Of a stretch of DNA of 64,000 nucleotides, positions 1 to 64,000 are shown piece after piece. The notes below the pieces were generated by a model. It did not search any database, was not told where the DNA came from, and saw nothing but the letters and a program-made list of their open reading frames with translations. The position numbers were made by a program, and so were the translations under genes. This DNA is from Chiloscyllium plagiosum (taxonomy: Eukaryota): NCBI RefSeq assembly GCF_004010195.1, contig NC_057718.1:72672674-72736673 (forward strand). The letters are read 5' to 3'. Positions within the stretch are counted from its first letter, which is position 1; each line of letters starts with the position of its first letter.

Positions 1-449
1 TATTGGTGCAGAGTGCCATAACTTTTATATCAGCTTTTATTTGCAATACATGCCCACCTTAAGTGGGTGGAACAGGTAGGTAAAGTGGTTAAGAAGTCAT
101 ATAGGATAATTAAGAAATTTGTGCAGCTGAACACAAAAGCCAATCTAAAGAAATCTACAGAGAAAGGCTGACATCTAAAAATGACAACTGGGTTTGAAAG
201 TGATTTGCTGTAAATTTTAAAGAGAATTTATCAGACCAGTATTGTACATTGGAAGGTAAAAGATAGGTTTGGGAGAAAGGAGTTGTAAATAGCTGTTGGT
301 TTAATGTTCTCTGTTGGACCTAAAGAATAAAATTATTAATTTTTACTTTAAATAGTGACATCTGTGATAGTTCTTTGCCTCTCTAAATTTAACAGATTAC
401 AGCACGAGGTGAACTTCTCTATGTGTCGGGTTTAAATTAGCATGTCATA

Positions 450-810
450 ACACTGTCACCCAAGCTGTTCCAGTATAGACACAACACTGGCACTTACTGA
501 CAATGTGGAACATTGCCCAGGTAAGTCCTATACAAATCCAACCAAGCCCCTTACCACGCCATCAGTCAACTGTCCATCATCAGCAAAGTGATGAAAGGGA
601 TGATCAACAATGCTAGCAAGTGACACTTGCAAAGGAAAAATCTGGCCATTGACGCTCAATTTGGATTTCATGAGGACTACACAGCTCCTGACTTCATTCC
701 CATCTTGGTTAAAACATGAACAAAAGAGCTTAATCCTGGAGGGTCAGTGAAAGTGACTACCTTGACATCAAGACTGAACTTCAAGTGTGGCATTAAAAAA
801 ACCCTAACAG
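450..810 (+). mobile_element. Old non-LTR retrotransposon RT fragment (CR1/L2 group)
   Basis: Decayed RT-like reading (PISQLSIISKVMK..., QFGF...). Confidence 0.55.
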
Positions 811-819
811 GGTCTTACA

Positions 820-3800
820 TCAAGGGAGCTAGGCAGCAGATTAAAAAGTAGGACTTCAATGGTCATAATCACTGGACTATTTCTGGTACAAAGTGGTCAG
901 AGTTTAGAAATAGGAAACCAGGACAGATGAATGCATGGCTCAAAGGTTTGTGCAAGGGAAAAGGTTTTAGATTCCTGGATTAATGGAACCATTTTTGAGG
1001 AAGGTGGAGCATAAACAAAGAGGACTCTGCACCTGAACCACATTGGGACCAACATCCGTGCAGCTAGGTTTGCTCGTGCTGCTGAGTTTAAATTATTCTG
1101 ACAGAATATTGATGAAACAGAGTCACATCATGCTACAGCAAAGGATGCGAGTAACAGTGAGCTCAGCTGTGTTGGTTGTCAAGGGGGTACAGAAGGCTGG
1201 ATAGTCTTTAAGGCTTGGAGTGTAATAGGTAAGACTATTTAGTTAATGGCATGGCTTCACACATGGAAATAGGATATTGTAGCCATCACAGAAACATGGT
1301 TGAGGGAAGGGCTGAACTGGCAATTCAACATTTCGGGGCATAAGAATGTTTAGGAAAGACACAGTAGAGTATAGGAAGGGTGGTTACGTAGCACTATTAA
1401 TTAATGAGTTAATTACTGCAATAAGGAAAGATGATATCTTGGAAGGGTCCCCAAATGAGGCTTTGTGGTTAGGAATGTTAAGGGGGCAGCTACTTTACTG
1501 GGAACGTAATATAGGGCCTCAGAGTCAGTGGGAAGTAGAGGACCAAACATGTAGATAGTTCACAGAGGTCTGTCAGAGTAATGATCAGATTATAGTTCTA
1601 GGCGATTTCAAATTTCCCAACATAAATCAGGATAGTCATAGTGTTAAGGGTCTAAAGGAAGCAGATTTCTTGAAATGTACCCAACAGAGTTTTTCATTTC
1701 AATACACAGAAGGCCTAATAAGGAACGGCAAAGTTTTCGATCTGGTTCTCGGGAAGGAAGCCAGACAAATGTGTGATAGTGGGGGAACATTTAGGCGATA
1801 AACACCGCAACATGATACCGTTCTAATTTGTTCTGATGGCCTGCAAAGACGTCTTTGGATTTGGGGAAGGCAGATTTTATTAAAATGAAGCAGAATCTGG
1901 CCACAGTAGACTGGGAACAGCTCCTTTGGATAAGTCTATACCGGAACAATCAGGGAGCATTTAAAAAGGAGCTTGGGAAAAGTACAGATCCAACCTTTAG
2001 AGGAAAATGTAGGAACAATACGTTCAGAGAACTCTAGATGTCTAGGACAATTGAGTAGTGGAGAAGGAACAGCTTTTAGCAAGTCCAAAGGGAGCAATTC
2101 AGCTATCACCCTAGAGGAATACAGGAAATGCAGGAGGCAACTTAACAAAGCAACTGGAAGAGCAAAAGGGAGTATGAAAGAATACTTGTGTACATGATTA
2201 GGAGAAGCCTAAGATATGTTATAAGTATATGAAAGGGAAGAGGTTAACCAGGCAAAGAGTAGGGCCCATTAGGGACTAAGGGGGCAACCTGTGTGTGAAG
2301 CCACAGGATACTGGAAAGGTATTGAATGAATGCTTCTCTTCAGTCTTGAAAAGAATGTAAGTACAGAATTCAGGAAAAAGGACTGAGAGAGACACTTGCA
2401 CAGTTTGAATTAGGAAATAAGGAGCTTTTGGAGGCTCCCACAAACATAAAAATGGACAAATCCCCTGGTCCGGATGAACTGCATCCTGGTCCTTTATGAG
2501 AAGTGAAGCAGGAAATTGCAGGGGCTCTGACAAAAAAAATTAATTCCTCTCTGGCCATGGGGCAATTGCCAGAGGACTGGAGGTCGGCTAATGTTGTTCC
2601 ACTTTTTACGAAGGGTGGTAGAGATGAAACAGCAAAATTACAGACTAGTGAGTCTAACAGCAGTGGTACAGAAACTATTGCAGAAAATACTGAAGGAGTG
2701 AATTATTACCCAATTGGAAAGGCATGGGTTAATTAGGAATAGTCAGCATGGCTTTGTCAGAGTGAGATGATGTCTAGCAAATTTGTTAAAAGTCTTTGAA
2801 AATGTGATCAAGTGCTTGGGGTGAGCGAACTTCAGTTGATGTAGTTCATTTGGATTTTAGCATAGCTCTTGACGAGTCCCACATGGGAGACTGATTGAGA
2901 AGGTTAAAGCGGATAACTTGGTGAGATGGATCAGAACCTGGCTTAGTAACAGGACACAAATGGTAGTGACAGAAGGCTATTCAAGTGACGAGGCCAGTGT
3001 CTAGTGGTGTACTAAAAGGGTCAGTACTGGGACCCTTACTGTTTGTCACATACATAAATGATACAGATGAAAATGTGAGGGGAATATTCAGCAAATTTGC
3101 AGGTGACACCAAGACTAAATTTACTCATTCACAAGATGAGGGCATCACTGGCTAAGCCAGCATTTATTGCCCACCCTTAATTGCCCACATGGCAGTTAAG
3201 AGTCAACCATGTTGCTGAAGGTCTGGAGTCACATGTTGGCCAGACCAGTTAAGGATGACAGATTTTCTTTTCTAAAAGAACAACAGTGAACACGGTGAGC
3301 TTTTCCCAACAATTGGCAATGGATTCATGGTAGAGGATAATAGTGAAGAAGGTGGTTGTACAATACAGGAAGATAGAAGTGGGTTAGTCAGATGGGCTAA
3401 CCAGTGGCAAATGGTATTTAACACAGATAAATGCAAGCTGATGCACTTTGGAAGAAGAAACAAGACGACAGAGTATTTAATGAATGGCAGGACACTGGGT
3501 AGCTTATAGGAATAGAGGGATTCACAGATCCCTGAAGTCAGCAGAGCATAGGAATAGGACAGGTAAGGCAGCATATGGGAGACTTGCTTTCATCAGTTGT
3601 GGCACACAGTATAAGGGCAAGAAGGTACTGTTGGAGTTGTACAGAGTATTGGTTAAGCCACACCTGGAGCACTATGTACAGTTCTGGTCACCTCACTGCA
3701 GGAAGGATGTGACAGAACTAGAGGTACAGAATAGATTCACCAGGAGAAATAAGATGACACTAGATAGGCTTGGATTGCTTTCTTCCGAGCAGAGAAGACC

Positions 3801-4190
3801 GAGAGGGGATATGGTTGAGGTGTATAAGATTATGAGGGGCTTGGACAAGGTGAATAGAAAGCAGCTGTTCCTCCTGGTTGAGAGGTCAATCATGAGAAAG
3901 CAGACTTTAGGCAAAAGGGCAGGAGATTCACAGGAGATTTGAGAAAAGAATGTTTTCACTCAGCAGGTGTTGGAAATCTGGAATGCACTACCTGGGAAGG
4001 TAATAGAGGCTGGAAATCTTGCAATTTTTAAAAACATTTGAATGAAAATTTCAAATATCATAAATTCAATGAGATCAGACAAGTACAGGATATGGGGATT
4101 AGCTCACCTTTAGTGATTGTTATTTTGGTGCAGACTTGATGGGCCAAAGGGCCATTTCTGCACTGTATGAATCCATGAATCTGTGTGTGA
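820..4190 (+). mobile_element. Decayed near-full-length CR1 LINE (end of ORF1, APE endonuclease, RT, 3' tail), with a short insertion at ~3120-3325
   Basis: Fragment ORFs EDWRSANVVPLF, WQMVFNTDKCKLMHFG and LVKPHLEHYVQFWSPH; many stops and frameshifts. Confidence 0.9.
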
Positions 4191-5232
4191 GGGCAATGGG
4201 GAGTTTAAAGGTGATTACGGTTTTGAATAGTTGTGTTATATGCTGACTGTTTATAACATTTTTCCCACAGCCAAAATTGAATTATGTGTAATAAATAATA
4301 ACTCCTATTAAGTACAGAAACCTGGTCCATGTTTTCCATTAATCCGGGTGTGAAAATCAAATAAATTGGGAAATTTTGTGCACTTTCTGAAATCTATATT
4401 TTTTGTGACGACTCCAGGAATAAAAGGCCTTTATTTCAAGTGCAGAACCCAGTAAATCATGACTTTGAGCAATTCATCACATATGTTGAGGCATAATTGT
4501 TCAACAGACTTTTGGGGCTCAATTGTTTAATATTGCTGTTCTAAACCTGTTTCCTGCTGTGATGTCCAGGCTCTTCTACAGGTGTTTTCATCCTTATCTT
4601 TCCTACCTGCAATTCTTCCCACCTACATCCAGTACCAGGGTGATCTCACAACACTGCAATCAAGCCCTTTAGTCTTTTGTGAGACCGTGGACCAACTTAG
4701 ACTTTCTCTACTTCAAAGCCTTCCTCGTATACCCCCAACTTTCCTTCAAACTCAGCAGTTTTTCCACCCTCACAGATAGCCTTTCAATATGAATATCATT
4801 AAACATAGCGCTGTGAACAAATAATTTGCTAATATTATTGAATACATTATTAGAAACGCAGGCAAATAAGAGATGCCAGGTGCTCCAGTTTCTCCTATTA
4901 CTTTACATTATGCTTTTGCAATAGTTTGATGTTAAAGCCAGAATGCCATCTGCAAATATAACCTTTAATTATAAGTATGCAGCCTGTTAATAAATCTGCA
5001 CCATTGTATTGATGGTACATTCATCAATGTCTGGAAACACAAGTTAGAGCATATTATTTCATGCAGGATTTACAGGCTATGTTGCAAATCAAACTTGATC
5101 TCCATCATCTGTACACTACTCCAGCCTCACCCATATCACCTCCCTACAACATGCACTGCAGTAATTCACCAAGACTCCTTTTACAGCATCTTCCAAAACT
5201 TCAACTTCTACCACCCAGAGGGTCAAGAGAAG

Positions 5233-7155
5233 ATAGAACATAGATGCGCTGACCTGTGAACTATTCTCAGCTCGTCCCCCTACACTATCCCAAAATCATC
5301 CATGTGCTTATTTAAGGGTTGTTTAAATCTCCCTAATGTCGTGAGTTGACTACCTTAGCAGGTATGGCATTCCACGCCCTTAGCACTCTCTGCGTAAAGA
5401 ACCTGCCTCTGACATCTGTCTTAAATCTATCACCCCTCAATTTGTAGTTATACCCCCTCATACAAGCAGACGTCATCATCCTGGGAAAAAGACTTTCACT
5501 ATTTACTCTATCTAATCTTCTGATCATCTTGTATGTCTCTATCAAATCCCCTCTTAGCCGCCTTCTTTCCAATGAGAACAGACCCACGTGTCTCAGCATT
5601 TCCTCATAAGACCTTCCCTCCAGACCAGGCAACATCCTGGCAAATCTCCTCTGCATCTTTTCCAATGCTTCCACATCCTTCCCGAAATACGTACACAATA
5701 TTCCAAGTGTGGTCGCACCAGCGTTTTGTACAGTTGCAGCATGATGTTGCAGTTCCGGAACTCAACCCCTCTACCAATGAAACCTAACACACCGTATGTC
5801 TTCTTAACAGCACTATCCACCGGTGGCAACTTTCAGGGATCTATGCACATGGACTCCAAGATCCCTCTGCATATCCACACTACCAAGAATCTTTCCACTG
5901 ACCCAGAACTCTGCCTTCCTGTTATTCTTCCCGAAGTGCATCTCCTCACATTTAACTGCATTGAACTTCATTTGCTACCTCTCAGCCCAATTCTGCAGTT
6001 TAACCAAGTCCCCCTGCAACCTGTAACATTCTTCCAAACTGTCCACTACTTCACCGACTTTAGTGTCGTCTGCAAACTTACTAATCCATCCACCTATGCC
6101 TGCGTCTAAGTCATTTATAAAAATGACAAACAGCAGTGGTCCCAAAACAACCCTTGTGGCACACCGCTAGTAACCGGACTCCAGGCTGAATAATTTCCAT
6201 CAACCACCACTTGCTGACTTCTTCCAGAAAGCCAGTTTCTAATCCAAACTGCTAAATCACCTTCAATCCCATGCCTCTGCATTTTCTCCATCAGCCTACC
6301 ATGTGGAACCATATCAAAGGCTTTACAGAAGTCCATCTATACCACGACAACTGCCCTACCCTCATCTACATGCTTGGTCACCTTCTCAAAAAACTCAATG
6401 GGGTTTGTGAGACACTACCCTGCCCTTGACGAAACCATGTTGACTATCTGAAATCAAATTGTTGCTTGCTAGATGATTAAAAATCTTATCTCTTATAATC
6501 CTTTCCAAAACATTTCCTACAACAGAAGTAAGGCTCACTGGTCTATAATTACCTGGGTCTTCTCTACTGCCCTTCTTGAACAAGGGCACAACATTTGCAA
6601 TCCTCCAGTCCTCTAGTACTAAACCTGTAAACAATGACGACTCAAATATCAAAGCCAAAGGCTCTGCTATCGCCTCCCTAGCTTCCCAGAGAATCCTCGG
6701 ATAAATCCCATCCAGCCCAGGGGGCTTGTCTACTTTCACTCCTTCTAGAATTGATAACAACTGTGCGTAACTACCCTCGATCCTTTCTAGTCTAATATCT
6801 CGTACCTCATTCTTCTCCTCTACAATATTCTCCTTTTCCTGAGTGAAAACCGATGAGAAATGTTCATTTAGCACCTCTCCGATCTCCAGAGTCCACACTC
6901 AACTTCCCACTTCTGTCTTTGACTGGCCCTATTCCTACCCTAATCATCCTTTTATTCCTCACATACCTATATAGAAAGCTTTAGGGTTCTCCTTTATTCT
7001 ATTTGCTAAAGACTGCTCGTGTCCTCTCTTTGCTCTTCTTAACTCTGTCTTTAAATCCTTCCTTGCTGATCTGTAACTCTCCATCGCTGCATCTGAACCA
7101 TCTTGCCTCATCAACACATAAGCCTCCTCCTCCTCCTTCTTCTTCTTAACAGAAG
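5233..7155 (-). mobile_element. 5'-truncated CR1 LINE (ORF2 RT and 3' end), inserted in an older repeat
   Basis: ORFs 6395..6898 (EDWRIANVVPLFKKG...PGNYRPVSLTS...QHGF), 6115..6336 and 5333..5698. Confidence 0.92.
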
Positions 7156-7469
7156 AATGGGAACACCAAAGTTTCCCACAACATGACACACTGACCTGAC
7201 TTGGAACAATTTCACTGTTCTTTTACTGTCACTGGTTCAAAGTTGATCACAGAACAGTACAGTACGGGAACAGGCTCTTCAGCCCACCATGTCTGCGCCA
7301 ACCATAATGCCATTCTAAATTAATCCCATCGCCCACACTTGGTCCATATCCCACTATTTCACTGCCTATTAATGTGTCTCTTTAAATGCATCTTAAACTT
7401 TTCCATTGTATCTGCTTCTACAACATCCTCTGGCAGTTTTCCAGGTGTCTACTATCCTCCGTAAAACTA

Positions 7470-10035
7470 AGAGCACGATAGACACATGATAGTACAATGA
7501 CGTTGCTATAACAGAAACTTTGCTAAAGAAGGGGCAAAATTGGCAGTTCAATACTCTTGGGTATAGAGTTTTCAGGCAGGAGGGGGAGGGTAGCAGGAAC
7601 AGGGTTTTGGTTAAAGAATTACAGTCATGAGAAGGGATAATATATTAAATGGGTTAGCAAATATTGCTTTGTGGTTTGACTTTGGGAATAAAAATGGAGC
7701 AGTCACACTACTTGGAGTGTATTACAGACTCCCAAATGGTGAGAGGAAGATAGCCGAACATATGTGTAGACAAATTTCTGCCTGTAGGAAGAGAGCAATA
7801 CAGTAAGAGACTTCAACAATCCCAATATCAACTGGGTTTCAAACAATGTAAGAGGCATTGACAGTGACAAATTCATGCACTGTGTCCAGGAATTTCTTCT
7901 TTATAATGACAAGCCCAATGACAGGAGATGCAATTTTGGATTTAGTTTTGTGAAATGAAAATGGCCAAGTGGGTGAAGTGACATTGGCTGACCGTATCAG
8001 GGTTGGTGATCACAGTTTAGTTAGATTCAGTGTTATTACGGAAAAGGACAGAGATAGATCAGGAATTTTAAAAAGGTTTTAATAAGAGAAAGGCAAGTAT
8101 TACAAGACTGAGAAATTATTTAGCTAAGGTGGACTAGGCAGGGCTGATAAAGATAAAATAGTGGTAACCCAGGCACTAAAAAGCAAGATCCTTAGGGCAC
8201 AGAAGAGACATGCTCCCTCCAATAATATGAATGATAGTGCCAAATCTAGACCCCTATGGTTGCCTAGAAAAATAAAGGGGAAGAGTAAACAAAAAAAAAA
8301 AGCTTGTGCTAGTCACTGCAGATAGCATAGAAGTATAAAGTTTAAAAAAAAGGAAATCAAAGAGAGGGCAAGTTAAAAAATTAGCAAGCAACAGAAAAAC
8401 CCAAAAATGTTTTACCAGTATATAAGGACCAAAAGGGTGGTTAAGGAAAACATGGGACCAACAAAAAGGATAATATGGATATAGTAATCCAATGGGAGCA
8501 GTGTGAAATATTGGACAAGATATTGAGAGAGAAAGTATTGGAGGATATGTTGCCAAGGCTGGATAGATTTCTCCCCAGATATTGAAGGGGATAGCAGATG
8601 CTCGGAGGATTATTTTCCAATCTTCACTAGACACAGGTGAGGCAGCTAAGGACTGGAGGAATCTAAATGTTGTTCTGCTGTTTAAAAAGGGTGCAAAAGG
8701 AAATGGCAAACAATTATAGGCCAGTTAGGTTTACCTTGGTTGTGGGCTAATTGTTAGAATAAATCCTGAGAGATTCAAGCAACTGTCACTTAGAAAGACA
8801 TGGACTAGTCAAAGATAATCAGCATGGCTTTGTTAAGGGAATTTCATACCTTACAAATTTGATTGAATTCTTTGAGCAAGTTACAAGGATGATTGATAAG
8901 GGTAGTGCAGTAAATGCTGTCTATATGTATTTTGATAAGGCACACTTGTTACTTGTTTTATACAATGAATGATTTGGACTTTAAGTTGGGGGTCACAATT
9001 GGGAAATTTGCAGCAAAAATTGGCCATGTAGTAGATAGTGTAGAAGACAGGTGTAAGCTCCAAAATGATTACGATAAGTTGGTGGAGTCAGCAGCAAAAT
9101 GGCAGATGGAGTTCAATGCTGTTAAATGTGAGGTAATGCATTCAGGGAAATCAAACAGCATACACAATAAATGGGAATGTACTGAGAGAGGTGAGAGATC
9201 ATGGCATGGAAGTGCACATTCCCTAAAAGTGCCAGTACAGGTAGAAAAAATTGTAAAGTAGGTACATGGAATACCCACCTACTTTAGCAAGGTATATAAG
9301 ACAATATTAGGGACATGTTGATGAAACTGGTGAGGTCACAACTGGAGTACTGTGTGCAGTTCTGGTCACCATTTTACAGGAAAGACATAATTGGTCTGCA
9401 GAGAATGCAGAGAAGATACACTAGAATGTTGCTAGGGCTGGAGAATTGTAGCTAGAAGGAGAGACTGGAGGGGTTGGGCTGCTTTCCTTAGAACAGAGAA
9501 GGCTGAGGGAGTGACATGATTGAGGTAGACAAAATTGTGAAGTTGAGAGTAGACAGGAGGCAACTGTTTCCCTTGACAGTGAGTCCAAAAATCAGGGGTT
9601 ATAGATTCAAGTTAAGTGGCATAAGAATTAGAATGAATATGAGGAAAATGTTTTTTTATGCAGATAATGGTAAGTGTCTAGAATTTGATGCCTGTGTTGG
9701 TGGTGGAATAGACATGCAGGAAGCTGGCAGAACACAGCAAACCAGGCAGCATCAGGCGGTGGAGAAGTCGATATTCCCGGCGTAACTCTTCTTTAGGTCT
9801 CATGTTGTGTTCTTCCAGCCTCCTGCCGATATATTGCGGATTCCATCATCTGCAGATTTTTTGTCTCTAACGGAGTTGGTGGTGGAGGCAGAGATCCTAA
9901 GCTCTTTTAAAAGGTATCTGTAACTGCACCTTAAGTGCTGTAAGGTGCAGGGGATTAGAAAGGACATCTGGTATCTTTGGGTTGGCTTAGACAAATGGCC
10001 CCCTTCTGTGTGGTTTCATTTCTATGATTCTATGA
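7470..10035 (+). mobile_element. Decayed CR1 LINE (EN-RT), with internal deletion near 8940
   Basis: ORFs 8914..9261 and 9516..9785 carry CR1 ORF2 C-terminal motifs; ends in a ttctatga-type tail. Confidence 0.85.
9708..9874. mobile_element. Short PLE-related insertion with inverted arms, inside a CR1
   Basis: 12-bp TSD gttggtggtgga (9696-9707 and 9875-9886); arms 9716-9739 and 9803-9826 are 21/24 reverse-complementary. Confidence 0.7.
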
Positions 10036-10458
10036 AGGCATGTATGCCATATGCCTTCTTTATCACTCAATCCACTTGCGTTGCGACTTTCACGGATCCT
10101 GGAACTCTCTCCTGAACAACAGTGTGGATATACCTACATCCCAGTATGCAGTTGTGGTTCAAGAAGGCAGTTCATGCCGCCTTCGCTCGAGCAATTAGGA
10201 ACGGACAATAAATGCTGGCTTATTCAGTAACAGTCACATCCCACGAACTCGTAAGAAAAAACACACAGGCTGCAGTTTATGCTGCAACACAATGAAATTA
10301 GAAACAAGGTAGATATTCACTAATCAGAAGAAATGGTTTTGTATAGTACTGCAACCACTCTACAATGTTATATCAGCCATGTTACTTTATAAATATTGGT
10401 GGCAATGACGTAAGTATAAAGTATTTTCTCATTCTGCATATCATGCATGAGATCTTAC

Positions 10459-11077
10459 CGGTTTCTGATTTATTGCTATGGGCTGAAGATGCTAGACTTC
10501 CTTCTGCAATGTAAACAGGAAAACTGGAACATTCAAAGAAAAGCTGGCATGCAGCAGTGAATGCATGATGATAGTCTTTTGAATTCTGTTGTTGCTCTGT
10601 TGTTTGAAATGTTGCATCACCTTGGTCACCAAGGTCACTGCCACTAGTCTGGCATCTGTCTTTGCACAAATCCATCTGAAATCCTGTTGCAAATGCCCGG
10701 CAAATAATTTCATTGGGAATAATATAAAGAGTAATAAACTGGGTCAAAAACTGCTCAAAGTACTCCAGACAATACTGCATTGTTGTCTTTTGAGAAGTAC
10801 CCACAGACACAGCCACTTTAGCCTCTTGGGATCTTGATGATGGTATCATTGTGTCTTCAGACCCAATGGTGGAAGCAGTTTCCGTTTCTGAGGCAGCACT
10901 GCCCTGTGGCAATAACCCAGAATCCTGACTCTCACCTAGTACTTTGTCAATGTCATCATTCTTGTCGGCCTGATACTGCACAAACTCTGTAAAACCACTT
11001 TCAGATGACTGACTGCTAGGAGGATTTTCACCATCTTCAAACACATCACCAGAAGTCCCAAGATTGGATGATGAAAT
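10459..11077 (-). CDS. DOP1A: DOP1A coding exon (619 nt): ISSSNLGTSGDVFEDGENPPSS...AACQLFFECSSFPVYIAEG...SET
   Basis: Lies within ORF 10382..11095; acceptor tttaaacag| and donor ACCG|gtaaga. Confidence 0.95.
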
Positions 11078-12271
11078 CTGTTTAAAAGAAATCAACTGAT
11101 TGAAAATCTAAAAAAGATAATTTTCAAAATAAAATTTTCTGATCGATGCAATTCTGCAATGAAAATTTAATTTTTGAGATATCCCACTTCTTGAGTGGAC
11201 AAGTTCCCTAGAAGATGCTTCAAAGATAACAAGTGCATCAGTTAAAGCTATTTTATTTTTCTTACATCTTTATGACTCTCTGACTCTACTAGAATTTCAT
11301 TGCAATAATCATGCATCATAAAGTAAAGGTAATGATGGTGTTCTAGTATGAAGTACTTTTTAAGTTCATCAGAATTTTCTTTCTTGGTGTGGTAAAATTA
11401 ATACTATAGCCCATATGAAAACCACACAATCAATATGACTAGTATCATTGTTGATGACATCTTTTGAGCAAAAAATGTCAGGGATTATAAAATCTGACAA
11501 GGACACTTCCTGATTACTGAGTACTTTCAGCTGTTGTTGTTTAGGTTTCAGATTTGTAGCAGCAAAATTTTAACTTTGAATCTATTGTTACCCAACTATT
11601 GCAGTATGCTTTGCCAAAAACATCACAAATCCCACTTTCCTTCTTACCATTTGCTGCCCTCCTCCACCAGCCCATACAGTTCCCTGTGATATTCTGGGAC
11701 ATTATTCATGATCAAGACTTCTGGCAAACATCTGATTTATTTCAATAAAACAGGAGCCATTTGTAACAAAAGTGAAAGCTTCTTCTAGGTTAACATTGCC
11801 CTTACGTAAAACACAGAAACTTAAAAAAAGACTTGTTGGGTATATTCAGAGAAATGCTGAAATATCTAAACCAGAAAAAAAGGGTTTCAGTAAGTTAATC
11901 TCAACCTAGGGGAGCAATAGGGTTGCTATCATCAGCCTCACTGCCACTGGATTGGTGGTAAAAGGGAGATCAAGTTGGGTTCCTGTTCTGATCCACTAAA
12001 AAGTATTATGAAAGCCCAAAAGTAAGGAAGTTCCAATCTGTTATTGGACTGCCAAGGATCATTCTACTTGTAATTTGTAGAATTTTTAATATTGGGGGTG
12101 GGCTGTGATTTCTTAATTTAATCCTGCTCTCAATTCAATATTGACCCCAGTTTACATTGTGTGAATGTGCCTTTTTTTGGACATTAGGATCATGAAAAAA
12201 GTTCAACACTACATTCAAACTAACATTTAATCAAAACTGCATCAAAACACACAACAGAAAAATACATGTAC

Positions 12272-12502
12272 CTTTTGAACTTCTTTCTGTTGGACAAAGC
12301 TGGTGCTTCCTGGAAATTGCAATTTACACTCTGCCCCAGGTGATAGCAAGGGTGGCTGCACTTTACTAAGTATCTTTGAACACAGCTTTAAGCAATCAGT
12401 GAGTTCAGACAGGCATAAAGCTGGCAAGTGGCTTGTCAGGCCAGATATCATTCGCAGTAGCAACTGGGGTAAATGTTCAGTTTGAATCTCAATGTAGGTC
12501 TC
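12272..12502 (-). CDS. DOP1A: DOP1A coding exon (231 nt): ETYIEIQTEHLPQLLLRMISGLTSHL...SKVQPPLLS...QKEVQK
   Basis: Overlaps ORF 12242..12463; acceptor ccattag| and donor AAG|gtacat. Confidence 0.95.
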
Positions 12503-12779
12503 CTAATGGGCAAAAACATAACACAGGTAAGTGAAATATTACACTCAGTGATCTATTGATGTACAAGCTGACTGCACCAACAAAGCAGAAACAAATTGGT
12601 GGATCCCAACTTGCTGTTTAAAAGAGCACAAGAGATATTCTGGAATAAAAATAGAAAATGCTGGAAATATTCAGTAATCTGACAGCCTGTGTAGAAGCAG
12701 ATGATTCAGGTTAATTGGAACATTCCAAATACAAATGCAAGGTCACAACCTGAAATGCTGTGTTTCTCTTCTCAAAGAC

Positions 12780-15700
12780 GGAGTGTCATGGACTTCATAC
12801 AGCACAGAAATAGATCGGTGCAACTCGTCCAGATATCCTAAACTGATCCAGTCCCATTTGCCAGCATTTGGCCCAAATCACTCTAAACCCTTCCTATTCA
12901 TGTACCCATCTAGATGCCTTTTAAATGTTCTAATTGTACCTGCCTCCACCAATTCCTCTGGCAGCTCATTCCATACGTGCACCACTCTCTGCATGAAAAT
13001 GTTGCCACTCAGTTCCCTTCTAAGTCATTCCCCTCTCAGCTTAAACCTATGCTGTCTGGTTTGGGATCCCCTACCCTGGGGAAAAGACCTTGGCTATTCA
13101 CCCTATCCATGAACCTGTGTCCCCTAGTTCATCTCCACCCTAGGAAAAAGCCTCATACTTTCCGCTCTATCCATGCCATTCACAATCTTATGAACTTCTA
13201 TCAGGTCGCCCATTAACCTCATTGCTTTCCAGTGTAAACAAATTTAGTCTATCCAAACTTTCTTCATAGCTAAAATTTGCTGTAACAAGCAACATTCTGG
13301 TGAACCTTTTCTGTATCCACTCCAAAGCGTCAAACATCCTTCTGGTAGTGTGGTGACCAGAACTGCACATAATATTCCAGATGTGGCCTCAGTGAAGTTA
13401 ACCTAGAACAGTACAGACCCTTCAGCCCTCGATGTCTTGCCGACCTTTTATCCTAGTCTAAGATGAAACTAATATACAAATCCTTCATTTTGTTATCATC
13501 CATGTGCCTATCCAACAGTCGCTTAAATGACTCTCACATATCCGACTCTACTCCCACTGCTGGCAGTGCTTTCCACACACCCACCCCTCTCTGTGTAAAG
13601 AACATCTCCCCTGAACCTTCCTCTAATCACCTTAAAATTATGCCCCCTTATGATAGCCATTTCCACCCCTGGAAAAACTCTGGCTATCCACTCTATGCCT
13701 CTCATAATCTTATACACTGCTATCAAGTCACCTCTCGTCCTTCCTTGCTCCAATGAGAAAAGCCCTAGCTCCTTCATTCTTTTTCCATAAGAATGACCTC
13801 CTGACCAGGCAGCATCCTGGTAAATCTCCTCTGCATCCTCTCTAAAGCTTCCACATCCTTCCTATAATGAGGAGACCAGGATGGAATACAGTATTCCCTG
13901 TGTGGTCTAACAGGGCTTTGTAGAGCTGCAGCATAACCTCGCGCTCTTAAACTCAATTCCCCTGCTAATGAAAGCCAACACACCATACGCCTTCTCAACA
14001 ACCATATCAACTTGGGTGGCAACTTTGAGGGATCAATGGACGTGTACCCAAAGATCCCTCTGTTCCTCCACACTGCTAAGAATCCTGCCTTTAACCCTGT
14101 AATTTTCATTCAAATTCGAATTTCCAAGATGAATCACTTCTCAGGCCAATTCTGCATCCTGTCAATGTACCGTTGCAACCTACACCAAAGCCACTACACT
14201 ATTCACAATTCTATCAACGTTCGTGTCATTGGCAAACTTACTAGCCCTCCCTTCCAGTTCCTCATCTAAGTCATTTATAAAAATCATAAAGAGCAGAGGT
14301 CCCAGAACAGATCCCTGTGGATCACCACTGGTCACAGAGCACCAGGCTAAATATTTTCCACCTACTGCCACCCTTTGTCTTCTATAGGCCAGCCAAATCT
14401 CCCTGTATTCCATGCCTCCTTACTTTCTGAATGAGCATATCATGGAGAACTTCATCAAACACCTTTCTAAAATCCATATTACATCACATCCACTGCTCTA
14501 CCTTCATCAATGTGTTCATCAAGTCATCAAAAAATTCCATAAGGTTTGTGAAGCATGCCTTGTCCTGACAAAGCCATGCTGATGATCTCTAATCAAATTA
14601 TGCTTTTCCAAATAATCATAAATCCTGCCTCTCAGAATCCTCTCCGTGAGCGGCACGGTAGCACAGTGGTTAGCACTGCTGCTTCACAGCAGCAGAGACC
14701 CGGGTTCAATTCCCGCCTCAGGCGACTCTCTGTGTGGAGTTTGCACATTCTCCCCGTGTCTGCGTGGGTTTCCTCCGGTTTCCTCCCACAATCCAAAAAT
14801 GTGCAGGTTAGGTGAATTGGCCATGCTAAATTGCCCGTAGTGTTAGGTGAAGGGGTAAATGTAGGAGAATGGGTCTGGGTGGGTTACGCTTCGGCGGGTC
14901 GGTGTGGACTTGTTGGGCCGAAGGGCCTGTTTCCACACTGTAAGTAATCTAATCTAAGTAATCTAATCTAATCTAATAATTTGTGAACCACTAATGTTAA
15001 GACAGATAGGTCTGTAATTCCCAGCATTATCCCTATTCCCTTACTTGATCAAGGAATAACATTTGCTACCTTCCAATCATCTGGTACTACACCACTGGAC
15101 AGTGAGGACACAAAGATCATCACCAATCTTTTCCTTCACTTCCCATAGTAACCTTGGGTGTATCCTTTTTGGCCCAGGGGACTTAACTATTCTCATATTT
15201 TTTCCAAAATATCCAGCCCATCCTCTTTCTTAACACCAACCTGTTCGAGCATATCAGCTTGCTTCATGCTGTCCTCACAAATGACAAGATCCCTCTCTGT
15301 AATGAATATTGAAGCAAAGTATTCATTAAGGATCACCCCTACCTCCTCCAACTCCAGGCACAAGTTCCCTCCACTATCCCTGATCATCCCTATCCTCTTA
15401 TTCCTCATATATGTGTAGAACACCTTCGGGTTTTCCTTAATCCTACCCACCAAGGCTTTCTCATGACCCCTTCTAGCTTTCCTAAGTCCATTCTTCAGTT
15501 TCTTCCTGTCAACCATGTAACCCTCTAGAGCCCTGTCTAAATCTTACCTTCTCAACCTTAAGTACGCTTCCTTCTTCTTCTTAACTAGATGGATGCTTTT
15601 GAGAGGGTGCAGAGAAGGTTTACGAGGATGTTGCTTGGTATGGAAAGCTATGAAGAGAGGTTGAGTAGGTTAGGATTGTTTTCATTAGAAAAAAGGAAAT

Positions 15701-16920
15701 TGAGGTCCACAAAATCATGAAGGGTATAGACAGGGGAGATAGAGATAAGCTTTTTCCCAGGGTGATGGATTCAATAATGAGAGGTCACGCATTCAAGGTC
15801 AGAGGTGAAAAGTTTGAGGATATACATGGTAAGTACTTTACACAGGTGCCTGGAATGCGTTGACAGCAGAGGTAGTGGAGGCAGGCATGGTAGATTCATT
15901 TAAAGTGCGTCTGCACAGATGCATAAGTAGGTAGGGAGCAGAGGGATACAGATGCTTAGGAATTGGGTGATAGGTTTAGACAGTGAATTTGGATTGGCTC
16001 AGGCTTGGAGGGCCTGTTCCTGGGTTGTAAATTTTCTTTGTGCTTTGTTCTAGATACTCTACAACTCGTCACCCAAGGTTCCTTCACCCTACCACCCCTT
16101 CTTTGCCTCAGTGGGACAAACCTTTCCAGTACTCGCAGCAAGTGCTCCTTAAAACCTCCACATTTCTGTCGTGCATTTCCCTGATAACATCTGCTCCCAA
16201 TTTATGCTCCTGCTTAACAGCATTGTAATTCCCCCTCCCCCAATTAAATACTTTCCCATACCGTCTGCTTCTATCCATCTCCATGACTATTGTAATGGTG
16301 AGGGAGCTGTGATCACTATCACCGAAATGCTCTCGCACCGAGAGATCTAACACCTGACCTAGTTTGTTGCCAAGCAACAAATCCAATATGGCCTGCCCTG
16401 TACAGTAGTTGGCTAATCTACATAAAGTCAGGAATCCTTTCTGGACACAGCTGACAAAATCTGCTCCATCCAAGCTATTTGCACTAAGAAGGTTCCAATC
16501 AATATTAGGGAAGTTGAAGTCACCCCTGAAAAACAGCCCTGTTACTTCCGCATCTTTCCAAAATCTTCCTCCCAATCTGCTCTTCCATGTCTCTGTTGCT
16601 ATTATAGGTCTATAGTAAACTCCCACTAAAGTGACTGCTCCTTTCCTGTTTCTGACTTCTACCCATACTGACTCTGTAGACAAACCCTCCTCAATGACCT
16701 CCCTTTCTGCAGCTGTGGTACCATCCCTGAATAGCAAAGCCACTCCCCCATCTCTTTTACCTCCCTCCCTATTCCTTTTGAAACATCTGAACCCCAGAAC
16801 ATCCAACAACCATTCCCACCCCTGTGATGTCCAAATCTCCGTAATGGTCACAGCATCATAACTCCAAGTACTGATCAATGCTCGAGTTCATCACTCTTAT
16901 TCCTGACACTTCCTTTGTTA
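12780..16920 (-). mobile_element. Cluster of nested CR1 LINEs, mainly minus strand; APE endonuclease domain at ~16108-16878; plus-strand CR1 3' fragment inserted at ~15591-16049
   Basis: ORF 16108..16878 has APE motifs (ITEIW, GVALL, GVYYRP, GDFNFPNIDW, LDLLL, SDH); RT fragments lie at 13188-14413; ctagat is duplicated around the plus-strand insert. Confidence 0.9.
14647..14976 (+). mobile_element. HE1-type tRNA-derived SINE (V-SINE)
   Basis: A box tagcacagtgg and B box ggttcaattcc; central core gtgtggagtttgcacattctccccgtgtctgcgtggg; CR1-like 3' end gggccgaagggcctgtttccacactgta plus (taatc)n. Confidence 0.9.
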
Positions 16921-17029
16921 AAACAGGCATGCTTCAACCCATCACACTGACTGCTACTTTGCCCTATCAACAGTTTATCCTTCCGCACAGACTCTCTGCA
17001 CCCCGTATCTGCCTGCTCACTTGCTACCC

Positions 17030-20000
17030 CAAGTTCTATAAAGCTGCAGTATAACTTGCCTATCCTTTTAATCAATGCCACTTCCAACGAAGGCAAGCAT
17101 GCCATAAGCCTTTTTTTACAATCTTTTCTACCTGCACTGCCACCTTAAGTGATCTGTGGATCTGCACACTCAGATCCTCTGCATATCAATACTCCTAAGG
17201 GTTCTGCCATTCAATGTATAGTTTCTACTTGTAATTGACCTTACATTTGTCCAGATTAAACTCAGTCTGCCATTTTTCTGCCTGTGCCTCCAAGTGATCT
17301 ATTTCCTGCTGAACCCTCAGACAACCTTTCTCACTATCTGCAACTCCACCAACATTTGTATCATCGACAAACTTACTAATTCAGCCAGCCACTTTTTCCT
17401 CCCAATCATTTATGTCGAGCACAAACAGCAGAGATCCCAGTACTAATCCCTGTGACATATTGCTGTTAGAACCCTCCATTCTGAAAAACATCCTTCCACT
17501 GCTACACTCTGTCCCCAATAACTACATCAGTTTTGTATCCATCTTACTAGCTCAGCCCTAATACCATGCAACTTCACCTTTTGTACCAGTCTACCATGAG
17601 GGACCTTGGCAAAGGCATTACTGAAGCCCATGCAGACATCAACAGCTTTTCCCTTGTCAAATCACCTTCATAACCTCTTCAAAAACTTCATCAAGTTAGT
17701 GAGGCATGACCTGCCCTGCACAAAACCATGTTGTCTATTGTTAATAAGTCAATTTGCTTTGAAATGCATATAGATCTTGTCCCTGAGAGTCTTTTCCAAT
17801 AATTTCACACACCACTGACAAGAGGCTCACAAGCCTGTAATTTTCATGGTTATCCCTGCTACCCTTCTTAAACAATGAGACAACACTGGCTATTCTCCAG
17901 TCTTCTGGGACCTCACCTGTGGCCAAACAGGGTGCAAAGATGTCTGTCAATTTGTTCTCTTGCCTCCCACAATATTCTGGGATGGACCCCATGAGGACCC
18001 ACAGACTTATCTACCTTAATACTGTTTAGCAAGTTAGAAACTCAACACACTCTTCCCTGAGATCATGTTCTACCAATTCCTTCTCTTTGGTGACTAACAA
18101 AATATTCATTTCGGACCTCACCCATCTCTTTTGGCTTCACATATAGATTCCCTCCTTTATTCTTGATTGGGCCTCATTCCTCAAGAAGGGCTCTGGCCCA
18201 AAATGTTGATTTTCCTGCTCCTCAGATGCTGCCTGACCTATTGTGCTTTTCCAGCAACACACTCTCAACTTGAGTGGGCCAACCCTTGCCCTGGCTACCC
18301 TCTTGCGTTTTATAGATGTATAAAAAGCCTTGGGATTCTCCTTAATCCTGTTGGCTAATGACTTTTCATGATCCTTTTTAGTCCTAATTCCTGGTTATGT
18401 TCTTTCCTACTGTCCTTATATACTTCAAGGACTTGGTCAGTTCCCTTCCTTTTAGACCAAGGTCATAACATCCTGGTCATCAAAGATTCACATAACTTGC
18501 CATATCTATCCTTCATTCTCGCAGGAACATACCACTCCTGAACTCATATCAACTGTCGTTTGAAATACTCCCATATATCCAATATAATTTACCTTCAAAC
18601 TGTTGCCTCCAATCAACATTCTCCAGTTCCTGCCTAATATTGTTGTAATACACCTTTCCCCAATTTAAAAACTTCACATGAGGACTGCTGTTATCCCTAT
18701 CCATAAGTACATTAAAACACACTATATTATGCTCACTACTCCCGAAATGCTCCCCCCTACTGAAACTTCTCTCATCTGGGCAGGGTCATCACCCAAAACC
18801 AGGTCCAGTATAACCCCCTACTGGTTGGAATATTTACATACTGTGTCAAGAAACCTCCTTAATGGTCCTTACAAATTCTATCATCGAAGTCCCCAGCATG
18901 AAGTGAGTCCCAGTTAATTTTGGGGAAGTTAAAACAATCCTATGGTTTTTACATCTTTCCAAAATCTGTCCATACATTCCCCTCTATCTCCCGCTGGCTG
19001 CTGAGAAGCCTGTGGTGTACCCCTAGCATTCTAATTTCATCTTTTCTGTTTCTGAGATCTACCTATATTATTTCGCTGCACAAGTCCTCTGAAATAACAC
19101 CCTCAGTACATCTGAGAGATATTCCTTAACCAGTAATGCAACTCTTTCACCCATTTGACATCCCCTTCTTCCACATCTGAAACATCTAACTCTTGCAACA
19201 TTCAGTTGCCAGTCTTGTCCCTCTTTCAGCCAAATCTCCATAATTACAATAATGTCATAATTCCAAGTACTAAGCAAAGCTCTTAATTCATCTACCTTGT
19301 ATATTATATTTCTCGCATTGAAACATATGCATTTCAGACCAAATCCCCTGCTCATTTCAGCAGCGTTTCCCTGCCTGTTATTGTTCTTAGGCATATTTGC
19401 CTTGGTTTCTACCTCTCCCTCAATTTCTGCATCCACTGCCCGACTCCTTTACTTCACACCCTCCTGTTGTACTAGTTTAAACCCTGCCCTACCAATCTAC
19501 CAAGTACTCTATCAAGGAGATCTTTCTCGGTCCTGCCTCACCTCCCTCACAACCGGTCCCAATGCCCCACGAATCTGATACCCGCCCCCCCCACCCCATC
19601 TTTTCAGCCATGTGTTAATCCGATATATACTGTTGCTTTTATTCTGACTAGCTCATGGCACTGGTAGTAATCTGGAAATAACTACCTTTGAGGTCCTACA
19701 TTTCAACTTTCTTTCTAATTTGCTATATTCTGCTTTTAGGACCTCAACCCTTTTTTTTGTACTTACATTGTTACTACCAATACGTACTAGGACAACTGGC
19801 TATTCACCCTCTCCCTCCAGAATACCCTGCAACTGTTCCAAGACATCCAGGAGTAGCACAAGGGATGCAACACCATCCTGGACTCTCGTTTGCGGCCACA
19901 GAAATCCCCTACAAGTATACCATCTGCATGCTGATTTCTCCCTCACTCTGCAGCAGAGCCAACCATGGTACCTTGAATTTGGCTGCTGCTGTTATCCAGA

Positions 20001-20300
20001 GACACCATCCCCCTCACAGTATCCAAAACTGTTTTTCTGTTTTGCAGGGGAATAGCCACAGGAGATGCCTGCTTAGCCCTCCTGCTCTGCCTGGTGGTCG
20101 CCTATTCCTTTCCCTCCTGTGGAGTTTGAGTCTACAATCTGACCACCTCTCTACACTTGCTATCCATGATACTCTCCATCTTGTGAATACTGCTCCACAG
20201 TGTCCCACACACTTGAGCTTCTAAGACCTGCAGGTGTATATGCAGGTCGCAGGCACTGGAAATATGTCCAGCAAGCAAGGCTACAGTTTGGAGCTCTCCT
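17030..20300 (-). mobile_element. Decayed near-full-length CR1 LINE, including ORF1 remnants
   Basis: ORF 19068..19436 is the EN start (LKCICFNARNI...WNYDIIVIMEIWL); ORF 17741..17992 is RT; ORF1-like remnants at ~19500-20300. Confidence 0.85.
18174..18268 (+). mobile_element. 95-nt PLE 3'-end insertion with degenerate hammerhead motif
   Basis: TSD cttgattgggcc / cttgagtgggcc (18162-18173, 18269-18280); similar to 45883-46014 and 22570-22670. Confidence 0.75.
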
Positions 20301-20639
20301 GCCACATCTTACTGAATTAATCCTTAAAATGTCAAATACTTTTAATACTAATTTGAAGCTGCTGGTATTCTCTGCTCCAATAACAATTTCTCAAAACTTA
20401 CCTGATATTTACCCACAACAGTTTCCAGAAGCTGTTTTGGCTCATGCTGGAACTGTCAGTAATTACCTTCCTCTTACTATGTTCTATCGCCTCTCTTCTG
20501 AACCGTGCCTTTCTTTTATTTGATTAGAGGAGGAAGGAGGAATGGAAATGCTACAGTAATGTTTCGTGCTAACCATTCCTTAACACCAAGTCTTCCATGA
20601 TGTCCTTCACACCTGCACTGACTACAAAGTCCTCCCCCA

Positions 20640-21900
20640 GAATGCAAATGAGTGATGTCTCAGCATCACCCCTCAGCCTCCAACACTCTAATGAAAAAAC
20701 ACCTCAGCCTATTCAGCCTCTCCCAATAGCTCAAACCCTCCAATCCCAGAAACAACTTGTAAATCTTTTCTGAATCCTTTGTTTGGCAACACTGCCCAAG
20801 ATCTTAACATTAAGTCCTGATTTACCTTACCAAAATGCATTACCTCAGATTTATAGAATCGCAGAACCCAAACAGTGCGGAAACAGGCCGTTCGGCCCAA
20901 TAAGTCAATGCTGACCCTCTGAAGAGTAACCCCCCGATCCATTCCCCTATCCAGTTATTCTACATTTACCTCTGACTAATGCACTTAACCTACACATCCC
21001 TGAACACTATGGGCAATTTAGCATGGGCAATTCACCTAACCTGCACATCTTTGGATTATGGGAAGAAACAGGAGCATTCGGAGGATATATTCATATCCAA
21101 ATCATTTAAATAAATGATGAAAATCAGTGGACCTAGCAGTAAACCCTGCAGCACACCACAGGTCACAGGCATCCTGTCAAAAAAAAACCTTCCACCATCA
21201 TTCTCTGTCTCCTACCTTCAAGCGAATTTTGTTTCCAATTGGCTAGCTCTCCCTGGATTCCATGTGACCTAACCTTGCTAACCAGTCTACTATATAGAAC
21301 CTTGTCAAATGCCTTGCTGAAGTTTGTATAGACAATGTCTACCGCTGTGCTTCCATCAATTTTTGTTGCCTTCGCTTCAAAAAATTCAATCTAGTTCATG
21401 ACACATGAGTTCCCACACACAAAGCCATGTTTACTCTCCTTAATCAGTCATTACATATCTAAATACACGTAAATCCTGTCCCTTAGAATCCCCTCCAACA
21501 ACTAATCCACTACGGACATCTGGCTCACTGGTCTATAATTCCATGTCTTTTTCCTACCACATTCTTAAATAATGGCACAATATGCAATCTCTACTCTTCT
21601 GGCACCTCATCTGTGGCTATCGACTATACAAAAACAATAGATACCTACAGTGTGGAAGCAGCCCATCAAATCCACAGTGATCCTTGAAGAAAATCCCACC
21701 CACACCCATTTTATCCCATTTACCCACCTCGCCTGCACAAACCTGGGCACTATGGGCAATTTGGCATGACCAATGTACCTAATCTGTTCATTTTTAGACT
21801 GTGAGAGGAAACCCATGCAGATAATGGGAGAAAGTACAAACTTCATTTAGGCTGGAATTAAACCCAGGTCCCTGGCACTGTGAGACAGCAGTGCTAACCA
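20640..21900 (-). mobile_element. CR1 fragments with two inserted, diverged HE1-type SINE copies (~20860-21085 partial; ~21640-21900)
   Basis: SINE core and tail sequence on the minus strand, embedded in CR1 RT sequence. Confidence 0.75.
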
Positions 21901-22706
21901 GTGTCTCTCACCATGGACATCCAGTCCCTCTATACCTCCACCCGCCATGACCAAGGCCTCCAAGCCCTCAGTTTCTTCTTTTCCCGACGTCCCCACCAGT
22001 ATCCTTCCACTGACACGCTTATTCTTTTGGCTGAACTGGCCCTCACCCTCACCAATTTCTCCTTCCAATCCTCCCACTTCCTCCCGGTGTATTTGTCGGC
22101 TATGTAGAACAGTCCATCTTCCGGAGTTACACCGGCACCACTCCCCACCTCTTCCTTCGCTCCACAGTTCATCAACTTCACCAACACATTTCACCCAGAC
22201 CTTAAATTCACCTGGACCATCTCTGATACCTCCCTCCCCTTCCTAGACCTCTCCATCTCCATCCATGAGGACCAACTTAACACTGACATTTTTTTTTACA
22301 AACCCACCAACTCCCACAGCTACCTGGGTTATACCTCTTCCCACCCTACCTCCTCCAAAAATGCTATCCTGTATTCCCAAATCTTCTGCCTCTGCCGCAT
22401 CTGTTCCCAGGAGGACCAGTTCCACCACAGAACACACCTGATGGCCTCTTTCTTTAAAGACCAAACGATCCCCTCCCACATCACTGAAGATGTCCTCCAA
22501 CGCATCTCATCCACGTTCTGCAGTCCCTTCTCCCCACCCCTATTTATCTCGCCATCTCCAAGGCTCCCAGCCTCATTCCTGATGAAGGACTCCAGCCCAA
22601 AACGTCAATATTTCTGCTCTTCAGATACTGCCTGACCTGCTGTGCTTTTCAAGCAACACACACTCAACTCTGATCTCTAGCATCTGCAGACTTCACTGTC
22701 TCTCAG
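21901..22706 (+). mobile_element. Internally deleted Penelope-like element (RT fragments plus 3' end)
   Basis: PLE RT motifs TMDIQSLYTS, LPFLDLSI and YKPTNSHSYL..SSHP; same family as 40561-41600; degenerate hammerhead at ~22575-22610. Confidence 0.88.
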
Positions 22707-22789
22707 CAAGAGGCCAAGTAATCTCTTCCCTAGCTTTACACAAAGCTCTAGCATATACCTGATCACATCTCGGGATTTTTCTAATTGTG

Positions 22790-25060
22790 AGCATTTTACA
22801 ATTGGATCTTAATCAGATGGGCAGTTGGGCCAAGGTGGGGCAGATGGAGTTTAATTTAGATAAATATGAGGTGCTGCATTTTGGAAAGGCATATTAGGGC
22901 AGGACATATACACATAATGGTAAGGTTCTGGGGAATGTTGCTGAACAAACAGACCTTGAAGTACTGTAGCACATAGACAGGATAGTGAAGGCAGCGTTTG
23001 GTATGCTTGTCTTTATTAGCCAGTGCAGTGAATATAGGAGTTGAGATGTCATGTTGTGGCTGTACGGGACATTCGTTAAGCCATTATTGGAATACTGCGT
23101 ACAATTCTGATCCACCTCTTTATGAAGGATGTCGTGAAACTTGAAAGGGTTCAGAAAAAATTTATAAGGATGTTGCCAGGATTGGAAGAGGGGAGAGGCT
23201 GAATAGCTGCAGCTATTTTCCCTGGAGCATCAGAGGCTGAGGGGTATTCTTATACAAGTTTATGAAATCATTGTCTACAGGAATAGTGCCAGAAGACTGG
23301 AGGATAGCAAATGTGGTTCCCCTGTTCAAGAAGGGGAGTAGAGACAATCCTGGTAATTATAGATCAGTGAGCCTTACTTCAGTTGTTGGTAAAGTGTTGG
23401 AAAAGGTTATAAGAGATAGGATTTATAATCATCTCGAAAAGAATAATTTGATTAGGGATAGTCAGCATGATTTTGTGAAGGGTAGGTCGTGCCTCACAAA
23501 CTTTACTGAGTTCTTTGAGAAGGTGACCAAAGAGGTAGACGAGAATAAACCGGTTGATATGGTGTATATGGATTTCAGCAAGAAGTTAGATAACGTTCCC
23601 CACAGTAGGTATTGTACAAAATGCGGAGGAATGGGATTGTGGGAGATGTAGCAGTTTGGATCAGTAATTGGCTTGCTGAAAGAAGACAGAGGGTGGTGGT
23701 TGATGGGAAATGTTCATCCTGGAGTCCAGTTACCAGTGATGTACCACAAGGGTCGGTGTTGGGTCCACTGCTGTTCGTCATTTTTATAAACGACCTGGAT
23801 GAGGGTGTAGAAGGGTGGGTTAGTAAATTTGCAGACGACACTAAGGTTGGTGGAGTTGTGGATAGTGACGAAGGATGTTGTAGTTTACATAGATAAGCTG
23901 CAGAGCTGGGCTGAGAGGTGGCAAGTGGAGTTTAATGCGGACAAGTGTGAGGTGATTCATTTTGGTCGGAGTAACCGGAATGCAAAGAACTGGGCTAATG
24001 GTAAGATTCTTGGTGGTGTAGTTGAGCAGAGAGATCTCGGTGTCCAGGTACACAGATCCTTGAAAGTTGCCACCCAGGTTGACAGGGTTGTTAAGAAGGC
24101 ATACAGTGTTTTAGCTTTTATTAATAGAGGGATCGAGTTCCGGAACCATGAGGTTATGCTGCAGCTGTACAAAACTCTGGTGCGGCTGCACTTGAGAGTA
24201 TTGTGTACAGTTCAGGTCACTGCAATATAAGAAGGATGTGGAAGCCTTGGAAAGGGTGCAGAGGAGATTTACTAGGATGTTGCCTGGTATGGAGGGAAGG
24301 TCTTACGAGGAAAGGCTGAGGGACTTGAGGCTGTTTTCGTTTGAGAGAAGAAGGTTGAGAAGTGACTTAGAGAGACATACAAGATAATCAGAGGGTTAGA
24401 CAGAGTGTACAGGGAGAACCTTTTTCCAAGTATGGTGACAGCGAGCACGAGGGGCAAAGCTTTAAATTGAGGGGTGATAGATAGAGGACAGATGTCAGAG
24501 GTAGTTTCTTTACTCAGAAAGTAGTAAGGGTATGGAATGCTTTGCCTGCAACGGTAGTAGATTCGCCAACTTTAAGTCCATTTTAGTCGTTATTGGACAA
24601 GCATATGGACGTACATGGAATAGTGTAGGTTAGATGGGCTTCAGATTGGTATGACAGGTTGAGGCAACATCGAGGGCCGAATGGCCTGTACTGCGCTGTA
24701 ATGTTCTATGTTCTATGAGGAGCATAGATAGGGTAAATAGCCAAAGACCCAGCGTAGCAGAGTCTAAAACAAGATGGCAAAGGTTTAAGGTGAGAGGGGA
24801 AAGATTTAAAAAGGACCTAAGGGGCAACATTTTCACACAGAGGGTGATGCGTGTATGGAGTGATCTGCCAGGGGAAGTGGTGGAGGTTGGTATAATTACA
24901 ACATTTAAAAAGCATCTGGATTGGTGTACAAATTGGAAGGGTTGAGGGAAATGGGCCAAATGCTGAAATTTGGGAATAGATTAATTTAGGATATCTGGTC
25001 AGCATGGACGAGTTGGACCAAAGGGTCTGTTTCCATGCTGTACAGTTCTATAACTCTAAT
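22790..25060 (+). mobile_element. CR1 3' fragment split by a younger CR1 (~23263-24715)
   Basis: ORFs 23262..23651, 23612..23896 (SKFADDTK) and 23829..24230; the inner copy ends in (ttctatg)n and host sequence resumes at ~24716. Confidence 0.9.
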
Positions 25061-25256
25061 ATGTCCAGTACCTTTTCTTTTGTAATGCAAACACGGTTTA
25101 AGATATCACTATTGTTCAGAGTTCTCTGGCTTTCATATCCTTCTGCACAGTAAATACTGATGCAAAATATTTATTTAGTATTCAAAGTTTGTGCGAAGAT
25201 TTGTAGCTCGGGTGCTCGTTGTTGTGGTTCTGTTCGCCGAGCTGGAAGTTTGTGTT

Positions 25257-25296
25257 GCAAACGTTTCGTCCCCTGGCTAGGCGACATCATCAGTGC
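25257..25296 (-). ncRNA. Minimal type I hammerhead ribozyme motif in Penelope 3' end
   Basis: Minus strand reads GCA CUGAUGA U GUCGCCU-AGCC-AGGGGAC GAAAC GUU UGC: stem I GCA/UGC, complete core, 6/7-bp stem II, 1-bp stem III extension within palindrome AAACGUUU. Confidence 0.8.
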
Positions 25297-25308
25297 TTGG
25301 GAGCCTCC

Positions 25309-25461
25309 NNNNNNNNNNNNNNNNNNNNNNNNNNNNNNNNNNNNNNNNNNNNNNNNNNNNNNNNNNNNNNNNNNNNNNNNNNNNNNNNNNNNNNNNNNNN
25401 NNNNNNNNNNNNNNNNNNNNNNNNNNNNNNNNNNNNNNNNNNNNNNNNNNNNNNNNNNNNN
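25309..25461. other. Assembly gap (N run)
   Basis: Run of N inside a young Penelope copy. Confidence 1.
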
Positions 25462-26964
25462 TTTGCTCATGTTGGGTATCGGGTCTTTCGTTCTGGCGAG
25501 TTGTTGTCTGAGCGTGGCTGTTGGTTTGTGTGCCGTTATGAGTCCTAGGGGTCGCAGTAGTCTGGCAGTCAGTTCCGAGATGCTCCTGATGTATGGTAGT
25601 GTGGCTAGTCCTTTTGGTTGTGGTATGTCCTCGTTCCGTGGTCTTTCTCTTAGGCATCTCTTAGGCATTTATTTAGTATCTTCCCTATCTAATGTACTCC
25701 ATAGAGATGGCCTTGTTGATCTTTAAATGCCCTATTCCCTCCTAGTTACTTTTTTGCCCTTAATGTATTTGTAGAATCTACTTGCCGAAAATCTCATATC
25801 ACCTTTTTGCCCTCGCAATTTCCCTCTTAAGTATGCTCCTACTGCCCTTCTACTCCTTCAGGGATTCACTCGATCCCAGTTGTCTGAACCTGACATCCAA
25901 CCCCTTCTTTTTCTTAACCAGAGCCTCGATTTCTCTAGTCATCCACATTTCCTCCAAGTACCAGCCTTGGCCATTCGCACTAATAGGAACATGCTATCTC
26001 CGAATTCTCGTTACCTCATTGCTGACTATTTCCAGCATTGCTTTTTTAAAATTTGATTTCCAGCGCCTGCAGTATTTTGCTTTGTTTATAAATTCATTAA
26101 AACTGAGAGACTCTTGCCAATTTAAAAACAATTTTCGATGCCATGTCTTGCGACTTCTATCCTTGCAGAAGAATGAAGATACTTCCAGCCATAAATGGAG
26201 CTGTATAACATTGAGTGGGCAAAGTTACTACCATTCTTCTGAGGTGGCACAATGGGCCACCTCTGTTCATAAAAAAACAGAAATGTTCTATATTTCATAG
26301 CCCAAGTAAGTCGGAGGATTATTAATATAAAAAAATAGAGGTTACTCTTGCAGAACCATTCAAATATCATAAGTTAGGGAACCATTCATATGGATTTTGA
26401 CATTAAATCTTTAGCAAAATATTGCATAAAATTCTCCTTCTTCTGAATGCTGCAATTCCATGGGAATACAAATTGTTTGCAGATCCTGTTATAATGATGT
26501 CCAGTTGTGTAACTAATACTCTAACTGCACAAAACTTTTTTTTCTTAAAAATTCAGGCTATTGTGAATGTGGGTTGCTTTTAAGACAATTAAACTCTAGA
26601 CAGCTGCAGTATCAGCAGGTTTCTGTCAACATCAAGAACATTAATGTCATCAAAACCTCTGTGCAAATAAAACTAATTCTTTTGGTCAGGTGTGTTGGTA
26701 AGTTTCTTCCATGGCACAATGCTAAAATGTTTTTCTTAATTTCAGATAACACCTTGGGACATTTTGATTTTAAAAACACTATTTAAATGCAATTTACTGT
26801 TGGCAAAAGCGAAGGCCAGTAATGTGCATGCAGAAATTGGGCGTAATGTTTTTAAAAATTTTGGGTTCCCAAACCCTCTTCAGAACTACATGCAATGACA
26901 CAACTTTCAGTTTTTAGCAAGCAGAACGATTAAATGGAATGATATGATGTGAGGAATCGCATAC

Positions 26965-26994
26965 CTGGCATAGTACTCTCATACTTCGAGTTGG
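26965..26994 (-). CDS. DOP1A: DOP1A 30-nt microexon: PTRSMRVLCQ
   Basis: Minus strand reads ctctgctttcttcttttaaag|CCA ACT CGA AGT ATG AGA GTA CTA TGC CAG|gtatgc, phase 0-0. The peptide matches my recollection of the human DOP1A segment between DIVSL and ETYIEIQ. Confidence 0.9.
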
Positions 26995-28464
26995 CTTTAA
27001 AAGAAGAAAGCAGAGGTTTACAAAAAAACAGCTGTTGCACTTAAAATGACTGGAAGAGAATAGAAATTACTGGAGCATTCTTGAACGGCTTTCTGCAGTT
27101 TACACTTCTTGCCTCCTCTTCCTGCATTTTCCCAACCAACCCAGCCACCAGAGTCAATATTTCACCACTAGCTGTCAGTGAGGTTCGACAACTCTTCATT
27201 TCTGACTAATTTTAATTAGAGAAACAGGCAGTCATTAACTGCAGATGTGAAGACAGAATAAACAAAATAGACCCACCAAGCACATTGCTTTGTTGGGCAC
27301 AATGTATTCTGCTACAACAAATGATGGATCCCAAAAGAAAAAACCATAATAAACTTAAATAAAATTATGTTTGAAATGGCACACCTTTAGATGTAGTTCT
27401 CCTTGTCCTTCAAATGCAGATAAATTTCCAATCAGGAATAACTTATTTCTTAATAGCTTAGTTTGATTATTTGATAATCTGCTGATATTTACCGTCAAGG
27501 TAGACATCTTGAATGTGAAATAGACAAACATTATAGTACAGTCCAATCATGACCTTGGTGAAATGCCAGCAAAGAATCAGTCTTCAGAGATGGGCCTGGA
27601 AAAACTTCCTTAATCAGTATGTTTCTTGTCAATGAAGCAGGAGGTACTGCTGGTTCTGACCTGGGGGAATGTAGTTGGTCAACTGGATCATTTTTCAGTA
27701 GGGGAACACAGCACTATAAGTTTATGAATAGTTATGGAAAAGATAAGGAGCAATCTAGAGTATTAATGCTTAGAAGGAGGGCGGCAACTTATAGTGGAAC
27801 AGAAATAATCTGTCACTGGAAAATCTGATTCAAAGATTGGCAAGCAAATTGCAAAGAAATAATGGGTTGCCTTTAAAGAGAAAGTGGCACAGGTACAGGC
27901 AAGGTTGTTCCTACAAAAGGGAAAGATAGACAGACTTTTCTGGATAATGAAAAAAGAAAGAGAGTAAGGTGAGCAGGAACAAAGGTACTCATGATGAAGA
28001 CAAGAGCTTCATAGTACAAGAACTTGGCTGAATGTAGAAAGTTCAGAAGGGAAGCAAAAAGTAAATTAAACAAAGAGGGATTATGAGAACAGACTGACAC
28101 TTCCATTAAATGAGCAATTCAACAGTATCCTACAGGCGTATAAAGAGTAATGGGGAAGGATGGAGATGATTGCAAAGTGCAAGGTCAGAGATTGCATGGC
28201 TCAGGTAATAAATGAGTGTTCTGTCCTCAACTTTACTATGCTCAAATCATAGTGAAAGTGGAAATAGTTGAGACACTGTATGGATGGGCTAAAACTTGAT
28301 AAACAGAAATATTATATACTCTAGATGAACTCAAGGTTGTAGATAGAATCCACCTAATATATTGAGAAGAAAAAGCAAGGAAATTGCAGAGGCAGTGGTT
28401 ATTATTTTCTGAACTTCCTTTCACACAACAGCAGTGCCTGAAAACTTGAAAACTGTAATCCTTG

Positions 28465-29910
28465 CTTTAAAACTGGATGGCTTTGAGGTATGTAGAGAAG
28501 AGGTGTTGGAAATTCTGCAAAGGGTGAAAATAGATAAGATTTATCCTAGGATTCTCTGGGAAGCAAGGGAGGAGATTGCAGAGCCATTGGCCTTAATTTT
28601 TAAGTCCTCGTTGTCTACAGGAGTAGTGCCAGAAGATTGGAGGCTAGTTCAAGAAGGGGAGTAGGGATAACCCTAGTAACTATAGGCCGGTGAGTCTCAC
28701 TTCTGTTGTGGGCAAAATCTTAGAGAGAATTGTAAGGGATAGGATTTATGAACATCTGGATAGGAATAATGTGATCAAGGATAGTCAGCATGGTTTTGTG
28801 AAGGGCAGGTCGTGCCTCACAAACCTTATTGAATTCTTTGAGAAGGTGACTAAGGAGGTGGACGAGGGGAAAGCAGTAGATGTGGTGTATATGGATTTTA
28901 GTAAGGCGTTTGATAAGGTTCCCCATGGTAGACTACTGCAAAAAATACGGAGGTATGGCATTGAGGGTGAGTTGGAGGTTTGGATTAGGAGTTGGCTGGC
29001 TGNNNNNNNNNNNNNNNNNNNNNNNNNNNNNNNNNNNNNNNNNNNNNNNNNNNNNNNNNNNNNNNNNNNNNNNNNNNNNNNNNNNNNNNNNNNNNNNNNN
29101 NNNNNNNNNNNNNNNNNNNNNNNNNNNNNNNNNNNNNNNNNNNNNNNNNNNNNNNNNNNNNNNNNNNNNNNNNNNNNNNNNNNNNNNNNNNNNNNNNNNN
29201 NNNNNNNNNNNNNNNNNNNNNNNNNNNNNNNNNNNNNNNNNNNNNNNNNNNNNNNNNNNNNNNNNNNNNNNNNNNNNNNNNNNNNNNNNNNNNNNNNNNN
29301 NNNNNNNNNNNNNNNNNNNNNNNNNNNNNNNNNNNNNNNNNNNNNNNNNNNNNNNNNNNNNNNNNNNNNNNNNNNNNNNNNNNNNNNNNNNNNNNNNNNN
29401 NNNNNNNNNNNNNNNNNNNNNNNNNNNNNNNNNNNNNNNNNNNNNNNNNNNNNNNNNNNNNNNNNNNNNNNNNNNNNNNNNNNNNNNNNNNNNNNNAGGA
29501 GAGGCTGAGGCACTTGGGGTTGTTTTCATTGGAGAAAAGAAGGTTTAGGGGTGACTTGATAGAGGTGTACAAGATGATTAGGGGTTTAGATAGGGTCGAC
29601 AGTGAGAATCTTTTACCTCGTATGGAGTCAGCTATTACAAGGGGGCATAGCTTTAAATTAAGGGGGGGGTAGGTATAGGACAGATGTTAGGGGTAGGTTC
29701 TTTACTCAGCGAGTCGTGAGTTCATGGAATGCCCTGCCAGTAGCAGTGGTGGACTCTCCCTCATTATGGGCATTTAAGCGGGCATTGGATAGGCATATGG
29801 AGGATAGTGGGCTAGTGTAGGTTAGGTGGGCTTGGATCGGCGCAACATCGAGGGCCGAAGGGCCTGTACTGCGCTGTATTCTTCTATGTTCTACGTTCTA
29901 TGTTCTATGA
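28465..29910 (+). mobile_element. Young 5'-truncated CR1 LINE spanning an assembly gap, nested in an older decayed CR1
   Basis: ORF 28690.. reads SLTSVVGKILE...QHGFVKGRSCLTNLIEFFE...YMDFSKAFDKVPH; (ttctatg)n tail at ~29880-29908. Confidence 0.92.
29003..29496. other. Assembly gap (N run)
   Basis: Run of N inside a young CR1. Confidence 1.
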
Positions 29911-30375
29911 ACCCAACAACTACAGACCAGTCATTTTAACCTCAGCAGTAGGAAACATTTAAGAAATGTATAATTCCGGATTAAAATTAATTAATAAATT
30001 GGACAATTTAGGAGTAAATAAGGAAAATCAGTACAAATTTCTTAAAGATTACACACTTAACCCTGTAGAATAGAAGAAAAAGACAGGAGACAGCCATTCA
30101 GTCATTTCTCTTCTAGCTCTCTGAAAAAGGAACTCAGTTAGTCCAACTTTGCACCTTTCCCCCTAAACCAGATATGTGTTTTCTATCCAATTTCCCTTTG
30201 AATGTCAAGACTCATTTTACCTCCATTTATATACATCACTTGAAGCCATAGTTGTATTTCTGCCAATTCCACCAGCTTACCAATGCCAACTTAAAGGCTA
30301 TCACCAATCTCCATAGTTCATAATACTTTCAACTTTTGCATCACAGCAAACTTTATATTTAGGTATGCAAGATAG

Positions 30376-30690
30376 TGGGCGGCACGGTGGCACGGTAGCA
30401 CTGCTGCCTCACAGCGCCTGAGACCCGGGTTCAATTCCCGCCTCAGGCGACTGACTGTGTGGAGTTTGCACGTTCTCCCCGTGTCTGCGTGGGTTTCCTC
30501 CGGGTGCTCCGGTTTCCTCCCACAGTCCAAAAGATGTGCAGGGTCAGGTGTATTGGCCATGCTAAATTGCCCGTAGTGTTACGTAAGGGGTAAATGTAAG
30601 GGTATGGGTGGGTTTCGCTTCGGCGGGTCGGTGTGGACTTGTTGGGCCGAAGGGCCTGTTTCCACACTGTAACGTAATCTAATCTAATGT
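30376..30690 (+). mobile_element. HE1-type SINE
   Basis: B box, central core, CR1-like tail and (taatc)n; small deletion in the A-box region. Confidence 0.9.
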
Positions 30691-31154
30691 AATAAAAATT
30701 CACATCATTAATATAAATAAGTAGTACTGATCCCTAAAGCTGCAGAACAGCACCAGCAGTGAGCCCTGGTACAGCACATGGGGAAACAACTCCGGCAGAG
30801 ATCAGCACAGGGGAGGCAGTCCTGGCACTTACTTTGGAGCAACTGAGTGCTTGTACGGAGTGGTTAGGAGCAGGGACAAATCCCAGATTGGACTGCGGTC
30901 TGGTGCAAACAGAGAGACCACACACGGAGACCCTGCGCCAAGCTGCTACATTGGAATGTCTACCTGAAATTTCCTACCTTACTGTACTGTCAACCCTGTA
31001 TTGTTGTCCTATTTTTAACTTATTGTTCAATTCTAAGTAATGCAACTATTTTTATTCCTCTGCTGTATCCAAGAACTGTACTAGGTACCTTAGATGTTGC
31101 CATGAGGAGGCAGACATTGTGAAAGCTTTTCACTGTACTCATACAATGGAATAC

Positions 31155-31405
31155 ATAGAACATAGAACAATACAGCACAAAACAGGCCCTTCGGCCCACG
31201 ATGTTGTGCCGAACTTCTAACCTAGATTAAGTACCCAACCATGTACCTATCCAAATGCCGCTTAAAGGTCGCCAATGATTCTGACTCTACCACTCCCACG
31301 GGCAGCGCATTCCATGCCCCCACCACTCTCTGGGTAAAGAACCCACCCCTGACATCTCCCCTATACCTTCCACCCTTCACCTTAAATTTATGTCCCCTTG
31401 TAACA
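31155..31405 (-). mobile_element. CR1 3'-end fragment
   Basis: catagaacatagaac tail; ORF2 C-terminal sequence on the minus strand. Confidence 0.8.
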
Positions 31406-31959
31406 TATGATGATAAAAGGAAATTGCACTGGAGAATTTCAGTATGAAATATCCTTCAGTCCAAAAACTAAGCAATCATGCCAATTCTCTCCAGTTTTAT
31501 CTTGTTCATAAAGAAAATCTTCAAATAATAATCCACAACACAAATAATCACATGTTCCAAAATATAGTAAATGTTTTGTTTGATTGTTGTGGTGTAATAC
31601 AGCATTCTAAATGGAAATAAAAACATATTTATCCCTGTAAACCCCAAGGTGCCCAAAACTTACTCATGGAAGAGACAACTGGAGAAAAATGTCTCTGGAG
31701 AAGTGATGACGCACTGCACCTTCAATGGCAAGATAATTCTCTCCAATGTTTATTGCTGATCGGTTCACGATGGACCTATCAGCAGCATATGAGACACAGC
31801 AACATGTGTATGGAAGAGCAGCACAGAGCAGTTAAGTAGCAACAGGTTTGTCTGCCAGTGGCTGAGTGAACAAGAGCCAAGAATCAGGAAGTGACATGTC
31901 AGGGGCCAGAAGTATTTATGTTGATGCTGGGAAAGGATGCTAGAGCCACCACATTGCCA

Positions 31960-32410
31960 AGATGGTTACCTGACTACTGGGTGCAGACAGGAGGTGGTGG
32001 CTTCAAGGGAGGCAGCAGGAGAGAAGGAAACTGAAAGCAGCTGGGAGAGGTTGTGGGTGGGGTGATGTTTTTGAGTAGGGTTTGGGAGAGAGGAGTGCAT
32101 GACGACAGTGAGAGATAGAATGTGCAAGGCAGGTAGTTGTGAGAGTGTGCACGAGGGGCAAAGGTAGGGAAAAGACAGAAGATGCAAAGGGATTGGGATA
32201 GAAGGAAGGGAGGATGCAAGGAAGAGTGGGAGATAGGAAGGATACCATGTGATGGAGACGGTAGAATAGAAGGGGATAAAGGAGAGAGAGGAAGTGCATG
32301 AGGGGTTAGGAGAGACAAAGAGGCTAGAGGGTAGAAGGAAGAGAGAGAGGATCCAAGGATGTAGAGAGGAAAGAGAGGGAAACTACACGGTGGAGGCTAC
32401 AAAGAGGAGA
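31960..32410 (+). repeat. Purine (GA)-rich low-complexity tract
   Basis: Strong G+A excess on the + strand; no clean period. Confidence 0.7.
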
Positions 32411-33026
32411 ATACTCAACTTACTAGCGTGAGGCTGTACATGCTCAGGAGCTACTTTATGGAATAAAATGTGGTGGTTATTATTAGAATAAACAGTGCAC
32501 CAATTTTTACTTTTAAATCTGCAGTTGAGATCTGAAACTGGTAAAAACGGAAGTGACTGCCTGATTTAGATCTTCCAATTTTGTAAATACGCAATGAAAA
32601 TGAGAGTGACAGTGAGAGCTGTGACGCCAAAAATCTGCAAATTATGTTTAGGGTGATGGCTTTTTGTATATACAATTACGTGTCAGTTACTTTTGATAAA
32701 CAAATTTTTGTTGAGCAATTATGCCTTTGTGCAAAGTTAAATACAGTGCTTTCCTTGTGCATTGTAGCTTTAAATTTTATGTGCGGTTTTAATTGAGGAT
32801 TTTATCAAATTCTTCTAATTCTGCTTCTGAATAAGTTTATACATCTCACATGTCAACACGAATATAGACAGTCATGTTACAACTTCAGTGCATCACCAAG
32901 TAAACAAATTTGAGAGAATGAAAAGGTAGTCATGGAAGATCTAAAGCTAGCCCTCAAAAAGAAAAAAAAGGTGTTTTATGCCTTGGTGTATTGTACAAAA
33001 GAAATTCTGATTAACACACATTCAAC

Positions 33027-33353
33027 TCGTATGAGGAAAGGCTGAGGCACTTGGGGTTGTTTTCATTGGAGAAAAGAAGGTTTAGGGGTGACTTGATGGA
33101 GGTGTACAAGATGATTAGGGGTTTAGATAGGGTCGACAGTGAGAATCTTTTTCCACGTATGGAGTCAGCTATTACAAGGGGGCACTGCCAGTAGCAGTGG
33201 TGGACTCTCCCTCATTATGGGCATTTAAGCGGGCATTGGATAGGCATATGGAGGATAGTGGGCTAGTGTAGGTTAGGTGGGCTTGGATCGGCGCAACATC
33301 GAGGGCCGAAGGGCCTGTACTGCGCTGTATTCTTCTATATTCTATATTCTATA
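33027..33353 (+). mobile_element. Young CR1 3' fragment with internal deletion at ~33185
   Basis: Almost identical to 29500-29905 apart from one deleted block. Confidence 0.9.
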
Positions 33354-34036
33354 ACTCAATAAAAGAACAGTGGTATTTATTGACAGCAACACTGTATAAT
33401 TAGGATGCTTTAACAAAAACACCCAAAACAAAGAGCTCCCATGATATTTTAAATTAAATTATAGCTTTATGGCTTAGGCCACTTTCCATATGAGCATTAT
33501 TTGCAATTCAGCACATTTATCATCACATTTTGTTGTCTTAATTAGTTTATAGAAGAACAGCATTTATATTTACCTGCCTAAATAATTTATCAGGTCAAAT
33601 AAAACTTAATAGTTTGCAAGATACCAAAAATATCTGCTAGACCCCCTCTCATACTTTATCGATTCTTTATACTACTAATCCAACTTTATGTTGCACTAAA
33701 CATCCTTCAATCTTCTTGAGCAAGTTAGGGCTATCTAAAGTACTATCAGCATTTATAAGTTTACGTAAATCCAAATTTAACATGTTTGGGCAAACAGTGC
33801 AATGCTACTCAAATGCTATTTCCTTAAATGTCTATTTCATCCTCCATTTAAATGACAATTTATTTCAGAAAATTCAATGTATTAATTAACCAAGATTATA
33901 ATACTGAGTTTCTCATAGAATTAATAATTTTGACATTCCTAAAACATGGAAGAATAATACTCAATGAAATTTCTCTATACTTATACAGAAAATTCAATGT
34001 ATTAATTAACCAAGAATCGAATATTGAGTTTTCATC

Positions 34037-35680
34037 AGGGGAATAGGGAGAGAGAGGAGTTGAACAGGGATAGTATCAGCAAGGAAGGTTTCAGATACAT
34101 GGATAATTGGAGCTCATTCTAGAGTAGGTGGGACCTCTACAAACAGGATGGTCTCCACCTGAACCAAAGGAAACAGAAGGGTACCAAAACTCTTGGGGGG
34201 GGGGGGGGTGGAAGCTTCGGGAGGGTTTAAACTAAGGGGAATGGGAACCTAAACTGTAGTTCCAGTGTCCAGGAGGTTGAGAGTAGTGAAGTCAGAAATG
34301 AGGTTTCAAGGTCGCAAGAGTTCACCAGAAACAGGAAGATGGTTTGAAGTATGTCTACTTCAAGTGCCGAAGACTGGAGGATAGCAAATGTTACCTTATT
34401 CAAGAAGGGGAGTAGAGACAACCGTGGTAATTATAGACCAGTGAGCCTTACTTCGGTTGTGGGTAAAGTTGGAAAGGTTATAAGAGACAGGAGTATATAT
34501 AGAGAGGAATAAGTTGATGATGGATAGTTTTGTGAAGGGCAGGTCATGCTTCACAAACCTCAGAGTTCTTTGAAATGGTGTCCAAACAGATGGATGAGGA
34601 CAAAGCAGTTGATGTGTATATGGATTCCAGTAAGGCGTTTGATAAGGTTCCCCATGGTAGGATGTTGCACAACATACAGAGGCATGAGATTGAAGGTGAT
34701 TTCGCAGTTTGGAACAGAAGTTAGCTAGCTGAAAGAAGACAGAGGGTGGTGATTGATGGGAAATATTCTTCCTGGCGTTCAGTTACTAGTGGTGTACCAC
34801 AAGGATCTGTTTTGGGGCAAGTGCTGTTTGTCTTTTTTATCAATAACCTGGATGAGGATGGGTTAGTAAATTTGCAGATGACACTAAGGTCGGTGGAGTT
34901 GTGGATAGTGCTGAAGGATGTTGCAAGTTACAGAGGGACAGATCAGCTGAGAGGTGGCAAATGAAGGTTTATGAGGAAAAGTGTGATTCACTTTGGAAGG
35001 CGCAACAGGAATAAAGAGTACTGGGCTAATGGCAAGATTCTTGGTAGTGTAAATGAGCAGAGAGATCTCGGTGTCCATGTACATAGATCCCTGAAAGTTG
35101 CCACCTAGGTTGGTAGGGTTGTCAAGAAGGTATACAGTGTGTTAGCTTTTATTGGCAGCGGGATTAAGTTTCCGAGCCACGAGGTCATGCTGCAGTTGTA
35201 CAAAACTCTGCATACAGTTCTGGTCACCGCATTATAGGAAGGATGTGGAAACTTTGGAAAGGGTTCAGAGGAGATTTACCAGGATGTTGCCTGGTATGGA
35301 GGGAAGGTCTTATAAGCAAAGGCTGAGGGACTTGAGGCTGTTTTCAGAGAGATGAAGGTTGAGAAGTGACTTAATTGAGACATAAGATATTCAGAGGGTG
35401 AGATAAGGTGGACAGTGAGAGCCTTTTTCCTCGGATTGTGATGGCTAGCATGAGGGGACATAGCTTTAAATTGAGGAGTGATAGATCTAGGACAGATGTC
35501 AGAGGTAGTTTCTTTACTCAGAGCAGTAGGGGCATGAAACGTACTGCCTGCAATAGTAGTAGATTAAACATTTGGATGAAAATGGAATAGTGTAGGATAA
35601 ATAGGCTTCAAATTGGTTCCACAGCTCGATGCAACATCTAGGGCCGAAGGGCCTACTGTGCTGTAATGTTCTATGCTTTA
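34037..35680 (+). mobile_element. CR1 LINE with large internal deletion (ORF1 end and ORF2 start joined to RT at ~34365)
   Basis: DGLHLN-like esterase motif at ~34147, then directly EDWRIAN; RT fragments 34746..35355. Confidence 0.85.
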
Positions 35681-35764
35681 TGTTTTAATTTACAATGTAA
35701 TCGTAATTTTTTTTGCTCAGACAGTAGCTGTCAGTAACAGAGACCAATTAGATGAAAATCTTAC

Positions 35765-35876
35765 CAATGACACAATGTCCAATAGAAAGTCAACTAAGAG
35801 ACAGAATTCAGGCAGACAATATTCTGACATTTCCTTGCCATGAGATGAGGCCTGCAATCTTGTATTCAGTGTTATC
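35765..35876 (-). CDS. DOP1A: DOP1A coding exon (112 nt): (R)ITLNTRLQASSHGKEMSEYCLPEFCLLVDFLLDIVSL
   Basis: Lies within ORF 35717..35932; acceptor cattag| and donor TTG|gtaaga; conserved FCLLVDFLLDIVSL. Confidence 0.95.
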
Positions 35877-38477
35877 CTAATGAGGAAGAGAAATATATTT
35901 ATATCACATGTCCATACAAATACAAACTTCATTTTCTCAAATAAACAGTGAACTCTGGTATAATCTATTTTTTTTAAAAAACATTGCTAGTCCCAAGAAA
36001 TTATATTAATGCTGCAATCTTCAGTTACTAGGAATGCAAAGTATTGAATTGTGCAATACAACAGCCCACACAGATGTAAAGGATGCTCTGAGTTGCACAA
36101 TTACAATATTCATGGGGGACTTCAGTTATGCACGTAGACCGGGAAACTTACATGGATGTCAAGGAAAGGAATTCAGGTGATATCTGACAGACATTTTCTT
36201 GGAGCAGCTGGTGGTAGAGCCCACTGGGGAACAGGTTATTCTGGATTTACTAATGTATAATGAGGCAGACTTGATTAGGGAGCTTAAGGTGAAGGAACCC
36301 CGATAGACCAGTGACCATAACACGATAGAATTCACCCTCCAGCGAGAGGGAGAAGCTGGAATGAGCTGTAAAGGTGTTATAATTGAGTAAAGTAAACTGC
36401 AAAGATATGAGGGAGGAGCTTGTCAGAGTTAATGGGAGTGGAGTCTAGCAGGCAAGAACAGGAATGGTAGGAGTTTCTGGAGGTAATTCAGGAAGCACAG
36501 CAGAAACTCATCCCAAGGGAAAAGAAACAAGGGAGTATGAGGCAACCATGGCTGATAAAGGAAATCAGGAACAACATAAAAGCCAAACAAAAAGCATACA
36601 ACGTGATCAAGATTATTGGCAAGCCAGAGGATTGGGAAGTCTTCAGCAACAGAGAATAACTAAAAAAGCAATAAGGGCAAAGAAGAGGATAGATGAGTAA
36701 GCTAGCTAGTAATATAAAGGAAGACTGTAAGAGCACTTTTTTAGATATCCAAATAGATAGGCAATTTTCTAAACTTGAACACTGGACCACTAGAAAATTA
36801 GATTGGAGTGGTAGCAAGAGGGAACAAAGAAAACACAGAGGAACTGAATAAGTACTTTGCATCAGTTTACACAGTGGAAGACACCAGCAACATATGAAAA
36901 CTTCAAGAGAGTCATGGGGCACAGATGAGTGTAGTGGCCATCACTAAGGAGACAGTGCTGAGAAAACTGACAAGTTTGAAGGTCGATGAACTATCTGGAC
37001 AGATGAGCTACAACCTTCTCTGCTTTCTGAGGAGATAGCAGAGAAGGTTGTAGAGGCATTGGTAATGATCTTTCAGGAATCACTGGACTCCTGGAGTGTC
37101 CTTTGAGAGTGGAAAATGGCTCATCTAACACCCAATTTTAAGGAGGGAGAAGATAGGAAACTGTAGGCCAGTAAGCCCGAACTCAGTCATTGCTAAGATT
37201 TTAGAGTCCCTTATTAAGGATGAGATTGTTGAGTACTTGGAAGTGCATGGTAAAATAAGGCTGAGTCTGCATGGCTTTGTCAAGGGGAGGTCATGCCTGA
37301 CAAATCTGTTAGAATTCTTTGATGAAGTAACAAACAAGTTAGACAGTGGACAAGATCTATTTGGATTTTCAGAAGACCTTTAACAAGGTGGCACACAGGA
37401 GGTTCCTAAATAAGAACCCCTAACGTTAGGGTCAAGGCATAGATAGAGGATTGACTGACTGGCATAGGGCAGAAAGTAGGGGAAAAAAATATCTTTTTTG
37501 GGATGTTAGCTGGCGATTAGTGAAATTCTGCAGGGGTCAGTGTGGCCCAAAGGAATGGAAGACATTGTTCTAAGTTTGCAGATGACACAAAGATAGTTGG
37601 AGGGACAATAGTGTTGAGGAAGTGGGGAGCTGCAGAAGGATTTGTACAGGCTAGGCAAGTGGGCAAAGAAGTGGCAGATGGAATACAATGTGAAAAGTGT
37701 GAGGTTATGCATTTTGGTAGGAAGAATAGTAGTGTAGATTATTTTCTAAATACTTTGGAAATATGAAGCACAAAGTGACTTGGAAATCCTAGTTCAGGAT
37801 TCTCTTAGGGTCAACGTGCAAGTCCAGTAGGCTGTTAGGAAAGCAAATGCAATGCTGGCATTCATTTCAAGGGGGCTAGAATACAAGAGCAAAGATGTAC
37901 TGCTGAGGTTGTATACAGTTCTGGTCAGACTGCATTTAGAAAATTATGAGCAGTTTTCGGCACCGTATCAAAGGAAACCACGGGACTAGATTAATTTAGG
38001 ATATCTGGTCAGCATGGATGAATTGGACTTAAAGGTCTGTTTCCATGCTGCATATCTCTATGACACTATACGCAGGCTGGCATTGGAGGGGATCCAAAGG
38101 AGGTTTACAAGAATGATCCGACAGAAGAAGGACTTATCATATGAGGAGCAGTCAAAGACTTTGGGTCTGTACTTGGAGTTTATAAGGATGAGGGGGGGAA
38201 TCAGATTGAAACCTACAGAAAACTACAAGGTTGAGAATGTGTTTCCACGAATAGGAGAGACTAAGAACCAAAGGCACATACTCAGAGGGAAGGCACAGCT
38301 CTTTTAGATTGAGATGATGAGAAATTCCTTCAACCAGAGGATAGTTAATCTGTGGAAGTCATTGCCACAGAGGGCTGTTGAAGTCAAGTCATTCAGTGCA
38401 TTTGAGTCAGAGATAGATAGTAAAGGAATCAAAGGTTACAGGGAGAAGGTAGGAGAATGGGGATGAAAAACATATCA

Positions 38478-38538
38478 AAGTATAGATCAGAGGGATGCTG
38501 GAAAAGCACAGCAGGTCAGGCAGCATCCGAGGAGCAGG
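38478..38538 (-). mobile_element. 61-nt PLE 3'-tail insertion
   Basis: TSD aaacatatca (38468-38477, 38539-38548); matches the sequence just downstream of the hammerhead in 40561-40700. Confidence 0.7.
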
Positions 38539-38842
38539 AAACATATCAGCCTGATCTAATGGTGGAGCAGACTCAATTGACTGAATGGTCAAATTCTATT
38601 CCTATATCCAATGGTTCCAAGTAATGTGAATAGCCTGGAGGAGCTAGGTATTCTCCTCAGAACAGATGAGATTAAAGGAAATTTGATGGACTTATTTTAA
38701 ATAGAGACTAATCTAGACAAGGTAGATAGAGAGAAATAACTCTCATTAATTGAAGGGTCAAGAAGCAGATGAGGCAGATTTAAAAGTTGGCTAGCAAGAA
38801 TCACTAGGCAACACAAGAGAAAAACGATCTTACACAGCTAAT

Positions 38843-39164
38843 TTTAGATTAGATTTAGATTACATTACAGTGTGGAAACAGGCCCTTCGGCCCAACAAGT
38901 CCACACCGACCCGCCGAAGCGCAACCCACCCATACCCCTACATTTACCCCTTACCTAACACTACGGGCAATTTAGTATGGCCAATTCACCTAACCCTGCA
39001 CATCTTTGGACTGTGGGAGGAAACCGGAGCACCCGGAGGAAACCCACGCAGACACGGGGAGAACGTGCAAACTCCACACAGTCAGTCGCCTGAGGCGGGA
39101 ATTGAACCCGGGTCTCAGGTGCTGTGAGGCAGCAGTGCTAACCACTGTGCCACCGTGCCGCCCA
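38843..39164 (-). mobile_element. HE1-type SINE, full length, young
   Basis: Intact A and B boxes, core and tail; nearly identical to 30376-30690. Confidence 0.92.
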
Positions 39165-39203
39165 TAATCTAATCTAATCTAATCTAATCTAATCTAATCT
39201 AAT
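39165..39203 (+). repeat. (TAATC)n microsatellite
   Basis: About 8 units directly abutting the SINE 5' end. Confidence 0.9.
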
Positions 39204-39629
39204 ATGATCTAAAATACACTATCTGAAAATGTGGCAGAGACAGATTCAATCTTAGCTTTCAAAAGGAAATTAGAAAAGAACTCCAACAGGAAAAAGTACA
39301 GGGTTATGTCCAGAATACACAGTCAGCATAGACTTACCAGGACAATTTACTGCCTTCTGTGCTGTAATCATCTTAATATTTACTGTAATAATAATATTAA
39401 ACAAAGACCTTCCAGACTATTATGCATCAGTTGTTAAAACCTTTCTTTAAAAAAAAAATGGATCCAATTATTTCTTCATATCAGCAATAGTTGAAAACCT
39501 CAAACATACTTGTACAGTATTATCATTTAGTACAGACCATTAACAAAATCCTACATTCTCAAAAATGCTTTCATGTCTTAAGATTAGCAATAAAATATAA
39601 TATGGCACAATTGTTACACAATTACTTAC

Positions 39630-39749
39630 CTACAACATTCTTCAAACCAACGAGCTATATAGTCCCACATATAATATGGTTCAAAAGAATTGAAGAGGAG
39701 ATTTGCAGTTTTAATCAGCTCTGAAGTCTTCTTATTTTCTCTCATCTTA
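39630..39749 (-). CDS. DOP1A: DOP1A coding exon (120 nt): (S)KMRENKKTSELIKTANLLFNSFEPYYMWDYIARWFEECC(R)
   Basis: Acceptor tttcag| and donor TAG|gtaagt; phase 2-2. Confidence 0.96.
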
Positions 39750-40119
39750 CTGAAATAAAAAAAATTAAGACAATGGCACAATTGAAAAAGTGAAATGTGA
39801 CCAAATATTATTTATTTCTGACTGCATCATAATTGATATTAAGTACATATTTTTGGTGGAGCCAAGTATCAACTAAAATACTTCTGCCAGCAGCGAAGAT
39901 AGCAGACTAGAACCATTCTTTGATACAGGATGACTGCATGTGGTTGGGGTTAAATCTGAATTCAGATTTTACAGCTTAAGTTACGGTCCAGCTTGTCTAT
40001 TGTAGGTTGTCTGTATTCTAAATTACAAAAAGACCTGCCCACCGTCCACCCTGTGCATGCTGACCTCCGGCATATTCCCAGTTTGAAATTTATGATCTGA
40101 CTACAGACTAGTAACTAAA

Positions 40120-40465
40120 AGGGGCGCATAATGGCTCAGTGGTAAGCACTTCTGCCTCACAGTGCCGGAGACTCTGGTTCAATTCCATTTCGGGTGACTG
40201 CCTGTATGAAGTTTGCACATTATTCCCATGTCTGCGATTTCCTCCGGTGCTCCCGTTTCCTCCCACAATCCAAAGATGTGCAGGTTAGGTGAATTGGCCA
40301 AGCTAAATTGCCCATAGTGTTCAGGGATGTGTAGGCTGGGTGCATTAGTCAGGGGTAAATGTAGCGTAATAGGGTAGGGGAATGGGCCAGGATGGGATAT
40401 TCTTTAGAGGATCGGTGTGGACTTGTTGGGCTGAGGGCCTGTTTCCACACTGTAGGGATTCTATT
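40120..40465 (+). mobile_element. HE1-type SINE, more diverged
   Basis: tggctcagtggt A box, ggttcaattcc B box, core and tail. Confidence 0.85.
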
Positions 40466-40560
40466 GTTTTTAAGTCAGCAAAAGGTGAGATCCATGGGGC
40501 TTACTAAAATAATAAAGCAACAAGCTTCCATGGTTTTGAACAAACAACAATACTTTATTA

Positions 40561-41600
40561 GGAGAAAGTGAGGTCTGCAGATGCTGGAGATCAGAGATGG
40601 AAATGTGTTGCTGGAAAAGCGCAGCAGGTCAGGCAGCATCCAGGGAACAGGAGAATCGACGTTTCGGGCATTAGCCCTTCTTCAGGAATGAGGAAAGTTG
40701 GTCCAGCAGGCTAAGATAAAAGATAGGGAGGAGGGACTTGGGGGAGGGGGCTCCTCCTCCGACCGTCGGGTTGTTGTGGTTTGGCGGTGGATGAGTCCAA
40801 TGACCTGCATATCCTCGGTGGAGTGGGAGGGGGAGTTGAAATGCTGTGCTACAGGGTGGTTGGGTTGGTTCGTCCGGGTGGCCCAGAGGTGCTCTCTGAA
40901 TCGCTCCGCAAGTAGGCGGCCTGTCTCCCCAATATAGAGGAGGCCACACCGGCTGCAGCGGATGCAGTAGATGATGTGGGTGGAGGTGCAGGTGAATCTG
41001 TGGCGGATATGGAAGTTTCCCTTGGGGCCTTGGAGAGAAGTGAGGGGGGAGGTGTGGGCGCAAGTGTTGCACCTCCTGCGGTTGCAAGGGAAGGTGCCGG
41101 GAGTGGTGGTTGGGTCGGTGGGGGGTGTGGATCTGACAAGGGAGTCGCGGAGGGAGTGGTCTCTACGGACAGCTGATAGGGGAGGGGAGGGAAATATATC
41201 CTTGGTGCTGGGTCTGTTTGGAGGTGGCGGAAGTGACGGCGGATGATGCGCTGTACATGGAGATTGGTGGGGTGGTAGGTGAGGACCAGTGGGGTTCTGT
41301 CCTGGTGGCGGTTGGAGGGGCGGGGCTCAAGGGCGGAGGAGCGGGAAGTGGAGGAGATGCGGTGGAGGGCACCGTCGACCACGTCGGGGGGGAAATTGCG
41401 GTCCTTGAAGAAGGAGGCCATCTGGGATGTGCGTTTTTGGAATTGTTCCTCCTGGGAGCAGATGCGGCGGAGACGTAGGAAGTGGGAGAATGGGATGGCG
41501 TTTTTACAGGGGGCAGGATGGGAGGAGGTGTAGTCCAGGTAGCGGTGGGAGTCGGTTGGTTTGTAGTAGATGTCCGTGTTGATTCGGTCGCCTGAGATAG
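40561..41600 (-). mobile_element. 5'-truncated Penelope-like element (Neptune-type): RT thumb, Cys knuckle, GIY-YIG endonuclease, hammerhead-bearing 3' end
   Basis: Translation gives YKPTDSHRYLDYTSSHP and PLVLTYHP, then after a frameshift GTFPCNRRRCNTC and HIIYCIRCSRCGLLYIGET; 12-bp TSD aatactttatta (40549-40560, 41601-41612). Confidence 0.93.
40655..40688 (-). ncRNA. Minimal type I hammerhead ribozyme motif
   Basis: Minus strand reads UUC CUGAAGA A GGGC-UAAU-GCCC GAAAC GUC GAU: complete core, 4-bp stem II, weak stem I. Confidence 0.72.
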
Positions 41601-41849
41601 AATACTTTATTATACAACATTATAACAGTAATACCACTTAGAACAGATGTATTTTTTAACATGCACAATTAATATGAGGTATGGGTAACATACAATGATC
41701 TAACACTCCACTGCACACATCAAATAGCAAATGCTATCAAAATAGAACTATCAACGTTTCAGCAACTGCCCCAGGTGTTAATGGTGATAATGTCTTATTA
41801 AACAACACAAGGAATTATAGTTCTTTACTTTTGCCAAGCTGGACTTAAA

Positions 41850-41950
41850 ACTAAAAGAGAAAATGCTGGAAAATCTCAGCAAGTCTGGCAGCATCTGGAA
41901 GGAGAGAAAAGAGCTGACGTTTCGAATCTAACTGACCCTTTGTCAAAGCT
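41850..41950 (-). mobile_element. Short PLE-like 3'-end fragment (third family) with variant hammerhead at 41912-41950
   Basis: Minus strand reads AGCU UUGACAA A GGGUC-AGUUA-GAUUC GAAAC GUC AGCU, followed by gatgctgccagacttgctgag...ccagca, which resembles the other PLE tails. Confidence 0.65.
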
Positions 41951-42569
41951 AAACTCCCTCTCAAAAGCTATTCTGTAACGAGCAGCCTCAGTAATTGTTC
42001 CTGATCTGGTATGCTTCTCTCGTACTTAATCACCAGCACAACTCTAGCTCTTCACCAACAGCTAGCTTCATTGAACCAGACACTTCCCTGGGTATTCCAA
42101 GCTCTTATCTTGGTAAATTGTATGGAAAAAAAAGTACTGATAATGGACTCTCCTTTAGCTGCACTAAAGTATTAATGTTTCTTCCAGATCCCTTAGCCTC
42201 ACGCAACACCTAGCTGTCATCCTCCCAACTTCTCAGATCTCCTGGCTATACAGAGGTAATTAACTGTTTCAACCTCTTCCCAGCAATACAGTTATAAATC
42301 AGCATTTCTAACATGGAGTCTGCATTCCTTTCTGACGAACTAAACAGAGTTTCTTGAACTGTTTTTTAGTCACCCTGAAATGTCCTCAGTGGTCTACTGA
42401 AGGCACTGAAATAAGGCCCTCTTTTGCAGGTCAGAATTAAACACTGCCACCTAACTACTTTTGAAATTCAGTGTTCCATAAATGTTACATTCTCAAAATG
42501 TTGGAGGTGGATTTCACCACAAATCTCTCCACTGTTGTAAATGTAGGGGAGGTCCTAAATTAGTTTTTT

Positions 42570-44235
42570 GCTTCAGTACTCATACAAAGAGGGACCTTGT
42601 TAATTGTGAGAACTCCATGAACCAGGTTAAAAGGCTTGAACAGATTGATATTAAGGAAGTGGATGTGCTGGAAATTCTGGGAAACATCAAAATAGATAAG
42701 TCCCCAGGGCCAGAACAGATTTAACCAAGGTTACCACTGGAAGCGAGGAATGAGATTGCTGCGCCCCGGTGATGATCTTTGCATCCTCATTCTCCATGGG
42801 AGTAGTATCTGATGATTGGAGGGAGGTGAATGTTGTTCTTCTGTTCAAGAGAGGGAATAGGGAAATCCGTGGGAATTAAAAACCAATCAATCAGTCTTAC
42901 GTCTGTGGTAAGCAAAGGTATTGGAAAAGATTCTGAGAGATACAATTTATGACTGTTTGGAAAAACAGTTTGATTAAAGATAGTCAACATGGCTTTGTGT
43001 GGGGCAGGTCATCCCTCACAAACCTTATTGAGTTCTTTAAGGACATGACGAGATGAGTTGACAAAGTTCATACAGTCGACGGGGTGTATATGGATTTCAG
43101 TAAGGTTACCCACAGTAGGCTCATTCAGAAAGTTTGGAGCTATGGGATACTGGGAAATTTGGCTGTCTAGACTCAAAAATTCGCCGAAAGAAGACAGTGA
43201 GTAGTAGTGGATGATAAGCATTCTGCCTGGAGTCAGGTGACCAGTGGTGTCCCACAGAGAGTTGTTCTTGAGCCTCTACTCTTTGTAATTTTTATAAATG
43301 AATTGGATGAAGGAGTGGAAGAGTGGGTTAGTAAGTTATCAATGACACAAAGGTCGGTGGTGTTGAAGATAGTGTCGATGGCTGTTGCAGGCTACAACAA
43401 GACATTGACAGGATGCAGAGCTGGGCCGAGAAGTGGCAGATGGAGTTCAACCTGGACAAATGTGAAGTGATTCATTTTGGAAGGTTGAATTTGAATGCTG
43501 AATACACGGTTATAGGTAGGATTTTTGGCAGTGTGGAAGAACAATAGGATCTGGGGGTCCATGTACATAGTTCCTTCAAAGTTCCTACCAAAGTTGATAG
43601 GGTTATTAAGAAGGTGTTTGGTGTTTTGGCTTTCATTTACATGGGGATTGAGTTTAAGAGCCGCGAGGTTTTGCTGAACCTGTATAAAATCCTGGTTACA
43701 CCACACTTGGAATAGCGTGTACAGTTCTGGTCGCCTCGTTATAGGAAGGATGCAGATGCTTTAGAGAGGGTGCAGGGGAGATTTACCAGAATGCTACCTA
43801 GGTTGGAGGGCCTTATTTAAGAGAAGCTGTGTAAACTCAGGCTTTTCACACTGGAGAGAAGGAGGAAGAGAAGTGACATGATAGATGTGTACAAGGTAAT
43901 GAGAGGCATAGATAGAGTAGATAGTCAGACTTTCTTCAGGGCAGAAATGGCTGTTGTGAGGGGTCATTATTTTAAGGTGATTGAAGGAAGGTATTAGGAA
44001 GATGTCAGAGGTAGGTTCTTTACGCAGAGAGTGGTGTGTTCGTGGAATGCACTGCCAGCAATGATAGTAGAGTCAGAGACATTAGTGAAACTTAAGCAAC
44101 TGCTGGAAAAGCACATGGACGGCAGTAAACTGAGGTGTTTAGTTTAGTTTGATCTTAACTTAAGATAAATGCTCAGCACATCATCATGGGCCAAAAGACC
44201 TATACTGTTCTGTACTGTTTTGTGTTCTATGTATG
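42570..44235 (+). mobile_element. 5'-truncated CR1 LINE
   Basis: ORFs 42482..42724 (IKIDKSPGP) and 43207..43470 (VTSGVPQ); CR1 tail. Confidence 0.9.
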
Positions 44236-44564
44236 AGCATATATAATATAATTGCATACTTAACCTCAGCGTAAGAAATTTCAATTTGAACAGTACTTTT
44301 AAATGCAGAACTAGATTTGAATGACTGATTATTCTGTATTATGTTCCACTTGAATAAAACATGCAAGCTATTCAATATTTAATTAGCATTACATTAAAAT
44401 ATTATAGTACATCTCTGAAGGTTTGCAATGAAGCACATCAAGACCATCAACAAGCAAAAACGTAAACATTATGCTATTTAGTACACCTTCAGTATACAGA
44501 AACGCAAAATGCTGTGAATTAGAAATAATTACAGTTTTCTTCCATTAGACTGTAAGCAATATAC

Positions 44565-44685
44565 CTGCTTAACTGAGTATCATCTTTACAGTAAGAAGGT
44601 TGTGTTTTCAGATTCAATTCTGCTTTGCACTGTGAATGCAATGCCCTGAAAACTTCTATAAGTACATCCTCCAAAATTGCTGGCC
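44565..44685 (-). CDS. DOP1A: DOP1A coding exon (121 nt): (G)PAILEDVLIEVFRALHSQCKAELNLKTQPSYCKDDTQLS(S)
   Basis: Lies within ORF 44519..44704; acceptor tttctag| and donor CAG|gtatat. Confidence 0.95.
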
Positions 44686-45355
44686 CTAGAAAGACAAAAT
44701 GCATTCTTAGTTCTCTTAACCAATTCTAAACAGTATGCTTTAGGAGACAATCTCATTTGAAAGAATAGTTTGCTGTATCATTAGCAGAAATTGTGGCAAC
44801 AATAGCTATTAAATGCAGCTCGTTATTTATTAAATCAACTACTTGGACGTGTTATAACATACCTCTGACTCGAATCTAGACCTTCTGGCTCACAAGCAAG
44901 GACACTACCACTGTGTCACGAGATCCAAACTGGATTCCATTACTCAAACTTAAATTCTATCAAATCAATGCATTATTCTTTGCATAAGAATATTGCATTA
45001 TCAAATAATATGGATTTGTAATTAAATTGCACTCAAACTTAATTTATGCATTTGGTGTACTGTCAGGATATGATGCACTTAATTAAAATATTTAAATCAG
45101 GTTCCAAGATTCATTTGGAGCTTAATTTAACTTCAACTACTGTTGCTCTAGTTTTCAGATGTTCAGGAAAGCCAGTAGCAGAAAATGACAAATGCCTTTT
45201 ATCGTACTCCTTGATAGCCTGGAAAAACTGAAGTCCTCTGCTCAACTAATCACAAGTTTGACAATCCCACTGCATTCCCTAGAATTACCAGCCTTGATCC
45301 CTTGCTCCTTCCCTTTCCCAACCGATCAATGGCATTTCCATCCACAGCAATGTAC

Positions 45356-45467
45356 CTAATTCTGGCTTGTCGAGCAGACTAATGAGAATACGGAACGGTT
45401 TCAGATCATGTAATGGCATTTTCTCTTCCTTGCCACATCTTTTTCCTTGTAATATTCCCACCATTGC
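45356..45467 (-). CDS. DOP1A: DOP1A coding exon (112 nt): AMVGILQGKRCGKEEKMPLHDLKPFRILISLLDKPEL(G)
   Basis: Acceptor cctcatag| and donor TAG|gtacat; conserved DLKPFRILISLLDKPELG. Confidence 0.95.
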
Positions 45468-45882
45468 CTATGAGGAAAAACAGTGAGAAGAGAAAAACTA
45501 ATGGGTTCAACCAAGAGGAAAACACATTGCATGCCAGTGACACTCACAACCCATGAATATATTTAGACATTCTTGAAACTTACTGTGACTTTAAACACCA
45601 GTAAAAACCAAATAGTAATAAAGCAGCATTGTAACTTTGTCCATAAGCATCACATCACCTAAATATAAGAATCTGCTTTTAAAGAAATTTGATAAAGATA
45701 CTCTCCTTTTATGTACACATGTTAAGCTTCAGCCAAATTCTAAAGTCCATGGTGAGAAACTCAGGGAAGTCTCTTGCCCACGCCCTCTTCACTCAGACAC
45801 TCACATGTAATCAAACCCCCATGCGCCTAGCATTATTTTCTCCCAAGACCAGAAACTGAAGTGAGTCATTTCATTGGTAACA

Positions 45883-46014
45883 TTGGTTTCATTGATCTTA
45901 GCCTGCTGGACACACTTTCCTCATTCCTGAAGAAGGGCTTATGCCCGAAACGTCGATTCTCCTGTTCTTGGATGCTGCCTGACCTGCTGCACTTTTCCAG
46001 CAACACATTTTCAG
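45883..46014 (+). mobile_element. 132-nt PLE 3'-end insertion containing an intact hammerhead core
   Basis: 11-bp TSD cattggtaaca (45872-45882, 46015-46025); close match to the reverse complement of ~40590-40715. Confidence 0.85.
45924..45957 (+). ncRNA. Minimal type I hammerhead ribozyme motif
   Basis: UUC CUGAAGA A GGGC-UUAU-GCCC GAAAC GUC GAU. Confidence 0.72.
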
Positions 46015-47229
46015 CATTGGTAACAGGGCCTGTATTAACAAGGCAATCCAGCCATGCTGTGCCATGCGCCTCCCACAACAAAGGGAGCACTAGCAAGATG
46101 GATCAGTACAGGAAGGTGCACAGCAGCCTGCACATAGGAACAGCAGTTACTAAGAGAAGGAGAGACCATGATTTCTATCACAACTTCCAATTCAAAGGCA
46201 ATCTGAATTGGTGGCTAATTAAAGAGAGGGGAATGAGGGATAACTCTCCTGGGGCAAATGGGGGGGGGGGGGGGGCGCGGGAGGGGAAAGGTGGATTTTA
46301 ATCACCCCCTGCAAATGATTATCTGTTTGATCAATTCATACCTCCATCGCTGTCTATTCTTGCTCACTTGCAAAGAGAATCAGCAGTAAAAAAACTGAGC
46401 TAAACACTTCAACATTATAAACTTCAGAACTTTAATAACTTGTTCAGAGTTTGAAAGGATGAGCAATCATTCTTCTGGAATAAAGTTTTTCTTGTGATAA
46501 AAGGCCAAGGGCAAACTGTTATCAGGGAATTGAAAGCAATTAACTATACCTAGGAAAAGGCAACAAACTGTTTTAACATCTTACTAACTAGCTGCCTTGT
46601 AACAAATGGGAAATTAAGATTGCTGACAGAAGAATTGAAGGAGCTCATGGCAGGCAGGCTTTCAAACAGAGAGCTAACACAGAATGTAACAAGGAATATA
46701 GAAGCTACTCTTGATAAAGCAAACTACAGACCTGGGGACCTTAGAAATGTCATAAACAATGTACACCACATACTTAACAAGACAGAAAACCCTACAAGAA
46801 ATGAACATGTGATTCTTCAGCAACAGAACGCGAAAGAACATCACTGCACAAGGATAAGGACATAAGGACATCCAGATGCAGAAGTTAAATTCTATCATTA
46901 ATGAAGTTCTGCTATAATGTGCATTTGACGAACTTTCTATTGAACAGATGTGATTTTCTAAAGCACGATGTTGCAGAGGAACACAATTGTCATGTTATAG
47001 CATAAGCTGAGTTATGAGCCTTAATTTGGTTGCTACAAGCAAAAAGTTTAATTGTTTCAGAATTTGATTGTGTTTTAGAATTCCTTGATGAGTAGCTAAA
47101 TTAAAGGCTGCTTGTGGTAATTTATGCACAACAATACCTAATTGGGAATGTCAAAGTGTAAGTATCTGGACTGGTACACAGTAAAAGTGTTGCAATAGTG
47201 TACCCTCAAATTTCATCACCTAGGATGGA

Positions 47230-48880
47230 ATCCAACTACTGCCATGAATGTCCTGGAGAAGAGAGGAAATAGGATTTAGGCTTCTTGTCTTTCTTGCGCA
47301 GTGCCAGCAGATCAAAGATGACCTGCTTCCACTCTGATTCAATTGATACTGAGACAGCTAAGTCAAATAGGCAATTTTCAAAGTGGGCAGGGGTGCTTAA
47401 AGGGTTAAGTTGGAGGTTTCTACTCTCCCTCCAATATGTCAAATTCACCTCTGCATGTTTGCAATGAGGTTTCTTGATGTGTTTACTGATTTCCCAAATT
47501 AGTCTCCATTTTGGTTTGAAACAAGCCAGGATCACTGAGTTAATATGTATGTTTCAGCTCTTCAGGGATGCTTTGAGGCCATCCCTGAAGTATTTCTGCT
47601 GCATACTTGGCAGCTTTCTAACATGACTGTATTCAGAATACAGCAACTGTGTCAAGTACCGGTTATCATATATATGAACAGGTCCCATAGAGAGGAGATG
47701 GTGTGAATAATTAATGCCTCAATGATGTCAGGTTTCTTGAGTTAGGAGACCTGTTGTTGGACCACATTTCTTGTCACTTTTTTTTTGAAAGATCTTGCAT
47801 CTTGCGAAGGCACTACTTGTGATGCATGGTATCAGTGTCAGCCTTGAATTACAATTGATAAGGTGAGAACTTTGCAATTTCAGTGGTGTAAGGCATGTGT
47901 CTTTCTGATATTTATTTCTGTTACTAGCTAACTAGGAGTTTGAGATTGATTTATTATTGTCACATCCAATCTCTCTGCTTCTAATGACCAGGAGTGCTGA
48001 AACACCACTAAATTCCCATACACTAGTCCACTGCAGCTGTTAAATGGGACATCAATCAGAACCTGATTTGATTCTCTACCTTTCCCTAATGTTCTGTCTA
48101 CTCTTCCGAAAAGGAAGAGGAACATTTCTGAGTGACTGTATTAGCATATATTCAGTTAATAAATATTTATATTTGGTGAAGGAGAGGACTGTAATTGTAA
48201 ACGAATCAAAGCTAGTGGTAACAGTGAATGGGTGGGGATGTGAAGGAAGTGAATAATTGCATGGTAGGTGAGTGGAATGAACACTGCGAGGAGCAACAGG
48301 GTAGAGGGTAATGGTTGACAAGGGACAGTGATGTGCACAACAGGGTACAGTGAAACTGTACTCACCTCATTTATCTGCTTAAGCTCTTCCACACTGATTT
48401 AAGGAACATCGTACTAAGCTGCTCATCTTTTGACCACCTTCAGCTGCAATTTCTTTGCTGTTGGTTCTTCTAACTTGTTGGGAAGCACTACTTTGATGCG
48501 ATGCCTCAATATACACAGAACTACATTAAGTGATAATAATCCCAATGCACAGATCTCTACGGTCTTGAAACTTCTTCATTTCTTGGTTCAACCTGCTAAT
48601 TCCTCCAAATTGTTTGTTTAGATTGGCATCGAGATCTCATGCAGGTCAGCACCATGCTTGTTGCCACATACATTTGGAGCAAACCAAAAGTTTCATTCTA
48701 ATTGGATGGTAGGGTTAAAATGCCACAGTCAACCTCAAAGCTCTTTCAGGATTCTCATTCCACAGCTTCAATCCTGTCTCAAAGTTGTAGCCCCAATTGT
48801 AATATGGAGAAATTCAACAAATAATTTACAAACAAATGTTCCCAGACATAGTAATTAGATACATGGCCAGATACACTGTT
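47230..48880 (-). mobile_element. Very decayed RTE-clade LINE fragments (~47230-47900 and ~48430-48880)
   Basis: Minus-strand reading QKYFRDGLKASLKS...LA..K..W resembles the RTE ORF C-terminal motif (KRFKDTLKASLK...LA.DR..W). Confidence 0.55.
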
Positions 48881-49701
48881 CAAGTGATGATAGCTTGGAC
48901 ACTGGAAGAAATCTCAGCTCATTTTCAAAGAGTGCAGAGCAATGTTTTAGCCACAGCAAGAAAAGCAGATGGGCATCAATTTGACATGTTGTCTCAATGG
49001 CATCACCACCGAAAGTACAGCAGCATCTCACTATGGCACTAAAGTGTCATACTGGGATGACGTGCTCAAATGCTTATAGTAAAGCCCTGAAATAAGATGC
49101 CACCAACTTCAATACCATCAAGAATCTTTTAATCCTTTAGTGTGCTTTGCCATTCACCCATGCGCCTTAACCTGCTCATACTGATTTCCCATTTATAATT
49201 CTTACATATTGTTGCGATGCTGCTGTTGCCTCACTCACATTTATCCTTCACCTCAAAACAATATGATCTTTGTTCTAATTTCTAATGCTGAAGTACCATC
49301 CTTGATATATTATTTTGGATTCCAGTTGATTTTTTAAAAATCCTGTAGCTTTTATATCATTAATTTAAAACTCTCCTACTTCTGGACCATTATGAAAATG
49401 GCTACTTTTGAAAAATCGTTTACTCTATCAATTTCCAATGTGAACTTAGATTCTGGTCATTATTTCCTAAATATTTTCTAATCTTTGAGCTGCTAATTTA
49501 TTTTGTAATGTTATACATAACGAGACTGAGCACACTATAATTCCTTGTTGGACGTGCAGCTATATTTGCAAACCAAGAATAATACATTGGCAACAAACAT
49601 TTGGATGATTCCAACCTTTCTTTAGTCAACCTGTGCTACACAACTCAATGTAGAAAATTACAAAGTGATAAAAATCTAAAACATTGGAATAATTAGTATA
49701 C

Positions 49702-49811
49702 CTGAATCAGGAGGTCCTTGGAAAAGTTATTAAAATAGTAGATTGCATGCTCCTCTGGATTACTATGTCTGGTGCTTCTGGGGCCTATGACACAACCATT
49801 GTTATCAAAAC
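49702..49811 (-). CDS. DOP1A: DOP1A coding exon (110 nt): (G)FDNNGCVIGPRSTRHSNPEEHAIYYFNNFSKDLLIQ
   Basis: Acceptor tttag| and donor CAG|gtatac; phase matches both neighbours. Confidence 0.95.
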
Positions 49812-50599
49812 CTAAATAAATTGAAGAACAGAGACTTAACCATGCGCACAAATAAAATGTGTATCTAAATGTCTACTATAACACTTAGCTGATCTTTCTA
49901 AATTATTTCAATTTTTTTTTTACTTACCAAATGGTAATCCATTGAAGGAAAGCAAAAGAGTCACACACAGTTAATCAATACTAATCATTCACACTCAAAA
50001 GTCATGAATCACATTGATAGTTTACAGACTATATTTATTGAAACATCTAAAATTGACTCTTGGGAGCACTTTTGGCCTGGATCAGAAGATTGCCCGATTC
50101 AGGTGCAGGGAGCAAGTGAGGAAATAAAAGTGAGACAGCAAGAGTGTGTCTCACGGAGCAAGCATAAACATTCATTTGAATCCGAACAGAGGGAGTCAGC
50201 CACCAAACACAGACACAAACAACCGCACATCCCTGCATGCATTCCACTGAGGTTAATGTACTCGACCAAACTCCTTGGCTCTTCCCCAGTCTTTTGCCCC
50301 TTCCCTTGTGATCAAGACACGGAAGTCAGTCTATTTTTCCCTTTCTTATGTTGTTCTTCTTAATTAACCAAAAAAGGTTTAATCAGTTTCTTGACATTTT
50401 AAAAATAGTCATAGTTATTAATAACTCATTTTTAAAAATGCTCATATTATTGCTTTAGCATTTCTTTTGCTTAGCGGCTGATTTGCTTTCTCCAATTCAA
50501 CTTATATTTTGAAATTCATGTTTAATGTCATGCCAAACCTTATCTTTCTGAAATTGAGAAGAAATTGAAGTGTGGCCCCTCACATGAAAAGTTTTTAGT

Positions 50600-52060
50600 T
50601 TCAAGAGCAAATAAACCTTGTCTTCAACGACATGAAACATTAGTTAGACTGCTTTTGGAGTCAGGTGTGCAATCCTGGTCTTCTTCTCTTAGGCAGAGTA
50701 TATTTGCCATTGTGGAGTGGCTCACCAAGCTGATTCCCAGGATGATGGGACCATCCTGCGAGAAGAGATTGAGGAGTCTGGTCCTGTACTCTCATGAGTT
50801 TAAAACAATGAAAGACCACCTCATAAATTCTTAATGACATAAATAGAATAAGTGTAGAAAGGATTTTTCCCCCAGCTGTGGGATCTAGAACCAAGAACCA
50901 AACAGACTCAGAAAAGAAAGGCAAACCATGTATAAGGTGCAAGACAAGGATGAATTTCTTCACTCGGGGAGTAGTAATTGTTTGTAATTCCTTCCTCCAG
51001 ACACTGTGGAGTTGATTCATTAAGTTCAATTCAGAGATCTACAAACTAACAACATCAAGAGATAAAAGGATACTAAGGGAATATAGCAGTGAGGCAGATG
51101 ATTAGCAATATGGAAATAAAAGTGACTGAGTGATGGGAAATAGAAAATAATGGTCAATGGATGTTTTTCAATTGTTAGGTTTGTAGTGCAGTTCCCCAGG
51201 AGTTGATATCGGGACCTTTGTTAATAATACAGATAGAATTTCCAAGTTTGCAGATGACTCAAAATTTTTGAAGAATTATAAATGGTGAGGAAGATAATCT
51301 GGAACTCCAAAAGGACATTGACAAGTTGGTAGGGTAGGAGGATAGGTAGTGGATGAGGTGTAATGCAGAGAAGAGTGAGGTGACAGAGTTTGATTGGGAC
51401 CACATAAGTTATGGGTATTGTGAACAGATCCATGAAGGTGGCAGCACAAGTGAAGAGAACAGCTGGTAAACTATAAGGTGCCCTCCATTTTATTAACAGG
51501 CGAATACAGCACAAGAATAATGAGGCGATGCTCGCCATAATGCTGAAACCTCTATGAAGCTCTGGTTAGGCCCCAAGTAGACTCTTGTTTCCGATACTAC
51601 ACATCTCACTTTACTAACAAGGTAAGGATCCTTAAGGCAAGAGGAGACTTACCAGAATGGATGAAGGATTTTAGTTGCAAGGATAGGTTTGAAAAGTGGG
51701 GATTTTATTTCTTATAGCAAAGGAGGTTGAGGGAAGATTTAATACAAGTTCAGTATATTATGAAAAACTTAGATAATGTAGCCAAAAATAACTGCTTCCA
51801 TTAGCAGATAAAGACTAGAGGGTTTGGACTAGAGATTAAGGGAGAATGTAAGGAATTATATTGTTACACAGTAAATTAAAATAAACTTGCTGCTCACAAA
51901 AATTGTGGAAGCAAAAGTAGCCAAAGCTTGAAAGGAAACTGGATGAAATCTTGAAGTAACAACCTTGCATGATCAAGCAGAGAAAGTGGGACGGAGGATT
52001 GCTGTGTGGGGAATTGGTTGGTCAGATGGTTTCCTACATTGCTGTAAATGACTATGATGT
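50600..52060 (+). mobile_element. Old CR1-group LINE 3' fragments
   Basis: LVRLLLESGVQSWS, TKLIPRMMG and SKFADD (~51240) remnants. Confidence 0.7.
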
Positions 52061-52269
52061 CATGGAGTGCTTCCTTATGATGAGCAGATAAATGAACTTA
52101 CTTTACTGGAGGAATGTAGGATCCCAGTATTTGAAATACAAACTTTACATCAACATTCACTACATCTCCTTATGGGTTTCATATAAACCTGCCAGTGTTA
52201 AAGCACAGTTGGTGAGCTAAATGCATTTGCTGTTTTAAGTACATGCATATGTGGATGATTCTAACTCAC

Positions 52270-52369
52270 CAAGGAGCCAGGCGTAAAGTCTACGGTTGAG
52301 AGACATATCTCTCCGAAGTACTACGTGTAGAGCTGCAGACAATATCTGGATCATGTCTGGGCGAGTTGC
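52270..52369 (-). CDS. DOP1A: DOP1A coding exon (100 nt): [33 protein letters not shown](G)
   Basis: Acceptor aaatag| and donor G|gtgagt; contains the Dopey signature [16 protein letters not shown]. Confidence 0.97.
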
Positions 52370-54163
52370 CTATTTGGGAAGAAAAAAACCATTTCCAGTA
52401 ATATGGATGATTTAAAGCTGAAAGACATTTGTGCCATTGGAAGAAAATGTTTTATCCATGCTATTTTCTTTGCAAGGTCCTCCCTCCAAATTAATTCACA
52501 CCATCTTTACTGTGCATTCAAGCCAGAGAACTTGAGGACTTAATCTAGGCTGATACTCCAAAAACATCGATGCAAAACTGGAAACGTACATTGCTCGAGA
52601 TTATGTCCTTCAGTATATTAGACTTAAACTGCTTGCCAACACAGGTAAATATTATAACATTATCCTCGATTGGGAAAACATTAACATCAGTATTGTAATC
52701 TACAGACTCAGACTAAAACAAGATGTGGGTTTAAATCCCACCACAAGAACTGGTGCAACTTAAATTCAAATTGATAAAATCTGGATTTGAAAGTCTCGGC
52801 AATTATGATCGGAATATCATTAATTATCATAAAATTCTGTCTGATTCAATGATGTCCTTTAGATAAGATGTGCTTCCCATACTCGGTTTGGCCTACATCC
52901 ATGGCAATGTGGTTGACTCTTAGTTGGCCTCTGCAATGGCCTGGCAGGCCTCTCAAGTTCAGGGCCAATTAGGGAGTGGCAACAAATGCTGGCCATACTG
53001 GCAATGCTCATATCCCATAAAAGAATGACATTCTTTCAGAGCTTGAAGCACAAAGTTCCTTCTATCAGCCATCACAAAGATATTAAACAGTCAGTGTGTC
53101 CAACTAGTGATTACAGGACTTAACAAATGTTTTAAAACTGCCACTATGCCCTTCAAAATCGTAACTGCATCTCAAAAGTTAAATCCAACAATGACTGATC
53201 AAACCATTACAAGGAAATACTTGGTCTACAGCATGAAAACAGATCACTGTTCAGCTACTGGTCTCTGCTACACATGAGTATCCTCCTGCCTTTCTTAATC
53301 CAAATATAAACAGCACATCATTCAATTTCTTTTGACTCTTTCTGCTAGGATGTCCCACATTCTTATCCTTCTTTAGAGAAAGGAATTTCTCCCAAGTTTC
53401 CCACTGGATTTGTGAACAATAATCACTTTCGGCCTCTAGGTACCCTTCAGGGTTCTCTATTCTGTCCATGCAGTTCAACATTTCCGAATAAGTACATCTT
53501 CACAGTTTCAGTATCATCCTTCAACATTAAAGAAAGTGCAAACAAAGTCCCTCCACATCCTTTCTATATTGTAGGAACCAGAACTGTGCCCAGATAAGTA
53601 TGGGTCAATCAACATATAAGATGAATAGGAAATCACTACTTTTAAATTTTATTCCTTTAGAAATGTTTGGTCTGCTTTTCAAAGAAAATTTTCCAACCAT
53701 CTTTGCTATGCTTAACAGTTCCTGTATCTGTGTTCCTTACTTTGTAGACCCATTTAAGCTTATGATCAAAGCAGTACACAGTATCCTTTATCTTCCTACC
53801 GAAACCTACCATCTTAGTTATAGATAATGGAATTTACAAGTTTGCATTAATATCTCATTGTATTTTACTGCAGGAATTCAATGTGGTAAATTTGTGTCAC
53901 CAATTTTATTCACAACATTTTGTAGATGTTTTTGCACTGCATCTTTGAAACACAGAAACATAGGAAACACGAACAGGTATAGGCCATTTGGCCTTGCTCT
54001 GCCATCCAATACGATCATGGCTGTTCATTCAACTCAGTAAAAACAAATACTGTAGATGCTGGAAATCCAAAATAAACACAGAATGCTGGATAAACTCAGT
54101 ATGTCTCGCAGCACCTGTGCAAACAGAAACAGAGTTTCATTCATCTCTGAACTCTGATCCTTT

Positions 54164-54829
54164 TTTGCAAGGTTTGTAGCTCAGGTTGAGGTTTAGGGTA
54201 TAGGTTTGCTCGCTGAGCTGTAGGTTTGATATCCAGACATTTCATTATCTGGCTAGCTAACATCATCAGTGGCGACCTCCAAGTGAAGCGAAGCTGTTGT
54301 CTCCTGCTTTCTATTTCTATGTTTGTCCTGGATGGGGTTCCTGGGGTTTATGGTGATGTCATTTCCTGTTCATTTTCTGAGCGGTTGTTGGATGGTATCT
54401 AGATCTGTGTTTATATGGCATTGTGGTTGGAGTGCCAGGCCTCTAGGAATTCTCTGGCATGTCTTTGCTTAGCCTGTCCCAGGATAGATGTGTTGTCCCA
54501 GTCGAAATGGTGGGTTTTTTTGACTGGGACAACACATCTATCCTGGGACAGGCTAAGCAAAGACATGCCAGAGAATTCCTAGAGGCCTGGCACTCCAACC
54601 ACAACGCCATAAACACAGATCTAGATACCATCTATCAACCCCTCAGAAAATGAACAGGAAATGACATCACCACAAACCCCAGGAACCCATCCAGGACAAA
54701 CATATAAATAGAAAGCAGGAGACAACAGCTTCGCCTCACTTGGAGGTCGCCACTGATGTTTACTAGCCAGGTATGGAAATGTCTGGATATCAAACCTACA
54801 GCTCAGCGAGCAAACCTACATCCTAAACC
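54164..54829. mobile_element. Penelope-type element present as a long inverted duplication of its 3' end
   Basis: Arms ~54190-54503 and 54522-54829 are reverse-complementary; the right arm encodes the GIY-YIG C-terminus FDWDNTSILGQAKQRHAREFLEAWHS...IN; imperfect TSD ctctgatccttt / ctttgatcccttt. Confidence 0.9.
54233..54272 (-). ncRNA. Hammerhead-like motif (slightly decayed) in the left palindrome arm
   Basis: Minus strand reads CCA CUGAUGA U GUUAGCU-AGCC-AGAUAAU GAAAU GUC UGG; the right-arm copy (~54750-54786) has a deletion in the core. Confidence 0.6.
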
Positions 54830-55688
54830 CTTTGATCCCTTTAACCTCAAGACTATATCCAACTCCTCCTCGATAGCATTCGATACTTTGGCCTCAACTG
54901 CTTTCTGGAGCAGAGAATTCCACAGGCTCTATGTGAAGAAATTTCTCATCTCAGTCCTAAATGGCCTAACCTGTATCCTTAGATTATTACCGCCGGTTCT
55001 AGACTCCAATACTTTTATATTACAAATGTAAAGCGATAAAGTCATTAGAGTTTGTTCCCTATGTCTTTATATACAGTAATCATGATCATTCTGCTCATGG
55101 TCTGGAATTATCCACCTTCCTAACTAGTTTTTACATGGTCACTGTGCTCTGTCTTCCCTAACTTCTTTTAATGTATGTAGGTGTAATCCACTTATAGCTG
55201 ATATTTAATCCTCTTTAGCATACACAGTATCCATTAAGTTCTATCAAGCTTTCTTGTATTTGATTTAATTCGTTTTATGCATACTTTTTGCACAATATGT
55301 TGGAAATATACATGGAACAGAGGATATCAAAAACATAACTCACCACTTTAATTCAATAATCTGCACCAAGTTCTACACTTAAGGAAGGCACAATGAAACA
55401 TATGATATGATAAATGCATCACCCATTACCAACACCTTTCACTCATGAACAACAATTTTAAGTTGTGAAAGTACTAGTAATGCTTCACTAATACCCCAAC
55501 ATCTTCAGCACTGATAGAAGCTGAAAACCAGGACTAAACATCATTCTTTAAGCTGACAAAGTCTCATGAACTGACAGAGATTCTTCAGTACTGTAAAATT
55601 CTATGAATTAATCCAAATATTACACATATTGCAGCCAAGTGTGACAGCATCATTAATTTTCTAAATTTACAAATTATAGCAAATATAC

Positions 55689-55787
55689 CTGAAACAGATG
55701 AAAAGGGAAGCAGAACAGTATGAGATCCAAGGTGCTCCTCTGCACCAAAGCACTGGAGTCCTGAACTGAAACACTGACTGCTTCAAC
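55689..55787 (-). CDS. DOP1A: DOP1A coding exon (99 nt): VEAVSVSVQDSSALVQRSTLDLILFCFPFHLFQ
   Basis: Acceptor ttctgtag| and donor CAG|gtatat; Dopey N-terminal domain sequence. Confidence 0.95.
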
Positions 55788-56549
55788 CTACAGAATTTTT
55801 AAAAAAAGATTAGTTTAGGATCTTGTTTTAGTGAAAACATATTAAATCCATTCTGTATTAAAAATCAACTAGGACTGTCACTTCAGCACTCATGAAATCT
55901 GCAAGTCAATTCATACAAATGAAGTTAACTACTTTAACCAAATGTTCAAACAACCAAAGCTACCTATCCTGCAGGCCAACTTAGAGCCATAGGGTCCTAG
56001 TGCATGGAGACAGGCCCTTTGGCCCAAAATGGTCCATGCTAACCCCATTTGGCCCATATCCTTTTAAACCTTTCTTATCCATGTAACTGACTGAACAAAC
56101 TGCCAAAGTAGTATTAAGATCACAGCAGCATTTCAATAAATATTTCTCAGCCAAACCAATCCAAGTTATTGCCAATGTGGAATCAATAATAATGCTTTAG
56201 AGTAAAAATTTCTTAGAGAACAGTGATAGCAAGATAGGGATGTGCTACCACAGGGATCTACCAGAGTAGATGCATGGGGAACAAAATTAAATGTGTAGTA
56301 AAAAAGAAAGTGGTGCAAACAAATCTCTGGCAATAGACAGACAGATAAAACCGGAACTTGGCAAGTGGAGTGCCACACAGCTAAATAATAGAGAAGCATT
56401 AGAGTGGTGATGAAGCATGTCAACGATTGCATAATGGTCAAAGAAAACCTAATTTCTAACCTGCATGCTGGTTTTAAGATGTACCAATTTTCACAAGTAT
56501 GCTGCTCTACCTGACAATCATTGCATTTACGTAAACACTATTCCTAAAT

Positions 56550-57015
56550 TAAAAGATTTACGAGGATGTTGCCAGGGCTAGTAGTCCTGAGTTAGAGGGA
56601 GAAGTTGGCCAGAATAGGACTTTATTCCTTGGAACATAGAAGAATGTGGGGTGACCTTATTAGAATACATAAAATCATGAAGGGCATAGATAGATAGATG
56701 AATGCATGCAGTCTTTTTCCCCAGCGATGGGGAATTGAAAACTAGAGGGTAAGGCGAGAGGGGAAAGATTTAAGGAGGATCTGAGAGACAACTTCTTCAC
56801 AGAGACAGTAGTGCATATATGGAATGGGCTGCCAGAGAAAGTGCTTGAGGCAGGGATAATAGTAACATAATAAAAAACATTTGGATAGATACATTGATGG
56901 GAAGGGATATGGACCAAATGCAGCCAATTGGAACAAGCGGAGTGGGCACCACAGTCAGCATGGATCTGTTTGGGCCAAAGGGCGTGTTTCCATACTGTAT
57001 TACTCTATGACTCTG
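56550..57015 (+). mobile_element. CR1 3'-end fragment
   Basis: RFTRMLPGL-type sequence and a ctctatgactctg tail. Confidence 0.8.
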
Positions 57016-57076
57016 TAAAAGACTGCCTGTGCAATGTACAGTACTGAATTGGGAAAGAAAATCCTGCAATTAAATA

Positions 57077-57256
57077 CAGGGCGACCCCCATATCCACAGG
57101 TCCAGTTACCACATCCCGAACGAGTAAAAGGAAAAATCCAGAACCGGGGACCAGGAGGCTGCCAGGAAAGCACACTTCCCATTTAAATGAAAGGGTTCAT
57201 ACCTATCCACAGTAGGTCCTGGAACGTATCCCCCTCGGTATGGGGAGGGACTACTG
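57077..57256. mobile_element. Probable Tigger/pogo-like MITE
   Basis: TA on both sides; CAG...CTG termini with degenerate TIRs (cagggcgacccccatatcc vs cagtagtccctccccatacc). Confidence 0.55.
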
Positions 57257-57924
57257 TATTGGAAAGACAACGATCCTGTCATAAAATCCATTCCCGATAC
57301 ATCAATTTGATCTTTCGTGTCCTTGCTGCTCACCAACTCGGTAATCTCCTTCAGCTGTACCGTTGGTGGCAATTATTTTAGCTGCCTAGATTACAAACTC
57401 TGGGATTCCCATCCTCAAATATCTCCACCTGGCTTTTCCTTTTTAAGATGTTACTTAGAACCTACATTTTTAACCACATTTGTATGCCAACTGCCTTAAT
57501 TAATATTTTGCATTATGGTTTTCATAGAACTAATAATTTTGAGTGAGCTACAAGGTCAAAGAAAACATTTCAGACTAAAATTCAAGCTGAAGAAGGCATT
57601 TTGTTTTCTTCAACTTGGAATTAAATATACTAATTAATATATTAACTAGTACAACTGATTATTCAGTCAGAAACAGGTGATTAAATAAGTAATAAGTCTC
57701 AATTGAACTACAATAGAAGCATCAATAATTCAACAGCAGAGACATTAAAAGACTAAGAATTTCCTTAATAAGCTGTTGTAGTTTATGCGAGGAGGAATGT
57801 ATAAACAGATAATTGCCCACAACCTGGGTCAGCAATAGATAGAACTACACGATGCTCTTAAGAAATGTACAACTAATGAAGGCCTATGAAAGCATGCAAG
57901 AGCTGCTCAAAATCTCTGTATCTC

Positions 57925-58230
57925 ATGATTAGATTAGATTCCCCACAGTGTGGCAACAGGCCCTTCGGCCCAACCAGTCAACACCGACCCTCCAAAGAGT
58001 AACCCACCCAGACCCATCTCCCTCTGACTAATGCACCTAACACTATGGGCAATTCACCTGACCTGCACATCTTTGGATTGTGTGAGGAAACCGGAGTACC
58101 TGGAGGAAACCCATGCAGACACGGGGAGAATGTGCAAACTCCACACAGACAGTCACCCAAGGCTGGTATCGAACCTGGGACCCTGATGCTGTGAGGCTGC
58201 AGTGCTAACCACTGAGTCACCGTGCCACCC
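57925..58230 (-). mobile_element. HE1-type SINE
   Basis: tRNA-like head at the right end, core, and a (gatta)n tail at the left end. Confidence 0.88.
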
Positions 58231-58269
58231 TTAAATGACGTATTTAAAATGTGGCACTCAATTTCATTC

Positions 58270-61110
58270 TTGAACATAAGTGAACCATCACTGCCTCAAG
58301 GGCATAGAATTTGAAAGAGTTCCAGCCCTCAGTGAAAAAATTCCTCCTCACCCAAGTCCTAATTAACTCACCAGTAAGGGGAAATATCCTTCCTGCATCT
58401 ACCCCAGCAAACCCTGAAAGAGTTTTCTATTTTTGAATGAAATCACTGCTCATTCTTCTAAACGCCAGAGGATATACATAGGGCAACACCTCCACCAGGA
58501 GGTAATTTGGTGAATCTTCATTGCACTCTCCCTATGGCAAGTATACATTTCCTTAAGATCAACTCTTGTAGTGTAGTGCCAGTGTCCCAACCTCTAAGTC
58601 AGGAGGCCTATGGTTAAGTCCTGCTTCCACCTCCACCCCCAACCTGCTACAAAAGTATGTTGCAACATTTCTGAACAGGTTGATTAGAAGTATCTATATT
58701 TCCTTAGGCAAGGATACCAAAGTTGCATACAATTCTCCAGGTGTGGTCCCACCAAAGCTTTGTATAACTACAGTAAGATATCTTTTGTTCCAATACACAA
58801 ATTTTCTTGTAATGAAGGCAATTTAAACAATTTTCCTTCATGACTGCAAGGTGTACCAACACATCAACCTTCAGTGGAATACGGACTAGGACACCAAAGC
58901 CCCTTTGAGGTTCAACATTTCTGACACTCTCATAATGGAATTAAACAAAGGAAATTACATAGGCATAAGAACAGGTTTGGTCAGAGTAGATTGGGCAGGA
59001 TGAGCGGTGGCAGATGTTTAAGGAGCTTCTGAATTTCTCCCAACTAAAATACATCCCACTGAAGAAGATAGATGGTAAGGGGCGGGGGGAGATTTATAAA
59101 TAAATAAAAATAAAACAATCCACGGCTAAACAAAGAGGTCAAGGACAATTTAAAGTCAAAAACTAAGGTATACCGTATTGCAAAAGGCCAGTGGCAGGTT
59201 GGAAGGTTAGATAACTTCCAATCATAAACAAAAGGATACTTAAAAAAAAACAGCCAAGGTAAATTACAAAAGAAAACTAGCACAAACATTAAAAAGAATA
59301 GCAAACCCTCTATAAATTTATAAAAGTGAAGAGTCACTAAGGTGTATGTTGGTCCATTGGAATTTGAAACCGGAGAGTTAATAGTGGGGAACACTGAAAT
59401 GGCAAAGATGCTAAATCAATACTGTGCTTCAGTTTTCACGGTGGAGGACAGCATGGAATGGGAAAGTCACAGACAATAAAAAGATAGAACTTAGAACAAT
59501 CAACATTCATAGGGAAAAGATACTCAGCGAACTACTGGGATTGAGGGCAGACAGTTCCCAAGCCTGATGGCCTACATCCTAGATTATTAAAGGAAGTGGT
59601 GAGAGAGATAGTGGATCTATTGGTTACAACATTCCAAAATTCCCTGGATACGGGAAAGGTTCCAATGGATTGGAAAAATGCTAACATAACACCCTTATTC
59701 AAAACAGAAGGAAGAAATATGTAAGAAATTACAGACCAGTTAGTTTAATATCTGCTGTTGGTAAGTGATAGAATAAACTATCAAGGAAGCAATATCACGA
59801 CATTTGGATAGTCAAAACGCTATCCATCAGAGTCAGTATGGTTTTATGAAGGGTAAATCATGTTTGACTAACTTGTTCGACTTCTTCGGAGATGTAACAA
59901 ACAAAGAGGATAATGGGAATTCTGTAGATATCTGGACTTCCAGAAGGCATTTGATAAGGTGCCACACAAAAGGTTAATTCACAAAGTTGGATCATACGGT
60001 AATTTATTAGCTTGAATAGGTGACTGGCTGATGGACAGAAGATAGAATCGGGATAAATAGATTTTTCTCTGGATGGCAAGATGTAACTAATGGGATGCCA
60101 CAGGGTTCGATCCTTGGACCTCAGCTATTTACAATCTATATTAACAACTTGGATACAGGGATAGGAGGCTCTATAGCCAAATTTGTGAACGACAAAACTG
60201 GGGGGTTTGGTAAATTGCGAGGAGAAAATAAGAACGTTACAAATGGATATAGATAGGTTAGGAGAGTGGACCAAAATGTGGCAAATGCAGCTTAATGTGA
60301 ATAAGTATGAGGTCACGCATTTTGGTCAAAATAAAAATGGGAAGGCGACCTATTATCTAACTGGGAAGAGATTTTGGGGTACTCTGGTGCAGAGGGATCT
60401 GGATGTCCTCGTTCAACAGTCACAGAAAATTAGCATGCAAGCACAGGAGATAATAAAGAAAGCGAATGGAATGTTGACATTTATAGCTAAAGCAATAGAA
60501 TATAAAGGTAAGGAAGCATTATTGCAAGTATAAAAGGCATTGGTGAGACCGCACCTGGAGTAGTATGAACAGTTTTAGTCCCCTTATCTGAAGTACGATG
60601 TAGTGGCATTGGAAGCAGTTCAAAGGAGGTTCACTAGATTGATCCCACAGATGAGAGGTTTGTTGTATGAAAAGATATTGAACAGTTTAGGCCAATACTA
60701 TCTGGAATTTAGAAGAATGAGGAGAGATCAAATTGAGGTACTCAAGATGATAAAAGGCTTGGATAAAATAAATGTGGAGTGGATGCTTCCGTTTGTGGAC
60801 CATTGTAGAACGATAGGTCATAGTCTTAGGATAACGGGTAGCAAATTTAAAACAGAGTTGAGGAGAATCTATTTCTCCCAAAAGGGTTGTGAACTTGTGG
60901 AATTCATTACACCAAAGTGCAGAGGATGCTGGAACAATGAGTAAATTTAAGGAGGAATTAGACAGGAATTTAATTGATAAGGGGTTGAAGAGTTATGAAG
61001 AAAAGCCAGGAAAATGGGGGTGAGGAGCATATCAGCAATGATCAAATAGCAGAGCAGATTTGATGGGCCAATTGGCCTGTTTCTGCATCTCTCTCATGAA
61101 CTTATGAAGC
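58270..61110. mobile_element. CR1 fragments: minus-strand 3' piece (~58270-58930) abutting a plus-strand 5'-truncated copy (~58930-61110)
   Basis: ORFs 60207..60533 and 60603..60944 (LEAVQRRFTRLIP). Confidence 0.85.
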
Positions 61111-61329
61111 GACACTCCATATTTCTGGTTTTCCTGAGCATAAGCAGATAATCTTACATTTCTTGACACTGTGTTCCATAGGCTAATTCCTTTCCCAAGT
61201 GTTTAGCTTCTCCAAACCTCCTTGAAGCATTTCTACATACTTCTCATAAAGCACACTTCCGCCTAGTTTTGTTTCATTGAAAACTTTGAAATACTACATT
61301 TAATCCCCACATCTAAAATCATTGACATA

Positions 61330-64000
61330 GACTGTGAACAGCCATAGAGATGTACAACATGGAAATAGACCCATCCATGCCGATCAGATATCCAAACTAA
61401 ATTTAGTCCCACCTGCCAGCACCTGGCCCATATTGCTCCAAACCCTTCCTATTCATATAACCATCCAAATGCCTCTTAAATGTTGCAATTGTACTAACCT
61501 CCACCACTTCCTCTGGCAGCTCATTCCATACATGTACTACCCTCTGAGTGAACAAGTTGCCCCATAGGTCTCTTTTATATCTTTCCCCTCTTACCCTAAA
61601 CCTATGCCCTCTAGTTCTGGACTCCCCAACCCCAGGGAAAAGACCTTGTCTATTTATCCTATCCATGCTCCTCATAATTTTGTAAACCTCTATAAAGTCA
61701 CCCCTGAGCTTCTGACACTCCAGGGAAAACAGCCCCAGCCTGTTCAGCCTCTCCCTTTGCTCATATCCTCCAACCCTGGCAACATCCTTGTAAATCTTTT
61801 CTGAACGATTTCAAGTTTCACAACATCTTTCCGATAGGAAGGAGACCAGAAATGCAAGCAGCATTCCAACAGTGACCTAACCAATGTTCTGTACAGCCAC
61901 ACCATTACCTCCCAACTCCTGTACTCAATACTCTGACCAATAAAAGAAAGCATACCAAACGCCTTTTTCACTATCTCTCTGTTCAGCAACGCTCTCATTA
62001 CCTTACCATTAAGGTGTTTAAGTCCTGCTAAGATTTGCTTTCCCAAAATGCAGCACCTCACATTTATCTGAATTAAACTCCATCTGCCACTTCTCAGCCC
62101 ATTGGCCCATCTGGTCCAGATCCTGTTGTAATCTGAGTTAACCCCCTTCGCTTTCCACTATACCTCCAATTTTAGTGTCATCTGCAAACTTATTAACTGT
62201 ACCTCTGATGCTCGCATCCAAATCATTTATGTAAGTGACAAAAAGTAGAGGACCCAGCACTGATCCTTGTGACACTCCTCTGGTCACAGGCCTCCAGTCT
62301 GAAAAACAACCCTACACCACCCTCTGTCTTCTACCTTTGAGCCAGTTCTGTATCCAAATGGCTAGTTCTCCCTGTATTCACTGATATCTAACCTTGCTAA
62401 CCAGTCTCCCATGGGGAACCTTGTCGAACGCCTTACTGAAGTCCATATAGATCATATCTACCACTCTGCCCTCATCAATCCTCTTTGTTACTTCCTCAAA
62501 AAACTCAATCAAGTTTGAGAGACATTATTTCCCTCGCACAAAACCATGTTGTCTATCCCTAATCAGTCATTGCCTTGCCAAATACATGTACATCCTGTCC
62601 CTCAGGATTCCCTCCAACAACTTGCCCACCACCGACGTCAGGTTTATTGGTCCATAGTTCCCTGGCTTGTCCTTACCACACTTCTTAAACAGCGGCACCA
62701 CGTAAGCCAACCCCCAGTCTTCCGGCACCTCACCTGTGACTATTGATGATACAAATATCTCAGCAAGAGGCCCAGTAATCACTTCTCTAGCTTCCCACAT
62801 AATTCTAGGGTTCACCTGATCAGGTCCTGGGGATTTATCCACTTTTATGCGTTTCAAGACATCCAGCAATTCCTCCTCTGAAATATGGACTTTTTGCAAG
62901 ATGTCACCATCTATTTCCCTACAGTCTATATCTTCCATATCCTTTCCACAGAAAATACTGATGCAAAATACTCATCTAGTATCTCCCCCATTTTCTGCGG
63001 CTCCACACAAAGGCTGCCTTGCTGATCCCCGAGGAGCCCTATTCTCTCCTTAGTTACCCTTTTGTCCTTAATATATTCATAAAAACTCTTTGGATTTTCC
63101 TTAATTCTATTTGCCAAAGCTATCTCATGTCCCCTTTTTGCTCTCCTGATTTCCCTCTTAAGTATACTCCAAGGATTCACTCGATCTATCCTGTCTATAC
63201 CTGACATATGCTTCCTTCTTTTTCTTAACCAAACCCTCAATTTCTTTAGTCATCCAGCATTCCCTATACCTACGAGCCTTTCCTTTCACCTGAACAGGAA
63301 TATGCTTTCTCTGGATTCTAGTTCTCATTTCTGAAGGCTTCCCATTTTCCAGTCATCCCTTTACCTGCGAACATCTGCTCCCAATCAATTTTTGAAAGTT
63401 CTTGCCTAATATGGTCAAAATTGGCCTTTCTCCAATTTAGAACTTCAACTTTTAGATCTGGTCTATCCTTTTCCATCATTATTTTAAATCTAATAGAATT
63501 ATGGTCACCTGCCCTGCCTTATTTTCCAAGAGTAAGTCAAGTTTTGCATCTTCTCTAGTAGATACATCCACATACTGAGTCAGAAAATTGTCTCGTACAC
63601 ACTTAAATTCCTCTCCATCTAAACCCTTAACACTATGGCAGTTCCCTACCATAGTGAAAGTTAAAATCCCCGACTATAACCACCCTATTATTCTTACAGA
63701 TGGCTGAGATCTCCTTACAAGTTTGTTTTTCAATTTCCCTCTGACTATTAGGGGGTCTATAATATAATCCCAATTAGGGTCTATAATACAATCCCAATAA
63801 CTGTCTCTCCAACTGATCCATTCGATCTGATAAGATTCGTAGCCAGCAGCATTTATGGCAGATATAATTCGCAGTAACCCTTAAACTCTCTAAACGCCCA
63901 CATCTGACAAGAAGTGCATATCACTCTACTAAAGGCCATTTTTGCTCCTTCACAATCTACAATCTACAGAAAATAAAACAGTCTTATTCCTCTACAAACA
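61330..64000 (-). mobile_element. CR1 LINE extending to the ORF1 start, with a large internal deletion at ~63800
   Basis: ORFs 61403..63240 are ORF2 pieces; 63801-63939 reads MAFSRVICTSCQMW..(frameshift)..YICHKCCWLRILSDRMDQLERQ, the CR1 ORF1 zinc-finger/leucine-zipper type N-terminus. Confidence 0.9.

Follow-up and report, generated by a model that had tools for sequence, protein, structure and literature searches.

The hammerhead-like motifs scattered over the stretch of DNA analysed here (the window, 64,000 nucleotides) represent, with a probability that we put at about 85%, minimal type I hammerhead (min-HHR) sequences that lie in the pLTRs (3' repeats) of Penelope-like elements (PLEs) from two lineages, the truncated copies in the introns of DOP1A being likely inert passengers. 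The window represents the DOP1A gene of a carpet-shark-like genome (10460..55787, minus strand), in which nine coding exon blocks (55787-55686, 52369-52268, 49851-49702, 45467-45354, 44689-44567, 39751-39629, ~35830-35765, 12502-12272 and 11083-10460, all minus strand) correspond to amino acids 228-779 of a shark DOP1A; Atlas and PDB searches with a DOP1A exon gave no match. The motif-bearing PLE copies lie in its introns, four core-complete ones in the sense orientation.

All eight motif sites listed in the original prediction are present in the window, and its five exact coordinates proved to be the low-coordinate ends of the motifs; a ninth copy, absent from that list, was found at 54753(+). 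The 12 core positions are all kept in five of the nine copies, four with C3-G8 and one with U3-A8, positions 3 and 17 falling at 45927/45954(+), 40685/40658(-), 41946/41916(-), 25293/25260(-) and 54269/54236(-). The core is broken in the other four copies, by G5>A and A13>G at 9796(-), by G5>C and G12>A at 18180(+), by G12>A at 22579(+) and by a 3-nt deletion at 54753(+). The first three of these are true homologues (nhmmer E 1e-21 to 4e-28, with all three in the search seed). Two weak nhmmer sites, 1337(-) (E 1.3) and 12689(-) (E 0.38), are left out of the counts.

A strict descriptor, comprising the core, a stem II of at least 3 bp, GAAACGUH and a stem I of at least 2 bp, matched four sites, against a mean of 0.0 and a maximum of 0 in 200 local first-order-Markov shuffles; with no demand on the stems, 200 such shuffles gave a mean of 0.03 and a maximum of 1. 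The motif at 54269 matches with a relaxed tail only. An unpaired base stands between 9 and 10.1 in all five core-complete motifs, four of which have G-C at 10.1-11.1 and the palindrome ACGU, without a loop 3, at 15.1-16.1, where 54269 has G.U and AUGU. The motifs carry the features of the published min-HHR consensus, among whose rows are ones with U17, a 2-bp stem I and U3-A8. The original proposal, that minimal type I hammerhead motifs are carried here by PLEs, is borne out. An Rfam scan (E<=10) returned four matches, none a hammerhead. Rfam miRNA matches at 54467-54558 were rejected as an inverted repeat scoring below the gathering threshold.

The motifs had been assigned to at least three unrelated families; shared tails, loop II and ORF point instead to two unrelated PLE lineages with subfamilies. 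Lineage A unites 45927, 40685, 18180, 22579, 9796 and 41946 by one downstream tail, and lineage B unites 25293, 54269 and 54753 by loop II, tail and ORF. Tail scores within lineages exceed those of shuffled tails (subfamilies A-D, 45 versus a shuffled maximum of 27; B-C, 28 versus 23; 0/500 in each case), and cross-lineage scores are at chance level in five of six comparisons, A-B being borderline (2/500). Every motif lies within, or is homologous to, the pLTR of a PLE: for 40685, 22579, 25293, 54269 and 54753 the pLTR directly adjoins an RT/GIY-YIG ORF on the same strand, and for 45927, 18180, 41946 and 9796 the setting is supported by tail homology. Immediately upstream, on the strand of the motif, GIY-YIG and RT pieces match a Chiloscyllium PLE protein at 74%; the lineage-B ORF piece has 85-93% identity to six of its eight hits, the subfamily-C ORF end matches the same proteins at 67-74%, and a lineage-B protein shares 22% identity with a lineage-A protein. 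A CX2-5CXXC linker before the C-terminal GIY-YIG domain is described, in the available text of PMC8557442, for the Neptune and Nematis clades; a CX4CXXC linker is found in the window ORF 40682-41326(-) and in all four lineage-A relatives checked, and no CX2-5CXXC linker occurs in five of five close relatives of lineage B, for which the window's own GIY-YIG start falls in an N gap. We call lineage A Neptune-like and lineage B Poseidon-like, putative names that rest on one linker motif and not on a tree, and prefer Neptune over Nematis because vertebrates carry Neptune and Poseidon.

The stems originally quoted are all present (GCA/UGC, CCA/UGG, AGCU/AGCU, GGGC/GCCC and GGGUC/GAUUC). Stem I is weak in 45927 and 40685 (C-G, U-A, U.U, A-U, that is, 2 bp, a U.U mismatch and 1 bp), has 4 bp in 41946 and 3 bp in 25293 and 54269; 25293 further shows U17 and a G.G mismatch within stem II, and 54269, besides its G.U at 10.1-11.1, has a G.A within stem II and a stem III formed by wobble. 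The covariation that had been claimed for these stems is real, but it stems from just two contrasts rather than many. Between A and D both sides are changed in four of seven pairs, all from a single D row (one sequence) and with only two stem I pairs counted owing to an alignment gap; in D the 3-8 pair and the two inner pairs of stem I are exchanged compensatorily. Between B and C one of three stem I pairs shows compensatory change. At the true register 87.8% of cells are paired, versus 16-42% when slid, and family D reads restore G-C in stem II at 41926 (39/42 RNA reads, 98% of DNA contig depth). Fold prediction yields stem II only, monomers forming no stem III, and for all five motifs the best alternative fold of the dimer is more stable than its double-hammerhead fold, by free-energy models that leave out the tertiary core; none of the five folds better than its own shuffles (z -0.7 to -1.6).

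Among the lineage-A copies, the core-complete motif at 45923..45958(+), antisense to DOP1A, sits in a 132-bp PLE 3'-end insertion (45883..46014, +) with 11-bp target-site duplications at 45872 and 46015. The core-complete motif at 40654..40689(-), sense to the DOP1A pre-mRNA, belongs to the pLTR that follows the RT thumb, CX4CXXC linker and GIY-YIG domain of a 5'-truncated, frameshifted Neptune-like PLE (40561..41600, -), flanked by a 12-bp AT-rich duplication at 40549 and 41601. The U3-A8 motif of subfamily D (41912..41950, -) heads a ~100-bp stub (about 41853-41950) bearing the lineage-A tail, around which no target-site duplication was found. Dead hammerheads occur in a 101-bp stub (18174..18274, +; 6-bp direct repeat at 18168 and 18275), in an internally deleted PLE (21911..22696, +; RT piece 21913-22515, then the pLTR with 22579; 9-bp duplication at 21902 and 22697) and, at 9767-9799, in an old stub of subfamily E with a lineage-A tail (9714..9800, -). 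Two insertions consist of tail only, one at 38478..38538(-), starting about 6 nt past the cut site and flanked by a 10-bp duplication at 38468 and 38539, and a diverged lineage-A-like stub without hammerhead at 54076..54119(-) (nhmmer E 6e-5). In lineage B, the core-complete motif at 25257..25296(-) lies 3' of a PLE ORF piece (25462-25662), from which an assembly gap (N 25309-25461) separates it. The subfamily-C motif at 54233..54272(-), whose AUGU stem III and G.U at 10.1-11.1 represent CpG-type decay, and the second subfamily-C copy (54750..54786, +) belong to two 5'-truncated GIY-YIG ends of Poseidon-like type that are inverted head to head (54190..54829; arms of ~320 bp, 10-nt spacer at 54508-54517), with a hammerhead-bearing pLTR ending each arm; the pair folds as one long hairpin in which 54269 is buried (-580 kcal/mol). 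Over the ten insertions examined, target-site duplications of 9-12 bp were found at four, 6-bp repeats at three and 5-6-bp, chance-level repeats at three.

Under the reading that we favour, the PLE endonuclease would, as inferred from established PLE biology, nick AT-rich DNA, and the reverse transcriptase would start internally, downstream of the hammerhead, and copy the RNA towards its 5' end, so that the pLTR with its hammerhead would usually be part of even the shortest insertions; this would by itself explain why stubs of ~100-130 bp headed by a hammerhead are in excess. In a tandem element that is active, a pair of motifs would join through the ACGU palindrome, as stem III, and through exchanged halves of stem I, and would cut after GUH, probably with help from the element's own protein, trimming a multimeric transcript. 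Purifying selection in active lineages would keep the pairing, as the compensatory changes between subfamilies suggest, and inserted copies would decay neutrally, often at CpG sites. A lone copy, with neither a stem III nor a matching partner on the same transcript, would therefore not cut the host pre-mRNA, and since there is no tandem partner, one copy is locked in the 320-bp hairpin and RNA reads show no loss at the cut, the DOP1A copies are likely inert.

It is possible, if only tentatively so, that the ~100-130-bp stubs are not truncation products at all and form a non-autonomous mobile family, a SINE-like solo retrozyme whose transcription begins at the hammerhead's front edge and which Neptune-like proteins copy. 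In DNA contigs depth over the hammerhead and tail is 5-9 times that over the ORF body, and most lineage-A copies begin near 40689, the 5' edge of stem I, where depth changes from 1287 to 186 reads between 40672 and 40699 and behind which lie 200 loose ends with mixed flanks; position 3 follows the start of the copies at 18174 and ~41950 by 6 and 4 nt, and retrozymes have been proposed to derive from pLTRs. Simple random 5' truncation does not account for this clustering of lineage-A starts in front of stem I. However, over 112 nt the stubs are nearly the same as the ends of copies that bear an ORF (94.6%), and the start lies elsewhere in other copies: upstream by 44 nt (45883), 6 nt beyond the cut (38538) or far inside the ORF. 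No promoter was identified, and Tandem Repeats Finder gave six rows for the window, none covering a motif.

We consider it unlikely that the lineage-A motif is no ribozyme even in the active element and is kept as a protein-binding or promoter element. Its weak stem I, the prediction of stem II alone, the dispensability of the Anolis hammerhead for insertion in vitro and the success of Naiad PLEs that have no hammerhead would all fit such a role, but the motif retains every catalytic position and the ACGU palindrome, its sister subfamily D exchanges pairs compensatorily, and PLE motifs with a 2-bp stem I are already published.

Improbable, too, is a diffuse regulatory layer in which dispersed motifs cut host pre-mRNAs in vivo, as trans-dimers or with help from PLE protein. 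Family reads are abundant on both strands, the core is kept in five of nine copies, protein-assisted cleavage is published for an Anolis PLE, and apparent fused pairs exist at a few loci elsewhere. On the other side, the one informative RNA run (X21; about 2 in 100 of its poly(A) single-cell short reads were covered) gave depths over the cut (40672/40643) of 757/1124 and 530/857 in the two directions, versus a ratio of 0.75 in DNA contigs, and contained no pile-up of read starts or ends at the cut site. This absence of sense-strand read loss is a weak test, with reads pooled over many copies (117/4524 at >=99% identity) and cleaved RNA being open to degradation. Four copies show neutral-looking decay, the stem I halves of 40685 and 41946, neighbours on one strand, do not fit each other, and four core-complete sense copies are tolerated in DOP1A introns. 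Equally hard to credit is the broader proposition that carpet sharks hold the largest vertebrate hammerhead repertoire yet seen (order 10^5) and owe its spread to a short non-autonomous unit with RNA starting at the ribozyme front edge, in which the U3-A8 subfamily, with its firm 4-bp stem I, and fused pairs still cut host pre-mRNAs by PLE protein help or as trans-dimers. Chance matching to a short degenerate pattern, to which the unremarkable folds and the lack of an Rfam hammerhead match might lend colour, can be dismissed given four sites observed versus 0.0-0.03 expected, their fixed place in PLE 3' repeats and the compensatory changes.

Read as hammerhead sequences of two PLE lineages, these motifs extend the published phenomenon to sharks and supply a natural collection of minimal-hammerhead variants, very large and with a vertebrate U3-A8 subfamily among them, that should be useful for asking why PLEs keep a ribozyme seemingly dispensable in vitro. 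From a rough depth ratio the motif likely numbers in the order of 10^5 copies in this genome, which upholds the size of the repertoire that had been predicted; the word ribozyme implies activity, and the RNA reads argue against much cleavage in host transcripts. Most of the short copies begin at the 5' edge of stem I instead of at the cut site, a boundary that may be where the PLE template RNA starts. Cleavage of host transcripts, if shown, would amount to a genome-wide RNA-cutting layer in shark gene regulation; the evidence here points elsewhere.

A generic min-HHR pattern occurs at at least 118 metagenome loci (about 5000 stretches estimated), and among the 128 matches listed positions 3/8 are C-G in 111, U-G in 9, C-A in 5 and U-A in 3, a set that does not back covariation between the two positions; in one U-A case (L039) the change resembles decay within a C3-G8 family, so the variant can arise by chance. 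One family dominates the matches listed, none of which has the shark tail, and the lineage-A tail pattern had no match in viral or metagenome contigs.

Canonical type I hammerheads, as modelled in Rfam, have a real stem III, a 6-bp stem I and a loop 1-loop 2 contact, which the motifs here do not fit. In their short palindromic stem III and dimer model they resemble the small PLE hammerheads that Lunse, Weinberg and Breaker reportedly found in 2016 to cleave as dimers. A literature search, with most subscription papers outside its scope, found no title or abstract start on shark ribozymes and no match for Penelope ribozymes in Chiloscyllium or retrotransposon hammerhead ribozymes in cartilaginous fish. 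Non-LTR retrozymes, reported in one chondrichthyan genome according to the accessible part of the preprint (Li, Clavereau & Pollet 2026, bioRxiv 10.64898/2026.07.22.740005), are likewise non-coding, hammerhead-bearing, pLTR-related short units, but form tandem arrays with at least two complete hammerheads, an arrangement found in none of the copies here. The Poseidon_Ac hammerhead of Anolis carolinensis, as far as the available text goes (Frangieh et al. 2024, PMC11167929), requires protein in order to cleave, is not needed for insertion in vitro and leaves no RNA-seq ends at its cut site; the copies here share that absence of ends, and their elements share with this vertebrate EN+ PLE a pLTR hammerhead upstream of the internal reverse-transcription start and AT-rich targets, whereas Poseidon_Ac is active, tandem and cuts with protein and ours are truncated fragments known from sequence.

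The closest precedent is the set of min-HHRs in pLTRs of metazoan PLEs (Cervera & De la Pena 2014, PMC4209133), where the motif architecture, copies standing alone, pairs set back to back and the U3-A8 swap, with about 1,300 hits in Schistosoma mansoni, have already been described. In the available portions of that paper the motif reads CUGANGA-H-stem II-GAAAN-palindrome-NUH, with the bulge after A9, G10.1-C11.1 and U17 variants, and occurs mostly as solo copies from truncated PLEs; a genome can hold several families, and motifs on opposite strands form pairs separated by 100-700 bp. These traits recur here. In the published motif stem I is short (about 3-5 bp, with 2-bp examples in the alignment), and the motif is inactive as a monomer and weak as a dimer; shark terms were absent from the one supplement file searched. 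Unlike those systems, the host here is a cartilaginous fish, lineage A has a U.U mismatch in stem I, the U3-A8 swap occurs in a Neptune-like vertebrate subfamily, and the likely 10^5 copies, by rough depth ratio, far exceed the published counts of about 4,000 in coelacanth and 9,000 in Xenopus, made by a stricter descriptor.

A descriptor made up of the core CUGANGA or UUGANAA, an optional bulge, stem II, GAAACGUH and stem I matched the window four times, with hammerhead position 3 at 45927(+), 41946(-), 40685(-) and 25293(-), as against none in 200 shuffles (mean 0.0, maximum 0); 54269(-) was matched once the tail of the descriptor was relaxed. Profile search picked up the decayed copies 9796, 18180 and 22579 and also two stubs that consist of the tail alone, and it brought the number of hammerhead-bearing copies to nine with one at 54753(+). 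The original prediction had recognised these motifs correctly as minimal hammerheads of Penelope-like elements (PLEs), real and non-random, and the descriptor scan and stem check showed its coordinates and stem sequences to be exact. All 12 core positions are kept in five of the nine copies (one of them via a U3-A8 swap) and the core is broken in four, several changes hitting CpG sites at 11.1-12 and 15.2-16.2; positions are numbered, and G12 and G8 are assigned their role, as in PMC6155905 (excerpt) and in general usage. As monomers, 0/5 motifs folded more stably than shuffled sequence, and the Rfam search reported no hammerhead in the window, both of which are expected because the motifs have no stem III.

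The hammerheads had been assigned to at least three unrelated families. Tails, loop II and ORFs shared within groups, together with an identity of 22% between the A and B proteins, instead divide the copies into just two lineages that are unrelated to each other and comprise about five subfamilies. The best matches of the PLE protein pieces are Chiloscyllium and Hemiscyllium proteins (74%, up to 93%), which identifies the host as a carpet-shark-like species. In the Neptune-like lineage A, motif 40685 terminates a 1040-bp insertion that contains RT-thumb, CX4CXXC linker and GIY-YIG remnants and is flanked by a 12-bp AT-rich duplication; a linker of this type marks Neptune/Nematis PLEs (PMC8557442, excerpt). 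Motif 22579 ends an internally deleted copy, while 45927 and 18180 belong to stubs of 132 bp and 101 bp. The downstream tail of lineage A is common to 41946 (subfamily D) and 9796 (subfamily E), and the A-D, A-E and D-E tail scores were reached by 0/500 shuffles.

In the Poseidon-like lineage B, motif 25293 lies 3' of an ORF piece with 85-93% identity to six of eight protein matches, and all five relatives checked lack the CX4CXXC-type linker. The ORF seems to run into the hammerhead, as the C-termini of two protein matches (P0067, P0068) agree with what the motif region at 25277-25308(-) encodes. A stretch of a third, P0074, annotated as a Chiloscyllium MAP3K7 isoform, is 87% identical to the lineage-B protein, which we regard as exonisation or an annotation artefact. 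Loop II and tail are common to B and subfamily C (70% over 111 nt, E 1e-7). Both C copies lie in a near-perfect 640-nt palindrome built of two PLE ends (54190-54829), in which the ORF ends of both arms share 67-74% identity with the C-termini of lineage-B relatives; among the 80 positions closest to the centre the arms differ at 1, and in the blocks that follow at 5, 2 and 5. PLE insertion ordinarily leaves short stubs, as well as truncated copies that sit next to each other in inverted orientation. Rfam miRNA matches within the palindrome (54467-54558) were spurious and had it as their source.

The setting is vertebrate DNA (G+C 41%), dense in CR1-type LINE debris with RVT_1 and AP-endonuclease pieces in many ORFs; two tandem arrays of the pentamer TAATC (14941-14980, 39165-39212) are probably LINE 3' tails. 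Assembly gaps interrupt the lineage-B PLE (25309-25461) and a CR1 copy (29003-29496). By tblastn, nine coding exon blocks of DOP1A run from 55787 down to 10460 on the minus strand; one of the exons corresponds to the ORF at 10382-11107(-), whose top match is shark DOP1A (79%). Eight of the nine hammerhead motifs lie between these blocks; 9796, beyond the last block found, is presumably intronic too. Four core-complete motifs are in sense orientation within the introns, and in DOP1A pre-mRNA the palindrome would fold into an RNA duplex of about 320 bp.

Across six lineage-A rows, 87.8% of pairing cells are paired, versus 16-42% in slid controls. Two-sided changes occur at four of seven pairs, a number reached by 10/500 shuffles, and all four are confined to the single D row; B versus C adds one swap, G-C to C-G, in stem I. 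At 41926 in stem II the D family has G-C where the window copy has G.U (39/42 RNA reads). Family reads over this site reach about 41949 on average, and the 40 of 209 read-difference rows listed hold none at 41941 or 41946; from both we consider it likely that U3-A8 is fixed in subfamily D. This swap has been published for Schistosoma (PMC4209133, excerpt). A metagenome family shows that decay, too, can produce U3-A8. Among metagenome contigs, in which at least 118 loci matched a minimal-hammerhead pattern, there is an abundant family whose stems are almost those of D; its core has C3-G8, its tail is unrelated, and its copies frequently form opposite-strand pairs. A Neptune-like ORF end lies within 300 nt at 12 of the 118 loci listed.

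Summed contig depth at 40672 was 5.0 million, versus 5-60 in single-copy bins. Depth ratios, which are not copy numbers proper and are used to order of magnitude only, come to 0.8-7 x 10^5 for lineage A, 1.6-13 x 10^4 for its ORF body and 0.3-2.8 x 10^4 for subfamily D. Published counts for coelacanth and Xenopus are 4,000-9,000 (PMC4209133, excerpt), which the lineage-A estimate exceeds, although our measure is looser; for whale shark, an excerpted source reports PLE expansion in introns. The literature searched, which did not include Lunse 2016, held no report of shark PLE hammerheads, retrozymes in one chondrichthyan aside (bioRxiv 10.64898/2026.07.22.740005, excerpt). PLE minimal hammerheads as a kind are already known; what is added here is the host group and the large copy number.

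Lineage-A copies start mostly at the 5' edge of stem I (~40689), away from the cut site. From 40672 to 40699 depth falls by 86% in RNA and 73% in DNA, and loose ends at this boundary are heterogeneous. Transcripts may start, or be processed, at this boundary. In lineage A a pyrimidine-rich tract at 40711-40730(-) and 45890-45901(+) ends in a splice-acceptor-like AG located 25 nt 5' of position 3; tract and AG may be where the pLTR, the hammerhead-carrying PLE 3' repeat, has its splice acceptor, by analogy with Drosophila Penelope, where an intron ends at helix I (PMC4209133, excerpt).

The evidence on cleavage is indirect and does not support activity of the dispersed shark copies. In 5/5 cases the predicted double-hammerhead fold was less favourable than both the best alternative dimer fold and two separate monomers. 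None of the tandem arrays in the window contains a motif; the same-strand neighbours 40685 and 41946 have ACGU in common and mismatched stem I halves, and 54269 pairs with its own antisense twin inside a 320-bp hairpin. In RNA run X21 (4524 reads with 80% identity or more, most of them from other copies), the lineage-A family is read on both strands, and depth drops across the cut, to 0.67 in one direction and 0.62 in the other, versus 0.75 in DNA. If strands are assigned by the usual rule, ribozyme-sense is the direction with 0.67; under the opposite rule the excess loss would be about 8%. Nowhere do X21 reads show a pile-up of ends. At single-locus depth (15-31), contigs from elsewhere in the genome connect 40688/40689 with 40655 (joint type unspecified), and in 16 X21 reads with 12 different starts 40678 is connected with 40689 on the opposite strand. 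We take the joints at 40655-40689 to be rare fused hammerhead pairs at other loci, candidate natural dimer substrates. Minimal hammerheads have been described as inactive monomers and weak dimers (PMC4209133, excerpt), and a lizard PLE hammerhead as cutting only with the PLE protein, leaving no RNA-seq ends, while insertion in vitro proceeds without it (PMC11167929, excerpt). The RNA-read and fold results from the shark are consistent with both.
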